A stretch of DNA of 63,973 nucleotides, the filler included, from Pseudovirgaria hyperparasitica (lineage: Eukaryota), in NCBI GenBank assembly GCA_010093815.1. It is 5 parts of 5 records of this genome, joined end to end, with 100 filler letters (N's around TTAATTAATTAA, not from the genome) between each part and the next. Parts side by side here need not be neighbours in the genome. Positions count along the whole stretch, not along the records: positions 1 to 17,235 come from ML996601.1; positions 17,336 to 45,239 come from ML996602.1; positions 45,340 to 61,118 come from ML996604.1; 2 more parts are not named here. One strand, given 5' to 3'. A program made the translations under genes and the position numbers. Positions 1-63,973 of the stretch are shown here, in pieces. Within the stretch, counting starts at the first letter, position 1. The number at the start of each line of letters is the position of its first letter. Below the pieces are notes generated by a model. It was not told the DNA's origin, made no database searches, and saw only the letters and a list, made by a program, of their open reading frames with translations.

Positions 1-228
1 AGGCTACGGGTTTTAGCTCTGAATTTATACTCTCTAAAGAGCTTATAAACCTTAGTATTAATTCCTATAAAGGAAACTTAGAAGACTATCTAAGTAATTT
101 TAAGAGAATAGTAAATAGTCTAGAGTCTAAAGCTATTAAACTTCCATCTAAGATTCTTATAGCTCTATTATTAAATAATCTAAATAAAGATTATAAATAT
201 ATTATAGCTCTTATTACCTAGAATATAA

Positions 229-243
<15 letters not shown>
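1..243 (+). pseudogene. Ty1/Copia-like gag fragment, 5' part, RIP-mutated and interrupted by a LINE
   Basis: Degenerate gag-like frame (ESKAIKLPSKILIALLLNNLNKDYKYII) that resumes at 16956 after the 15-bp duplication GAGTTAATAATAATA (229-243 and 16956-16970). Confidence 0.6.
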
Positions 244-270
<27 letters not shown>

Positions 271-490
271 TTATATAACTAGGTAGAGTAGTACTCTATA
301 GGCCTATACCTCCTCTACTCTAAGCCACTATGTAAGAAGAAACCCTATAGGGAAAAACTTCCTTATGTCTATAACTATATCTCGTTAAACCTCTATTTCG
401 TCTTAAGTATATAGCTATAGGGTACGCCTATTAGCCTATAGCCTATATTACTATTATTTTACCCTTAGATAGCATGTATAGGTGCGGAGG

Positions 491-521
491 TTATTAGTTA
501 AGGGCTACTCTTAACTAATAA
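491..521. promoter_or_regulatory. Shared palindrome copy 1 (LINE 3' end, contains the ORF2 stop)
   Basis: TTATTAGTTAAGGGCTACTCTTAACTAATAA. Confidence 0.8.
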
Positions 522-3451
522 TCGGGGTTCTCCCGGGGTTCTTCCGGTATATATTAGGTTACTACCAGCGTATACCGGGTCTCTTCTAGTATATATTTCC
601 GGGTCCACTAGTACTAGAGAAGTAGTAGATATATAAGCATCTATCGGGAGACGTCCTTAGGGTACTTATTAAGCTATTATATGATATCTAAAGTCTTCGT
701 AACGTGGATAAGCTATTACCGTTATATATAGAGGTTAGGGTATATAGCTAGATAGTAGCGTATTATACCTCTCCGGCCGTACGCCTTATACTATAGAGAG
801 ATATTAGGAACGCCTCTCTTATAGATATAGTATAGGAGTCCTATGGCGCCCGTTCGGGCTTAGATAAGTATAGATACTTAGGCTTTCGTTAGCCCTTTAT
901 ACATCTATTTACTCGGTTCCTTCTATGGCCCTTAAATCTACTCTAGGTACCTATTCTACTAGGAGGTCTAGTAGGCACGGAGTGTCTCTTTCTACTTATC
1001 TTAAGTCCACGACCGTATGTTTTTCACGAGTTCTTAAAGACTCTACTAGTCTAGAAGAGCGTCCGGGTTATCTCGGACTTCTTATACTACTTAGCTAGAG
1101 TTAGCTTCTATTAAGCACCTATATTATATTCGATTCCGGCCTATATATAGGAGTGCGCGGTAATATATACTAATTCATACACGTAGCGCGGCGAAAGTAT
1201 ATTCTACGTTTCCTATACGTTCCTATACTTATTATTTAGTAAAGTATACTACCCTCTATATCTAGTAGAAGTTATATATACTTATGACGTCTATCTCGCG
1301 TCGTAGTAGTACCATGTTAGTAGCTTTATATACGCCTAATATAAGACGGAGTATACGGTTCTATATGGATTTAAGCTTCATTCGCCTAGTCTATATAAGG
1401 GCCGTATACTAGCACTCGTGTCCGTACGTAAAGGCGGGTCGTGCTATAGATATATATAGCTGGCGTGCCTTATCCCGGGCGGTTCCCTATATAGAGGCTA
1501 TAATCCGTTGTATAGCGGCTTCTATCTAGAGGGCTCTAGAGACGGCGTATACTACTTATGGTCCCTATTTAAGCTTACTATCTAGTATAACTCCGAGCGC
1601 GCGTATACTTTATACTAGTAGTTCGTTAAATGCGTCGATTCGAGGGCGTTATTCGCCTTCCCTAGTTACCTATTTCCCTTAACGATTAATAAAGTATATA
1701 AGCTAGTATTTCTCTAGGGCGAACTTTACTCTATAGCGTTTTACCTACTAGAGGCACCTCTCGTGGTCCTATTCTAGTCGTCTACACGTTCGGTTGGTAT
1801 TATTATCGATAGCTAGGAGGTATATATTATTAGCGTATCCGACTACCTCTATATACTTTATTTCTTAAAGAAGGTCTACCGTAAAGAAGAGGAATAGGAT
1901 TAGAGAGATAGTACTCCCTTATAGGATGCCGTATACCGTCTCTTTATATTCGCTCTAGTACCTAGGGATATATATCTAAGTTGTTCTTCCTATGAGGAAT
2001 GACTATATAAAGCGTATAATCCATTCTAGTATTCGTCTTATCCGGAGGTTATAAATAAGTCTTATATGGTTTACCTTATTAAACGCTCCGGCCATATCGA
2101 GGGAGAGGAGCGATACTATCCGTCCCTGTTTCCATGCGGCCTAGACGACTTTAATAATATATTAGATAGCTATTATTAGGGAGCTATCTACCTTTACCTT
2201 CTAGTTCGGAGGGAGGAGATTATATTTCTATACCGCGGTACTTATCTTCTTTACTATCGTAGCCTCTAGTATCTTATCTAGGTAGAAGAGAAGGGCGATT
2301 AGTCTCTATCCCTTTAGGGAGTTAGGGCTCTTTCCTAGTTTCGGGAGTATAATAGTATAGGCGACTCGGAAGCTCTAGGGGTGGTACCCCTACGTAACGC
2401 ATGCTTAGAATATACGAGTAATAAGCGGTAGGGTCGCTTTTATAGTACTTTTTAGGTATCGATTTAGAATTCCATCTAGTCCGGGTGCTTTATTATTTAG
2501 GAGTATCTTAATAATATTAAGTATGTTCTCCTCCGTAACTTCTTCGGGGATATCTACCACGTATAGATATTTAGCGCCGTGAACGTCTAATAGGTCTACT
2601 AGTTCCGGGAGAGGGAACATGGCCTCCTATAGGGCCTTAGTTTTCTTAAGGCTCGTGGAGTATATTCTTCCCTAATATATTAGGGGAGGTATAAGTAGCG
2701 GGGGTGTCGGAGTGTCTACGCCCTTAGCCCATTTCGCTATACGCCATAGCCCTATTACGTATCATGTCTATTAACTAGTAATTATACGCCACTATTTACG
2801 CCTTTTGTTACGGAGGACTTTATCGCGTTATCGTATCGCTTCCTTCTATTCTTTCTACGACTCGGGTATTCTCGTACGGTATACGCGTATATATAGTCTT
2901 CGGGCGTCTTATCTACTTTCCCGTACTCGAGGAATCCCCTTTACTTCTAGGGGCCGGTATATTTAGTATAGTACGTGTTTATTTCTCGTATTCTAATATA
3001 TTTATAGGAGTATCTATACGGCCTAGTCTATAGCTAGGTCGTTAGATATATCGACTATAGAGGGATCTAGGATCGCCGATTCTAGGTCCTTTAGGTACTT
3101 TTCCTAGTCGGTGTCCTTCTATATCTATTATCCCCGTTGTTTATTCGGGATATACACGTTTATTACGGTTTCCATGTATTCGTGGTCGGAATCCGTCTAT
3201 ACCTAGTCTAGGTAGTAGTATTAGATCCGGTGACTAATATACTCCGTGGCGAAGGTAAGGTTAAGCGTAGACCCGTCTTTATTCTATTTATGTTTTTTCT
3301 ATATAACTTATTCTATAGGTGTAAGTAGATATAGGAAGTCGTGGTAGCGGGTACGTAGTTCCCTTACTCTAAGTTCTTCCCTAACCACGGCTAGGCCTCT
3401 CTACCATTAGTAGTAGAGGTTAAAGTCTCCTAGAAGGATGTGTTACTCTAG

Positions 3452-3822
3452 TGTGATGAGCCATCGCCACGTATATCCCTTTTTATAAATGGCTGTGTCC
3501 TTAGTATAGTAGTCGCGACGAACTTACAAGTATCTCTCCCAGGTATTATAAGTTCTCTTTGAACGCACGACTTCTTATTAGTTCTCTTTTACGATAGGAC
3601 GGGTCTATACAATACTCTTAATCAATTTATTAATAGCTAAGCCTAATAATCAATACCCATAGAGGCCCATGAACGTAAGGAAAGGTCGAATTATCGAATA
3701 TTAGTAATGGGGAAGCGTGTCATCTAGAATGACCAAGGAAAACGCCCTCCTTAAATATATAATGAGCTATGTAATCAAGCTAGGGACATATACATGTAGG
3801 GCTGCAGGAGCGGCCTTCCACA
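3452..3822 (-). repeat. 3' LTR (371 bp)
   Basis: TGTGATGAGCC...GGCCTTCCACA, matching 14496-14867 apart from transitions; polypurine tract GGCCGGGGAGG adjacent on the minus strand (~3826-3837). Confidence 0.92.
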
Positions 3823-3968
3823 TATACCTCCCCGGCCTATAGAACTACTACCCTTAGTAGTGTAGTAACCGTGTGAGAAACCGTGTGAAGAACGCCCAAA
3901 AGAAAGACCTTAATATGAATAAAATGCGCCCCTAGTAAACCTCTTAGCGCGGGTAAACCTTAGCCCGG

Positions 3969-4001
3969 ATTATTAGTTAAGGGCAGCCCTTAACTAATAA
4001 T
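3969..4001. promoter_or_regulatory. Shared palindrome copy 2 (end of Gypsy ORF3)
   Basis: ATTATTAGTTAAGGGCAGCCCTTAACTAATAAT. Confidence 0.8.
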
Positions 4002-6954
4002 TAGGTAGGTTTTTAGGCGCCTAATCTTAGTACTTAAGGTCGCGAGCTAGCTCCTAAAGAATCGTGTCGCTTATCTTAGAGAGGTTAGATTCCTCCTCGT
4101 CGGATAGTTCATTAGGCCTCTCCTATCTATAGAAGTTCTCTTCGACGTTATCTAGGCCCGCGTTAGGCTCGAATTTCTTAAAATTAATTAGCCGCTTGGC
4201 GGCGCGCGCCTCGTTAAATTCCTTCTAGAACGACCTATCCCCATAGACTAGCCTTTCCTACCTTACCATTTTCTTAAAGGTCTCCACGAATACCCTCGAG
4301 CCCTCCTTGAACTAGGCGTCTACCTTAGCTTTAAGTTATTAAGGACTTGCGTTAAGCCACGCAGCTGCCTCTTCTTTTACCTCCTAGCTATCCCATCTTT
4401 TACAGCCGACTAATGCGTCGCTAACGGCGTTAAAACTCGGGAGTTAAACTGCGGCTAGGAAGGCAAAAGGAATCGCGCTATATTTATTAGAAAATCCCGA
4501 CGGAGACGTAGGTCCCGGAGTTAAATTCCTGTGAGCTACTGCGAGTTATTCCCATGTACCTATTTCAGGCACTTCTATTATCATGTAATTAGGGCCAATC
4601 GCGATATACCATGGAAGCATTATACGTCTTCCACCCTTTGCGGGACCCTAGGCGCCGTGTATTATTAGTAGGCTGGAGATACGTACTTTAAGGGACTGGT
4701 AGGAGACCGGGACGAAGGGACCAAATCGTTTCCTATCGTCTACATTATAGATCTTGTCGTTAATAGCCGTGATTATACCGTTTCGATTAACCCCCTCGCG
4801 GAGCTTGGCCTTCGACCACTATTTATTTAAGAACTTATAGGAGCGGGGAACGATTATGGTATAGTCATTACTTCGTTCGTCGTCGAGACTAATACTCCCC
4901 TAGATTATGTTAAACCCGTGTCTATCGCTAGGATTAAGGATTCGATTAATGGCGTTATTAAGATACTTAAAACCCGTCTTATCGCCCCTATTCTAGGACT
5001 TCGCATAGTACGGGTACGAGATTAGATAGTAGTTAAGATTAGGCCGAAGAGCGACATAGGTGAGCTAGTAAAGTAGGCATTGCCTAATAAACTATTAGAT
5101 GTAGGAGTGGTATGTAGTTCGTAGCCAGCCGTAGTTCGATTTCTTATTAAACATGCGCTGGTGGTACTTGTACATATTAAATTCATCCCTCGCGAGTTCT
5201 AGAATACTCTTATTAAGTATAGAGGTCGTCTTTTTAAGTGGCTCGAAGAGCCCTTTAATATTAATACTTCCGGTACGTTCCTACTCGTCGAAGAGTTACC
5301 TACCTATTCTACCGTCCTCCTTCTAAATTACAAATGTAATACTAGTAAGAATGGTTTTAATATTAATGACTTACTTCGGGGTCTCTAGGGCCTAGTAATA
5401 ATAGATACCTAATGCCTCTATCGGATAAGGTGGCCGCGCGTACTTCGCGAACCAGGTATAGCGGTCCTTATAAACTTTAAGGGCCCCCACGTTATCTCTA
5501 AACTTATATACTATTTTAAGTCTCGCTACTAGGTTCAAGTAGGACACGCTAACGAGTATATTATTCTTTCTAGCCACGTCTTGGTAATGCTTATAGTAGA
5601 CTTTGTACGGAATAGCCATGTTACCTATCTACGCTTTCTAGCGTACTAGTAGGGCCATTCCCTTAATGCTCGTGAAATTCTTCTTTAATAATGTAGCTAC
5701 CTTAAAAGTCTTCGTTACTAAAGGCGCGCATCGACACTTCTTAGGCTCGTCCTCTTCCTCAACCGATGCCATCGTCTTAGGGTGTAAACTAAGAATAACC
5801 GGGGATTATCGTGCAGGCGCCCCTAGTAATTACTAAGGGCCGGTAGATAAGGTACGTCCGCGAGTAGGTTTTATCGGCGTGGCCGTAACGGGCACTAAAG
5901 ACGTTCTCGCATGGCCCGGTAAGGGACGTTTACTAGTAGTAGTAGGAGGAATACTTACTTTGAACGGATAACTAGCTTCGAAGAGACGATGTACTACTAA
6001 ACTAGAAGGCGTGCTTCGTGGAGGGGACTTCACCATAGGCGTTACCTACGCTAGTTTTAGCGATGGTAAGGTCTAAGGCGGAGGTGATATACTTATCTCT
6101 TTGATTTACAGGTAGTATTCGACGGGCCTATGAACTATTCTACTTATCTATGACTATTAACTAGCGGGGATAATAAGTCCCGTCTTATTATGGAACGTTA
6201 GTTTATTTTATCGGCTAGGGTAGTTCGAGAGTTACTAGAGAGATAGGCCGTCCTCGTTACTATCGCTAGCTAGGGTAGTATTAATATTAGAGCTCTAAAG
6301 ATATACCTTAATTCCCCTTCCCTTCTATCCCTGGCCGATTCGGGACCATAGGGATACGTTTAACTAGTTCCTTACTCTCGCCCATGTTCGCACTCGTGAG
6401 AGCGCTACTAGCTTTTCCATAAAGTTCTATGTTTACTAGAGCTATCCGAGGGCGGATTAGAGTAACTAGCCGTCGTTATTAGGGAGGTCTTTTCGCTAGT
6501 TTTATAGGATCGTATTTTTAGCTTTTAGGATGCGGGAGTTGGTATCTCTTCCACGACGAATTATCTCGTGGACTTCTTTCGGAATAGAGGAGTTAATCTT
6601 TGCCTTACTATACCCTATTGCGGCTCCTACTTCCTAGAAGAGGTTAACTATACTACTTAAGAGCTATTCTACGAGGCTAGTAATGTAAAGGAGATTATTA
6701 AACGTGTCTAGAATATAGTCCCATCGCTCTTGCGGGTCCTAGATAGCGATAATTTAGTTAATAGTAGACTCATTTATTTCCGTAGCTTCTATAGCCTATC
6801 CGTGCGGAGTAGTAGATGGCCTCGATACCATGATAGCCGTCGATGGCCCTACTTTAGCACTTACGACTCTTGACTAGGACCGCGTCTATCTTATTAGTAC
6901 TTAACGATCTTATAACTCTTCACGGGTAGGCGTTTTCTTCTTCGGCGGGGCTAT
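3994..6954 (-). pseudogene. Extra ORF (ORF3) inside the LTR element, ~980 codons, unknown function
   Basis: Starts (M)APPKKKTPTREE at 6954. ORF-track pieces 5833-6036 and 5392-5619 are in the same frame, which runs to TAA at 4027 or to the palindrome TAG at 3994. Confidence 0.7.
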
Positions 6955-7177
6955 TATTATTATTAGTTCTATTAGTAAGTTACGTTCTAAGGAGAGGTAG
7001 TTTAAGCGAGGCGGAAGTAGAGGAGGAGGTTTTATTAATTAAGGAGGTATAGAGAGGTATAAGAGGGAAGAGTTATATACTATCTTAAGTTCTCTTTTTA
7101 TGCCTCCTCGAATGCCGGGTATATAGTAATTTTTATGAATGATCCTTACCAACGGCCGTAGGCCCGTATACGTGTCG

Positions 7178-7279
7178 AATCTATGAATGAATATATACTA
7201 GGTATATAGGAAATCTATGAATGAATGTGTCTACCGGGTATATGGCGGAATCTATAAATAAATAGATACTGGGTATATT
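7178..7279. repeat. Three imperfect ~34-38 bp tandem repeats between pol and ORF3
   Basis: Unit approx. GAATCTATGAATGAAT...RGGTATAT, three times. Confidence 0.7.
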
Positions 7280-7665
7280 CTTATCCTTATAAGACTTCCT
7301 ATAAGTATCTTTTTCTTTTATACCTTCTCCTTCTTTTCTTCCTTATTAGTTTCTAACGGGGCCCGTTCTATAGTAACGAAATAGGCCTTCGATAGGTAGG
7401 CTTCGATTACACGACCGGTTTTAATGTATGGTGGGTGGAATTTCGCGTAAACGCCATTATATCTTCTTTCGAGCATTACTTGCTTTAATAATAGGTTTTA
7501 TTATTTTATAGTGATGATGGGGTTCATCATCCTCTTTCGATAATAGAGTTTATCGTCATGAGACTACTTTTATAAGCATCCCTTCCCTCCTTAAAAAAAA
7601 ACTTCTATCCTCTAGAAGGAGATATCGATTCTAGGGAAACGTAAATATTCCTCTCTATTAAAGCC

Positions 7666-10600
7666 TTACGGAGTAGGAATTACTACTTCCACCCGGGTTC
7701 GTGTGGCGTCGTCGAGGTATTCCGTGAGTTGTTTATAATAGTTTTCCTTATCGCTACTCTCCTTATTTTCCTCGGTAATTCTTCTAATTAGTAGTCGCGA
7801 GGGCTTGTCGTGACTCTCGTTACTCGTATTTCTCATGAAATATTTCTTTAACCTGTGGCTAGGAAACGTCCCTCTAAGCATGGCTCTATTAAGCTCCGCG
7901 AGCTTATAAGTGTAATTAAACATAGACTAGATTCTATATGGCCCCCTCTAATACTACCTTAGCTTTCGCCCTATGTCCTTCTATCGCTACGAGTTATATA
8001 GAAGGATAATTATATCGACTAGTAACGACTCTTAACAAAGGTAATGGTCGTTATTCTATGCCTCTCTTAATTCCTTACGCGTTCGTATCGTATAGATATA
8101 GGCCTCCTTAAGATCCTCGGATCTTCTCTTAAGTTATCTAGCTCGAAGAGCGAGTAAGTCGGACGTTAATTACACCTCGTTCTAAGGGAGTATTCGGAGC
8201 GACTTAAATTCGACTTCGATAGGCATGATTAGTTTATGGCCGAGCACGAGGTATACGGCACTATACCCTATACTAGCACGTGTCGTTATTCTATCTATCT
8301 AGATAACCGCATGGAGGTAGTCGGGCTAGTTCTTGAATCCGCTATTAGTTATCTTCGCGAGAGCATTAGCGAGTAGTATAAAACTTCTCTTAATAATCCT
8401 ATTTGCTCGGGGATTATACGTAGATATAACCTTCTAATAAATTCTATAGAGTCGGAGAAGCTCCTCTATGGCACCCATATTTTCTCTACTACCATTATAG
8501 GTGATTTTAGGAATGATTCCGTATCTATAGATCACGTTCTTAAAGAGGAACTTTACGACGACTATGGACGTGGCCGCCGTACATGCCTCCGCCTTAGTCT
8601 ATCCGCTTAGCTATTCTCGTATAGATACCACTTTACTATACCCCATAGAAGGTGGTAGTATCGTTACGTCTAAGTGCATTCTTTACCAAAGAATAGGCGT
8701 TATAACGTGGTAGAGCCCTTTATCAAGACCTCCAAGGAGCTTACTTCGTCGTTAACATTCGTTATAGGTTTTCACGTGCTATCGCACGTCTCTACGCATA
8801 TCTATCTACCAATACTTATCCTTAATTCTTCCGAGGGTCCCTTCGCTATCTCTATAATCTATCTCGTCGTGAGTGGTAGTAATTATACACGCCCTAGTAT
8901 TCGGATCCTTAATTACTCGTGTGTGTTAGCGATACCTATCTCCTCTCCGCTAGAGTATTCGGTCACGCATAAGGAACTTTAGGTAGTCGGTTATAAAGGC
9001 CTTATATACTCGGTCGGTTAGGTTAGTTAGCCTCTTGAGTGTAGTAAGATACTTCGTAATCCTCTACTATTTATTACTATATTTATCTATTAAGGGAGAC
9101 TTAATAGCGGTATAGTCGAGTATCCCTATCGTGTAATCTCTCCCGCTAATAGGCTTGATTAACGACGTCTCTAGTACGTCTATATATAGAGCCATGTCTA
9201 TAAACTCGTCTAGGTTAAAGGTAGGGACGTCTGGTAGTTCTTCTCCTTCGTGCATCCGTAAGATACTATCGGCGACTACGTTACGCTTTCTAGGTACGTG
9301 CCTAACTATAAAGTTCTATAGCTAAATCTACGCGAGCCACCTAGTAACGAGCGCCCCTAGTAAGTTAGTTACGGTACGGTTAATTTAAGCGACTAGAGTA
9401 TTCGCGTCTGTTTCTATAATAAAGTGCGTGCTATAGAGGTATTACTAGAACTTCTATAACGCGTGGAGGAGGGCTCGGTACTCTAGTTTCACGGTGTCGT
9501 AGTTTCTCTTAGCTTTTAACCATATTCCTCTATTATACCGCGATAGCTAACGTTTATAATTCTCGTTCTCCTATATTAACGTAGCCCTCTACCCAACGTT
9601 ACTAGAGTCTACTACTAGGATTATATCTCCCGTACCTGTCCCGTACCGTAACGTTATTAGTGCGGGAGTAGTGGTTAGAGCTATCTTTAGCGCGTCCATC
9701 GAGGTCTACTCCTTAGCTATCTACTACTAGGCCGATTTATTCTTTAATAGTGTAAATAGCGGCGATACGATAACAGCGTACCCGGGGATCCATATCTAGA
9801 AATATATATAAACGCCAAGGAAGGCTCGCATATTCGTCGTGTTTTTATAGGGTTTCTAGTCCCTAATAGTAGTAACCTTTTCACCACTCGGTCGCCTCCC
9901 TTTAATGCCGTAGACGTATCCTATAACGTTAGCGGCTTTAATATACTACTAAGTCTTCTTACTACTTAGGGCGTATCTAGCGCGCTCTATATCCGCGAGA
10001 ACCTTATCCACGTTAATTAAATATTCTAGGATATACCTACGAATTCCAGGTAGGGCCTCCTTAGAGTTATATTTCGTCGTGGGTCCTTTAATACCTAAGT
10101 CATCTAGGAATAGTAGAGCCCTCTCCGGGATGTGTTCTTATATAATAGTTAACATGATTCTAACGAACTAAGCTACTGAATTAGTGGCCCCTTAAGGTAA
10201 TATTATCCTATATAGTAATCCTAGGGGCGTTATAAACCCCGTTAAGTCTCGGCAATGCTCTGCTAATGGAATCTAATCGTATTCTAAGAAGAAGTCGGTA
10301 AACGTTAAGACGGCCATCCCCGTGAAGTACTCCGAGAATTCTTTATACGAGGGCGGCGTGGCCGCATTACGAATAGTAACTCGGTTAATTTCTATCGCCG
10401 AATTAATTAACCTATAATCTCGTTCCTTATTAACTTCCTTCTTCTTTTCCACGAGAAAATAGGCGTTTCGATAAGGACTACTATAGGGCTCGAGCCTTCC
10501 GCTATTAAGACGCTCTTTTAGGATTATAAGTACCTTCCTATAAAGGGCTCTAGGAATATTAAAGTTCTTAGCCTACCATGCCTTATGTTCTACCGTTCGG

Positions 10601-13600
10601 ATCTCCTACGGAGATACCACCTCTTCGTTAAATTTACTAAGGTATAAGAATTCCTATACTAGTACTTCCTCGCGATATAATAAGATTATATATAGTAACT
10701 TAAGTTCCGCGGGACGTAGCTCCATTCTAATCTTTAGCTAACTTATACGTAGAGGCGTTAGACGTGTTCCTAGCGGGATAGTTACCCTTCGAGGCTCTAT
10801 TAGCCTATTAAACGCGTTAAGGCCTAGGTAGACGGCCGGAAGAAGTGCCTACCGTGCGATTACTCGTTTACGCTAGTCTAGATACCCTAATAGATTCCTA
10901 GAGACCTTTTAGTGGGCTTCGGAGTTATCTACGGGGTGTACTTTAACTCCCTTTCTTTTATACATGGTGGCCATACTAAATCCCTTTAATACCCCGGATG
11001 AATACCGTCTTTAGAGGCCGGTAGAGCCTACTATAAGCCGTTCTATTATCATGCCTTATTTATATACGAAGGCAGCGTACCTTACCGCCGTAACTAGGGC
11101 GGCTAAGTCATCTTTTCTCGATAACCGAGTAACATTTTTAGGCCGGATTTTCTCGGAAAGTAACTCTATATAACTTATTTCTATATCCATATAAAAATAT
11201 ATTCTATCCCCTTCGTTAGTGGGTTTACCGGACCCTATTTAGTACGGATTATTAGTTAAGGGCAGCCCTTAACTAATAATCCGGCTTAACTCCGGCTTCT
11301 AGCGACATGCTCCGCTATATAGTTAGTCTCTAGCCACGGAGTTACCCTCCTTCTCTAAGACTAGAATATACTTGTCCGGACTAGTTTCGAAGGTTACACG
11401 TTCTTATCTATATACGGAGTAGACTATTAAGAGTACTTACCTAGAGGCTAACCTCTATACCGTAAGTAAGGCCTGCCTAGTATATGGCTCCCCTAGGATA
11501 AGGTTATAATTAAGTTCGCTATATACGAATATCGAAGTAGCCGTAACGATCCGACCTATACGGATAGAGTATTACTATACTATTCCCACGAATAGAGTAC
11601 TATACTAAGTAGCGCTAACTAAACTCGAGTTCTTTATATATGGTAGAAGCGAAGATATCGCTAGCCCGAGACGCCTCGTAGCATCTAGTCGAATACTATT
11701 TATCTACGCGCTACTATCGAATAGTACTATACTAGTCGCCCTTTTAGGACTAACTTCCACGGGGTACCTCGGACACTCGGCCACTAGCCTTACTATCCCT
11801 TCCTTAAGCTAATTAATATCTCGTTACGTGATGGCCGTCCCTATAGCATGGAGGGGTACTAATATATTAAGTTTATTTATCTCGGGAGCCATAGCATGGT
11901 CGTTTCTTCCTTTCTTCTCGGCTCTCTCCTCTTAAGCCTTATAGATCTCTCTAGCTATAAAGTCGGGGGCGCCCTTCTCGAATACCGCACGATATAAGTT
12001 ACTATTAAGGCTTAATAGTTCGCTAATAGTGATATTTATAGTTGTCCCTAGAACGCGCACCAGCCATGCTTCGCTAGCTTCTATACTTAGCCGCTATCCC
12101 TCGCGTAGATAGTTATTAAGCTTAACGCCTCGGATACGTGCCTTTTAACTAGGATTTAGGCCATCCCCTTTATCTATCTTATCCTTAGGCGCCGTTGGCT
12201 CTTATTTAGACGTTCTCTAGTCGCTACTCTTCTCGCCGTCCTTCTATTCCTCGATAATCCTTATATACTACCCTTCACGCATTCCGTAGAGACGGGCGAT
12301 CTTTCTTTCCTTAGTACGATTAGGTATACTCTTCGTGATTCCCCTTCTAGATATTACGAGCATAGCGGGCTCTTCTAGGGCCATCTTCTCGCGGATATAT
12401 CTATTACTAGCCACGTCGAAGCGTTCGTAGAATTCTATATATCTATCTTTCTTACTCTCGGGCGACGTGACTTCTTCTTCCGAATTACTATCCGCCGAGG
12501 CCTAGTAGGGACCCTTCATAGGTTTTATACTAATACTATATACTAGCACTCCCTATGAAGCGTTAATGTTTACTATAGACGTGGAAACCTTTACTCCCCC
12601 TCCGTACTAGCTTAGGCCGTTTTAAACCGTTACTACGTAGTTCCGGATAGCTTATAGGGTAGCTTATGGCTCTACCGAGGAGGGTGGTAATGGGATTTCT
12701 TCTCCGTTCGCCCCGAAACGCCCTTAGAATACTCGCACCCCATTAATATTTAGTAATCCGTCTCTAATATATCCTACTATCTCCGGATATCTATATATTA
12801 GGTAATCTCCTCCGCACGTAATGCACACGATCGGTCTTTAAGGCCTATCCTAGGCTATAACGCCTCCTTAGGAGTCTCGGGTGGAGATATATTCTCTATT
12901 CTATATATAATTCTATGGATAAACTTGCGTTGGTTCTATGGGCATGCCTCATGCTTAGGGGTGTATTAAAAGATTTAGCCTTCGCGCCTACTAGTTAATA
13001 ATAGCCGAAAGTAGCTTAGGTTTATACTTCTTAAGGGATAAGAATAAGGGATTAGAGGCAAAGTAGGACTTTATCTTAATTAACGTGAGGTCTAGTTTAC
13101 TAAATCTCTCTACCATCTCGTTAAACTTATCCGATCCTAGCGCGACGTGTACTTCGACTAGAGAGGGGTGGCTAAATTCATTAGTTCTTCTTTCTTCATG
13201 TGACTACTCTTCTAAGCTAGTCTTCTTACTCCCTATCTTTAATTTATAGTATATAGCTGTGGCTAGCTCTTGTGCGGCTAAGTGCTTATTAATATAAGCT
13301 AGTTCCTTAAGTGCTCTAGCCTTTCGTAATACGAAGTCATAGATAATTACCTAGTCGTAACTATATGCTTCCATCGTGAGTTGACATTTCTCTATAGCCC
13401 GAGCCTTAAGACTATTAGGCAGCCCTTCTAGGAAGAGCTCTATTCGCGAATACGAGCTTAGGCTTCCTTTAGCCGTAAGTTTCTCTATAATAATACGATA
13501 CCGGGAGTAGTATATAGGGAGAGAGTAGGATGGGTCTACTTTAACCATTTCCACGTATTTTCGGATAAAGTAGATGGTGTCTTCCTCGAGGGCGGAGTTA

Positions 13601-13836
13601 AATAGAGAGAATTCCTTTAATAATTCTTCACGTAGCGTGGCCTACTACTATTTCTAAAACCTATCTATTCCTTTAATAGTAGGACGGAGATAGTCCTCGT
13701 AGTATAACGGTAGGGAGGTTATCTTCTTATTAGACGGAACTTCGTAGTTTATATATATGTCCTCGTACTTCCGAAGGAAGGCCGTGATATTTATTCCTTT
13801 AAAGCGCTCGGGGGCTAGGGTAGGTAGAGGTACCAT
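7666..13836 (-). pseudogene. Gypsy gag-pol polyprotein, single frame of 2057 codons with RIP stops
   Basis: All minus ORF-track fragments (13836, 13554, 9255, 7923) share one frame. Motifs: NLILGEPY (end of protease), ATMYKKKGVKVHPVD, LFLDDLGIKG (RT, ~10090-10115), RNase H near 9600, integrase, GPY/F tail ending VEVVIPTP. Confidence 0.88.
11245..11283. promoter_or_regulatory. Shared palindrome copy 3 (perfect, 39 bp, in the PR-RT linker of gag-pol)
   Basis: CGGATTATTAGTTAAGGGC-A-GCCCTTAACTAATAATCCG. Confidence 0.85.
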
Positions 13837-13963
13837 CCTTCCTTATCGCGCAAATGCTACGAAGAAGTTAAGTATCTCTCTACGAGTTACTAGGTCGTTG
13901 TTTTAAGCTCCTATCGCACCATTACTAGTAGTAGGTGTGCTAGTGGAGACGCTGGGGGTAAGG

Positions 13964-13992
13964 TTATTAGTCAAGGGATTACCTTAACTAAA
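13964..13992. promoter_or_regulatory. Shared palindrome copy 4 (degenerate, Gypsy 5' leader)
   Basis: TTATTAGTCAAGGGATTACCTTAACTAAA. Confidence 0.65.
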
Positions 13993-14474
13993 GGTTAGCC
14001 TAATGCGTCTACCCATAACACCTATCATCCCTTCTCTATGTTAATTAATCCCTTTATAAGGTAAACTATTACTATCGTCTTCATCGATATAAGGTTTACG
14101 GTATCCTACTTATGTTATTATCTTCGTATAAGGCGTTCCTAAAGTGGTATACTCGTGTAGCCGTGTTTATAAATAACAGCTATGGTAGTACTAAACAGGT
14201 TATATTTATCGTTTTTGAACTCTTCTTTGCTACTTCATCTGGCCCTATTTTATATCCCATTCCCCTAAGACATTTTCGAGTCGCGCTATCACCCGTGTTA
14301 GCATGCGTATACTTTTTACGACTACTTTTAAGAGGCTAGCCCCTAGCGACTCCGGACTCCCTGTTTTCCGGACTCATAGCTTTGATCTAGTAAGTCTAGA
14401 CTACCTTATTAGGCACGCCATATACTTCCCCTAAGCTAGTTTCGGAGTCCTAATCTCCCCCTGTAAGTTCGTAG

Positions 14475-14491
14475 TCCGGGTACGACCTCTA
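14475..14491 (-). promoter_or_regulatory. Primer binding site, probably for tRNA-Gln
   Basis: Minus strand TAGAGGTCGTACCCGGA, 4 nt inside the 5' LTR. Reverting one G>A gives TGGAGGTCG..., complementary to a tRNA 3' end ...TCCGGGTRCGACCT-CCA that resembles eukaryotic tRNA-Gln. Confidence 0.55.
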
Positions 14492-14495
14492 AAAT

Positions 14496-14867
14496 TATAA
14501 TAAGCTATCGCCACGTATGTCCCTTTTTATAAATGGCTATGTCCTTAGTATAGTAGTCGCGACGAACTCATAAGTATCTCTCCTAGGTATTATGAGTTCT
14601 CTTTAAACGCACGACTTCTTATTAGTTCTCTTTTACGATAGGACGGGTCTATATAATACTCTTAATTAATTCATTAATAGCTAAGCCTAATAATCAATAC
14701 CCATAGAGGCCCATGAACGTAAGGAAAGGTCGAATCGTCGAATATTAGTAATGGGGGAAGCGTGTCATCCAGAATGACCAAGGAAAACGCCCTCCTTAAA
14801 TATACAATAAGCCATGTAATCGAGCTAGGGACACATACATGTAGGGCTGTAGGAGCGGCCTTCTATA
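14496..14867 (-). repeat. 5' LTR (372 bp)
   Basis: TATAATAAGCTATCGCC...GGCCTTCTATA, a RIP version of the other LTR. Confidence 0.92.
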
Positions 14868-15236
14868 CTAGTTCCGTGGTACCCTCGAGCATCTCGTCTA
14901 GTATAAGTATACGTTATTAGTTATATATATTATATATATATAGAGGGCCTATATCTATTTATAGGTGTAGTATTATCCTAAGATTATCGCGCTTAGTATA
15001 CGACCATAATAAGAGTAGTATTAACCTATAAATGTGGAAGAGGACTCGTCTTTCTAGTCCTAGAGGGTATATAGTATAGTATCCGGGGTGTGTAGTTAGT
15101 TTACTCGTCTAGTAGTATTTATAGGGTTCCTAGATAGCGAGTATTATAGCCCTAGTCTCTTCGAGGAGCGTCGCCTAGTTCTCTCTTTTATATTATATGT
15201 TTACCTATATAATTTAGAGTATATTCTAGTCCCTTA

Positions 15237-16685
15237 TTAGATACTAGGGAGTATATATACCTATATGCTTATTTCTTAGAGGCGCGACTATCCTCGCGCG
15301 GTAGCGGCTTTAACTATATCTTTTAGTTATCCTATTATCTTTAGAATAGTCTACTATCCCGCCTAACTACCTTCCGGAGGGGAGGTTAGGGGTGTTATAA
15401 AGGAAGGGCTCGTAGTAGGTATTATATTCTATAACTATCTTACGCCTCTCGCTTTTATCGTGCGAATATATTCTATAACCTATTTACGTTTTATATACGT
15501 TAACGACCATAACGGGTGTTTCCTATTATAGTTTAAACACTATACTATATCTCTATTTCTTAGTCCGTCTCCTCGCGGTTTATAAGGGCACTCCTAGGTA
15601 GCGTGGTCCCTACGGTACTATCCGCACTTAGTCTTCTATAAGTACCTTTATATAGTATGTCTATACCCTTAATAGTTAAAGCACTATATTATTACCCATG
15701 CTCTATCCCATGGCTCGGCTATAAGAAGCTCTCCTTCTATTAGGAATCCCTTCTATATAATATATTATGTAAGAGCGGGGTCTCGGAGCTCCATAATTAT
15801 AGTAGAGTATTTTTTCGCCGTTATCTTAATCGCCTATAGGTTCTTCTACCACGCTTTCATAATCTTAATCCCTAGGTATTTTCGCGTGTTAGATTATTCT
15901 ATACGCGTAATATCCTCCGCTCCGATAGCCTATCCCCGTACGGGTACTACGTATACTATAATCGGGTATATAGCTACCCTAATAGACGCGCTAGGGAAGA
16001 TACTACCTATCGCGTTCGAATCTCGCGAGATGTTTTACTACGTAGTATTCGTTATAGTAGTAAGTACTACCCTACCTAGCGTAGCTTTAGTAGCCACGAT
16101 GCTTAACTATATTCCTTTCTATTCGTTAATCTTATTTATAATTTCCTTTAGGGATGCCTATTAGACCTACGCTAGCGTGTCCTTATCCTAGATTACGACA
16201 CGTATACTATATACTCTATCTATAGTCCTAGTAGTTCTTAGTGCGGTAGCTCCGGGTATTACTATAATCTAAGCCCACGTGTTAGGGCGCTTACCTTAGG
16301 ATAGCTCTTCCTAGATTCTCCATAGACTAGCTTCCATTTAGTCAAGTCTACCACTAGGTTCCTCTCGTAGCGACTTCCTTTCTTCCTCCATAATTCCTCT
16401 TAGGTTCCAGATAAGGTCCCGGAATATATAAAGGAGGGTCTTCTTTCCCTGCTTAGCGTCCCTCTCTATATATATTATCTAGTATTTAATTTTATCTAGG
16501 AGGGTCTCCCCTCTTAGGGTCCCCTTAGTCTAGGTTATCTATAGCGCTTTACACCCTTAGTTAGTTCCTATATTTTAGATAGGTATCTAGCTATCTATAT
16601 TAATGTCGCTATATGGCCGTTTCTACCATACTAGTAGGGGCATATCCGGCGTATACTAGGGTGTTACAATGCCTAAGGCCGCCAT
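15237..16685 (-). pseudogene. LINE copy 1 ORF1 (gag-like, zinc knuckles)
   Basis: ATG at 16685 directly after the palindrome; degenerate Cys/His knuckles at ~15540-15690; stop overlaps the ORF2 start (TAATA, ancestral TAATG). Confidence 0.75.
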
Positions 16686-16687
16686 AG

Positions 16688-16718
16688 TTATTAGTTAAGG
16701 GTAGCCCTTAACTAATAA
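16688..16718. promoter_or_regulatory. Shared palindrome copy 5 (LINE 5' UTR, 2 nt before the ORF1 ATG)
   Basis: TTATTAGTTAAGGGTAGCCCTTAACTAATAA. Confidence 0.8.
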
Positions 16719-16955
16719 AAGGGGGTCGGCGTATTAGCGTTTATTAGATATAGTCTATACTCGTGTTATTAAAGAGTCTTCGAGCGTATGTATATAGTAT
16801 CTCTATACGTTAGTATCGTCGCGTATTATACGCTATACGTACGTACGTGTATCGGAGGTTGTTATACTCGGTATACTCTATCGTTTGATGTATGTAAATC
16901 GCTGTTTTACCGCGAATTAACTAGTTTAGTCCGTTAGGGTGTGAGAAGTTTTTTC

Positions 16956-17235
16956 GAGTTAATAATAATAGAGAAATAGACCTAGAATAAATTATTATTT
17001 AACTATTAGACGAGTCTAGACGTCTTAAATCTATTAGAGGTAATAAGAATTATAACTCTAATAGTTCTAAGGAATTAATAGACGTCGAAATGTCTAATAA
17101 TACGTCTTCTAATAATAATAATAATAAGAAGACTAAATGTAGTTACTGTAAAAAACTAGGACACCTAGAAAATACCTGTTTTAAAAAGCATCCTAAATTA
17201 AAAAAGAATAAGAAGAATAAGACTACTAAGTCTAG
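16956..17235 (+). pseudogene. Ty1/Copia-like gag fragment, 3' part with zinc knuckle
   Basis: CSYCKKLGHLENTCFKKHP (CX2CX4HX4C); continues the frame interrupted at 243; truncated by the gap. Confidence 0.7.
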
Positions 17236-17335
17236 NNNNNNNNNNNNNNNNNNNNNNNNNNNNNNNNNNNNNNNNNNNNTTAATTAATTAANNNNNNNNN
17301 NNNNNNNNNNNNNNNNNNNNNNNNNNNNNNNNNNN
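17236..17335. other. Artificial contig spacer (also 45240-45339, 61119-61218, 62746-62845)
   Basis: 100-bp block of N with central TTAATTAATTAA, which has stops in all six frames. Confidence 0.95.
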
Positions 17336-17996
17336 AAGCTTCACCATAACAACGCCTTTCAACCCCTATCTTTCGGTGCCCATCATAACGGTCCGCCTCA
17401 CTACAACTCAGGTCACTCTGGATTGCCTTCTCCACCTCTACGAAGCCTCAGAAGATTGGCCTACATAAGTCCGTCATGGTTTAGTAGCATAATTTGTGTG
17501 TCGTAGTATCGTTACTGACTGGGCTTGGTCTGCACTCGTGTTAGACTGGCTTAGCTGATTGGAGAGCGGCGATGACTTGGTGGATCTCATGGCTCAGTAT
17601 CGTGGGTTTAACGGCTCAGTATCTAGACGGCTCCACTAACCCTGTAAATCCTGGAGCCTAGTATTCAGGATAGATGGAGAGCTCTTTTCGGCCCGTCAAT
17701 CATGAGTTGAGCAATTCATTTGATTCCACCGTTGGCACCGAGATCTCTGCGCAACGAGCTGCCGAAATCTTCTCTTGACCGGCTTCAATTCGTTGCTCTC
17801 ATCGCCAGCATTCTCCTTCTCCGGAAAGACCGACATTTTCCTCATGCTCATTGACAATTGCTTCACTCTGCGCTTGCAACAGGACAAGAAGAAAGTGGCC
17901 TCGGCCGTAATACTCTAATAATTTCCTGCAGGCTAAAACCAAAATAAGCGCTGTCGTCGCGGCCTCGAAAAGTTTGAAATGTCAAAATATGATAAT

Positions 17997-19405
17997 TCAA
18001 TCTCTTGCTACATGATGTTCTTGTTTCAATGGCTCCAGTGTATTCGCCATAATAATAGAGATTGTCAGCGCGAATCTGGACCATGACCAATTTGGTGACG
18101 CGCTCGACTCTATGTAGACGTTACATGCACCAAATTTGATCGCCCTTGCTTTCTGATGTATAATTGACCTTCGAAATCCCTCAATCTCGCGCTTTAGTAT
18201 GGAGTTTTCAGTGCGCAGGTGCTGGAAGGCGGTCTCAAACTTGCGGAGTTGTTCTGCAGTCGCAGCGTCTATTACCTCCTTCATGACCCCTGAAAGGAGT
18301 GTTCGAAGTTGCTGCTCGCCACGAGGGCCTAGGATCTTTGTAATAATACTTCCTGAGTCAGAAGAAGATGGACGAGGTTGTTCTAAAGAAGAAGTAGGCC
18401 TGGATGGAGGCTTCTTAAGCTGGTTAAGGACAATCGACGGATCTGACGGTATTACACCTGTTTGGCGCCATGCAGACATTATATTGTCTACGGTAAATGC
18501 TCGGGAATATGCATTTTTGTAGAATCTATAGAAATCTCGTTTTGAGATGCATCTAATGGCTGCAGGCGATGGGTGGCATGTGGAGGAAACACTGCGACAA
18601 GAATCTTATGTCCTTACCTTCTTCTTGGTATTCTGATCGAAGATTTGGTGAAGCCAAACGAGTCCTAGCTCATCTGTAATCCATCCTTTAGGCGATGAGG
18701 TAAAGAACTCGATATCATCTGGTTTCCAGTCGCACATCCAGGAGTCCTGCAGATCGCCACTTTTGGCGCGGTAAATGAGACCACTTGGTATAGCAGTTCC
18801 GTCGCCGCATATACAGCATAGGACCGTAATCCATTCTCGATTACCATCTTGCGCGTTTCCTAGAAGCTTCTTATTCTTTGCTGCTTTCTTGGAGAAGATC
18901 CTGCGCGTCTTGATGCCAATTCCGATCATGAAGCCTTTCTCATCGAAATTGTACATATTATGCGGCTCAATGTTGTATTCCTCTATTTCTGCCTTATAAG
19001 GTTAAAATAGGCTAGGTAATCGATGTAGTTGTCTGCCTTTTGTCTGCTTCGATCGATAGGGGTAAGGTATCGTGAGTCCAACGAATCGCTATGAGTACGC
19101 GTTTAGGTCGAGATCTAGTTCTTTGAAGGCTGTTTTCCAAGAATAGTAATTGCAAAGTTAACTACCATAGCAGGAGTAGGAGGGAGACCTCGATCTGAGA
19201 GTCTTTTGACGTGTTTGAGTAGATAGGCGTCTTGGGTGTTGTTCATGAGTCGCATGTCGCGCGCCATTTGCTGCCGTGAGCCATTCACGCGACGGTGACG
19301 TCTAGATAACGTAGAACGCGCTACACCGTATTCTTTCGCAGTTGCAGTATAATCAGGTGTATCCTGCAAATCCAACGCTGCAATTGCAGCCTCAATTGCG
19401 TCCAT
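17997..19405 (-). pseudogene. pogo/Fot1-family DDE transposase with internal deletions
   Basis: HTH region AKEYGVARSTLSRRHR and RLSDRGLPPTPAMV; YNFDEKGFMIG; NREWITVLCCICGDGTAIP; SSPKGW; split over several frames, part of the catalytic core missing. Confidence 0.85.
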
Positions 19406-20190
19406 ATTGGTGGAGATGTTACGTGTCAAAGTTCGCGACTCATACGGGAATTCGTGCACACTAGTTGATGGGACGAGGAGCGTTCCCGTACGGAGACGTG
19501 ATGAACTGTTAGTAAACTTCCCGTGCGGGGTCGTTCTATGAGGACCTTTCCCGGAAGCCCAGTTCCATTTTCAGATGTTCTATTGATAGAAGATCCGTAC
19601 TGGGCGATGGGACGAGGGCCTTTCCCGTGCGGAGACGCGATAAGCTATTAGAAAGTTTCCTGCGCGGATCAAGTCTATAGGAATTAGTTCAATCGCCCAT
19701 ACTCTACTCAAGCCAGCCCGAGATTAGAAGGGAAAGGTCCGCACCGAGAAGATGTAAGCTATCACGTAAGGACCCGTGCGGATTATCTAGGTATGATGAC
19801 GGTATCAGCATGGCTGCGGAATTTGTCTCTAAGAGGCATTCAACGATTGGATCGGATCAACATCACTAAATTGAGGGTCGCAGAGAAGGGCAACTAAACT
19901 AACGTTAAGTTCTATTTGGACTTAACTCCAGATCTTAACTTAGTTATTGCGTTCTGAGAGTCATTCAATTCTCATTCGAAGTCAGCCGTTGCTGATTTCT
20001 GCATGATCCTCATAGCTTGCCGGACCTGCATACTGAGTCCTATCAATGCGAAAGGACTTCCGCACTAGAGAACGGACCGTGGGGAAATCCCTGTGCGCCC
20101 CGTACGGATCCATTCTATGAGGACTTTCCAGTAAACTGCACATTAGTCAAGGCGGGCGGGTATGAGGGAGGCGCGGGCATATCATGACCA

Positions 20191-20949
20191 TTAGAGAGAA
20201 CACCCGCACCTAGCGGTGATTGTGCTTACATCGCCTGCTTCGACGTCGAGACCAGTGTTCGACAAGGCGAACGAATCGATAGCCCCATGGGCTTGAGGGA
20301 TTGCACGATTGTGAGCTATACCGTTCCGTCCGTTGACTCCTTGAGTTCCGCTGGGGACACAAAGTAGTGGGATGGCTTGCTCGATCGATGAAGGCGCTTC
20401 GGGCAGGTCCTGAGAGCTCTGCAGGCGGCTCTCGCCGAAGGAGCGCTCCTCGTTTCTCGAGCCACCTTGCCATGATGGGAATTGGAGTTGCGACAGAAAG
20501 ATGTTGCGCCCTGTAGACAGCGACCAATTCCTAGATCGCTGCTGGTCTGTCTGGTGGAATCGGAAGTCGCTAGAGCGTGTGAAAGAAGCCCCCGCGTCTT
20601 GGGCCAGAGTGCTGGAGAACATGCTGAAGGGTGATCGTATTGGTATGGAGATGAGTCGAGGAAACGCGAAGGGCCATGGTCTGGTAGACAGCGGACGCGG
20701 TGCCATCTTTATACCCTCCCTAAACGATCTCGTCGTGGCTGCCGCATGCTTCCCAGGCGGAGCCACGCCCCTGACGAAGCAGTGCTGTCCAGGTGCAGCA
20801 ATTATTAGGGCCGGCAGACTGTCCTCCTTGAAGATAAAACGCCGAGATGCGAGGCGTTCCTGGCCTATCGTTTCTACTTCGTACTGGAGTGCATCAAGTC
20901 GTGAGGTAATGCTATTTGACGATTGGACCAGCCTGTCGCAAACTCGCAT
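20191..20949 (-). other. Long ORF (252 aa), hypothetical; an overlapping 200-aa ORF lies on the + strand
   Basis: ORF length only; no recognisable motif; coding strand undetermined. Confidence 0.2.
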
Positions 20950-21589
20950 TCATGTACATATCAATCTGCTGCGCCGCCAGCGCCGGCTGGGCCAGCATGA
21001 CATAGTCGTCATCAGGAGTCCAAATGAGTTTGGTGATCAACTGCCGACGAGATGTGAAGACTTCCATGAGGAGAGCTCGCAAATTATAGTTATGTCGGCC
21101 TGAAGAAAAACGAAATCATTACTCTTGTTTCATACAGAGATGACTCAGATATCTCTTGCATCTCTGAGAGAAGATCTGACTTTCTTTGGTTGATGCATGG
21201 CTTAAGCCCCTGAGGCGGAAGTCGACCGTGCGTATCCTCTTTTTCTCTGACAGAGCACATCCTGATCGCAAGCCTGAGCCGCCGACACTACAGACACTCC
21301 GCCCCCGACTCATGTACCCAAGCATGCCTTTGGAGAGCCTGCTTGTTGTCAAGAGGCTAACACCTTGGCAAGACCAGGTTTCGTGTTGATAGACTCGGGG
21401 GAACTGCTTTCCGGACCCATGTTCCAGATGGAAACAATTGGACTTCCTGGGAGCTTGCACTTAGTCCTTGATATCGCTCTGCCTTGGATCGGCTTCTCAG
21501 ACTCGGGAAGCTAATAAATATACTGGTACCGCGCTGGTCTGTCAATGTTGCAACAACAGTGCCCTGTTGATCAACTCCTCGCCATCAGT

Positions 21590-22197
21590 ATGAATAGTTC
21601 CCAGGATACCATCGAAGACCAGACTGTTTACCAGGTAATGTTCTTTTTGGGGTCGAAAGCTCCATCTACTGAATGCTGGTAGGACCTTATCGCCAGATCT
21701 GACCAACGTAAGAAGGCTGTCGATCAAAATGCCGCAGTCGAGAAGACAGTTTATGAGGAGATTACCCCAGAAGCCCAGCCACAGGCAGCCCTCCATACAG
21801 AGGTCTTTTCCGGAGCTGACACTCATTCTGATAAGGGGAGTCTCATAGGTGCACTAAGCCACAGATATGAATCCAATAGCTTACACACGTAGGCACACTT
21901 GAGCGAATGGCCACTACCGTGCTGGTCTTGTCTGGGAAGGTTGATCTGTCTTTGGATAGAGCAAAAGAGATTGACAAGAACGTGCGCACATTGTCTCGAA
22001 CAGTTGGCATGATTCTGGAAAAGCTCAAGAAGACGGACGAGGTACCAACGTCGTTGCTCAACTCTAGATCCGGAGAGGTGGAAAATAAGTCGAACGACGG
22101 CACCAATCACGAGACAAGTGCGAAGAGTAAACGCAAGGCCGATGTCCTAAGAGATACGTCTGATACTTGCAAAAGGCAAAGACGTACCCTATGTTAA
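21590..22197 (+). CDS. Small spliced hypothetical protein (~171 aa), exons 21590-21634, 21683-21848, 21893-22197
   Basis: Two GT..AG introns (48 and 44 bp) join into one open frame MNSSQDTIEDQTVYQ/DLIARSDQRKK...GSLI/GTLERMATT...KRQRRTLC; basic C-terminus resembling an NLS. Confidence 0.6.
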
Positions 22198-22387
22198 ATG
22201 TTTGATGTGTGTAGAGTTTGTAGATGACGAAGATCAGACAATCCTTGTGGACTCGCTTCAGATTGGACGTTGTGCCGAACGTCGGATAGCCCGGCATAAA
22301 TGTCGCTTCAACAGCAACAGCAGAGTAGTCCTTGGGCATTACCGTCGTGACATAAGGACGATCTGACTAGTGGAAAGTGTGGAGCTC

Positions 22388-24772
22388 TCATGCTGCGCTC
22401 AAAGCCCTCAACGCATGTAGTCTCTCTTGCATGAATGCTGCGGGCCCAGGAGCACCTCTCGTGGATCTCTTGTCTGTCTGTCTCTTCCGCTTACGATTTG
22501 GAGACAGTTCTTCAAGGGGAGACCTCGCCTCGAGGACGAGCGCCCGCTCAAAGTCAATGACAACCACTTTTCGCTCAGCTGATTTCCACAGGAGGTTTCG
22601 CAGCGTGAGATCGCGATGTAGCACCCAATGTTCATGGATAGAGCCGATTGCACGTTCGACTTGTTTGTGGATTTCGGCCAAGTGATTCGATAGGATCCCT
22701 CTCGAGACCTTCACGCCACCAAAGCTCATGAACATCATATGTGTCAGCTCCGCGATGCCGTCATATTCATAAGGCTGCGTGAGATCGATGTTCCCCAGGT
22801 GTACCGGCACATGTTTTCCTTGGATCGAGCGCAAGCAGTCGTAGACGGCAGCCTCATGTTTGAGATGGCAGATAAATTCAGCCGGCGTACCCTTGGCCGC
22901 AACAGTATATCCATGCGAGGTGAGGCAGATACGGAACAGGACACCGCGGGAGCCATGGATACGCAGGCAATCAACGTCATGGTCCAGATCCCTGGAAAGC
23001 TGCTCGTGCATGAGACGGAGAAAGGCTGATCGGTCGATCTGGTGAGTGTGCCTTCCATGTGCCTTGACATTGGGACATTTGTGGTCCAGGGGCCCACGCA
23101 CGAGGAGGCCTCGCAGACACTCCGAGGTGCAGTACTGCCTCTCCTTGCCTTGGTTTGAGGCACCAGTCCGTCCCGCTGTCGTTTTGGTCCTGGACGATCT
23201 CTCTTGATTCGCTCGTCGCGATGCATGTCGCCTCGTAGCAGGCGCAGGCGTGTCTGGGTCCGGTTCGGTGTCGCTACTGCTCCGATCATGTGGCTGTGGA
23301 GAACTACAAGACGTCGAGGGACGTGATGGTCGTGGTCGAAGCTGGATCGGGCAGTCTCTGAGCTGGGTCGTGCGTGAGGGGGGTACGTAGTCTGACGTGA
23401 GGCGTTCTGGGGTGGGCACTTGGTCGAGCAGCTCCTCATACGTGATCTCCCAGGGCACAAGCAAGCTACGCGCATCGCTCTTCCACTTCTGACTCCGTGG
23501 CGTACTTTGAATCGCCATCAACGTCAACGCTAACATACGTCCAACAGCAGTCATGTGCAGGCAGTTGGGCTGGTCCAGTGCTGGCGTCCAGCCAGTTTCC
23601 AGACCAACATCGTGTTTGGGCACCGAGAGGTGATAGTATACAGTCCTGGGATCGTCAAGGACCCGAAGAAAGATGTAGGCTTCGCCTGTGCAGACGCAAC
23701 CGTACTCCACTCCAATCTTGATCATGTAGGAAAATGCCTGGACGATGATTGCGGCGACCAATCGTTGCAACTTCGCCTCCACGCCTTCGTTATCCTTCAC
23801 CTGCACTACCTCATCTAGGTCCATCTCTTGCAAACCTGCGCAGATGCATGCCAGTGAAACCTTATGCGGCGCTTTGTACTCAATGATGTACGCCGGTTGA
23901 CGGTATGATTGATCACCCGAATCGACGTGGTAGACGCAGAATTGATCGGCACGGGGCCGGGAAGATTTTGGTCCTACTGCGGCGCTCTGTGCTGGAGGGG
24001 TGGGATGCTGCAGGGATTGGAGCCTGGCCGAACGACGTGGTGCGCCAGAGATATCCATAGCCTGAACAGCCTCTTCAATCTGACTGTCCGAGCTTAGAGT
24101 GTTTCCATGATTTTCAAAAGTCACCGAGCCTCTGAGGCCGAAGGACTTTCGAAGCTCGTTCTCATCCGTGATAGCAGTGACGACCTCAGAGATAGGATTC
24201 TCCACTGTCAAACGCTGGAAGAAAGTGAGGTCTGGCTCCGAGCTGCAGAGTCTCGGGCCCACGGATTGACCCAGCTCTTCTAGTGTGTTTATGGAGGTGA
24301 ACTGACGCGTCTGAAAGAAGTTCGAGTCTTGTAGCTTGGCCCAGATGAATTCCTGCTGCTCCTCGAAGTCCAGCCAGTGACGTATATAGCGTGGACGTAA
24401 TTTGCGCTGGGCATTGTCAGGATTGCCTTGAGTGGAACGTGAGGCATCGGTTTGGACAGTGAACCCCAGGGAGAGATGGGTGTGACAAGTATGGAGATAT
24501 TCGGAGAGTGTAGTTTTTCGTGTTCGTTCTTCTATATTGTTGCGCGCACGTTCTGCCTCCTCTTGGGCGCGTTCTGCCTCCTCTTGGGCGCGTTCTGCTT
24601 CCTCTTGGGCGCGTTCTGCCTCCTTACGTCGCCGTTGCTCTTCTTCACGTCGCCGTTGCTCTTCTTCGCGTCGCCGTTGCTCTTCTTCGCGTCGCCGTTG
24701 CTCCTGAAAGTAGAGCTCTTTGTAGTCAGGTTCGTCCATGTCTGCTGTGGAATCTGTACACAGGCTCGCCAT
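22388..24772 (-). CDS. Spok (spore killer)-family protein: coiled-coil repeats, PD-(D/E)XK nuclease-like domain, Cys cluster, kinase-like domain
   Basis: Intact intronless 794-codon ORF. Heptad repeats EEQRRRE and AERAQEE; KTTLSEYLHTCH; RADQFCVY...IIEYKAPHK; YCTSECLRGL...KCPNVKAH; VAAKGT; VLHRDLTLRNLLW...VVVIDFERA. Domain order matches Podospora SPOK proteins. Confidence 0.85.
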   Translation of the reverse strand: MASLCTDSTADMDEPDYKELYFQEQRRREEEQRRREEEQRRREEEQRRRKEAERAQEEAERAQEEAERAQEEAERARNNIEERTRKTTLSEYLHTCHTHLSLGFTVQTDASRSTQGNPDNAQRKLRPRYIRHWLDFEEQQEFIWAKLQDSNFFQTRQFTSINTLEELGQSVGPRLCSSEPDLTFFQRLTVENPISEVVTAITDENELRKSFGLRGSVTFENHGNTLSSDSQIEEAVQAMDISGAPRRSARLQSLQHPTPPAQSAAVGPKSSRPRADQFCVYHVDSGDQSYRQPAYIIEYKAPHKVSLACICAGLQEMDLDEVVQVKDNEGVEAKLQRLVAAIIVQAFSYMIKIGVEYGCVCTGEAYIFLRVLDDPRTVYYHLSVPKHDVGLETGWTPALDQPNCLHMTAVGRMLALTLMAIQSTPRSQKWKSDARSLLVPWEITYEELLDQVPTPERLTSDYVPPSRTTQLRDCPIQLRPRPSRPSTSCSSPQPHDRSSSDTEPDPDTPAPATRRHASRRANQERSSRTKTTAGRTGASNQGKERQYCTSECLRGLLVRGPLDHKCPNVKAHGRHTHQIDRSAFLRLMHEQLSRDLDHDVDCLRIHGSRGVLFRICLTSHGYTVAAKGTPAEFICHLKHEAAVYDCLRSIQGKHVPVHLGNIDLTQPYEYDGIAELTHMMFMSFGGVKVSRGILSNHLAEIHKQVERAIGSIHEHWVLHRDLTLRNLLWKSAERKVVVIDFERALVLEARSPLEELSPNRKRKRQTDKRSTRGAPGPAAFMQERLHALRALSAA
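24545..24702. repeat. Two adjacent 21-bp coding tandem arrays in the coiled-coil region
   Basis: (GCGCGTTCTGCCTCCTCTTGG) about 3.5 copies, then (CGTCGCCGTTGCTCTTCTTCG) about 4 copies. Confidence 0.9.
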
Positions 24773-25361
24773 ACCATCGATGTAAGCAGTTCGCTCAGAC
24801 TAGCCTACCCTGATATTCCGAAGATTTGCCGCATACATGCCTGTGTGTATGTTTCTAGGCACATCAAGCAAGCCATGCTGAGTATTCTACTTCTCCATAT
24901 CGAGACACTTGATTACCTCAAGACGCAATTTCTTTCTTGAACAATTCATACTTAAGCCCTATTTCTTATTCGAAGTCGCGTAAAAATTAAGTAACTATTG
25001 GATCACAAACGTAGAGATCACTGTCGACCTAGACCCCTCGCACATCCACGGCCCTCTTCTGAGCTTTCATCGTGTCGATATTAGTCGACGAAGCTCCTTG
25101 TCCTTCAAAGCGATTCCCCGTCTACGATTCCAACTCCTCTATCTTTGACAACGCCTTTTCTAGTTCCGTTTCAAGATGAGCTATCCTCTCTTTGCGTCGC
25201 TGCCGAAAACGAGCCGAGGCGTCTGCATTCCGTTTGCATTTTTCATCAGCCTGCTTCGAACCCGTTGACCGTTGGTAGCGCTTCGTCCAAGGCGTTGGCC
25301 ATGTGGAGCAAGGCCCGAAGACAGCTTACGTCGCTTATTCGGGTCATACACTGACTATGCT

Positions 25362-25450
25362 ATGCAAGGCTGGAGTTCTGACTCTACCCACTCCCCCTAC
25401 CTGTGGTCTTGCGTACTCGTCCCAATTCGAAGACGCTATCTCAAGATGTA
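25362..25450 (+). repeat. 89-bp segment duplicated at 61945-62033
   Basis: ATGCAAGGCTGGAGTTCTGACTC...CTCAAGATGTA, one mismatch seen. Confidence 0.9.
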
Positions 25451-25689
25451 CACCCCGTGCCAACTAAACCCACACCAAGGCTGTATGAACCTGGCATTCG
25501 GTCTACCAAGTAGAAAACAGGTTCAGGTTCGAACAATAGCCAGACTGGTGCTGTTGATCCTGAGCTGTGTAAAGTACCAATCAATCGACAACCAACACAC
25601 GGGTCGTGCGCATTACATACATGACATACCACCCAATCTCAGCATTGTCTTGTATCTGGGGAACAAAGCTATGACCAACGAGGTCGCGG

Positions 25690-26333
25690 AGAGATGCAGC
25701 TTTTCTCGCTTGGTCTATTGATCGACTGGCGTTCATATCGGCATCCCGTCTTCAGTTCCAGGCGAGAACGAGGATATACTGCTACAGGAGTTTCGTTCGA
25801 TCCAACCTAGGCCATCATTCCTGTCATGGTCGGCCTGAGTAGAAGTATATGTGACCGTGCTAGAAAATGTGTAGTTTCTCGGACACACTAGAGGGATGCG
25901 TATGATTAACAGAGTCAAGTCATAAGCATCTCAGCGATGCGGAGAGGCTGCCCTGCGAAAAGTTACTCTCCCACATCCTGCTTAAAGAACAGTATGAGAT
26001 TTCTCACTAATATATGAGGAATGTCAGCATTACACCACGAGCTTACGACACTCGCATTGAGCATTCTACGGATCATTAAGTTCTCTTGGCATTATTAGAG
26101 ACCCTAGAATGGTTCAGCTAGCCTGGGTCACAAACGCTATGTTGACCTCCTATTCAGATTTTCAGAATGGTTCTATCTGTAACGCCGGAACATTAGTCTT
26201 GACCCCTGATAGACAACCCGGCACGGACAGGCTACTGATCTGATTTGGTCATATACGGGATCAAAATCAAGTCCTCCCGCTCGAGGATGTCCTGGTCTAG
26301 GCGGTACTGATATTGGCGTTGTCGGAACCTAAC
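25690..26333. repeat. Inverted duplication of 42956-43810; this copy has internal deletions
   Basis: ORF-track peptides 25733-25918(-) and 43472-43720(+) are nearly identical; nucleotide match extends to both ends. Confidence 0.9.
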
Positions 26334-27275
26334 ACGCACAACGCGCAGACTATCCTTGCTCAACGGTTCACGCAGCGGCTCGCAGACCCATATCTGAAGA
26401 GCTTCCTGCGCGCCCTCATCACTGCAAGGTATAGTGCAGTATATCAGCGAAATGCCACGCAGCGTTAGGCACGTGGAGCCTGCGCCCTCTCAGTGTGGGA
26501 ACTTCGGTAGAGTAAAGCGTGACAAAGTTGATTGACAGTCCTGTAGTCTGACCAGCTTAATTTAGTCCGTGTTCCCATTCATTGCTCTCACTCCGAGGCA
26601 AGTCTCTAGGCTGGCTGCGATGAAATGTAAGTTATAGAGATGTAGCAGGAGTCCTACATATAACAGACATGGTGACTAGAAAGAGAAACGTTTGATCATA
26701 TACCCGCCAGGTACAGTGATAAGGATGAATTGGAGCTTGTGATGACGCAGTAATAACGGCGAGAAGATAGTAGACCGTATTGAACTGGTACTTGGCTGTT
26801 GCCATCTTCTTTCGAGTACTCGTCCTTTCCACCCAATGCTTGAACACACTTCTGATAACCTTGACTGTCTATAAACGCCAAAAGATCTGGGTTGTCCATA
26901 CTCTAGACTTCCTTGTTATCAAGTTTGAGCCATAAGAGAGTACCGAGTCGCAGATTTGGTAAGGCTTGTCGACAGTGCAAAGGCCAGTCTACTTTGGGGC
27001 AGGACTTCAATATGAAGCCTAGGCAAGTCCACTTCTGAAAATCTTCGCTGGAAAGCGCAGGTGGAAGCCGATGTGGTCTCATGATCAGCCAGCGACTAGT
27101 CACAAACGGTAGGGGCGTCTTTTAAGTCCCGCTTGTGATTATTTGCACCTGTCTAGCGAGGCTGACTTTGTGTTATAAAATCAGGCAGTTCTACTATCTT
27201 TGAGAAGCTCTTGTACCACCCAGGAGCTTATCGCCACCTTCTAGACAACACTTGTACCTACTTACATCCTAAAAC

Positions 27276-27602
27276 ATGACTACAGAGGCACGAATTCTTG
27301 AAGCAGCACGCCGTCTCAATGAGGTGACGTTCAAAACAACCCACTCACCACAAAGGGGAGTAAGTGAATTAGCAGCAGGGTTCTCGCCCTCCGAGACTCT
27401 CAGTTTAGAGTCTCTAATATGCAATATACGCGACAGAGATACTCGCAGCTCACAGGACAAGATCTGGATTCTTGAAAGCGCCAAGGAGATTGTACGGCAA
27501 TTGGAGAGCCCAGACGAGCGAGCAATGGAACTTCTCATGTCATTCTCCATCGTACCAGAGCCGTCAGCCCTTACTAAGCTATCGGAAAAATTACATCACT
27601 AA
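27276..27602 (+). pseudogene. Gene fragment, possibly the N-terminus of an O-methyltransferase
   Basis: ILESAKEIVRQLESPDE resembles the N-terminal helix of fungal OMTs; no catalytic domain follows. Confidence 0.25.
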
Positions 27603-27771
27603 GATTTCGTCAGACTAGGGAGCGGCACTATTGCCAAATTATGTCTGTTGATTGGCTCCATCGTCCATGAAGGAATGATTGAGCTAGTTGGTTCGTGATA
27701 TCTTGGTAGCCGGAAACACTGTCAGGGAGATTTCCAAAGAAGAATGGACTTCTAGCCGATACAAGGATATG

Positions 27772-28610
27772 CTAAACTTCATCCTGCCTTCTAGATATGT
27801 GTTTTGACCCCGCACTTGAACTTGTCCTCCATTGAAGAATTGGGAAGACTAGTGTTGCTGGCAGTATAGATAGTGCTCGAAGAACCGTACGAATGGAGCT
27901 CGCATTACTTGAGAACCAAATAAGGATCAAGAGCGAGTCTCTCTGGTGCTGACTGAGCATCAGTAGGGATGCGAGGACAACAATGACGTTTGCATAGACA
28001 AGTTCCAGCAGTGTGCCATAAATGATACACATCATACCCATCTCTGCTGTCACAGTGCAGATGAAGGAAAATGCACCCTCCGAAGGCATTTCTACCTTGC
28101 TAAGAACCATAAGCAGAGTGTGATATGGTCCACAGACGTACTAACTAGGCACATAGCGTGATAAGGACTAAAAGCCGGCTGCTTGCGACAGCATATGGTA
28201 GGATACGAGGAATGGATAGCTGTCCTTTGTTGCCGTTGGTGGTAAGAGACTATGCCTATGTTAGCTTTGTCGCCACTTGTCTGCGCATAGAGCTTTACCT
28301 GTCTCAAGGTACTGACGGTGAGGTGTGCTAGGCTCAGGTACCATATCATCTGAGAGTACTCAGGCTCATCAAGTATAAGATAGCTAAAAAGTGTGCTGAG
28401 CCCGCTGCAGGTCATGCAGATAGCTGCAAGTGACATATTGAGCATTGGCTGCACGATTTTCAGCTGACTGGTCGCTGCGTGTCGGAATCGAAGGATGAGA
28501 GCCATTCCACACTGGATAAGCAGTAAGAGAAATAGAGAAGAATATACCACGCAATCGAACACAGAACATAGAAAGAGCGGGCCGAACAGTATTGAGACAT
28601 CTTGCGGCAT
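27772..28610 (-). CDS. Multi-pass membrane protein, probably spliced (DUF6534-like start)
   Basis: ILFGPLFLCSVFDCVVYS followed by several hydrophobic segments in two ORF pieces; exon structure not resolved. Confidence 0.35.
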
Positions 28611-28710
28611 GTTAGAACATTCTACAGGGAGTTGTCGGTGTTGCTTCTATCAATCTTATAAGGAAGAGTAACGTTGGGCTGTACATATCTATACTATTTT
28701 TAGAGCGGGC

Positions 28711-29240
28711 GTGGATTTGTCGCTTGCCTAGAACCTGACTCTCTTGGCATTTTTATTTTCACGCATGTGTTCACACACCCAATCTTTAATAGTCATTTTA
28801 CCTCTCTACCTCTATATAGAGATCTATATATTATAATATCTATATAGACTTAAAGAGTAGAGTAAGGCGATTATTTCTATATTATTTTTAAGCTCTAAAC
28901 TCTTTAATATAGTCTATAATAAGAGGGTTTAGTTTCTTAGAGAAGAGGAAGAAGGTAGTTTTCCTAGAACCTGACTTAGTTTTCGCACGGGCCCTCTTCT
29001 AAGAACTTCTAAGAATATTTAAAAACTCTTCTCTATCTATTTAAAGAGACTTTAATAGAATAAAATAAACTTATAGATAGATTAAAATATTTATATTTAT
29101 CTATTATATCTACTTTTAATACTCCTATATACTTAGGTTTAGGTATTAAAGTAGAAAAAGCTCCACTTACGAATATTGGGGTGAGAACACGAGTGCACGA
29201 GTGCCAAGAGAGTCATGTTCTAGGCAAACGACAAATCCAC
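28711..29240. mobile_element. MITE-like element, type B (530 bp)
   Basis: TIRs GTGGATTTGTCGCTTGCCTAGAACCTGACTCTCTTGGCA / TGCCAAGAGAGTCATGTTCTAGGCAAACGACAAATCCAC (2 mismatches in 39); AT-rich interior; no clear TSD. Confidence 0.8.
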
Positions 29241-29428
29241 TGCGCAGAGCGGGGCGGGGGGCGAAGCAGTACCTTACAGGCCGGTATTAGGACCGCAGTC
29301 GATATATTTAGACGTCCCCTTGGACTAAAAAGCGAACGCTGCCCACTTCGAGCCGGGTAATAGATGCAAACATGGCCCTGAAAGACGTGAAGAACCCCAA
29401 AAAGCAGCTAAGAAGGAGACTTCATGGC

Positions 29429-31183
29429 CTGCCTCGTTAACGCAAATCTACTACTAAATTGATAGAGGCAGCTGCGGCGAGGGTAATGGCGAAGAAGCAG
29501 GCTCGTAAACGTACTGCGGCGTCAAAAAATCCACGGATTGTCGACATTTCTGCGCCTCCTGAGGCTACACCTCCTCCTCCTCCTCCTCCTCGTCGTCCCT
29601 CTACTCCTCCTCCTTCTACTCCTCCTACTACTCTTTCCTTATCTCCTCCTGCGAATCCCGTAAATAGCGGTTAGAATAAGGTTATAGAGGTTGAGGAGGA
29701 GGACGTGGAGGAGACGTATAAGATACACGTGTCCTAGAGATTACGTGTTAATAGGAAGAACGAGGTGGCGGATAAACTTACTACTATTCCGCGATGTGCT
29801 TTTGAACGCGAGGTGTACGAGGGTACTATTAATAAGGCAATTAGTACGAAGCTTAATATAGATGACTAGGCCTTCGAGACTCGTTAGGTCATGTGTAGTC
29901 TTGGTATAAGGAAGAAGTAGAGGAGGACACTTGCTATCAACGACTGGTCGATTATTAGCTGGGAGAGACTCTATATAGTTATAGATGAGATCCACTCACT
30001 CGCTAGTACCAAGGATGAGGTTATTATAGTTACCTTTGAGGATAGCGTGAAGTGCGAGTCGTGGGCTAAGAAACCTTAGCTACCTTAGTAACATATTCGT
30101 TATCGCGACTCTCCTACGCTATCACTAAATATAGGGCTTCGAAGTTCGCCGAATATAGAGAATCTCTAAGGGCGTGCCCGAGTAATATATAATAAGGCTT
30201 AGTAGAGGAAGGACGCTGGTCTAAAACGGATTAAGATAATTAGCTTGATAGAGGCAACCTATCGCTGTATAGACGTCGGTTGTAGTAACGAGCGAGGCCA
30301 CTGTTTTATCGTCCTATCCTTATTAGGACGTCTTCATTATAAGATCGAACGCGCGTCGATAGAGCCGTGGGTACACGCTATTGCTGTCGGTATTGCTGGC
30401 GCCTCCGTTAAAGATCCTCCAGTGGGTGTAATGAAGTAACTCGTATCCAAGCCCTATGAGAGAAAATTAGTAAAGAAGCCAGGTAATAATGGGCAAGTCG
30501 ATATTACTGCCCTCGTAGTAGAGTATGAAGCCAAGAAGCTAAAAGCAGCCCTCGATGATATAGATCGTCGTGAATAGGACAAAATTGATAAGGCTAAGGA
30601 ATAAGCTGAGCGTCGACGATGCGACTAGTAGATGAGGTAGACTTAGCTTCATTAGGCTGGATTTAATCCTATATTTGGAGCACGTGTGCCTCTGTATCCG
30701 ACGGCTATACCACCGCCATATACGTTACCATTACTAACTCGTGAGGTTGATAGTTAACGCCCTCGTGAGGTTAATAGTTAACGCCCTCGTGAGGTTGATA
30801 GTTAACGCCCTCGTCTATTAACACCACTAGATTCGATAAATCCCGCCCCGTATAGTAGTCCTACTTAGCTAGAACTCCACTAGGCTGACGTCGTTTAATT
30901 AGTACTTGAATAGCGACTAGCGAAGGAGACTCATACTAGGACGAAGGACGGAATCAGGTTACTCCGCGAGTACGCCGTTGAAAACTGTTGTTAGTATAGA
31001 TAAGTCGAAGAGATTGCTCGTCCTGGGACCGCTTATTATAAGGCGGCGAAGTCGTATAGCGTCCTATTGAGCATCATCCTAGATGCTCGTCGCTATCTTC
31101 ATGAGTATAAGGGTAGTCTCAAGGCGATAGAATAGGAGGAAGCAGCGAGGGCACTCCATGGGCTTGCCTCTAGTACTATCTAA
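29429..31183 (+). pseudogene. RIP-stopped accessory ORF (~585 codons) convergent on the IS630/Tc1 transposases
   Basis: One frame without frameshift: basic N-terminus, poly-Pro, motif YRCIDVGCSNERGHCF..HY..W..AI..G.A...PP, coiled region, 3x24-bp repeat (30738-30813). Internal stops are TAG/TAA. Confidence 0.65.
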
Positions 31184-31291
31184 GTTATTTAAGTAGAGAT
31201 GTCGCGGTTTTCCTATAGTACACGTATATATATAATCAATATTATCCACTGTATTACCCTATTTAGCCATATACGCGAGGGCGACGTGACG

Positions 31292-32401
31292 TCAGTCAGT
31301 GAATATTATCGCAAAAAGTCGACTAATATACCCAACTTCATCTGCAAAACCTCTCTTCCTACTACGTCTAAATTGCTTTAGATTATGAATAATACGTTCC
31401 CGTAGCGTTTCATTAATATACTAACTATTAGTAGTATACGCGAAGAAGCGGAGAGCGAATTGATCGCAGTAGCTATCTATAAAGGCGCGGTATAAGAACT
31501 CCTCGAAGTTGACTGACTGCTCATATACGTATAGGTACCACCTTCGAATCCACGCCTTTAGTACCGCCCATACCATCTTAATAGGGTTGTAATTAGGCGA
31601 ATAAGGCGGTGTATATCGAAGTGTATGGCCAGCTATAGTAACCATAGGAGCGACGTCGTCGTTAGTATGAAGAGAGAGATTATCCATCACGATAACCATC
31701 GCCTGATTAGGGTACTTTTCTTATAGGCTAGGGAATAGGTATACCTCTAGCCAGTCGATAAACTCTTCCTTATTAAAGTAACCCTTCTTAACTCTATAGG
31801 TAACGAATCCATTAATAGAGATAGCGCTATACGCGCTGTACGTCTGGCCACGATTGATGCGAGTAGATTGCGTAGGTGTCTCCCCACGAGGTGCCCTACC
31901 TCGCCTTCTCCACCCTATTTTCTCGTTAAAGATAACCTTATTAATAAATATAAGGCGCTTAGTAGGTAACTATGTAATATCCTTACGATAGGAGCGACGT
32001 GCAACCTTAGAGCGGTCGGAGCTAATACGCTTCAATAGCCGCCGAGTCCATCCTCGCTTTATCAACTACTTCGAGATAGTAGATGGTAAGGTTACTATCT
32101 TAAGCTCTTCATATAGCCACTTAGCCATCTTATTAAGGTATAGCCATCCCTCCTCAAGTAGGTATTCGAATAGTAGGCCTATTATACGATCGCTAAGGAT
32201 AGTCTCACGACCACGCGTCTTTGTAGATCGAGGCTTATTCCGCTAACCATAGGTATCTAGATTATACCTCACGCGCTGGACTGTCGATATAGATACTTGA
32301 AACTTCTCTACGGTAATAGTAGTTGGCACGTCGTGCTCGAGGAGGAAGTTAATTCGACGATAGGTACTCGCGTCGTACACCCTACTAGGTAGACCCACTA
32401 T
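31292..32401 (-). pseudogene. IS630/Tc1-like DDE transposase 1 (~370 codons, RIP stops)
   Basis: N-terminal HTH; FINKVIFNEK (RIP of FIDE); VIVMDNLSLH; YTPPYSPNYNPIK. Confidence 0.85.
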
Positions 32402-32785
32402 CTATACACGCGACTGTAAGCCTAAAACACTAGAAATATATAAAATAAGGGCTATACTAACTCCTAGATAGCCTTATAAATCTACCGAATACGTATATAC
32501 GGTAATTACGACGCGTGGGCGACGAGTATGCGATAAAATGCTAAAATATGTCCGTCTCACGTAAATTTGGGTGGGGGAGACATGGATCCTCGCTCCAGGC
32601 GTTCACTATAACTAGCACACCTAATATTTAGATAGGGATAGTATAGCGTTTCTCAGAGTGTATTTAGGAGTATATATTTATATATTATAACCATATACTC
32701 CTCGAATAGTACCTAAAACAGACATATACAGAGTATTACTAGCTAGCTAAGCGACTTACTCGTCGCCGACTCGCCGACGAGTGAG

Positions 32786-33886
32786 TTACGCGACGAGTTC
32801 GTAAAAAAGTCTCCCAATCTCCTCAACTTCAGTAACCTCTCTACCACCTCTACCTTGTCCAAACCTATCCAAATCAGCTACTACCCTCTGCCGGAGCGTC
32901 TTGTCGATATAAAACCCATCTACGGCATGTTTAAAGAAGCGTATAGCCCACTGATCGGCGTGGCTGTATGTAAATGCGATGTAGAGGAAGTCCTTAAAAG
33001 TTCGAGATTATTAACGTGTCCAGGTATACCACCTACGAATCCACGCCTTTATTACCGCCCATACAAGCTCGATAGGGTTGAAGTCAGGTGAGTACGGTGG
33101 CGTATACCGTACAATATGGCCAGCGCTAAGTATGAGTGGTTCAATCTATTGGTTCGTATGAAGTGCGAGATTATCCACGATGATTGTCATCGCACGCCCG
33201 GGGTATTTTACCTCAAGGGCAGGCAGTAGGTATATCTATAACCAGGTATAGAACTCTTCCGTCGAGAAATAACCTTCCTTTATCTAATAGCAGACAAAAC
33301 CATTAACTATAATAGCACCACAGGCGCTATACGTAGGTCCTCGATTAAGAGTACCAAACTTAGTCGGAGTCTGTCCTTTTGGTGCTCTAGCTCGACGCCT
33401 CCATCCAATTTTCTTATTAAATATAACCTCATCCAAGAACACGTACGAGTCTGCTAGTAGCTCCGCTATATCCTTAAGGTATGAAGCGCGTGCCGTCTCT
33501 AAGCGCGCACTACTAATACGTTTCAATAGCTTACGATCCCAGCCTCGCTCAGACAACTCTTTAGATAGAAGCTGCTTGGATATAGTAAGATTAAACTCTT
33601 CGTATACCCATCTAGCCATCTCATCAAGGTATAGCTAGCCCTCGCGAAGTAGTCTCTCGAGTAGTTATCGCATCATATAATCGCTCAGTCGACGAGGTGG
33701 ACCACGACGCGACAACCTTGGTTTATTCCTCTATCCATACGTGTCGAGGTTGAACCTCGTCCTATATACCGTATTCTTACTAACTTTAGTAAGAGCAACG
33801 ATCTCATTAATGGGTATATTATATTATAGGAGGAAGTCAATTCGTCCGTATACGGAAGGAGGATAAACAACGCCTCGGGGCACTAT
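32786..33886 (-). pseudogene. IS630/Tc1-like DDE transposase 2 (~367 codons), diverged paralogue of transposase 1
   Basis: VFLDEVIFNKK; IIVDNLALH; YTPPYSPDFNPIELVWAVIKAWIRR; stem-loop overlapping the stop at 32751-32791. Confidence 0.85.
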
Positions 33887-34050
33887 ATACACACGCGTCA
33901 GTAAGTTAAAAACACCAAGTATTGTCTATACTAACTCTTATATACTATATTATATAGTTACAGACTCTACACGAGCGTGGTGCGGCGACAATGTCGTAAA
34001 ATGTCAATTACATACAAAAACGCGTGTTGGTGACATAGCGCAGCATTGGG

Positions 34051-34140
34051 CGCCAAGCTTTCCCATGCAACTATGGATATACGGATAGCGCAACATGCGA
34101 GTGCCAAGCTCGTCAGGTTCAAGGAAAACGACGGATCAGA
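34051..34140. repeat. Two tandem right-end TIR-like sequences (type A ending 34086, type B ending ~34140)
   Basis: GCCAAGCTTTCCCATGCAACTATGGATATACGGAT resembles the MITE A TIR; GAGTGCCAAGCTCGTCAGGTTCAAGGAAAACGACGGATC resembles the MITE B TIR. Confidence 0.65.
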
Positions 34141-34201
34141 AGCGTTACAATCTAGCATTACCGGATCCTACGCACACTGCCACCAGTTATCTCAACCCGC
34201 T

Positions 34202-34707
34202 ATCCGTTTATCCATAGTTACATGAGAAAGCTTGGCAACCGGTGCACACATGTCTCGCGCGCACACGAACCATAGTAAAACGACATTTTTACCTCTTACC
34301 GCCGTATTATCCCTTTATAATATATAAAACTATAATATATAATAGAAGAAAGCTGGTATAACTAATACATAGTACTAAAGATCTTTAATATTCTCTCTCT
34401 ATCCTTCTAGAGCGCCTTTAAAATATAGGAGTATATAGCTAGCTAGACCTAAGTATCTCTCTATAGAATCTACTCTCTTTACTCTTTTTCTATAGTTTTA
34501 GAGGTATTATAGATAGTATAAAGTAATAAAAAGAGTATAGATATATTGTTAGGGTTATATAAAATTAGTATATAGTAGTATTTATAATTATAGAGGGATA
34601 ATTCAGCGGTAATAGGTAAAAACATCGTATATACTACGGTTCGTGTGCGCGCGCGACATGTGTGCACCGACTGCCAAGCTTTCTCATGTAACTATGGACA
34701 AACGGAT
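34202..34707. mobile_element. MITE-like element, type A, copy 1 (506 bp)
   Basis: TIR of ~90 bp starting ATCCGTTTRTCCATAGTTACATGAGAAAGCTTGGCA; AT-rich interior; no TSD seen. Confidence 0.88.
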
Positions 34708-34772
34708 TGCCAGTCTAGGCTTTGTAGTTATGTCGACTTTGTCTTCTTCCAGAACAACCTCTAATAGTCCAT

Positions 34773-35178
34773 CTCCATCTAGCCAGGTGAAATCAAAGAC
34801 ATTTGGCTTCTAGAGTCATAATACAGCCTCGGCTTCGGATCTCTTTAGCCTCACCCGCTTCCCTCGGACAGCGTTACCGCTTGGCAACATCGCAGGAAAT
34901 GATTTTCGCATCATTAATCATCTCGTTGAACAGTACAAGCTCCTCGTCCCGGGAACACCAGTGCTCTACTAAAGCCAACGAGTTTTCCATCCAGGTAATC
35001 CCTTGCATATATTTCCTCAGTCCGTGGCACGTAAAGGCTCAATCATTCCTTCATCGTTTATGGAGCCAATCCACGGACATAGCCGGTAGTACCCTCACGC
35101 TCAGCTCTCTCATCGGTAGTAAGATCTGCGACCGCCCGGTCTACACGAACAAACATTACCACAATAAGCAGTGAGGTA
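34773..35178 (-). repeat. Inverted copy of the MFS gene 3' end and downstream DNA (40298-40600)
   Basis: Near-identical peptides in the ORF track (TSLLI.VMFVRVD.AVADLTTDERAEREGTTGYVRGLAP); this copy keeps ~105 bp absent near 40441. Confidence 0.9.
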
Positions 35179-35875
35179 TAAGAAGTCCACCAAGAGAACA
35201 GGGGGCGGAGCATCAAGAATTGCTGGAAAGACTTCGAATAAAGCTGCGCCAAAGAATTGCCGGAAGGCTAATGAAGGTTGCTTTGAGGCTGTTAAGGACG
35301 CTGCCAAGAAAAAGGGCAAGGATGAAGATGAGTCAACAGCACGTAATGAGAAGTTCAGTACAGTGGACCGACTGCTGTTGGAACTGACTGAGGCTTTGAC
35401 GGAGTTGAAGCCTTAATCATTCGATTCAAATTATTGCGACAGGCATTCATGCTGAGCATCTGTTTAGGCTACTGTAGAGTGAGAGTTCTAAATCAGTATG
35501 GGAAGCTCAAACAAGTGTGGAACGCCCACGTCACTAATTACATTTATAGTCCATAGATAGCTCTGATAATATATAGTCAAAAAAGCTAGCCATGTCATGC
35601 CAAGTTTGGTCCTCTGTCTTGTTTTGTTTGTGTTTAAAAAATCTTGGAGCCATACTCCTGTGGTCACGATCGTAACTTTGCATCGTTGGGCCCTGATTCC
35701 CCCAGACATTATTGAAAGTCACATGGAATAGAAATGACGTGTTTTGACTTGCTGTAACACAGATTAATATAGCTCTTCCCTCCTTGGCATGACTATCTCT
35801 ATCTTTTACATGAAGGTGTCATCTGCCTCTCGACTTAGCGACTGCGCACGAACATTCGACCTCAATGTAGAGCAG

Positions 35876-36400
35876 TCAGATGTATCCGACTTGCCATTCC
35901 GATCGTGCTGTCTCAAGGGATTGTCCTGCCGCGTTGGAGCGTAGTATGCCTTGCTGATAACGGAACTGATCCTCGACGTGCTTGGCGCTCCAGAAGTCGT
36001 GCAGCAAGTACCCCTGCGTGTGCAGATTGCCTGGGTCCGTCCTTCGGTCTTTCCAGCGAACCCGATACAATAGGTTATTCTGTATCTCTATATGTCTTGG
36101 CTTCTTCCATGGGAAGCCATCTCTAAGACGCAGCTGGTGAATCAAGGGCAAAACGCGACTAAGCTCCTTGCCACGCAGTATTCTCTGCTTGAATCGAACT
36201 CGATACGCTCTGCCATCATAGCTTAGTATCTCTGCCGGTTCGTTCCAAGCTCTATTGTATGGTTCACGTGTGGTACTAGATCTGTGAGTTGTAAGTGTGA
36301 ATCAACAGAACATACCGAACGACTTACGGGGCCTCTTCACTGCATGCTTCAGAGCTCGACCAGGACATACGACTGGTACTAATCTGACTTGTGTACATTA
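35876..36400 (-). pseudogene. Small gene relic with a chromodomain-like motif
   Basis: EILSYDGRAYRVRFK...LLYRVRWKD...PGNL...LLHDFW; GTATGT intron donor near 36315; one upstream in-frame stop in the best model. Confidence 0.3.
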
Positions 36401-37144
36401 TGGGACTTCTGTGTCTTTGCACAGGTGTAGTTGATGCTAGATGCTATTGTGTCTATTTCATTTATTCTTAACATGCCTGAGGGGTGAAGCTTATAAATTA
36501 AAGCATGCTACCAACGACTAAGCCGCTACGGAATTGACGCTGCCAAGAACCTACTGAGCCTCCTACCACAGTACGTGGGCACGCAGAGAGCTTCCTGTGC
36601 GCCCTCATCACTGCAGTTTAACAGGTGAATGGCACACAGCGTTGGGCCTGCGCCCTTTCAACGTGGGAACTTCGCCGGAAAGAGCAGGTGGAAGCCGATG
36701 TGGTTTCATGATCAGCTGGCGACTAGTCACCAGGACAGAATCTCTCACGGCTCAGTTTCAATCGTAACGATATTAGCGCTGAATAGTGTAGTGGCTCAGT
36801 AAATTCTGACGGCGCAGTAAGGTGTGACGGCTCAGTAAAGTTTGCGGCTCAGTAAAGCCTTAGTGACTGAGCATACATTACCGTAAGTCACTTGGTATGA
36901 GCTCTTTACCTGGGGTATACTTCGCAACTTGGTACTTTATGCGAAATAGCCCTACCTGACTCGTAACCATGGGCCAAAAATTGGTCAATGGAAAGTTCCG
37001 CAAGGCTAAAGACAATTTTCTTCGGAAAGGCGTGCTTTTCAAGAGGAATTATGGCGCAGATATCTTCATCGTCATAAGGACGGTGTCTCTTGGCTGACTG
37101 ATCTGAAGATGCTAGTAAGATGAAGGCGCCGATCATCTGGGAGA

Positions 37145-37651
37145 ATCCGTTTATCCATAGTTACATGAGAAAGCTTGGCAGTCGGCGCACACATGTCGCG
37201 CGCGCACACGAACCATAGTATAAACGACATTTTTAACTATTACCACTATATTATACCTCTATAATTATAAATACTACTATATACTAATCTTAAATAACCC
37301 TAAGAATATATCTATACTCTTTTTATTACTTTAAATTACTTATAATATCTCTAAAATTATAGAAAAAGAGTAGAGAGAGTAGATTATAGAGAGAGGTTCT
37401 TAGATCTAGCTACCTATATACTCCTATATTTTTTAGGCGCTCTAGAAGAATATAGAGAGGATATTAAAGATCTATAGTACTATATATTAGTTATACTAGC
37501 TTTCTTCTATTATATATTATAGTTTTATATATTATAGAGGGATAATACGGTAGTAATAGGTAAAAATGTCGTTTATACTACGGTTCCTGTGCGCGCGCGA
37601 CATGTGTGCACCCTCTGCCAAGCTTTCTCATGTAACTATGGACAAACGGAT
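37145..37651. mobile_element. MITE-like element, type A, copy 2 (507 bp), inverted relative to copy 1
   Basis: Same TIRs; interior is the reverse complement of the 34202-34707 interior with many substitutions. Confidence 0.88.
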
Positions 37652-38715
37652 GTACTAACAAGGCCAACAGGACTAGAACTACCCCATTCTGATTCGCGTA
37701 ACGCTAAAACTATTCGAGACTTGCCCTCGTTCCAAGAGATTGAAATTGGTTCAGAGAAGAGATAATACTGATCATTTCACGAACAGTACGCGAGTAGTCA
37801 GCGTGACGTACATGGCATACCATTCAAGGTCCGCACCACCATGAATCTGGGAAACAAATGTATGAGCAGCAAGATGTCCGAGAGATGTCAAGACAGGAGA
37901 CCATCAAGCGCCTAGACCACCCTCGAAGAATCTTCATGCAAGATGTTGGAAATCGTGGGAAGATCGTTCGCTGATGAAGTCAGCTTGCTAGCCTGGAATG
38001 ACTTCTCACACACCCAATCAACATCACTGGAGGGCTACATAGCCTATCCTCGACTTGCACGCAGTGAAAAGAGATCAGCTGGATCAAGGCACCGTATATT
38101 AGATCCTGGCTGCATAAACATCCCAAATTGCAAGAGATGTCAAGAAACGTGAATTAGAGGCCAGTTCTCTTTTGTTATGCCATCTCAACAGATATGGCGA
38201 TTGTAGATATCTATGAATCTTGCATATGTGTTGGTTTTTTAATAATGCAAAAGACAATTCATCCATAGGGCAGGGGAAGGTCTAGAAGTACACCTTCGTT
38301 CGCAAGATATACCAGACCGCTGAACATAGTAAGCACAGGTGAATATCTTCGGTACCTCATATAACTATGCTTGTCATTTGATTGGATAACTGGGCATGCC
38401 GAACCTAGACGTGGCGTGTTGTGATGGATCCGGATCGCTAAGTCTGTCACCTAGACCGTCTGCTCAAACCGGTCAGACCCTGACTTCCAATCCGAGGGCG
38501 CATAAGTTTTGTATCCACCTTACCGCGCCTCCATCATCTACTTTGCGTCTCTCAAGAGGCTAAGAACTACACATGTCGGTCAAGGTGGAAACCCTACATA
38601 TCAGGTTTGTAAGTGTGGTTGAGATCGGCGGTATATACGCTCACGTCACTCGTTCGGCTGGTCAAGGTTCTGTAGACTACACAAGTATCGCGCGACTACA
38701 ACAACGAGACAGAAA

Positions 38716-40418
38716 ATGCTACCGTCCTATACGACTGAGAGAAACATACAAACTCTGTCCACAAGCCTCGACTGTGCTGTAGAGGTGCAGTCTCCGCAGG
38801 AACTGCTCCTGCGTGCAGGTCGTTCGAGGCCTGCCGAATTCACATCCAGAGGAAAGGAATTCGGATTCGTCTACGCAGTGGTCATGTCACAGGTCCTGAC
38901 AGAGTACTTCACATCAGGCTTCAATGTGATTCTACCAAAGATCACGTTGGCGCTTGAGATCCCGCTAGGAAAGCAAACGTGGCCCGCTTCAGCTTTCCCT
39001 CTGACAGTGAGCGTTCTGTTACTACCCTTTGGACGACTCTCAGGTTGGTCTAGGACATAAGGCTCGTGACCATCACTCATCGATATCGCAGACAAGTACG
39101 GTGGATTTCCCGTCTACGTCTGAGGGCTGGCTTGGTTGGCGCTATTCTCGGGTCTTGCTGGGCTCTCACAAAATGAGATTCTCCTCAACGTCTACCGGGC
39201 CCTGCAAGGGCTTGGCCTGGCCGCGTCTCTACCATCCGGTCTTATGCTCATAGGCAGTACATACCGACCTGGACCCCACAAGAACCAGATATTCGCACTC
39301 TATGGCGCTGCAGCTCCTCTTGGGTTCTTCCTTGGTATCCTTACTGCAGCGTTGTGCATCCGATACGCTACCTGGGGGCTGTACTTCTACATTGGAGCAG
39401 GTATATCAGCTTCGACTGCAGTAGTCGCCTACTTCACAATTCCTTCCGACACTTCACAGAGAAAGAGTATGAAAACCAGTCTAGATATTGTCGGTTGTGT
39501 CCTGCTTCCGGCTACTATGATCGCGATCATCTTCGCAATCACCGAGAGTACCAGTGCCCCCAGAGGATGGAGATCCGTGCATGTTGTGGGTGCATTTGTT
39601 GCAGGCTTGTTGCTTCTAGGTGCTATGGTCTACTACTAAGGGTGGCACGCTGAGCATCCACTCCTACCTCCAACCATCTTCCGAGTGAAGTACATGCGGC
39701 CCATTTCTCAAATGAATCGCTGAGTATTTATATGCTATACTGCACCCTCTAGTAGGTACTGTAACATTTTCCCATATATTTGACTGACGAATAGATAGTT
39801 TGGCGAAGATTATGGATGCATCACCGTTGCAACTTGTCGTATGGTTCGTCCCAATGGCGCTTGGTGGTATATTCATTTCACTACTTGGCGGTCGTGTTCT
39901 ACATCTTGTTCCAGGGAGCTATATTATGGTTGTTGCTGGTGTTGCCTACGTCCTCGCTCCTCTGTTACTCATACTTGCTCCCCCAGGAGCCAGCTACTGG
40001 CACTACGCTTTCTTTGCGATGGTTTTTGCAACTATCGGGATTGATACGACATTCACAGTATCGAACGTCTTTGTAGGTCTTTATCCCTCCCGCCTAGAGC
40101 CTAGCCTAATCCATATAGTTGACAACCCATGTCCCGATTCAACATCAAGGGGCTGCTGGAGCAATCAGTGGAAGCCTGGTTCACCTCGGCGCTGCGCTTT
40201 TCCTAGGAAGTGCAAGTATCATGTCGGTCAGGAAGCAGCCTGAAGGAGAGCTCCAGAGCTTTAAAGCAGTCTTCTACCTAGAAACTGCTCTGGCCGCTAC
40301 CTCACTGCTTATTATGGTAATGTTTGTTCGTGTAGACCAGGCAGTCGCAGATCTTACTACCGATGAGAGAGCTGAGCGTGAGGGTACTACCGGCTATGTC
40401 CGTGGATTGGCTCCATAA
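38716..40418 (+). pseudogene. MFS drug:H+ antiporter (DHA2, Atr1-like), probably a pseudogene
   Basis: LLLPFGRLS/DKYGG, YRALQGLG, GAAAPLGFFLG, HPLLPP motifs; introns present; in-frame stops TGA (39121) and TAA (39637); apparent deletion near 39700-39760. Confidence 0.85.
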
Positions 40419-40699
40419 ACGATGAAGAAATGATTGAGCCTTGTTCAACGAGATGATTAATGATGCGAAAGTCATTTCCTGCGATGTTGCCAAGCGATAA
40501 CGCTGTCCGAGGGAAGCGGGTGAGGCTAAAGAGATCCGAAGCCGAGGCTGTATTATGACTCTAGAAGCCAAATGTCTTTGAGTTCACCTGGCTAGATAGA
40601 GCTTTGACACCAAGGCAGTTCAACAGAATTAATCTTGTCGTTCGCACTTTTGGATACTCCATAATTCTACAACTGTCTATCACAAGTCGAGAGAATTCC

Positions 40700-41631
40700 T
40701 CAGCCCCAACGAAGAATCGCTGTACTTGTCATTACCGTGAAAATTGCCGGTATGAGTGCGCCAATGCTTAGACCCTTCAAACTACCGTACCTCAAGTCAA
40801 TCCATGACGGGAGCAAATCCGAAATGCTACCAAGCTTCGATAAAAAGCCGAGTATCACCGCGAAGATCATAAGGCAAAGCAAACTGAAAAGGAGCGTCAC
40901 CCCCCCTCTGACCTTCTTCGAGTCTAGACCTGGGACACAGATCAAAGTGCGTTGGAATGNNNNNNNNNNNNNNNNNNNNNNNNNNNNNNNNNNNNNNNNN
41001 NNNNNNNNNNNNNNNNNNNNNNNNNNNNNNNNNNNNNNNNNNNNNNNNNNNNNNNNNNNNNNNNNNNNNNNNNNNNNNNNNNNNNNNNNNNNNNNNNNNN
41101 NNNNNNNNNNNNNNNNNNNNNNNNNNNNNNNNNNNNNNNNNNNNNNNNNNNNNNNNNNNNNNNNNNNNNNNNNNNNNNNNNNNNNNNNNNNNNNNNNNNN
41201 NNNNNNNNNNNNNNNNNNNNNNNNNNNNNNNNNNNNNNNNNNNNNNNNNNNNNNNNNNNNNNNNNNNNNNNNNNNNNNNNNNNNNNNNNNNNNNNNNNNN
41301 NNNNNNNNNNNNNNNNNNNNNNNNNNNNNNNNNNNNNNNNNNNNNNNNNNNNNNNNNNNNNNNNNNNNNNNNNNNNNNNNNNNNNNNNNNNNNNNNNNNN
41401 NNNNNNNNNNNNNNNNNNNNNNNNNNNNNNNNNNNNNNNNNNNNNNNNNGTTTTAGAGTCAGTGCTGGGCACCGCGTCAGCCAAAACATGTCTTACCTTG
41501 ATGATTGCGATGCCCTCGCGAAGCACTCTCTTATTTGTAGCAGCGTATAGCGATACTAGAAGACAAGCCAAGGCGGCAGCACCCAGGCCAACAGGCATGA
41601 GGCGCTTCCAGGGATACACGCGGGTCTTCAT
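40700..41631 (-). CDS. Membrane protein spanning an assembly gap (possibly SUR7/PalI-like)
   Basis: N-terminal TM segment LGAAALACLLVSLYAA and two C-terminal hydrophobic helices on either side of ~490 N. Confidence 0.3.
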
Positions 41632-42266
41632 GGCTAATGCGAGTTGAAAGCTGGGAACTTAAGTCCTGGGAACAGAGCAGGTGTGTCAAGATCAATACAT
41701 GGCCCAGTATCGATTGGGCCGAGAGTTTGATTATATATTGAGGCCACAGCCCAAAATTGGGTTTGTATCTTAAACGCCCTGGAAAAGACATATATCGAGC
41801 ATGGGGACCTAGAGCAGCATGCATCTTCGAATCGGGATGCGTACGTAAGTCCTTCCTGTGACTAAAGAGAGGGGGTCAGGATTCCGGCCTTTCACTACGA
41901 AAGCGAGGCTGCCAAGAACTTACTGAGCTTCCTGCGCGCCCTGTAGCTCTCATCACTGCAAGTGTTAAGCAACTCTATTCGACGGATCGAAGCAGCAGCC
42001 TTGTCCGTCCCAGTTCGACCTGTCTCCGGGACTCGCGCCACTCGCGCCTTCTAGGTCCGCTGGCCATGCCTGTATAGTGTATGTCTCCTGAGAGCGATCA
42101 GGCATGTCGTTCACGATCCGCTCTAGGCTGTTGCACCATCCTTGCAGGAGATACACCATAGATATATCGCTCAGTAAGATTATGACCTAACCACGGCTCA
42201 CGGCGAAAGCGCTCATTGAGGAGGCTCATACTAGTCCTGTCATGTAGATCTTATCCCTCGACCAAT

Positions 42267-42767
42267 ATGGCCCAGAGCTCCCACCAAGATAGTATCGCTA
42301 GACACGAAGTCGATATACTTCAAGAGAGGACTGCAAAGTTCCTAGGAAAGGCAAGAGTCTTGCTTGATTCTCTACAGTTTCCGAAACAAGTGTTGGTCGA
42401 TCTACAACGACACAATGTCGACCGGCTGAAGCGGGTGTTTGAGCTAGAAGGCTGCCGACGTCTAGAACCTGATCGTCATATTCCAGCACTTATCGACGCA
42501 AAGGACCTCCAAAGTGCACTTGAATACACCGCAACCGACCATGTCACATCAGAAACTCTGCTCGATAATCCAGACGCACTACCTCCCCTCTTGAAGCTGC
42601 CATCGCATCTCTCCATACAATGCTTGCGAGGAAAGCATCGTGTTACCGCAGCCAAAGAGACGTCAGTGCTAGAAGCGACTGATAGGTGGTGGATCGTTGA
42701 CCTGTACTCTGCTGGTAGGTTCATGTCGCTGCCAGCCGTTTCTGCACCTGAACTCGAGCCTTCCTAG
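42267..42767 (+). pseudogene. DUF3723-family protein, first exon only (Starship-associated gene family)
   Basis: FLGKARVLLDSLQFP..NVDRLKRVFELEGCRRLEPDRHIPALI..PPLL..IQCLRGKHRVTAA..DRWWIVDLY, then GTAGGT..CCTAG intron; no downstream exons recognised. Confidence 0.75.
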
Positions 42768-42955
42768 ACAGTACAGGAGGTGTGCTAAACAAAGACGCGA
42801 GCAAGACTCATTTGCGTGGGTGTGTCTGTACTAGTGCAGGATCATATTGCACTACGCCATATATAGCTTAGATAATCCTTTTCGACCCACATGTTAGTCG
42901 GAGGGAGCATGACCGCGCCTTAGAAGCAGAACATGTATGAATACTACAGCGGCAA

Positions 42956-43810
42956 GTTAGGTTCCGACAACGCCAATATCAGAACCGTCTAGACCAGGAC
43001 ATCATCGAGCGGGAGGACTTGATTTTGATCCCGTATATGACCAAATCAGATCAGTAGCCTGTCCGTGCCGGGTTGTCGCACTCCAGCGATATGCTGCGTG
43101 CGCCCTGTGAGAAAGTCTAGGGTCAAGACTAATGTACCGGCGTTACAGATAGAACCATTCTGAAAATCTGAATAGGAGGTCAACATGGCGTGTGTGACCC
43201 AGGCTAGCTGAACCATTCTGGGGTCTCTAATGATGCCAGGAGAACTTGATGATCCGTGGGATGCTCGATGCGGGTGTCGTAAGCTCGTGGTGTGATGCTG
43301 ACATTCCTCATATATTCGTGAGAAATCTCATACTGTTCTTTAAGCAGGATGTGGGAGAGCAAATCGTGGCGCAGAGAAGCGTTTTACATTTCGTAGCGTA
43401 AAAATCGAGACACAAACTCCCGAGTAACTTTTCGCAGGGCAGCCTCTCCGCATCGCTGAGATGCTTATGACTTGACTCTGTTAATCATACGCATCCCTCT
43501 AGTGTGTCCGAGAAACTACACATTTTCTGGCACGGTCACATATACTTCTACTCAGGCCAACCATGACAGGAATGATGGCCTAGGTTGGATCGAACGAAAC
43601 TCCTGTAGCAGTATATCCTCGTTCTCGCCTGGAACTGAAGACGGGATGCCGACAATGTCTCACTTCCACCCGAATATGAACGCCAGTCGATCAATAGACC
43701 GCGGATCCACAACACCCTGACAGCTCGATCAATGAGCAAGAGTCACCATCTTCGGCACTGGGAATGATGCTGGTGAGTATTATGAACAAGCGAGAAAAGC
43801 TGCATCTCTC
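42956..43810. repeat. Longer copy of the inverted duplication (partner 25690-26333)
   Basis: Direct comparison; retains four blocks missing from the partner. Confidence 0.9.
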
Positions 43811-46156
43811 CAAGATGAGAGATTCTCAAGCATGAATTTCATAATTTAATAGGCATATCTCATTTCGTTAGCCGAACACGCAGTCCGAAATTTCACGTGT
43901 CTGAGTGTTAAGCAAAGCAAACGTTCCAGCTCCCCTGCAGACTCATGCTCTTATAAAGCGACGGCATGCATCCCATTTCCAAGCCCATGTTCTCCACCTC
44001 GCCAACCATGTCCAGATTCTCAGTCTCGCTGTTAGCCAGCAAGTTGACCAGCGCTTCGTCCCGAGGAGCGCGGAATGACACAGGGATACGACACAGTCCA
44101 GTTGCATATTTGTTTGGCTCGCTCATGGAGTCTCACCCATTCTACATATACCAGACATTGCAAGAGGCTACAGCGCAATTGTCGAAGACCCCTTCGAACA
44201 GGAATTGGACTTGAGCGGGTACGGGACATGTCAAATCGCTGGAGAGACCAAATGACTACGGGAGTGGTTATATTACTTAGACTTGAAAATAGCGGTGCGC
44301 CCTCAATGGCGTGGAATCGGGTCTCGACCCTGCCTTACTTCAATAGGGATATATATATAAGAGTCGTCTAGGCGTACGAAAATCTTCTATATAAACTTAA
44401 ATTTACCGTATTTTTACGCTACTTCTTCACTCCAGACAGACTATCTACTAAACTTCAGTTCAACTGAGTCAACTTCAATTCTACTACTAGAACTGACAGC
44501 CCGGTTCAAATATACCGCGAGGTAAACTAAAGTGCTTCAGGAACTGAACTGTTTGTTTTATAGGATATTGACATGAGAAATCGAGGCTCTTACCCAACCG
44601 CAAGACGTCCCCAATGATGCTAAAATCGTCTTGAGCGCCCTTCCACATTACGGCTATCTTTAGTACCAGGAAGAAAAATGGGCCGGACCACAACCAGTGC
44701 AGTGTATTTATGTCTGCTATGATTATGAGACAGCAACAGACATCGAGCACATCATCTCCGAGATAGACTCCTGTCGAGAACAGCTGCATACGACGACCCT
44801 AGAGAGACTGGTAGAGGAAAACATGAACTTGGCGCAGCAGATCCGCATGTATCGTATGTATTGCGACTCGATCCAGCGAGCATCAGATATTGCAGTATTC
44901 CCCGGCGTGAACAAATTAGATTTAGCTGGATATGAATAAAAATCCATGTTACTGCCTGCCTTTAGTAAGTGTCAAATTGGAGAAGCAGCTTAACCAGACA
45001 GAGGACTAACCAAGGCGAGAAAGGAATACATGCGGTGTCAGGGCGTTGTTAGCAGGCATGATCATGGGAAGTGAGCATACTTTCCATGCCAATCGACTCA
45101 ACTTTTTATTAGACTGCCAAATGGGAATAGTATACAACAGCTGGCGTGTAAATTATTTGTAAAGCGTGATGCTTTCATGCTGAGTCCAAGCGGTGAATCC
45201 CTAAAACGGATCGAATAGGATAGTCAAGAAATCCTTTCCNNNNNNNNNNNNNNNNNNNNNNNNNNNNNNNNNNNNNNNNNNNNTTAATTAATTAANNNNN
45301 NNNNNNNNNNNNNNNNNNNNNNNNNNNNNNNNNNNNNNNTCGATTATAAAGAGTAATAGAATAATAAAAAGGGTGCTAGGGGTAGTAAGAGTAGCGCGCG
45401 TGTTTAGCTAAGGTAATATAATACTAATATAAGACGGGTTCTATCTATAGTATATTAGTATATATCTAATTCTACTAGCTATATAACCGTAGCGTGTATA
45501 TTTAATTAAGATATTAATATACCGGTATAAGCCGGCGTCTATCTATTTTATATTAGTATACGCCCGGTTCTACTAGCTATATTATTACTATAATTATATT
45601 TATATAAGATCTATACTAATAATTAAACATTTACTTATATACTTTACTTTCTCTATACTTTACGAAATTATATTATAATTAGTAAACGCGGTAACTTAAT
45701 CTCTACTATCTAAATATAGTTTTTAACTCTTATTACTACTAACTCCGTCTTATTACCTATAACCTAAGTTATATATAGGAATATATAAGTATAGCGAGAG
45801 TTACGACCGTCCTAGCTTAACTACTAGCTATAGAATAGCTAACTATAATATACACGTATAATATATAGAGGCCTTAAGTATTAGCGCCTTTCTACCGTAT
45901 ATCTAGTATCTCTAAGGCCTATACTAACTATCTAAAATAAGTTATAGTATATATAGAGATACTATTATTAAGATAGTACGCGGAAAAGTATTATAAGAGC
46001 TTAAAAATAGTAGTATAGACGCTACTATACTTATTAGAATAGTTAAGAAAACTATTACTAAAGAATTTAATTAGTATATCGCGGCTATAGATAGTAAGTT
46101 AGTACTAATAGTTATAGCTATAGATACGACGAAGGCTAAACTAGATATAGATATAT

Positions 46157-46567
46157 TAGCTATAGATACCTAGTTATAGTTACTATTAGAATATAAAGAG
46201 AAAGAGAATATAGAAGATACTAAAATAGAAGACAACGTAATAAGTATACTTAGACATATATATATACTTAGTACTAGATACTAATATTAGAGTAGTATTA
46301 AAGATAGATACGGCTATAATTACTAACTTAGATAATCCCTCTATAAGTACTATTATACCTAGTAAAGCTTATATACGCGTAAATATACTAGCTATAGATA
46401 TATAGTTATAGTTACTATTAGAATATAAAGAGAAAGTAGATATAGAAGATACTAAAATAGAAGATAACGTAATAAGTATACTTAGATATATATATATACT
46501 TAGTACTAGATACTAATATTAGAGTAGTATCGAAGATAGATATAGCTATAATTACTAACTTAGATAA
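46157..46567 (+). repeat. ~178-bp direct repeat (46157-46335 and 46389-46567) in a RIP-degraded relic
   Basis: AGCTATAGATA...TACTAACTTAGATAAT present twice. Confidence 0.8.
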
Positions 46568-47198
46568 TTATATAATAGATATAGTTATACCTCTAGATAC
46601 TAGCGAAGCTTATCTATAGCTACTAGTAGTAAAGAGAATACTCTTAAATAATATAGTAAACCCTATAGATTCTCCTAAACGCTTAAAACTAGAATATAGT
46701 ATACTACTAGATATCGACCGGTAGATACTTAAGTACTAGAATCTAATCGGGTTAATAGACGATTTATATAGTAGAAATATATTAGATATATTAGATAATA
46801 TATTAGTAGATAATATTATCTTTATTATCTATTCTCTAGGTAATAAGCCTAACGAAGACGAAGTAAAACTAGATATAGATAATAATCTTCTAGTAGATAA
46901 TAACCTTAGTATAAAACTTTAGAAAGCATAAGTTATACTAAGTAGTAAGTAGAAATATATACTACTATACTAATATATTTATAGAGTATTCGCCGTTAAT
47001 AACTCTAATAAAGTAATCTAAGCTATCTCTTATTATACGGAAGAGATATAGTTATTTACTATAAGTATATTTAGACTTACACTAGATAATCTAATAAAGG
47101 ACTTTAGCTATATATCTATTCTATATCTAGTCTTTAGTATAAGTAGATTATATAAACTATAGGCCGGCCAATTACTCGTAGTAGTTACTATATTTAAG

Positions 47199-47790
47199 TA
47201 CATTAGGAAAGATACGGCGCTCCCAATGCTTCTAGGTCTCCTAGTACTTCTAAAGTTATCCTAAACGGGTCCCGGTACTTCTAGAGTTATCCCAATCCTC
47301 CCGGAGTCGTCCCGGTACTTCTAGAGTTATCCTAGTCCTCCTAGAGTCGTCCTAGTCCTCCTAGAGTCGTCCTAGTCCTCCTAGAGTCGTCCTAGTTCTT
47401 CTAGAGCCGTCCTAGTTCTTTTAGAATTATTCTATTAAACGTTAAGAAAACGTTTAATCCCGTTATATACTAGTATATATTGTAACGTCCTACTATATAC
47501 TAGTATAGTATAGTAATACTACTTTATATTATAACTATACTTTAAGTATCTAGGAATATTCTATAATATACCGGCGTATAGTATATCGGAATATTCTATT
47601 ATATACCGGCATATATAGTAACGTNNNNNNNNNNTAGTAACGTCCTACTATATGCCGGTATATAATAGTAATACTACTTTATACTATAACTATACTTTAA
47701 GTATCTAGGAATATTCTATAATATACCGGTGTATATTAGAATATTCCGTTATATACCGGTATATATAGTAATATCCTACTATATAACGGT
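47199..47790 (+). repeat. 25-bp terminal-like motif followed by 20-bp and ~158-bp tandem arrays
   Basis: TACATTAGGAAAGATACGGCGCTCC (again at 54777-54801); (GTCCTCCTAGAGTCGTCCTA)n at ~47230-47420; longer unit repeated 47480-47790. Confidence 0.75.
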
Positions 47791-48661
47791 ATAGAATAAA
47801 TATCTTATTTCTCTTTATATATAGATATATATAGATATATAATTATAAGTAAATAGTAGTTCGTATTTATACTACTATACTATCTAGTCTCTTAGAAGCT
47901 AATTAACTAACTACCTTACTTACTTCTATACTACTATATCTCTATAGAATTAAAGCTTACGCCTATTACTAGTATATTAGGTATAGCTATCTCTACTATA
48001 GCTATATCTTCTTTTTCTAGGTCTAAGGCTTATATTCTTATGCTTTTAATTATCTTATCTAACGTGGTAAGTCTAGCCTCGACCTCTAAATAGTCTAAAA
48101 TTAAAGTATACATATATACTATAGGCTGATATTATCTATAGCGATAATATCTTATACTTACCTATGGCCACGTCTTCTTATATAAGCATTAGTCTACTAT
48201 TACTATAAAACTAGTAATTATTAGGTCTTATCCTTCGTAGATCTATAAAGCTAATACTAGTAGAATATATAGAGAATCCGACTTAGTTAACCTAAATAAT
48301 CTATATACCTTATTTAATTCGGATATACTTAGGCCGGCTAGTAAATATACTAATATTTTCGCTTATATATATGGACGTAGTACCTATATATATTAGTAAA
48401 TTACGTTACTAGTAGATAGTATAATAATAATAATAATAATATTGTATAACTAGGTAGAGTAGTACTCTATAGGCCTATGCCTTCTCTAGTCTAAGCCACT
48501 ATATAAGAAGAAACCCCATAGGGAAAAACTTCCTTATGTCTATAACTACATCTCGTTAAGCCTCTGTTTCGTCTTAAGTATACAGCCATAGGGTACGCCT
48601 ATTAGCCTATAGCCTATATTACCGTTGTTTTACCCTTAGGTAGCACGTATAGGTGCGGAGG

Positions 48662-48692
48662 TTATTAGTCAAGGGCTACCCTTAACTAATAA
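48662..48692. promoter_or_regulatory. Shared palindrome copy 6
   Basis: TTATTAGTCAAGGGCTACCCTTAACTAATAA (keeps the unmutated GTCA). Confidence 0.8.
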
Positions 48693-51600
48693 TCGGGGTT
48701 CTCCCGGGGTTCTTCCGGTATATGTCGGGTTACTACCGGCGTGTGCCGGGTCTCTTCCGGCATATATTTCCGGGTCCACTAGAATTAGAGGAGTGGTAGG
48801 TGTGTAATCATCCACCGGGCGACGTCCTTAGGGTACTCATTAAGCCATCGTACGATATCGGAGGTTCTTATCGTGTGGATGAGCTTCTACCTTTGCGTGT
48901 AAAGATCGGGGTACATTACGAGATAGTGGCGTATTATGCCTCTCCGGCCGCACGCCTTATACCATAGAGACACGTCGGGGACGCCTCTCTTATAGAGGTA
49001 GTATAGGAGTCCTATAGCGCCCGTTCGGGCTTAGAGGAGTATAGATGCCTAGGCCTTTATAAGCCCTTTATACATCTATTTACTCGGCTCCTTCCATGGT
49101 CCTCGGATCCACTCTAGGTACCTATCCTACTAGGAGGCCTACTAGGCCCGGAGTATCTCTTTCTACTTATCTTAGATCCATAACTATATACTTCGTCCAA
49201 GCTCTCGAAGGCTCTATTAGTCTAGGAGGGTATCTAGGTTATCCTTAATCTCTTGTACTACTTAGTTCGAGTCTGTTTCTATCGGGCACTTATACCGTAG
49301 TTAAGTCCGGCCTATGTATAAGAGTGCTTAGTAGTATACGCTAACTCGCGCGCGTAGCGCGGCGAAGGTATAGTCTACTTTTCCTACACGTTCCTATGCT
49401 TATTATTTAGTGAAGTATGCCACCCTCTATGTCTAGTAGAAGTTATATATACTTATGACGTCTGTCTCGCGTCGTAGTAGTACCGTGTTAGTAGCTTTAT
49501 ATGCGCCTAATATAAGACGGAGTATACGGTTCTATATGGATTCGAGTTTCATTCGCCTAGTCTATGTAAGGGCCGTGTACTAGTACTCGTGTCCGTACGT
49601 GAAGGCGGGTCGTGCCATAGATATATATAGTTGGCGTGCCTTATCCCGGGCGGTTCCCCACGTGGAGGCTGTAATCCGTCGTATGGCGGCTTCTACCTAG
49701 AGGGCTCTAGAAACGGCGTATGCTACCTGTGGTCCCCATTTAAGCTTGTTATCGATTATGACGCCGAGTGCGCGTATGCTTTATGTCGGCGGTTCGTCGA
49801 AGGCGTCTATTCTAGGGCGTCGCTCGCCTTCCCTAGTGGCCTATTTCCTACGGCGGTTAATAAAGTGCATGAGTTAGTACTTTTTAGGGGCGAACTTTGC
49901 TCCGTGGCGCTTTGCCCATTGGACGTATCTCCCGTGGTCTTGTTCGAGTCGTCTATATATTTGGCTAGTGTTATTGTCGATAGCTAGAAGGTATGTGTCG
50001 TCTGCGTACCCTACTACCTCTATACGTTACATTCCCTAGAGGAGGTCTATAGTAAAGAAGAGGAATAGGATTAGGGAGATGGTGCTTCCTTATGGGATGC
50101 CGCAAGCCGTCTTCTCGTACTCACTTCGATATCCGGGGATGTATATCTAGATAACTCTTTCGGCGAGGAAGGACTGTATAAACCGCGTAATCCACGCGGG
50201 TATACGCCTCTTCCGTAAGTTGTGGATAAGTCTCGTGTGGTTTACTTTATCGAATACGCCGGCCATGTCGAGGGAGAGTAGCGTTACTACACGTCCCTAC
50301 TTCTATACGGTCTGGACGACTTCGAGGATATGTTAGATAGTGGTAATTAGGGAGCTTCTAGCCTTCGCCTTCTGGTTTGCTAGGAGGAGGTTATATTCCT
50401 ATGCTACGGCGCTTATCTTCTTCGCGATCGTAGCCTCTAGTATCTTCCCAAGATAGGAGAGGAGGGCGATTGGCCTCCATCCTTTCGGGGAGTTAGAGTT
50501 CTTCCCTAGTTTCGGGAGCATAACGGTATAGGCGGCCCGGAAGCTTTGGGGGTGGTATCCGTTCTTGATACATGCTTGAAATATATAACTAATGAGCGGT
50601 AGGGTAGCTGGTATAGTGCGTTTAAGGCACCTATTCGGTATCCTATCCGGTCCGGGTACCTTGTCATTCGGGAGTACTTTAACGGCGTCGAGTATATCCT
50701 CCTCGGTGACCTCTTAGGGGATATCGATTACGTCTAGGTATTTAGTATTATTAATATCTAATAGGTCTACTAGCTCCGGGAGGGGGAACATAACTTTACG
50801 TAAGATCTCCGTCTTCTCCGGGCTTATGGAGTATATCCTCTCTTAGTATATTAGGGGAGGCATTAGTGGCGGCGGTGTCGGCGCGTCTACACCCTTGGCC
50901 CACTTTGCCATGCGCTATAGCCCTACGGCTTGCCGTGTGTGTTTATCGGTAATCGTGCGCCATTGCTTTCGTCGTTTATTACGGAGGGCCCTATCACGAT
51001 GTCGCACTACTTCCTTCCACTCTTCCTACGCCTCGGTCGTCCGGATATGGTGTATACGTGTATATAGTCTACGGGCGTCTCTTCTACACTCTCGTATTTA
51101 AGGTATGCCCCTCGCTTCTAGGGGTCTGTACGTTCGGTATAGCACGTGTTTATCTCTCGTGACTTGGTATACTTAAAGGAGGACTTGCACGGCCTTGTCT
51201 ATGGCTGGGCCGTTAGATACGTCGACTGTAGAGGGGTCTAGAATCGCCGATTCCAGGTCCTCTAGGTATTTATCCCAATCGGTGTCCTTCCATAGCTATT
51301 TCCCACGTTATTCGTTAAGAGTGGAGACGTCTATTACGGTTTCCATACATTCGTGGTCGGAGTCCGTCTATATCCGGCTCGGGCGGTAGTACTATACTCT
51401 ATGGCTGATGTGCTCGGTGGCAAGGGTAAGGTCGAGCGTAGACCCGTCCTCGTCCTATTTATGTTTCCTCTAGGTAATCTGCCCTACGGGTGTAAGGAGG
51501 TATAGGAAGTCGTGGTACCGTGTGTATAGTTCCCTTGCTCTAAGTTCTTCTCTCGCGATGGCTAGGCCTCCCCACTACCTATGGTGGAGATTAAAGTCGC

Positions 51601-51988
51601 CTAGGAGGATGTGTTATCCCGGCGTTGTGGTACCCTCTAGTATATCGTCTGGCGTGAGCGATCGCTGTTAATTATAGATATTATAGATATGGACAGGCCC
51701 TATGCTTATCTAGAGATGTAGCGTCATCCGGAGGTCATCACGTTCGGTATAAGACCATTCTAAGAGCGGGATTGACTTATATATATGAAACATGACTCTC
51801 CTATCCGGGCCCGTAGGGTGGATGGTATAGTATCCTAGGTATGTTGTTAGCTTGTTGGTTTGGTAGTGTTTATATGGTTCCTAGATAGCTATTATTACGG
51901 CTCCTATCTCTTCTAGGAGCGTCGCTTGGTTTTCTCGTTTGTATTATACGTTCGCCTATATAATGATAAGTGTATCTTATGCCCTTAT
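48686..51988 (-). pseudogene. LINE copy 2 ORF2 (endonuclease-RT, 1101 codons, no obvious RNase H)
   Basis: AI*EPY, LGDFNLHH, DSDHE, GYADDTY (~49992-50011), C-terminal Cys/His motif; ends PDY* inside the palindrome. Confidence 0.88.
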
Positions 51989-53469
51989 TAGGTGCTAGGG
52001 AAAGTTCGAGTCTATATGTTAGTGGCGCTAAGGCGTGATTGTCCTCGCGCGGTAGCGGCTTTAAGTATACCCCGGGGTCGGCCTATCTTTCTCTATATAG
52101 TATACCATTGCGCGTTGTCCTCTCCCCTTCGGGGGGTGGTTACCGGATTCATAAGTAAAGTTAGGGATGGCGGCGAGGGCAGCGAGGGCCTTATAGCTTG
52201 GTATATCCACCTCGCTTCTCTTGTCTTCATCGCGTTAATATATTCTACGATCTACTTACGTTTCGTGCACGTTACCGACTAGGATAGGTGTTTCCCGTCG
52301 TAGTTAGAGTACTTGGCGGTGTCCCTGTCTCACGTCTCGTCGCTCTGCGTCTTATAAGGGCATTCCTTGGTGTTATGGCCCTGTTTACACCACCCATAGG
52401 CGGTCTTCTAAGAGCACCTCTGCCTAGTATACCTATATCCCTAATAGTTAAAGCATTGCGTCATTGCCCATGCCCTGTCCTATGGTTCCGCCGTGAGTAG
52501 CTCTCCTTCGGCTAGGAAGCCCTCCTATGTTATTCTATAGGCGAGAGCGGGGTCCCTAAGCTCTACTATTATAGTAGAGTGCTTTTTCGATTTTATCTTA
52601 ATCCCTTGGACGTTCTTCTACCACGCCTTCGCGATCTTGATCCCGGGGTACTTCGGTTCGTTAGATCGCTCCATTCGCTTAATGTTATCTTCTCCGATAA
52701 CGTGTCCTCGGACAGGGACGGTATATATCTATATCGGGTACGTGGTTACGCGGACGGACGCGCTAGGGAAGATGTCGTTAATCGCGTTCGGGTCGCGCGA
52801 GATGGTCTACTAGGCCGTGTTAGTAGTGGTAGTTAGTACTATACCTCCTAGGGTGAGTTTGGCGGCCACCACATTTAACCATATCCCTTTCTATTCGTTA
52901 ATCTTATTCATAATGTCCTTTAGGGACGCTTACTAGACTTATGCGAGTACTTCTTTATCCTAGATAGCGACTTATATACTACATGCCCCGTCCGTGGGTG
53001 CCCTTGGTATTTTAGCTAACATGGCTGTTCCGCTTATGGGTGCGGCGACCTATGCCCACGTGCTAGGGCGTTTTCCCTGGGTGAGGCCCTCCTGGATCCT
53101 CTATAGGCTAGCCTCTATGCGATCTAGTCTAGATTCTAGGTCTAATTCCGGCGCCTGTTTTACTCCTACGGTAAGCTCCCTAATATTCCGGACGAGGTTC
53201 CGGAAGATACTAAGGAGGGCCGTTTCTCCCTTCTCGACTTCCCTCTCTACACGTGCTACCTAGTAGTTAATCTTATCCAGGAGGGTCTCCCCGGGTGGGG
53301 TCCCCTCCGTCTCCATTATCTATGGTATTATACGCCCTTGGTTGTTCGTCGTTTGTTAGACGGGGGTTTGATCGTCCTAGGATATGCCGCTATATGGCCG
53401 TTTCTACCGTACTAGTGTTAGGGGTATACCCGGTGGAAGCCGGGGTACGTCGGTGCCTAAGGCCGCTAT
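51988..53469 (-). pseudogene. LINE copy 2 ORF1 (494 codons)
   Basis: Starts (M)AALGTDVPRLPPG; QCFN..GYR knuckle region near 52440; stop/start overlap with ORF2. Confidence 0.78.
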
Positions 53470-53471
53470 AA

Positions 53472-53502
53472 TTATTAGTTAAGGGTAGCCCTTAACTAAT
53501 AA
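53472..53502. promoter_or_regulatory. Shared palindrome copy 7
   Basis: TTATTAGTTAAGGGTAGCCCTTAACTAATAA. Confidence 0.8.
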
Positions 53503-55146
53503 AAGGGGGTCGGCGTGTCGGCGTTTATTGGATATGGTCTATGCTTATGTTATCGAAGAGTCTTCGAGCGTATATATGTAGTGTCTCTACACGTTAGTAT
53601 CGTCGCGTATTGTACGCTGCACGTACGCACGTGTGTCGGAGGTTGTTGTACTCGGTGTGCTCTATCGTTTGATGTATGTAAATCGCTATTTTACCCCGAA
53701 TTGACCAGTTTGGTCCGTTAGAGTGTGAGAAGTTTTTCTAGTAGATAGTATAAACACTTACTAAGTATAGAAATATTAAGCTTACTAGTATAGTATATAT
53801 AAGTATAATTTTCTCTAGGTAGTTAGCGGATATTCGTCGCGCGCGTCTAGTACTTTTATTATAAATATTATTATTAATAAAGTTACGGATCTAGTTTACC
53901 TTTAAAGCGTGTTTATTAGCTAGTAATACTATCTTCTTTCGTATAGCCTTATCTAGCTATAGAAGTACTTTACGTATAGGATTAGTAATTATCTTACTTA
54001 GTATACTATTATTACTATTTCTCTAACGCGTAAGCATAATATTAATTTACTTATCTTCTATCTTTTTATTAGTAAGGTATATAAGTAGTATATACGTAGT
54101 AGCTAGCCTAGTCTAATAGTAGTATACGTTAAGCCCGGACCCGGTATCTACTTTTAATTTACTCTAGGCGGTAGATTATATCTATAAGTCCCGCGGCGTT
54201 CTGTTAGACTATAGATTATTAAACTATTTACCTCTATTCTTATATAACTATATAATTATCTCCTCTAGTTCTATGGCCGGGATAGATATAAACTCTACTA
54301 CTAGCTTTAATATCGTAGATAGATATACCTCTCTATTAAACTATTTAGTTAGTAGTCCCCGTTATAGAATGAATAGTAAGTACTAATTAACTACTATATA
54401 TAGTATATACTTACCTTCTATGGTTTCTAATGCCCTACGGACTATCGCGGCCATTATATCTACCGGCTTACCTTTTATTAAATTAAGGAGTTTATTTAAC
54501 CACGTTATAATAATCTTCCTTATAGTTTTATTCTATAGACTCTTAAATACCCTTTTAGTAGTATTATTATTAATATAGTTAGGTAACTTATCTAGAGTAC
54601 CTACCTCGATAGCCGCTAGAATATCTACTAGACTATTTAAGAGGGGTGTTATACTAACCTATATACTAAATATAAGGGTATTATATATTATATATTTATA
54701 CTATTTTATATCGGGGTTCTTTACGGAATAGAACTTATCTACTATTAATATACTAAGGAATACTACTTCGCGAGTTTACATTAGGAAAGATACGGCGCTC
54801 CTAAGTACTTCTAAGTACTCCCTAAGTATTCTTTTATTCTATTATATTTATTAGGCGGACCTACTTACTATCTATTCTAACGGACCGGCTTTATATAATT
54901 TATATAAAGTATCCCGCTTATATCGAACGTCCCGTTTATACCGAACGTACTAGTTATACTAAACGGTCCCGTTGGTACCAAACGTACTAGTTATACCGAA
55001 CGTCCCGCTTATACCAAACGTACCGTTTATACTAACGGGATAATTAGTACTAGTTATTTTCTCAATACTAATTAGCTTACTAGTACTACTTATTTACTAT
55101 ATACTAATAACTCTTATAGAATAAATAGTATCTAGTATTTTAGCTT

Positions 55147-55241
55147 CTCTATCTACTCTATCTACTCTATCTACTCTATCTACTCTATCTACTCTATCTA
55201 CTCTATCTACTCTATCTACTCTATCTACTCTATCTACTCTA
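55147..55241. repeat. 9-bp minisatellite (CTACTCTAT)n running into a gap
   Basis: About ten perfect units. Confidence 0.9.
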
Positions 55242-56121
55242 NNNNNNNNNNNNNNNNNNNNNNNNNNNNNNNNNNNNNNNNNNNNNNNNNNNNNNNNNNN
55301 NNNNNNNNNNNNNNNNNNNNNNNNNNNNNNNNNNNNNNNNNNNNNNNNNNNNNNNNNNNNNNNNNNNNNNNNNNNNNNNNNNNNNNNNNNNNNNNNNNNN
55401 NNNNNNNNNNNNNNNNNNNNNATTTAATACTAGAAAGATAATATATAATAGAGAGTAGAGGTTTAAAATTAATTAGACTAGGAACTTAAATTAAATAGTA
55501 CTATTCTAAGCTCTCTCCAACTATATAGCTAAAATAAAATATAGTAGACCTTCCTTTCTTCTATCTTTAGGCGGTATCCTTTATCTATTAAAAGGTATCC
55601 TTATCTAGAACTACCTTTAATAATCTTTTCTTCTACTAGATACTTCCCTCTATATTTCTAGTTACTATTTTTATTCTCTCTTATATTATCTATTCGGCCT
55701 CGTGGTAGTCTATATAGTTCCCTAGTTATATACTAATATCTAACTTCTCTTAAAAGTATATACTCTTTATATATAGGTTAAAGACCCGACTTAAACGTCC
55801 GCTACTATCTAACTTTATTTTAATTTAAGTATCGGTTGGGGTAGATAGACTACTAGTTAAGATAGCTATAACTAGGGATAATAAGTTAGTAATAGACTTA
55901 TTTATACTATACGTATATATACTATTATTTACTATTCCCGTAGTTACTTAGAGCGGGTCTATACTTAATACCTAAGATAGTATAATCTTATCCGTAGCCA
56001 CTACTAGTGGTATAGAACTCTTACCTATATCTAATGGCGTATAAGATAATTCGAGGTACTTATCTAACTAGTTTAGAGTATCCGACTTATTCTTTTCGTA
56101 GTAGTTAGTATCTATATAGCT

Positions 56122-57205
56122 TCTATAACTTTAGTATATACTTATATTACCCGATAGCTTAGACTCCTTACTCTTATCTAAGTTATCTATATCTACTTTA
56201 GAGAAGTTATCTAGGTTATCTTTATATGGGTTTATATATATAGTATCTAGGTCGATTAGTATTAGTACTATAAATACTAATACTATTAGCGATTTTTAAA
56301 TATAGTCAATATAGTAGGGCGCCTAGTTCGACTATGTTAGACTTAGTACTTACTATTCCTCTATATAACTTAGCACGTAATTAGATAAAGGTATATATAT
56401 ATACCTAGTATTAGTAGAGAGCGTGTAAATCTATAGTAACTAAAGGATGAGTTCGGTACCCGCCCGCTACTATATTCGTTAAGAGCATGCCTTATTATAA
56501 TATATATAATAGTAATTATAGATGGTAGGATCGGTTAGAATATACTACTATAGTACTTCTTTAATCTAAGGAATCTTAGGGACTATAGTAGAACTAACTT
56601 TAGAGCCTTAATTACTACTAGCTCTATAAACATTTTCTAAGTTACGCTAGTATTATACTAATAATTAGTAACACGTCTAATATAATATAAGTAATATATC
56701 TTTACTTCTATATACGCGTTATTATATATTAGATTACTTATACTAGCTTTTCTCTTCTTAGCTATCTTCTAGTCCTAGTATTTAGATACTATCTATCTAA
56801 CTCTAGAGAGAAGTTAGTAATAGAAGTCTATTATATCTTCCTTTACTAGCGTAATAATATAAGCGGGAGGTATATTTTATAAATTATAATTAAGGTAGTA
56901 GCTACTAAGATTAATATCTCCGGCGGCTATCTAGGCCGATTATACTAGTATTCTAAAACTATCTAGGCTACTATCTAGCTATATATTAAGGCGATTAAAT
57001 ACCAGTAGTAACCAGCCTAAAAACGTTATAGCAATTAAAATCTCTATTATCATAAGGTAACGGTCTCATTTATAAGACTAGAGACTATCTCTATAGAACC
57101 GCCTCTTTTCACGGATAGTTAGTTCCCTCTCTACTACTATTTCTCTACCTTTATCTATTAAGCTAGATAGCTAATATAGTAGAGGAGAGAATATAAGGCC
57201 GTTAT
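56122..57205 (+). repeat. RIP-degraded ~1.08-kb segment duplicated at 62846-63929
   Basis: Colinear match differing mostly by transitions; the second copy breaks at 63930 with TGTAAAC, possibly a new LTR start. Confidence 0.88.
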
Positions 57206-60200
57206 ATCCCCGGTTACTATTATAGTAGGATATTACTATAACGTCTAAGCTATATAGGGCGTTACTACTATATTCGCTACTAGTATACCTAGACTACTAG
57301 ATTATTAGTAGGTAAACGAACGCGTTAAGATAAGCTAGGTATATATATATATATTTTTTATGTTGATAGCTATTGTGTAAGTCCCTATTATTAATACTAA
57401 TATATATCTATATTATATCGTATCTTCGTTTACCTATCCCGTTTAGTTTACTATAGTTACTAGATTATCTTCTATTAGTATTACCGCTATAGTAGCTAGA
57501 TAGTCCCTTAACTATCTTCTATATTAGAGGTTCTATAGAGAAGATATATAAGAGATTAGTAGATATTTTTATTAGCTATAGATTAGTAATCTACTAGGTA
57601 ATAATATTAGGTAGTAGAATAATAACTAGCTAGTAGATATAATAAAGGTTTAGGCGTAGACTAATATAGTATTTTTATAGACGCGTAATACTTATATATT
57701 ATTATTAATAATTTTAAGTAAGCGTGTATAGAAATTAAGGGGCTAAGAGCTAGGTAGAAGTTAGAGGTTAGTAGGTATATATCGGGCTTTCGATAGGCTT
57801 ACATCTAACTTCTTCCGGTATATACCTAGAATATCCGCCGTATACTATATTATTACTATCTATTAATAATTATACTATAGTATTTTTCCTTTATAGTAAC
57901 TATACCTCGAGATACCATAGACCGTAGTCTTCTACTAATACTATAGTAGAAAGATTAGTAGTATATACTATATAATCCGTAGGTACTATAACTCGGAACC
58001 ATATAGATAAGCACGGCTTACTATATTACTATTATTATTATAACTATTAGGCCCGTAGCTACTACTATCGACCGGGTTACGGCGCGGCTTTAGTACTTAT
58101 AGTTATATTAGTTAATAGAACTCTTTAGTTTACTCTATTAGTATTTAGCTATTAAGTATTAATTAGAAGTCTAAGTCTATAGAATTAGGTACTTCTACTA
58201 CTAATATAGCCCTATATAAAGATACTACTATTTTCTCTAATCCTATTTCGAACCTAGAATCTATAGATAGTATTACTAGTAGCTATAGTACTAATTTAGT
58301 ATATTAGTCTAATATATATAGTAGAAATACTATATCTATAGTAGCGAGGGCGTCTAGTACTATATATTTAATAAAAACATTTAAAGAAGAGAGTAGTATA
58401 TATATTATAGTAGACTAGAGTAGACGTAATAATCCGTCCGGCGTAAGTATATATAGTCTAGGTTTATAGTAGTAACTAATTTAGTAGGCCCGATTCGGTT
58501 AATTCGATAGTAAGTTTATAGAGTACCTTATAATATAGATAAATTAGTTTAGTATTTCAAATATAGTATATAATAAATTAACTACTATCCTTAAATAGAC
58601 TTCTACTATACCCCCCGACCTTTTTATACTAAAATCTAATATTATATATAAGTAGTTATTATACTACCCTAAAGGGATACCGTATAAAAGTTAATAGCGT
58701 AGCTATAATATATTTAGTACTACTATAGTTAAATACTAGTATAGAGATCTACTTACATTAGTAGAATTCCTCCTTAGATACTAACCGTTTACTAGTAAGC
58801 TCGTGTTTAAGCTAGTATAATAATTTACTAGTTTAGGCGACTAGGTATATAGTAAAGTCTATATAGTAGATAGTTAGTAGGATATATACGCTACTATTCC
58901 GGATAGTACTATTATTGTCTCTATTATTTTATCTTTAGATAAGATAAATCTTACTAACTATAGTAGTAATAGAGTAGTATAGCTAGTCTATCTATCTATT
59001 TATAATCTACTACTAAACGTCCGCTTATCTAGAAGTCTACTATTATTTCTACTACTTACTCTATTACTAGTAGTTAAGCTAGAAACGGTAGCGAATCGCT
59101 TTATATTCTATTAGGTTATAAGTAAAGTTCTAGCCTATATATCCGCCCATGATAGAGTCGTTAACTATACTAATTATTATATAGTATTATAGACTATATA
59201 GAGTACTAGAGTATTAGTATTATATACTAATAGCGGCTTACGTAAGTACTATCCGCGTTTAGCTTTATATATTATAGATTTTCCGGAGTAGGTACTTATT
59301 ATAGGTGTATTCTATTAGTATATATATCTAATATATATAGTCCCTAGTAATAGACGATAGTATCTACGAGAAGCTATTACTAGTATATAGAAGTTCCGTA
59401 TATACTTCTTATTATAGAAATAGATTTACTATATATATCACGAGTTAATAACTAATAGCTATAGTAGTAAGTATACTAGTAGTAAGATAGATAATAGGAC
59501 GAGTATACCTAGTGTCTTATTATTTTCGTTAACGTCTTTCGCGCTAGTAGTATAGAGCTATTATATTCGCTAATTAGTTAAGAGTTAGTATTCTAGTAGA
59601 TAGATAGAGCTATTAGATAATTTTGCCTAGTTACTTACTAGAGTTAATATATACCGCGCGGTCGCTCCGGATATTCTATATTAACTATATAAGGGTATAT
59701 TAGAACACACGTTTAATTAGATAGTCTTATATATTATTAATTAAGAGCGTACGGGACATAGGTTAAAGGGTATATTTACTAGTATACCCTCTATAGAATA
59801 AGTAAAGAAGGCGATCGATAAGTAATTCGCGTCTATTAGGGTATTCGGTTATTATAATCTACTTATATATATAACTTTAGTAATATAATAGACGGGGGCA
59901 ATGTTTAAGCGTATACTAGTAGTGTTTATAGTTACGTTTAAACCGCTTCTATATTATAATTAATACTTTCTAAGCGTAGTATAGGTGGTTATTAATATAT
60001 ATATATTAGCGGCGTACTATATATATAATATATAGATACTAGTATACTTAGAAGAGGCTATATTATACTTAGATAATCTAAAATACTAGTTTATACTATA
60101 TTATAGAGATAAATCGGAGGATAATCATTTTAACTTTCCGAAGTTCTATATATTATCGCACCTAGTTAATACTATTAAATACTATAGTTCGTTATATCTA

Positions 60201-63200
60201 ATATCGGTAGAGCTACTAGAGTAATCTTATATCGTAGTAAAGGAATTATATTAAGGTTTAAATAAGAGGGAGATATTTCTATAGTAGATGCTAGTAGTAG
60301 ATACACGCACGATAAATACTAAAATCTCTAGTAGTATAGAGGTGGCGGCTAGTACTAGTATATTAGTAGCCCCTAGTCTAGAGTAGCTTAATAATATACG
60401 TAAGCTAGTCGGCTAGCGGTATATTCTAAAGAAGCTACGCTAGAGTAAATATATACTCTATGTCTTATAGAGCCATAGACTATCTATATTCTATTAGACT
60501 ACTATTAGTAATCTCTATAACGTATATAGTAGTAGTTTTATATTACTTAATATAGTTATACCTTTTATATATAACTATTATAATTAACTTATTAGGGATA
60601 ATATATTAAAAGGTACGAATATTAAATATATTAAAAAGGACCCTTCGTAGGCATAGGTCCTTTCTATCTATATATATAAGACTATATACGTGCCGATATA
60701 ACTAGATAGAGATATATCTATAGAGGCCTTCGACCCGATTTAGATAAGATATATCTATAACTAGTAAAAGAGTAGTAAGGCTAGGGAGGATTATATAATA
60801 GTATAGAAGTTTAATAAGGGTAGTAACTGTGAAAAGGGCAGGTATAAATAGATATATAATATTCCTTATATAAGGAATATATATCTAAATAGAGTTATAT
60901 AATAGGATCTAGCCGTAATAGACTATTATATAATAAACGGATCGGCGGAGTATAGCTTAAAGATAACAAGAATATAGAATAATTCTTAAAGTAAAGACTA
61001 GATAGAGAGAGAACTAAATACATAGAGAGACCGTTCCTTATATATTCCTCCTTATACATTCTAGATCCTTCTCTTAATTAATAATAGGAATCTTCTAGAC
61101 CTCTAGACGTACGTATACNNNNNNNNNNNNNNNNNNNNNNNNNNNNNNNNNNNNNNNNNNNNTTAATTAATTAANNNNNNNNNNNNNNNNNNNNNNNNNN
61201 NNNNNNNNNNNNNNNNNNAGGTGGTATGCTTATTGGCAGCAGGCTAAGACGCAGAGTCTCGCGACTCGAGAAGGAGTGAGATATCCACGTTTGCAGAAAA
61301 CGTGAGCTAGCGGAGTCTTCGCCAGCTCTAGCAAATGTATGTCTCTAAAAGTCTCAGGCGCGGGTGAAAGGAGTCGCAGTGTAGCAGTGTTTCACCTTCT
61401 ACCCACACCATACCGACGTGAGATACCTAGTCGACCAGCAAGTGTTCATGCGCTCAACCGAAAACATAAACAAGCCGCATATGCCGGCTACAGAGCGCCT
61501 AAGAATATAAGTCGTGGGAGCCATGCAACCATAAGGTTTACGCAAAAGAAAGCACGTCGACTTAGCTAGATGAAATGCCAAATCTAGACACGCGAGAGCG
61601 CCATGTCGGTAGCCCCTGTATATTCGTACATGTGCTGCTTCGGAGGCGCGGTTATGCTCCCTCCGACTATCAAAGCTATATACTGCTCTTGGCAACAAGG
61701 TGTTGCCAAGAGCGGCTACTTTCGCAAGGTCGCCTTACGGCGCTGCAGTACCGACTCGAATCAGACCGAGAGTTTCAAAGTGTGGTCACGGTGGCGCTGT
61801 AGATATGCCGGTCACAGCGCAAGCCATGTAGCTCAATGCATGAGCCGCACGAGAAACGTCGATGCAAGTCTGTACGAAGACTAGGACCTGCTCCCTTAAT
61901 GCCACTTGGGTCCTGTAACTATCAGGATGAAGCCAGAAATTGAGATGCAAGGCTGGAGTTCTGACTCTACCCACTCCCCCTACCTGTGGTCTTGCGTACT
62001 CGTCCCAATTCGAAGATGCTATCTCAAGATGTATAGAGCGCACGAGTATGCACAGGCAGAAGTGTGCTCGGATCTCAAAGGGGTCACCGTGTACCTTGTA
62101 ACATGGTGGAGCACCTTGTACTTGGGAATATGGTAGATCACTATATCGCGCTAGCGACTGTGATCGTGCGCTCTGTAACATGGTGGAGCAAGTGATTCGG
62201 AACATGACGGGGTGAGCTGCATTGCGTTAGTAGCGTTGAGCGCATATCATGACCTTTCGAACATGGTGGAGTGCACGGTGCCGTGCAAGTAACCACGAAC
62301 TCTGGATTATGGAAGCCTTTGAACCCGCCAGACGAGATCATGATGATACCCAGCTAGATGGTAAGCTGCTCTTGGCGGCAATCCATGGATGTTAGGTTCC
62401 GATCCCCACCCACGCTGGGATACCTATGCGATGGAGGTATATCGAGATTCAAGATTCTCTAGTCGAGAATGGCATATCTTCTATTGGGATGCCAGGTTGG
62501 GAGGCAGGCCTCGAGCGGGAGGACTTACTTTTGATCCCGTATACGACGATCAATAACCCGCTCGAACAATGCATGAATGAAGCTGCCCCTGCCGCCTTGC
62601 ACCCTGTCAGGGGCTCTGTCGTTGCTGGCACTTACTGGGCAATCGGAGTGCTGGTGACGAAGACACCCCTTCCGGTTCCCTTGTTTGTAAAGCCTCTCTT
62701 GGCAACAGAGTGTTACCAAGAGCGGCTTTACCCAGCTAAAGAGCTNNNNNNNNNNNNNNNNNNNNNNNNNNNNNNNNNNNNNNNNNNNNTTAATTAATTA
62801 ANNNNNNNNNNNNNNNNNNNNNNNNNNNNNNNNNNNNNNNNNNNNTCTATAACTTTAGTATATACTTATATTATCTAATAGCTTAGACTCCTTACTCTTA
62901 TCTAAGTTATCTATATTTACTTTAGAGAAGTTATCTAGGTTATCTTTATATAGGTTTATATATATAGTATCCGGGTTAATTAGTATTAGTACTATAAATA
63001 CTAATACTATTAGCGATTTTAAAATATAGTTAATATAGTAGGGCGCCTAGTTTAACTATATTAGGCTTAGCGCTCGCTATTCCTCTATATAATTTAGTAC
63101 GCGATTAGATAAAGGTATATATATATATCTAGTATTAGTAGAGAGCGTGCGAATCTATAGCAACTAAAGAACGAGTTTGGCGCCTATCTACTACTATATT

Positions 63201-63973
63201 TATTAAGGGTATACCTTATTATAATATATATAATAGTAATTATAGATAGTAGAATTAGTTAGAATATACTACTATAGTACTTCTTTAATCTAAGGAATCT
63301 TAGGGACTATAGTAGAACTAACTTTAGAGTCTTAATTACTACTAGCCCTATAAATATTTTCTAAGTTATACTAGTATTATACTAATAATTAGTAATACAT
63401 CTAATATAATATAAGTAATATACCTTTACTTCTATATACGCGTTATTATATATTAGATTACTTATACTAGCTTTTCTCTTCTTAGCTATCTTCTAGTTCT
63501 AGTATTTAGATACTATCTATCTAACTCTAGAGAGGAGTTAGTAATAGAAGTCTATTATATCTTTCTTTACTAGCGTAATAATATAGATAGAAGGTATATT
63601 TTATAAATTATAATTAAGGTAGTAGCTACTAAGATTAATATCTCCGGTAGCTATCTAGGCTAATTATACTAGTATTCTAAAACTATCTAGGCTACTATCT
63701 AGCTATATATTAAGGTAATTAAATACTAGTAGTAACCGGCCTAAAAACGTTATAGCGATTAAAATCTCTATTATTATAAGGTACCGGTCTCGTTTATAAG
63801 GCTAGAGACTATCTCTATAGAACCGCCTCTTTTTATAGATAGTTAGTTCCCTCTCTACTACTATTTCTCTACCTTCTTCTATTAAGCTAGATAGCTAATA
63901 TAGTAGAGGAGAGGACGTAAGGCCGTTATTGTAAACTTAACCTCTACTATATCTAATAAGTTTATATAAGGTA

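Follow-up and report, generated by a model that had tools for sequence, protein, structure and literature searches.

Why should two retroelements that show no other similarity to each other carry the same palindrome of 31–39 bp, and why should it lie at the boundaries of their open reading frames? The window in which this question arises (the whole stretch of DNA analysed, 63,973 nucleotides from Pseudovirgaria hyperparasitica, filler included) is RIP-mutated ascomycete DNA. The palindrome looks like a tiny copied module that rides inside two unrelated, mutation-killed retroelements, and we regard this as a lead rather than a result, since it is based on one window and on contigs of a single species.

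The intact 31-mer, TTATTAGTYAAGGG-NNN-CCCTTRACTAATAA, is present six times in the window, with starts at 491, 3970, 11249, 16688, 48662 and 53472 (no mismatches in five copies and one mismatch in one; the chance expectation from 100 shuffles of the window is 0.00). When C/T and G/A are merged all six intact copies match without a mismatch, and a merged-letter search of the window allowing ≤3 mismatches finds no match beyond these six. The original prediction had counted seven copies; six are intact at the places it gave, and the remaining one, at 13964–13994, is degenerate, with an exact left arm, three differing last bases and three mismatches in the 25-bp core (expected 0.03). This gag-proximal copy has decayed through non-RIP changes to a 10-bp stem. 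The starts of 3969 and 11245 given earlier for two copies turned out to be those of longer perfect palindromes, 33 bp at 3969–4001 and 39 bp at 11245–11283. Perfect arms are 14–19 nt long, a self-complementary body of the kind found in MITE- or REP-like repeats.

C or G is kept at the Y/R positions in two of the 14 arms (at 13964 and 48662), and the other arms depart from the TTAGTCA/TGACTAA heptamer by RIP-type change only. The surviving C/G positions support the earlier proposal of an ancestral form with two inverted sites 11 bp apart, TTAGTCA-N11-TGACTAA, the heptamers of which we take to be a putative AP-1/Yap1-type bZIP consensus. Judged from the copies themselves, the pre-RIP palindrome probably read TTATTAGTCAAGGGC-W-GCCCTTGACTAATAA, with 15-base arms, one central base and sometimes 1–4 extra pairs per side. 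All copies are predicted to fold as hairpins of 10 to 18 bp (with flanks, −18 to −30 kcal/mol, z −3.9 to −6.2), and such folding is what one would predict for MITE- or REP-like repeats. Rfam 15 gave no match at gathering score in the whole window, and the motif was not found in three sequence collections or in the literature searched.

The first host is a non-LTR retrotransposon, in which an apurinic-type endonuclease is followed by a reverse transcriptase (RT) in one ORF, with no LTRs and with a simple-repeat tail. LINE copy 2 (48421–53737, minus strand; identified by self-BLAST, Pfam and reading-frame inspection) is uninterrupted and RIP-mutated, and runs in the order 5′ UTR of ~235 nt, palindrome, ORF1 (in which CCHC knuckles are visible by eye), ORF2, palindrome, 3′ UTR of ~240 nt and (TTA)n-type tail; endonuclease and RT of ORF2 lie in a single minus frame (Pfam Exo_endo_phos_2, 1.3e-11; RVT_1, 3.5e-23). 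LINE copy 1, also on the minus strand, is split by a nested LTR element into a 3′ part at 250–3445 (ORF2 end, palindrome, 3′ UTR and tail; 78.7% identity to 48421–51616, and tblastn of ORF2 relatives) and a 5′ part at 14876–16953 (5′ UTR, palindrome and ORF1; 70.9% identity to 51627–53737), and contigs of public runs X3 and X4 run from 3444 to 14871 with the LTR element missing. The two copies differ by 21–29% and have their palindromes at the same positions.

On the 5′ side, the palindrome of copy 2 (53472–53502) lies 2 nt upstream of the ORF1 start codon, where ATG has become ATA by a RIP-type change; after that of copy 1 (16688–16718) the minus strand continues with CT and ATG (16685–16683). 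On the 3′ side, ORF2 of copy 2 terminates ..ENPDY-TAG within the palindrome at 48662–48692, which keeps one un-RIPped C/G position, and the palindrome at 491–521, with one additional C>T in its right arm, gives the ORF2 stop of copy 1. The minus-strand reading frames thus agree with the predicted placement of one palindrome 2 nt before ORF1 and another that supplies the ORF2 stop as P-D-Y-TAG. Contigs of X3 and X4 include the 5′ palindrome of copy 1 (they stop at 16717/16718 and resume at 16689), its 3′ palindrome lies inside X4 contig 25 (458–674), and the palindrome was found in all LINE copies seen. The ORF2 stop is 27 residues beyond the last conserved motif of 14 aligned relatives, whose own tails are variable. 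The sole intact LINE relative with retrievable DNA, L001, shows neither this motif nor a strong palindrome at the edges of its ORFs, so the palindrome is not an old feature of the LINE clade; L001 is 31% identical at the protein level, too distant to serve as an empty site.

The second host, nested in LINE copy 1, is an 11.4 kb Ty3/Gypsy LTR retrotransposon (3456–14863, minus strand), recognised by its LTR pair (3456–3818 and 14500–14863, 94% identity) and by the order protease, RT, RNase H, integrase. A single frame holds gag, protease, RT, RNase H, integrase and ORF3. Pfam matches are RT_RNaseH (1.3e-11) and Integrase_H2C2 (2.5e-5; at 24.8 bits this is 0.7 bits below the curated 25.5, and pol relatives nevertheless align across the integrase region); residues 98–1245 of one pol relative, P0002, align to 10968–7675 by tblastn. 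The degenerate palindrome at 13964–13994 lies 34 nt past the first in-frame ATG (14028–14026), in the open phase LTFS-x-GNPLTNN, and is therefore in the leader or the first gag codons. The 39-bp palindrome at 11245–11283 (19-nt arms, 31-bp core at 11249–11279) is in the protease/RT interval, read in frame through the open phase IIS-x-GLPLTNN, and protease and RT keep one frame across it. In ten aligned Gypsy relatives the pol proteins become alignable only at the RT region, 3′ of this palindrome, which thus sits in a non-conserved junction. The 33-bp palindrome at 3969–4001 (31-bp core at 3970–4000) gives the ORF3 stop (..LPNY-TAG), ~150 nt upstream of the 3′ LTR. The C-terminal ~590 codons of ORF3 (4001–5769, minus strand) are related to a family of ~900-aa proteins with a PhyH-type Fe(II)/2-oxoglutarate oxygenase fold, and this similarity stops at 4228, ~75 codons ahead of the ORF3 stop. 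Pfam, tblastn and frame inspection, then, bear out the original prediction's LINE and Gypsy hosts with the palindrome at their ORF boundaries, as well as the copy within gag-pol and the P-N-Y-TAG ending ORF3; its leader placement of the 13964 copy is to be widened to leader or first gag codons.

Both hosts code on the minus strand throughout, and their dissimilarity, previously judged by eye, holds up in blastn-short comparisons of the LINE with the LTR element: every match with E < 1e-3 is the palindrome (nine for LINE copy 2 and eight for copy 1), and the next best matches are 14–15-mers with E of 0.05–0.2. The palindromes occupy five non-homologous positions in two unrelated retroelements, seven copies lying in the ~22 kb of the LINE and Gypsy families and none in the other ~42 kb of the window, where there are genes and the remnants of a pogo-like and a Plavaka element. 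On either strand the palindrome carries a stop (TAG, TGA) in two of its three phases and has one open phase; both palindromes inside the Gypsy polyprotein frame use this only open phase, and both kinds at ORF ends (LINE ORF2 and Gypsy ORF3) use the TAT-TAG phase.

Both families are very abundant in the contigs of public runs, among which no palindrome-less copy of either was found. The search for empty-site copies that had been proposed as a check came back negative: in 51,374 contigs of X1 and 17,863 of X2 (runs that may come from the source sample, and whose contigs have a tendency to break at the palindrome), nine rows of missing or added letters were obtained, none of them at the five palindrome sites. 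No clear target-site duplication was found around the palindrome, the flanks being inverted and not direct repeats; only an internal TA..TA reading around the 25-bp core is possible as one, and TA is self-complementary. A partner element with matching ends was not found in the window, nor were TIRs in the interval that holds the pogo-like remnant.

We tentatively favor, at somewhat under an even chance, the explanation that a tiny palindromic insertion entered both master elements before their amplification and survived only at harmless positions. The palindrome would be a discrete module that found its way by copying into five distinct places in two unrelated, then-active retroelements. It would have acted as a very small non-coding insertion, comparable to a MITE or REP, and its multiplication would have been passive, driven by master copies with the palindrome inside, which reached very high copy number by retrotransposition before RIP killed the elements. 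With a stop in two of three phases, it could therefore survive in three situations only: outside ORFs, for example directly upstream of the LINE ORF1 ATG; in the open phase within poorly conserved linkers (the gag N-terminus and the protease/RT junction); and in variable C-terminal tails, where LINE ORF2 and Gypsy ORF3 would have taken the palindrome TAG as their new stop. A possible copier is a TA-duplicating DDE transposase acting on the 25-bp core, which would add 27 nt, that is, nine codons. We infer both that the palindrome arrived by insertion and that selection filtered its positions. In support of insertion, the palindromes are identical after RIP merging at five non-homologous positions in hosts that are otherwise unlike, the ORF-end and linker positions are variable among relatives, and L001 is without the palindrome. 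Against it, uniform random insertion does not predict seven copies in ~22 kb and none in ~42 kb, a place 2 nt from the ORF1 ATG is an unlikely spot for random insertion in a 235-nt UTR, there is no clear target-site duplication, empty site or partner element in the window, and 25–39 bp is shorter than any MITE known to us. Of the earlier suggestion of a tiny insertion that parasitizes transposable elements, the discrete identical module at permissive positions stands, and the clear target-site duplication and empty site are missing.

The main rival, possible if rather doubtful, is that the palindrome is instead a useful cis-element acquired and retained by both retroelements, whose carrier lineages out-competed non-carriers; it could serve as an RNA hairpin at ORF edges (in translation, packaging or dimerization) or, through the double inverted bZIP-type site, as an internal stress-responsive enhancer. 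Its confinement to two very successful families, the failure to find a copy without it among the contigs of public runs, its nearness to starts (2 nt before the ORF1 ATG and 34 nt past the first gag ATG), the stability of the predicted hairpins and the heptamers of the probable pre-RIP form, intact in two of 14 arms, all speak for a function, and Gcn4 sites inside Ty1 are a precedent for bZIP sites in retroelements. A further precedent is the palindromic “conserved hairpin site” that passages of PMC5445492 describe as common to different Copia families of one fungal species. Convergence on a factor site cannot, however, account for 31 identical bases, and a copying step is still needed because function leaves their arrival at five places unexplained. 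Moreover, a stable hairpin just 5′ of a start codon should impede scanning ribosomes, not assist them, non-RIP changes have degraded the gag-proximal copy, nothing in the window matches Rfam, and L001, the sole LINE relative fetched, lacks any counterpart.

We think it quite unlikely that the palindrome is a joint of module exchange, either a site-specific recombination site or a hot spot of RT pausing or template switching, even though palindromes bracket the blocks of the LINE (5′ UTR/ORF1-ORF2/3′ UTR) and of the Gypsy element (leader/gag-protease/RT-RNaseH-integrase-ORF3/3′ end), have at 31–39 bp with inverted arms a form comparable to FRT and loxP, and lie in hosts that both replicate through RT. 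A recombinase domain was found in neither element (Pfam finds endonuclease, RT, RNase H and integrase only, and ORF3 is oxygenase-like), the sequence beside the palindromes has no LINE/Gypsy similarity that would mark a swapped block, and no strand-changing or palindrome-to-palindrome joints are listed, from contigs that break at the palindrome and could hardly show one. Very improbable, too, is the more specific proposal that the palindromes are crossover sites, used by a recombinase or in RT template switching between co-packaged RNAs paired via the palindrome, at which LINE and Gypsy trade or acquire blocks such as the oxygenase-like ORF3. An artefact, whether a library linker in the assembly or independent coincidence, is scarcely credible: the scaffold does have artificial N44-TTAATTAATTAA-N44 spacers, and linkers of palindromic form are known to contaminate assemblies, but this candidate is contradicted by a chance expectation of 0, by RIP-type changes in the palindromes like those of their flanks, by matching positions in the two diverged LINE copies, by their being in frame with the ORFs, and by the occurrence of the LINE 5′ palindrome in contigs (X3, X4) from a second study.

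If the preferred reading, a selfish palindromic insertion, is true, this would be a 25–39-base non-coding parasite within retroelements, multiplied by their reverse transcription, and a nuclear eukaryotic counterpart of bacterial REP and RPE, below known MITEs and SINEs in size. Should it instead be a hairpin or factor site that was recruited, unrelated element classes would have acquired one ready-made control module, which would give a handle on the expression of active elements in a RIP-proficient fungus. On either reading, the stops in two of three phases show a small insert redefining the ORF ends of its host.

Among known systems, MITEs, bacterial REPs and Rickettsia palindromic elements (RPEs) resemble the palindrome in being short, non-coding, hairpin-forming and dispersed, and RPEs are tolerated in frame within ORFs. 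Unlike these, the palindrome is in a eukaryotic nuclear genome and is seen only within two retroelements; at 25–39 bp it is under the usual MITE size, and in the window neither a target-site duplication nor an empty site nor a partner transposase could be demonstrated. The mobile GC clusters, PstI palindromes and double-hairpin elements of fungal mitochondrial DNA are likewise small, mobile and situated at gene borders, sometimes within genes, but they are G+C-rich, whereas the present palindrome is nuclear with A+T-rich outer arms. FRT, loxP and integron attC have inverted arms about a short center, are ~30–40 bp long and bracket coding cassettes; neither a recombinase nor a recombination product was found here, where contigs break at the palindrome. 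Retrotransposons such as Ty1 have bZIP (AP-1/Yap1/Gcn4-type) sites, heptamers of the TGACTAA/TTAGTCA type, in their transcribed part; such a factor site needs 7–9 bases, whereas here 31 bases including the spacer are identical between unrelated elements. PMC3733652 places REPs of 20–40 bp at gene ends. “Stringent” LINEs (PMC5135761) have a 3′ UTR stem-loop that is recognized by the RT, whereas our palindrome is ~240 nt from the LINE 3′ end and occurs also before ORF1 and, in the LTR element, at three places. In fungal GalEa Copia elements the Conserved Hairpin Site (CHS) is, in the passages of PMC5445492 that deal with it, a palindromic hairpin motif CTGATCAGT, or CTAATTAGT after RIP-like change, of which an extended form is conserved between different element families in some species; it lies immediately after the 5′ LTR in place of the primer-binding site, has 9 + 9 bp and belongs to one Copia clade only. 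By comparison, the palindrome described here is 31 bp long, is found at ORF edges, in two to three copies per element, and is common to a LINE and a Gypsy element.

A scan of the window places the 31-mer TTATTAGTYAAGGGYWRCCCTTRACTAATAA at positions 491, 3970, 11249, 16688, 48662 and 53472, each departing from it by no more than one base, and there is a seventh copy, in decayed form, at 13964; the count expected by chance, estimated from 100 shuffles, is none. When C is merged with T and G with A, which makes letters that differ by repeat-induced point mutation (RIP; C>T and G>A type changes) equivalent, all six intact copies match at 0 mismatches, and a scan of the 64 kb with merged letters and up to 3 mismatches gave no match beyond these six. 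The shared copies reported in the original prediction are thus confirmed. Six weak half-site matches (1676, 7032, 51308, 59571, 59734 and 61071) were all discarded as chance, and the three of them that were inspected are A+T-rich and without repeat structure.

The central triplets of the copies, CTA, TAG and CAG, are each one RIP step from CWG, so the ancestral palindrome probably consisted of 15-base arms flanking a single A or T. The C/T and G/A positions retain C or G in 2 of the 14 arms, giving TTAGTCA-N11-TGACTAA, which supports the pair of inverted sites 11 bp apart that had been proposed as the ancestral form. In the LTR element the palindrome is extended to 33 and 39 bp. Outer arms that read TCATCAG rather than TTATTAG before RIP are unlikely by a rough estimate, given the partial RIP of the LINE copy at 48421–53737, and a mini-intron reading (GT, a branch-like CTAAT, AG) was rejected since its span of 35–39 nt is too short. 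On its coding strand the LINE has a terminal simple repeat of (TTA)n type (window 228–272). The palindrome opens with two such units (TTATTA) and closes with six bases that are their complement, a match that may be coincidence.

Self-BLAST defines the host elements, all of which are on the minus strand: an intact LINE at 48421–53737 and a second copy, at 250–3445 + 14876–16953, that is split by an 11.4-kb insert (3456–14863) with 364-bp LTRs of 94% identity. When the six frames of the intact LINE were read for domains with stops taken as X, a single minus-strand frame gave endonuclease and reverse transcriptase (RT) domains and the remaining five gave no family; the element is of the non-LTR class. 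RNase H and integrase domains were found in the insert, whose alignment with Gypsy pol proteins extends over 1,150 residues. Every match between the LINE and the Gypsy element with E <1e-3 is the palindrome, the next best being 14–15-mers at E 0.05–0.2, so the palindrome is the sole sequence common to the two, in agreement with the earlier claim that they share no other similarity. When protein collections were searched for un-RIPped copies, identity to the closest relatives was no higher than 44% for the Gypsy element and 37% for the LINE, and no peptide encoded by the palindrome is present in any of 35 proteins examined (21 + 14).

Where do the copies lie with respect to the reading frames? 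Each LINE copy has one palindrome whose end is 2 nt short of the ORF1 start (ATG in the split copy, ATA, a RIP-type change, in the intact one) and another that contains the ORF2 stop (..ENPDY-TAG), as originally described. The gag, protease, RT, RNase H and integrase regions and the long ORF3 of the Gypsy element are all in a single frame, and this frame locates the three copies that the original prediction put in the leader, inside gag-pol and at the end of ORF3: the decayed copy at 13964 is 34 nt past the first in-frame ATG, in either the leader or the first gag codons, copy 11249 is between protease and RT, and copy 3970, in TAT-TAG phase, terminates ORF3. The palindrome has stops in two of its three phases, and copies 13964 and 11249 both use the only open one (..IIS-Q-GLPLTNN.. 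before RIP); where the frame must go on the open phase is used, and where an ORF ends, a stop phase. In an alignment of 14 ORF2 relatives, whose tails vary in length, the final conserved motif is 27 residues before the ORF2 stop; the similarity of ORF3 to its relatives stops ~75 codons before its stop codon; and in the alignment with 10 Gypsy relatives their pol proteins match from no earlier than the RT region, which is 3' (downstream) of copy 11249, so that the stretch holding this copy is without a conserved counterpart among them. These unconserved tails and the unconserved protease/RT stretch suggest that all of the copies in coding regions sit where an insert would be least harmful, an argument that does not cover the palindrome 2 nt before the ATG.

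ORF3 (C-terminal part about 4001–5769, minus strand) is an extra ORF of a large uncharacterised family, with 744 relatives at E ≤0.001 that are typically about 900 residues long; neither it nor they match a Pfam family. An alignment of 40 relatives has the pattern FRHID ... LPHGS ... RRT, with an HxD...H pattern, and the AlphaFold model of one relative, P0054 (pLDDT 79.6), matches PhyH-type Fe(II)/2-oxoglutarate oxygenases (Foldseek E about 1e-5, target TM 0.5–0.65). The C-terminal domain is therefore predicted to have a fold like that of these oxygenases, and the window copy carries RIP-type changes in the HxD motif. A protein atlas gave weak leads (0.83) for a natural relative, and a sequence search of the PDB gave no match below E 0.1. 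That ORF3 encodes a nuclease or recombinase for the palindrome was rejected on the lack of Pfam and PDB sequence matches and the oxygenase-like fold.

Dinucleotide ratios are TpA/ApT 1.4–1.8 and (CpA+TpG)/(ApC+GpT) 0.06–0.6 in the first 18 kb and in 46–64 kb but normal in 18–28 kb, a RIP signature beside intact genes. Between the RIP-mutated repeats is an intact Spok-like ORF of 794 codons (22388–24772, minus strand; SPOK2_N and kinase-like domains), which matches an NCBI protein of Pseudovirgaria hyperparasitica, a dothideomycete, with 100% identity across 94% of the ORF, and has paralogues of 71% and 57% identity in the same species. A pogo/Tc5-type DDE transposase-like stretch (18144–19345, minus strand) is free of RIP mutation. 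A search for inverted ends on either side of it was negative, the motif is absent from it, and it was rejected as a source of the palindrome. A heavily RIP-mutated element at 56122–63929, bounded by 1,084-bp direct repeats (56122–57205 and 62846–63929, 92% identity) and with a Plavaka transposase domain at about 58.7–59.3 kb on the plus strand, has no palindrome copy. Self-BLAST also found inverted and direct repeat pairs of 67–97% identity in 25–44 kb (25712–26333 vs 43700–42956, 34202–34708 vs 37651–37144, 34773–34932 vs 40601–40442 and 31443–32197 vs 32934–33688). Four N44-TTAATTAATTAA-N44 blocks (17236–17335, 45240–45339, 61119–61218 and 62746–62845), with stops in all six frames, are artificial scaffold spacers across which contiguity is not assured; further N runs are at 40960–41449, 47625–47634 and 55242–55421.

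Sequencing runs X1 and X2, which are one sample and possibly the source, gave 51,374 and 17,863 contigs of at least 80% likeness to the first 17.1 kb, and from these numbers both families are very abundant. None of the nine rows in the table of letters left out of or put into the contigs falls at a palindrome, and no empty palindrome site was seen among the X1 and X2 contigs over these 17.1 kb; as contigs commonly break off at the palindrome, palindrome-to-palindrome joints could not appear. The LINE copy of X3 and X4, runs of another study under the same species label, shows mainly A>G and T>C differences from the window and so is un-RIPped; it has no Gypsy insert, and its contigs contain the 5' palindrome. 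A gap of 276 nt (786 joined to 1063 through CACA) is common to this copy, a single contig from X1 and another from X2, which look like a deleted subfamily; after 2620 the X3/X4 copy carries 12 additional letters as well. L001, the one intact LINE relative retrieved, reached through the protein P0023 (31% protein-level identity), lacks the motif, and no strong palindrome lies at its ORF edges. The 25-bp core had 0 matches in metagenome, prokaryote-genome and viral contig collections, Rfam gave no match, and no RNA run is among those listed for the region.

Convergence cannot account for 31 identical bases in five unrelated places; the sequence was copied. Chance or artefact is in practice ruled out, since the copies bear RIP changes, occupy the same place in two LINE copies that are 21–29% different and recur in the second study. 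We rank first, tentatively, a tiny selfish insert: it would have entered both master elements, selection would have restricted it to harmless positions and phases, and it would have been amplified passively with its hosts. The copies are not flanked by direct repeats that would mark a target-site duplication, beyond an ambiguous TA, and no partner element with matching ends was found in the window. A recruited hairpin or double bZIP-type site, which we place second as somewhat less probable, better accounts for the copy abutting the start codon and for the confinement of all seven copies to the ~22 kb of the two families, with none in the other ~42 kb (genes and the pogo-like and Plavaka remnants), but it still requires the copying step. 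A recombination or template-switch junction is improbable, as neither a recombinase nor an exchanged flank was found in the LINE and the Gypsy element. The original interpretation finds partial support, with its tiny insertion as the likelier and its hairpin or factor site as the next likeliest reading.

The evidence on the palindrome comes from a single genome. Searches of the literature by sequence strings, judged on titles and abstracts, and by words returned no description of such a motif, and the palindrome would belong with the short interspersed palindromes. Its nearest counterpart in the literature searched is the "conserved hairpin site" of the fungal GalEa Copia elements (PMC5445492), which is likewise palindromic and likewise carried by fungal retroelements.

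Follow-up and report, generated by a model that had tools for sequence, protein, structure and literature searches.

Does the intact reading frame that lies among transposon relics in the genome of Pseudovirgaria hyperparasitica encode a killer of the Spok type? Among the single-gene killers of filamentous fungi, the Spok genes are to our knowledge the ones understood best, and the functional data known to us are limited to Podospora and a small number of Fusarium genes. The clade to which this frame belongs is large, comprising mostly Dothideomycetes, Eurotiomycetes and lichen-forming fungi, and a literature search retrieved no functional test of this Dothideomycete, Eurotiomycete and lichen-fungus Spok clade. 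As an intact copy in which every key residue is kept, the gene is a clean candidate with which to ask whether the clade encodes toxin-antidote activity. A positive answer would turn many 'hypothetical kinases' of clinical or plant-associated moulds into selfish killers, and a negative one would give the Spok family a second, non-selfish role. We analyzed a window of 63,973 nucleotides (the whole stretch of DNA under study), which consists of five pieces joined by four spacers of the form N44-TTAATTAATTAA-N44, and in which only positions 17336-45239 (27.9 kb) are physically linked to the gene.

An ORF scan recovered a frame of 794 codons at the location and on the strand first noted for it (Table 1), and this Spok-family ORF was, as had been claimed, the sole long ORF within the window. 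Seven ORFs of at least 200 aa beginning with ATG were found in all. Three are artefacts that span a run of 490 N at 40960-41449, and a 243-aa ORF (22744-23475) was rejected as a gene, being an alternative frame within the Spok ORF. A 252-aa ORF (20194-20949) and a 200-aa ORF overlap each other at 20.2-21.1 kb; neither has a Pfam match, and the former also gave no usable match in the Atlas. Neither an Rfam match nor a tRNA was detected in the window.

Table 1. Features of the Spok-family gene and of the assembly piece that carries it (positions count along the whole window)
Feature	Position	Strand	Remarks
Artificial spacer N44-TTAATTAATTAA-N44	17236..17335		Left limit of the gene's piece
Pogo/Tc5-like transposase relic	18000..19570	minus	Frame-broken; on the gene's piece; DDE_1 and weak HTH_psq match
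Spok-family ORF, 794 aa including M1	22388..24772	minus	Stop codon at 22388-22390
Basic patch SPNRKRKRQ	22478..22504	minus	Possible nuclear localisation signal (putative function); NRKRKR in family consensus
Kinase-like domain, aa 578-750	22523..23041	minus	Pfam and PDB matches
Kinase-like domain codons	K627 22892-22894; D721 22610-22612; N726 22595-22597; D740 22553-22555	minus	
Cys/His cluster C548-x3-C552-x13-C566-x5-H572-x4-H577	23042..23131	minus	Motif
S/P/R/T-rich linker, aa 446-543	23144..23437	minus	Poorly conserved (conservation profile)
Nuclease-like domain, aa 271-445	23438..23962	minus	Motif residues
Nuclease-like domain codons	D276 23945-23947; E298 23879-23881; K300 23873-23875	minus	
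Nuclease-like domain codons	Q345 23738-23740; Y349 23726-23728	minus	
Conserved domain 1, aa 84-232	24077..24523	minus	Covered, by name, by PF27653 SPOK2_N
Tandem array, 21 nt x 3.6 copies	24549..24624	minus	AERAQEE heptads; repeat search
Tandem array, 21 nt x 3.7 copies	24626..24703	minus	EEQRRRE heptads; repeat search
Putative alternative start M12 (MDEPDYKELY...)	24737..24739	minus	Fits N-termini of two paralogs better than M1
DUF3723 N-terminal stub, profile positions 1-82 of 508	42186..42764	plus	On the gene's piece, beyond a 490-N gap
Artificial spacer N44-TTAATTAATTAA-N44	45240..45339		Right limit of the gene's piece

The ORF is intron-less and uninterrupted, and its RIP composite index of -0.74 shows that it is not RIP-mutated. 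The public P. hyperparasitica model (P0002) is identical to it over aa 45-794 and differs at the 5' end: the model's start codon is an out-of-frame ATG located 4 nt upstream, and the frame is regained through a GC..AG 'intron' placed within the tandem repeat. False introns are frequent in Spok annotations according to a study of Fusarium (PMC12693581). Contigs from runs X3 and X4 (kind not on record) span the ORF without an intron-like joint; they end between 24755 and 24880, and those of the DNA run X1 run on. The contigs of run X5, which bears a second organism label, are 90-97% alike; this run may mix several organisms, and the 21 differences from the ORF that were listed, to which alone the count applies (106 more lie beyond them), fall into 13 synonymous and 6 non-synonymous codons. 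A rival explanation is that the ORF has no function, having died recently or being an artefact of annotation, for which one might cite the deviating 5' end of P0002, the 27 residues of conserved domain 1 that are missing from the nearest paralog (P0003), and the fact that no RNA run is on record among the runs listed. We consider this very improbable, given that 794 open codons would arise by chance with a probability of ~6e-18 at the stop-codon frequency of the gene's own piece, that the catalytic residues are all kept, that the core alignment is complete (3 gaps in 722 columns, the family median) and that the 5' discrepancy is explained by the false intron.

Family membership was assessed from several directions. 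The ORF is assigned indirectly to SPOK2_N, the Atlas name of Pfam family PF27653, by way of the precomputed entry of P0002 (PF27653.1) and that name; PF27653 was present on 120/120 of the best matches listed and is carried by 98%, 95% and 99% of the members of the three nearest clusters. Relatives at E<=1e-30 amount to 751 representative clusters. The F. poae protein FPOA_13328 aligned to aa 84-761 with 247/718 identical residues (34%, E 8e-116) and with the motifs in register, and its N-terminus agrees by eye with the beginning of FuSpok1 as far as this is visible in the supplementary alignment of PMC12693581, the paper in which the Spok family is named as InterPro IPR052396. A Podospora protein was absent from the best 120 matches listed in three homolog searches (queries P0001, Xylaria P0008 and P0180), and homology to SPOK1-4 is drawn indirectly from the Pfam family name, this one Fusarium homolog and motif spacing. 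A full-length relationship to the Spok family, in line with the earlier note, is upheld by the FPOA_13328 alignment, by PF27653 and by the published domain order, and motif spacing identified a counterpart in the ORF for every residue mutated in SPOK3 and SPOK1. Because the alignment, the SPOK3 layout and the invariant or near-invariant key residues agree, membership in the Spok family is, at the level of sequence, well supported, and the ORF is an ordinary member, one among thousands of homologs.

The conservation profile of the protein consists of three conserved blocks with two variable linkers between them. All motifs quoted when the locus was first described were recovered, namely RADQFCVY...IIEYKAPHK (D276, E298 and K300), CTSEC...C...H (C548, C552, C566, H572 and H577) and HRD...N...DFE (D721, N726 and D740), together with an additional nuclease-side motif, VQAFSY (Q345 and Y349). 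Ten positions (D276, E298, K300, Q345, Y349, C552, C566, H572, K627 and E640) were invariant in 120/120 sequences, and among these close relatives D721, N726 and D740 were present in 119, 118 and 119 of 120, respectively. Across 226 diverse relatives, D721, N726, K627, C552 and C566 were found in every sequence, D276 in 211, E298 in 217, K300 in 220, Q345 in 222 and Y349 in 209. The spacing of the last histidine is x4, as for H577, in 168/300 relatives and x7 in 18/300.

The kinase-like domain scored 22.0 bits against Pfam Kdo (cut-off 21.3) and E 1.2e-5 against Pkinase, with weak matches to kinases in the PDB; matches to Bud32, Kdo-kinase and MAD6 were all under cut-off. Conserved domain 1 had no match in PHROGs. 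For aa 271-445, Pfam, PADLOC, NCBIfam and PHROGs gave no nuclease-fold match, and a profile of the domain had 0 matches in the PDB at E<=10. Aligned with hhalign, the family profile reached a probability of <1% against EcoKI HsdR (aa 1-270 and 1-450), and likewise <1% against a profile built from the N-terminal regions of 34 HsdR loci, taken from 42 near-full-length loci (44 loci in total) with near-duplicates and the two short loci left out. An HHpred match of Spok domain 2 to HsdR, of the PD-(D/E)XK type, is given by Vogan et al. in 2019 (PMC6660238). We refer to aa 271-445 as nuclease-like, a candidate assignment based on motifs, because none of the sequence methods applied to the ORF recovered the fold.

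The N-terminal repeats had been described as coiled-coil, and here the earlier note stands in part. Two 21-nt arrays that encode heptads are present. In this stretch E/R/K/Q/D make up 78% of the residues and just 5 of 67 are bulky and hydrophobic, so that a coiled coil is no more likely than a single charged helix. Among 120 homologs, the N-terminal region is anywhere from 0 to 198 aa long. Contigs of X1, X3, X4 and X5 skip 21, 42, 63 (64 minus 1) or 84 nt within the tandem arrays, which is not evidence of repeat-number polymorphism because short-read contigs collapse such repeats.

We then considered the surroundings of the gene, which had been characterized as decaying. Transposon relics that are RIP-mutated or frame-broken do occur on the gene's own scaffold as well as on other pieces; however, the window joins separate scaffolds, so that much of this material is not linked to the gene and the decay of its neighbours was overstated. 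The pogo/Tc5-like relic matched an intact transposase in L073 in several tblastx frames, and the flanks of piece B, compared by tblastx with 63 metagenome loci, matched nothing beyond the pogo-like transposase. Fragments of an MFS transporter on the gene's piece may be part of an ordinary intron-bearing gene. The DUF3723 stub is situated 17 kb from the Spok ORF, with no more DUF3723 signal downstream of it, and a ~0.6-kb segment at 25712-26333, upstream of the gene by 1 kb, has an inverted repeat at 42956-43700, adjoining the stub.

The stub and the inverted repeat, which links the upstream side of the gene with the surroundings of the stub, invite the explanation that a degraded Starship carries the gene as cargo, and that the gene has survived by hitch-hiking with, or by stabilising, the element. 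DUF3723 is described as a conserved Starship accessory gene, and numerous Starships are reported to carry Spok homologs (PMC9156397); in Fusarium, 33/408 Spok homologs lie within known Starships (PMC12693581). However, the rule for degraded Starships set out in PMC9156397 is at least three matches to conserved genes (DUF3723, FRE, PLP and NLR), and a single such family, represented by the stub, was found in the window. A DUF3435 captain, the tyrosine recombinase expected at the 5' end of a Starship, was found in 0/423 ORFs of at least 45 aa from the five pieces, although one farther off is possible given that the gene's piece is 27.9 kb long; as this piece is also broken by a gap, the ends of an element would lie beyond view. 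Nor did the flanks of relatives contain these families: at 49 metagenome loci, 0/96 flank ORFs of at least 260 aa were DUF3435 or DUF3723, and these ORFs included MCM10, galactokinase, Spt5 and N-myristoyltransferase. The Starship link raised by the earlier note is therefore not supported, and we regard an origin as Starship cargo as unlikely.

In a 54-row tree (quick search, midpoint root, no Podospora row), the ORF protein fell in a major clade of Dothideomycete and Eurotiomycete proteins, opposite the homologs from Fusarium, Beauveria and Colletotrichum, and did not group with Sordariomycete homologs (Fusarium, Beauveria, Colletotrichum, Xylariales). Vogan et al. place those Sordariomycete homologs with the Podospora genes in their clade II (PMC6660238). 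A particular closeness of the ORF to Podospora SPOK1-4 is not supported. P. hyperparasitica has three diverged Spok paralogs including the ORF, which form one clade (support 99) within a mostly Dothideomycete group near Cladosporium and Coniosporium. The two closest paralogs share 42-61% identity in the N-terminal repeat and domain 1, compared with 90% in the nuclease domain.

The single clade of paralogs fits vertical descent with local duplication, and thereby a resident homolog that does not drive, kept by purifying selection for a host function such as DNA-damage signalling or non-self recognition, or else a resistance-only copy. The housekeeping genes, and the lack of DUF3435 and DUF3723, in the flanks of relatives agree with this, as does the suggestion by Vogan et al. 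that single-copy clade I homologs are non-drivers (PMC6660238). P. hyperparasitica is, moreover, described as a hyphomycete, and the description consulted gives an asexual morph only. When expressed in yeast, 2/6 Fusarium homologs were toxic and 4/6 had no effect (PMC12693581), which means that a protein may keep these residues and still be inactive. On the other hand, none of the toxin-side residues (D276, E298 and K300) has been lost, though each is missing in 6-15 of 226 relatives, and the gene has transposon relics, not housekeeping genes, next to it on a small repeat-rich scaffold. Three diverged paralogs also recall the association that Vogan et al. draw between multiple copies and driving clades (PMC6660238). 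A non-driving role is thus possible, although we would not call it probable.

The explanation that we favour, with moderate confidence, is that the ORF is an intact Spok member, combining SPOK2_N and a small kinase-like domain, with two activities on the model of SPOK1 and SPOK3. In SPOK3, K240A is reported to abolish killing, and the D667A and Cys mutants to be toxic in the absence of wild type (PMC6660238); SPOK1 D680A is reported to cause DNA damage in E. coli and yeast in a K247-dependent manner (PMC9972908). By analogy, a toxic activity would reside in the nuclease-like domain (D276, E298 and K300) and lead to DNA damage, and a protective activity would need the Cys/His cluster (C548, C552 and C566) and the kinase-like domain (D721). 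Both activities would be functional in the ORF protein, such that loss of the gene would harm a cell or spore, whereas carriers would be protected.

A bolder version of this proposal, which we hold to be doubtful, is that the three paralogs are an active toxin-antidote set that acts outside meiosis, in a mycoparasite for which no sexual stage is described. Loss of the repeat-rich accessory DNA with the paralogs would then be lethal to a nucleus or a fused hypha, much as was recently reported for a spok gene of Fusarium oxysporum (bioRxiv 10.64898/2026.10.04.756499), and the divergent N-terminal repeat and domain 1 would set mutual specificity. If this were true, the Dothideomycete and Eurotiomycete Spok clade would be a second, independently evolving killer group.

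SPOK1-4 are proteins of Podospora comata and P. anserina (Grognet 2014; Vogan 2019, PMC6660238). Judged by description, the ORF resembles them in having a heptad repeat, domain 1, D...ExK and QxxxY, a linker, C-x3-C-x13-C-x5-H and a kinase-like domain, in being intron-less and in carrying a Pfam domain named SPOK2_N. Its C-x3-C-x13-C arrangement corresponds to C493/C497/C511 of SPOK3, its catalytic Asp follows the third Cys by 155 residues, compared with 156 in SPOK3, and its three conserved blocks and two variable linkers are as published for SPOK3 (PMC6660238). Differences from SPOK3 are an N-terminal part that is ~60 residues longer (K300 compared with K240), a K-to-Q spacing of 45 instead of 54 and a last His spacing of x4 instead of x7. 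Unlike the Podospora genes, the ORF resides in a Dothideomycete with a described asexual morph, and its 27.9-kb piece revealed no carrier of the Enterprise type. With the Fusarium genes it shares a false intron in the public model and a location on a small repeat-rich scaffold, as for many FuSpoks, but it is only 34% identical to FPOA_13328 and belongs to the other major clade; toxicity, demonstrated for FuSpok1 and FuSpok2, would be a prediction for the ORF. More broadly, in linking a poison to an antidote in such a way that loss of the gene is penalised, the system would resemble the wtf genes of S. pombe and the toxin-antitoxin and restriction-modification modules of bacteria (PMC6660238, PMC9972908). 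The ORF has no sequence relation to those systems, and would differ from them in holding both activities in one polypeptide made from one transcript.

The gene is an uninterrupted open reading frame of 794 codons running from 24772 to 22388 on the minus strand; given how often stop codons occur on the assembly piece that carries it, so long a run has a chance probability of ~6e-18. The earlier note had called it the sole long undamaged ORF in the window, quoting motif strings that are all found in it, and this was confirmed. Seven ATG-initiated ORFs of at least 200 aa were detected in the window, including the Spok ORF; three are artefacts spanning a run of 490 Ns, one is an alternative frame within the Spok ORF, and two mutually overlapping ORFs of 252 and 200 aa (20.2–21.1 kb) had no Pfam matches, an Atlas search with the 252-aa ORF also giving no usable match. 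The gene was rightly described as intact: the window's copy has three gaps in 722 core alignment columns, which is the family median, and its RIP composite index is −0.74.

Residues 45–794, counted from the first methionine, are identical to NCBI EJ05DRAFT_269824 (P0002), the public Pseudovirgaria hyperparasitica model of the same gene. The difference is confined to the 5' end (window 24700–24780, minus strand), where the P0002 model opens in another frame, from an ATG lying 4 nt 5' of the ORF start, and regains the ORF frame through a GC..AG 'intron' within the tandem repeat. This intron is probably false. Taking the ORF as continuous is preferable, because its N-terminus (MDEPDYKELY...) matches both same-species paralogs and because false introns are reported to be frequent in Spok annotations by a Fusarium Spok study (PMC12693581). 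M12 may be the true start codon. No differences in the gene body were found in contigs from X1, a DNA run with the same organism label, or from runs X3 and X4, whose kind is not stated. Run X5, which carries another organism label, yielded contigs 90–97% alike that cover parts of the gene and both flanks; among the 21 ORF differences listed, 13 codons were changed synonymously and 6 non-synonymously, which may hint weakly at purifying selection, weakly because 106 further differences lie outside those listed. Contigs from each of the four assemblies jump over multiples of 21 nt within the repeat arrays, which contig collapse would explain.

PF27653, given as SPOK2_N in the protein Atlas, appeared in the precomputed Pfam column of all 120 relatives listed and is carried by 95–99% of the members of the three nearest Atlas clusters (52, 422 and 2593 members). 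A Pfam copy without the SPOK2_N model returned a weak kinase signal only, over aa 695–752 (Kdo, 22.0 bits, cut-off 21.3; Pkinase, E 1.2e-5). The Spok family is very large: when 1.84 billion representatives were searched exhaustively, 751 clusters reached E<=1e-30 and 1679 reached E<=1e-10. Podospora SPOK was not among the matches listed in the homolog searches, and the best direct link to published homologs was F. poae FPOA_13328 (P0406), which represents a 75-sequence cluster and aligns over aa 84–761 (34% identity, E 8e-116), every motif staying in register. On visual comparison, the opening ~20 residues of P0406 agree with what can be seen of the start of the FuSpok1 row in the supplement of PMC12693581. 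Taken with PF27653, the FPOA_13328 alignment bears out the proposed Spok-family membership, and the gene adds a member to a family that is already known and very large.

Phylogenetic analysis of 54 rows (IQ-TREE quick search, LG+G4, midpoint root) gave two well-supported groups. Leotiomycete and lichen proteins share the first group with those of Fusarium, Beauveria, Colletotrichum and Xylariales, and the second comprises proteins from Dothideomycetes, Eurotiomycetes and others. Within the second group, near Cladosporium and Coniosporium, the three paralogs of Pseudovirgaria make up a single clade (support 99), and the gene is therefore a distant relative of the tested homologs; the suggested closeness to SPOK1–4 is unsupported, as the gene falls in the group opposite Fusarium, Beauveria and Colletotrichum. 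Between the two closest paralogs, regional identity falls from 90% (nuclease domain) and 78% (kinase domain) to 60% (domain 1) and 42% (N-terminal repeat region); 27 residues of domain 1 are missing from P0003, the closest paralog. The history of the gene looks like local duplication and divergence. Elsewhere in the tree, the Sordariomycete proteins P0008 (Xylaria polymorpha) and P0006 (Diaporthe sp.) nest among Pleosporales homologs and are 88–93% identical to three of them (P0029, P0023 and P0009), a pattern that indicates either recent movement of the gene across classes or contamination.

The catalytic Lys, Asp and Cys residues, which the earlier note had proposed to check, are conserved among relatives. 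D276, E298, K300, Q345, Y349, C552, C566, H572, H577, K627 and E640 are invariant in 120 close relatives, of which 119 keep D721, 118 N726 and 119 D740. When the alignment was widened to 226 proteins, among them members from Fusarium, Beauveria, Colletotrichum and Leotiomycetes, every protein (226/226) had the antidote-side residues C552, C566, K627, D721 and N726; the toxin-side residues D276, E298 and K300 were present in 211, 217 and 220, being lost in 15, 9 and 6 members, respectively. Such an asymmetry would be expected under a toxin-antidote logic, with antidote loss lethal and toxin loss tolerated.

Four identical spacers (17236–17335, 45240–45339, 61119–61218 and 62746–62845) each consist of 44 N, TTAATTAATTAA and 44 N, four matches against 0.01 expected by chance. 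We read them as artificial joins between small scaffolds and the window as five assembly pieces; therefore, the physical neighbourhood of the gene is 17336–45239 (27.9 kb) only, and features on different pieces are not genomic neighbours. The description of decayed neighbours is accordingly overstated: pogo-like and Tc1/mariner-type relics lie on the gene's own piece, and the heavily RIP-mutated retro-element relics at 1–17 kb and 45–61 kb lie on other pieces. The RIP signature is absent from ~17.3 to 29 kb, where the gene sits. The transporter fragments may be exons of a normal intron-bearing gene or a broken gene; the 3' end of this region (40298–40601) is duplicated inverted at 34773–35178 (97% identity). 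A 67-aa frame at 25125–25325 (−), on the strand of the Spok ORF and 350 nt upstream of it, has a weak, below cut-off bZIP_2 match (E 2.9e-4). On other pieces, a pair of 364-nt direct repeats (3456–3818 and 14500–14863, 94% identity) flanks an 11-kb insert that splits one copy (250–3445 and 14876–16953) of a 5.3-kb repeat, found whole at 48421–53737; with weak copia-gag and RT signals, these look like nested, RIP-mutated LTR retro-elements.

Features of the gene's own assembly piece and of the encoded protein
Feature	Position	Strand	Detail
pogo-like transposase relic	18.0–19.6 kb		frame-broken
Two 21-nt tandem arrays	24545–24703	−	in the ORF; encode EEQRRRE and AERAQEE heptads
Tc1/mariner-type relics	31.4–33.6 kb		RIP-mutated
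MFS transporter fragments	39124–40415	+	MFS_1 profile matched part after part by three ORFs that differ in frame
Scaffold gap	between MFS fragments and DUF3723 stub		
DUF3723 N-terminal stub	42186–42764		Pfam match
Conserved block	aa 84–232		
Nuclease-like motif	D276...E298-x-K300		with Q345xxxY349
Linker	after nuclease-like motifs		S/P/R/T-rich, poorly conserved
Cys/His cluster	C548–H577		C548-x3-C552-x13-C566-x5-H572-x4-H577
Kinase-like residues	K627–D740		K627, E640, H-R-D721, N726, D740-F-E

A link to Starship elements had also been invoked. All stop-free, N-free frames of at least 45 aa outside the ORF (82+148+150+43 = 423) were scanned with Pfam; none of the 423 matched DUF3435, and the DUF3723 stub was the only Starship-associated family among them. 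Gluck-Thaler et al. (PMC9156397) define a degraded Starship as a region with at least three hits to conserved genes, and the window contains this single stub; the Starship link is thus unsupported. A ~0.6-kb segment at 25712–26333, 1 kb upstream of the gene, has an inverted copy beside the stub (42956–43700, 86–91% identity), which is suggestive at most. Nearby, an 89-nt piece (25362–25450) recurs at 61945–62033 on another assembly piece (99% identity), and X1 read depth is 3–6x higher at 25.3–25.8 kb, which is therefore a dispersed repeat. DUF3435 and DUF3723 were absent from 96 non-redundant flank ORFs of at least 260 aa around relatives of the gene at 49 of 63 metagenome loci, those with about 5 kb or more. 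These ORFs included NLR-type genes, HET domains, APH kinases, two transposases and several housekeeping genes. At several loci (L058, L060, L062, L064, L048, L089, L088 and L102), NLR-type (NACHT, WD40, TPR, Ank) or HET-domain genes lie <10 kb from the relative.

In the published descriptions, SPOK3 K240A loses killing and keeps resistance, the SPOK3 D667A and Cys mutants show toxicity only in the absence of wild type (PMC6660238), and SPOK1 D680A causes K247-dependent DNA damage in E. coli and yeast (PMC9972908). With the Asp mutated, two F. poae homologs were toxic in yeast and four other Fusarium homologs non-toxic. Homology predicts that the window's protein would use its D276/E298/K300 domain to damage DNA and that its own Cys cluster and kinase-like domain would neutralize that damage. 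RIP is linked to the pre-meiotic stage, and on that basis a present or past sexual phase of the lineage is suggested by the window's strong RIP signatures; meiotic drive by the gene is unproven. The published account of Pseudovirgaria is of a hyphomycete that parasitizes rust sori (PMC3317363), and a 2026 preprint reports an F. oxysporum spok on a Starship that limits dispensable-chromosome loss, with killing that needs hyphal fusion.

The protein was compared with SPOK3 as set out in its published description (PMC6660238), where an N-terminal coiled coil coinciding with a variable-length DNA repeat is followed by a domain without known function, a PD-(D/E)XK motif (219–240, with K240) and QxxxY (294–298), a C-x3-C-x13-C-x5-H-x7-H cluster containing C493, C497 and C511, and a kinase-like domain with catalytic D667. 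The coiled-coil repeats of the earlier note are present as tandem heptad arrays, but the stretch is 78% charged or polar with only five bulky hydrophobic residues and could be a single charged helix instead. The arrays are almost purely E/R/Q/A, closer to ER/K single alpha-helices than to a classical coiled coil. A conserved basic patch near the C-terminus, SPNRKRKRQ, looks like a putative nuclear localisation signal. Sequence-based routes, with shallow templates, gave no signal for a nuclease fold; the kinase-like domain resembles the small eukaryotic-like kinases Kdo kinase, Bud32 and MAD6, in matches all below cut-offs, in agreement with Vogan et al. Compared with SPOK3, the N-terminal part is ~60 residues longer, the K-to-Q spacing is 45 rather than 54, and the last His spacing is x4 rather than x7 (x4 in 168 and x7 in 18 of 300 relatives fetched), whereas 155 residues separate the third Cys from the catalytic Asp against 156 in SPOK3. 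These differences are small, and the parts follow the same order as in the published SPOK3 layout, as had been recognized from the sequence.
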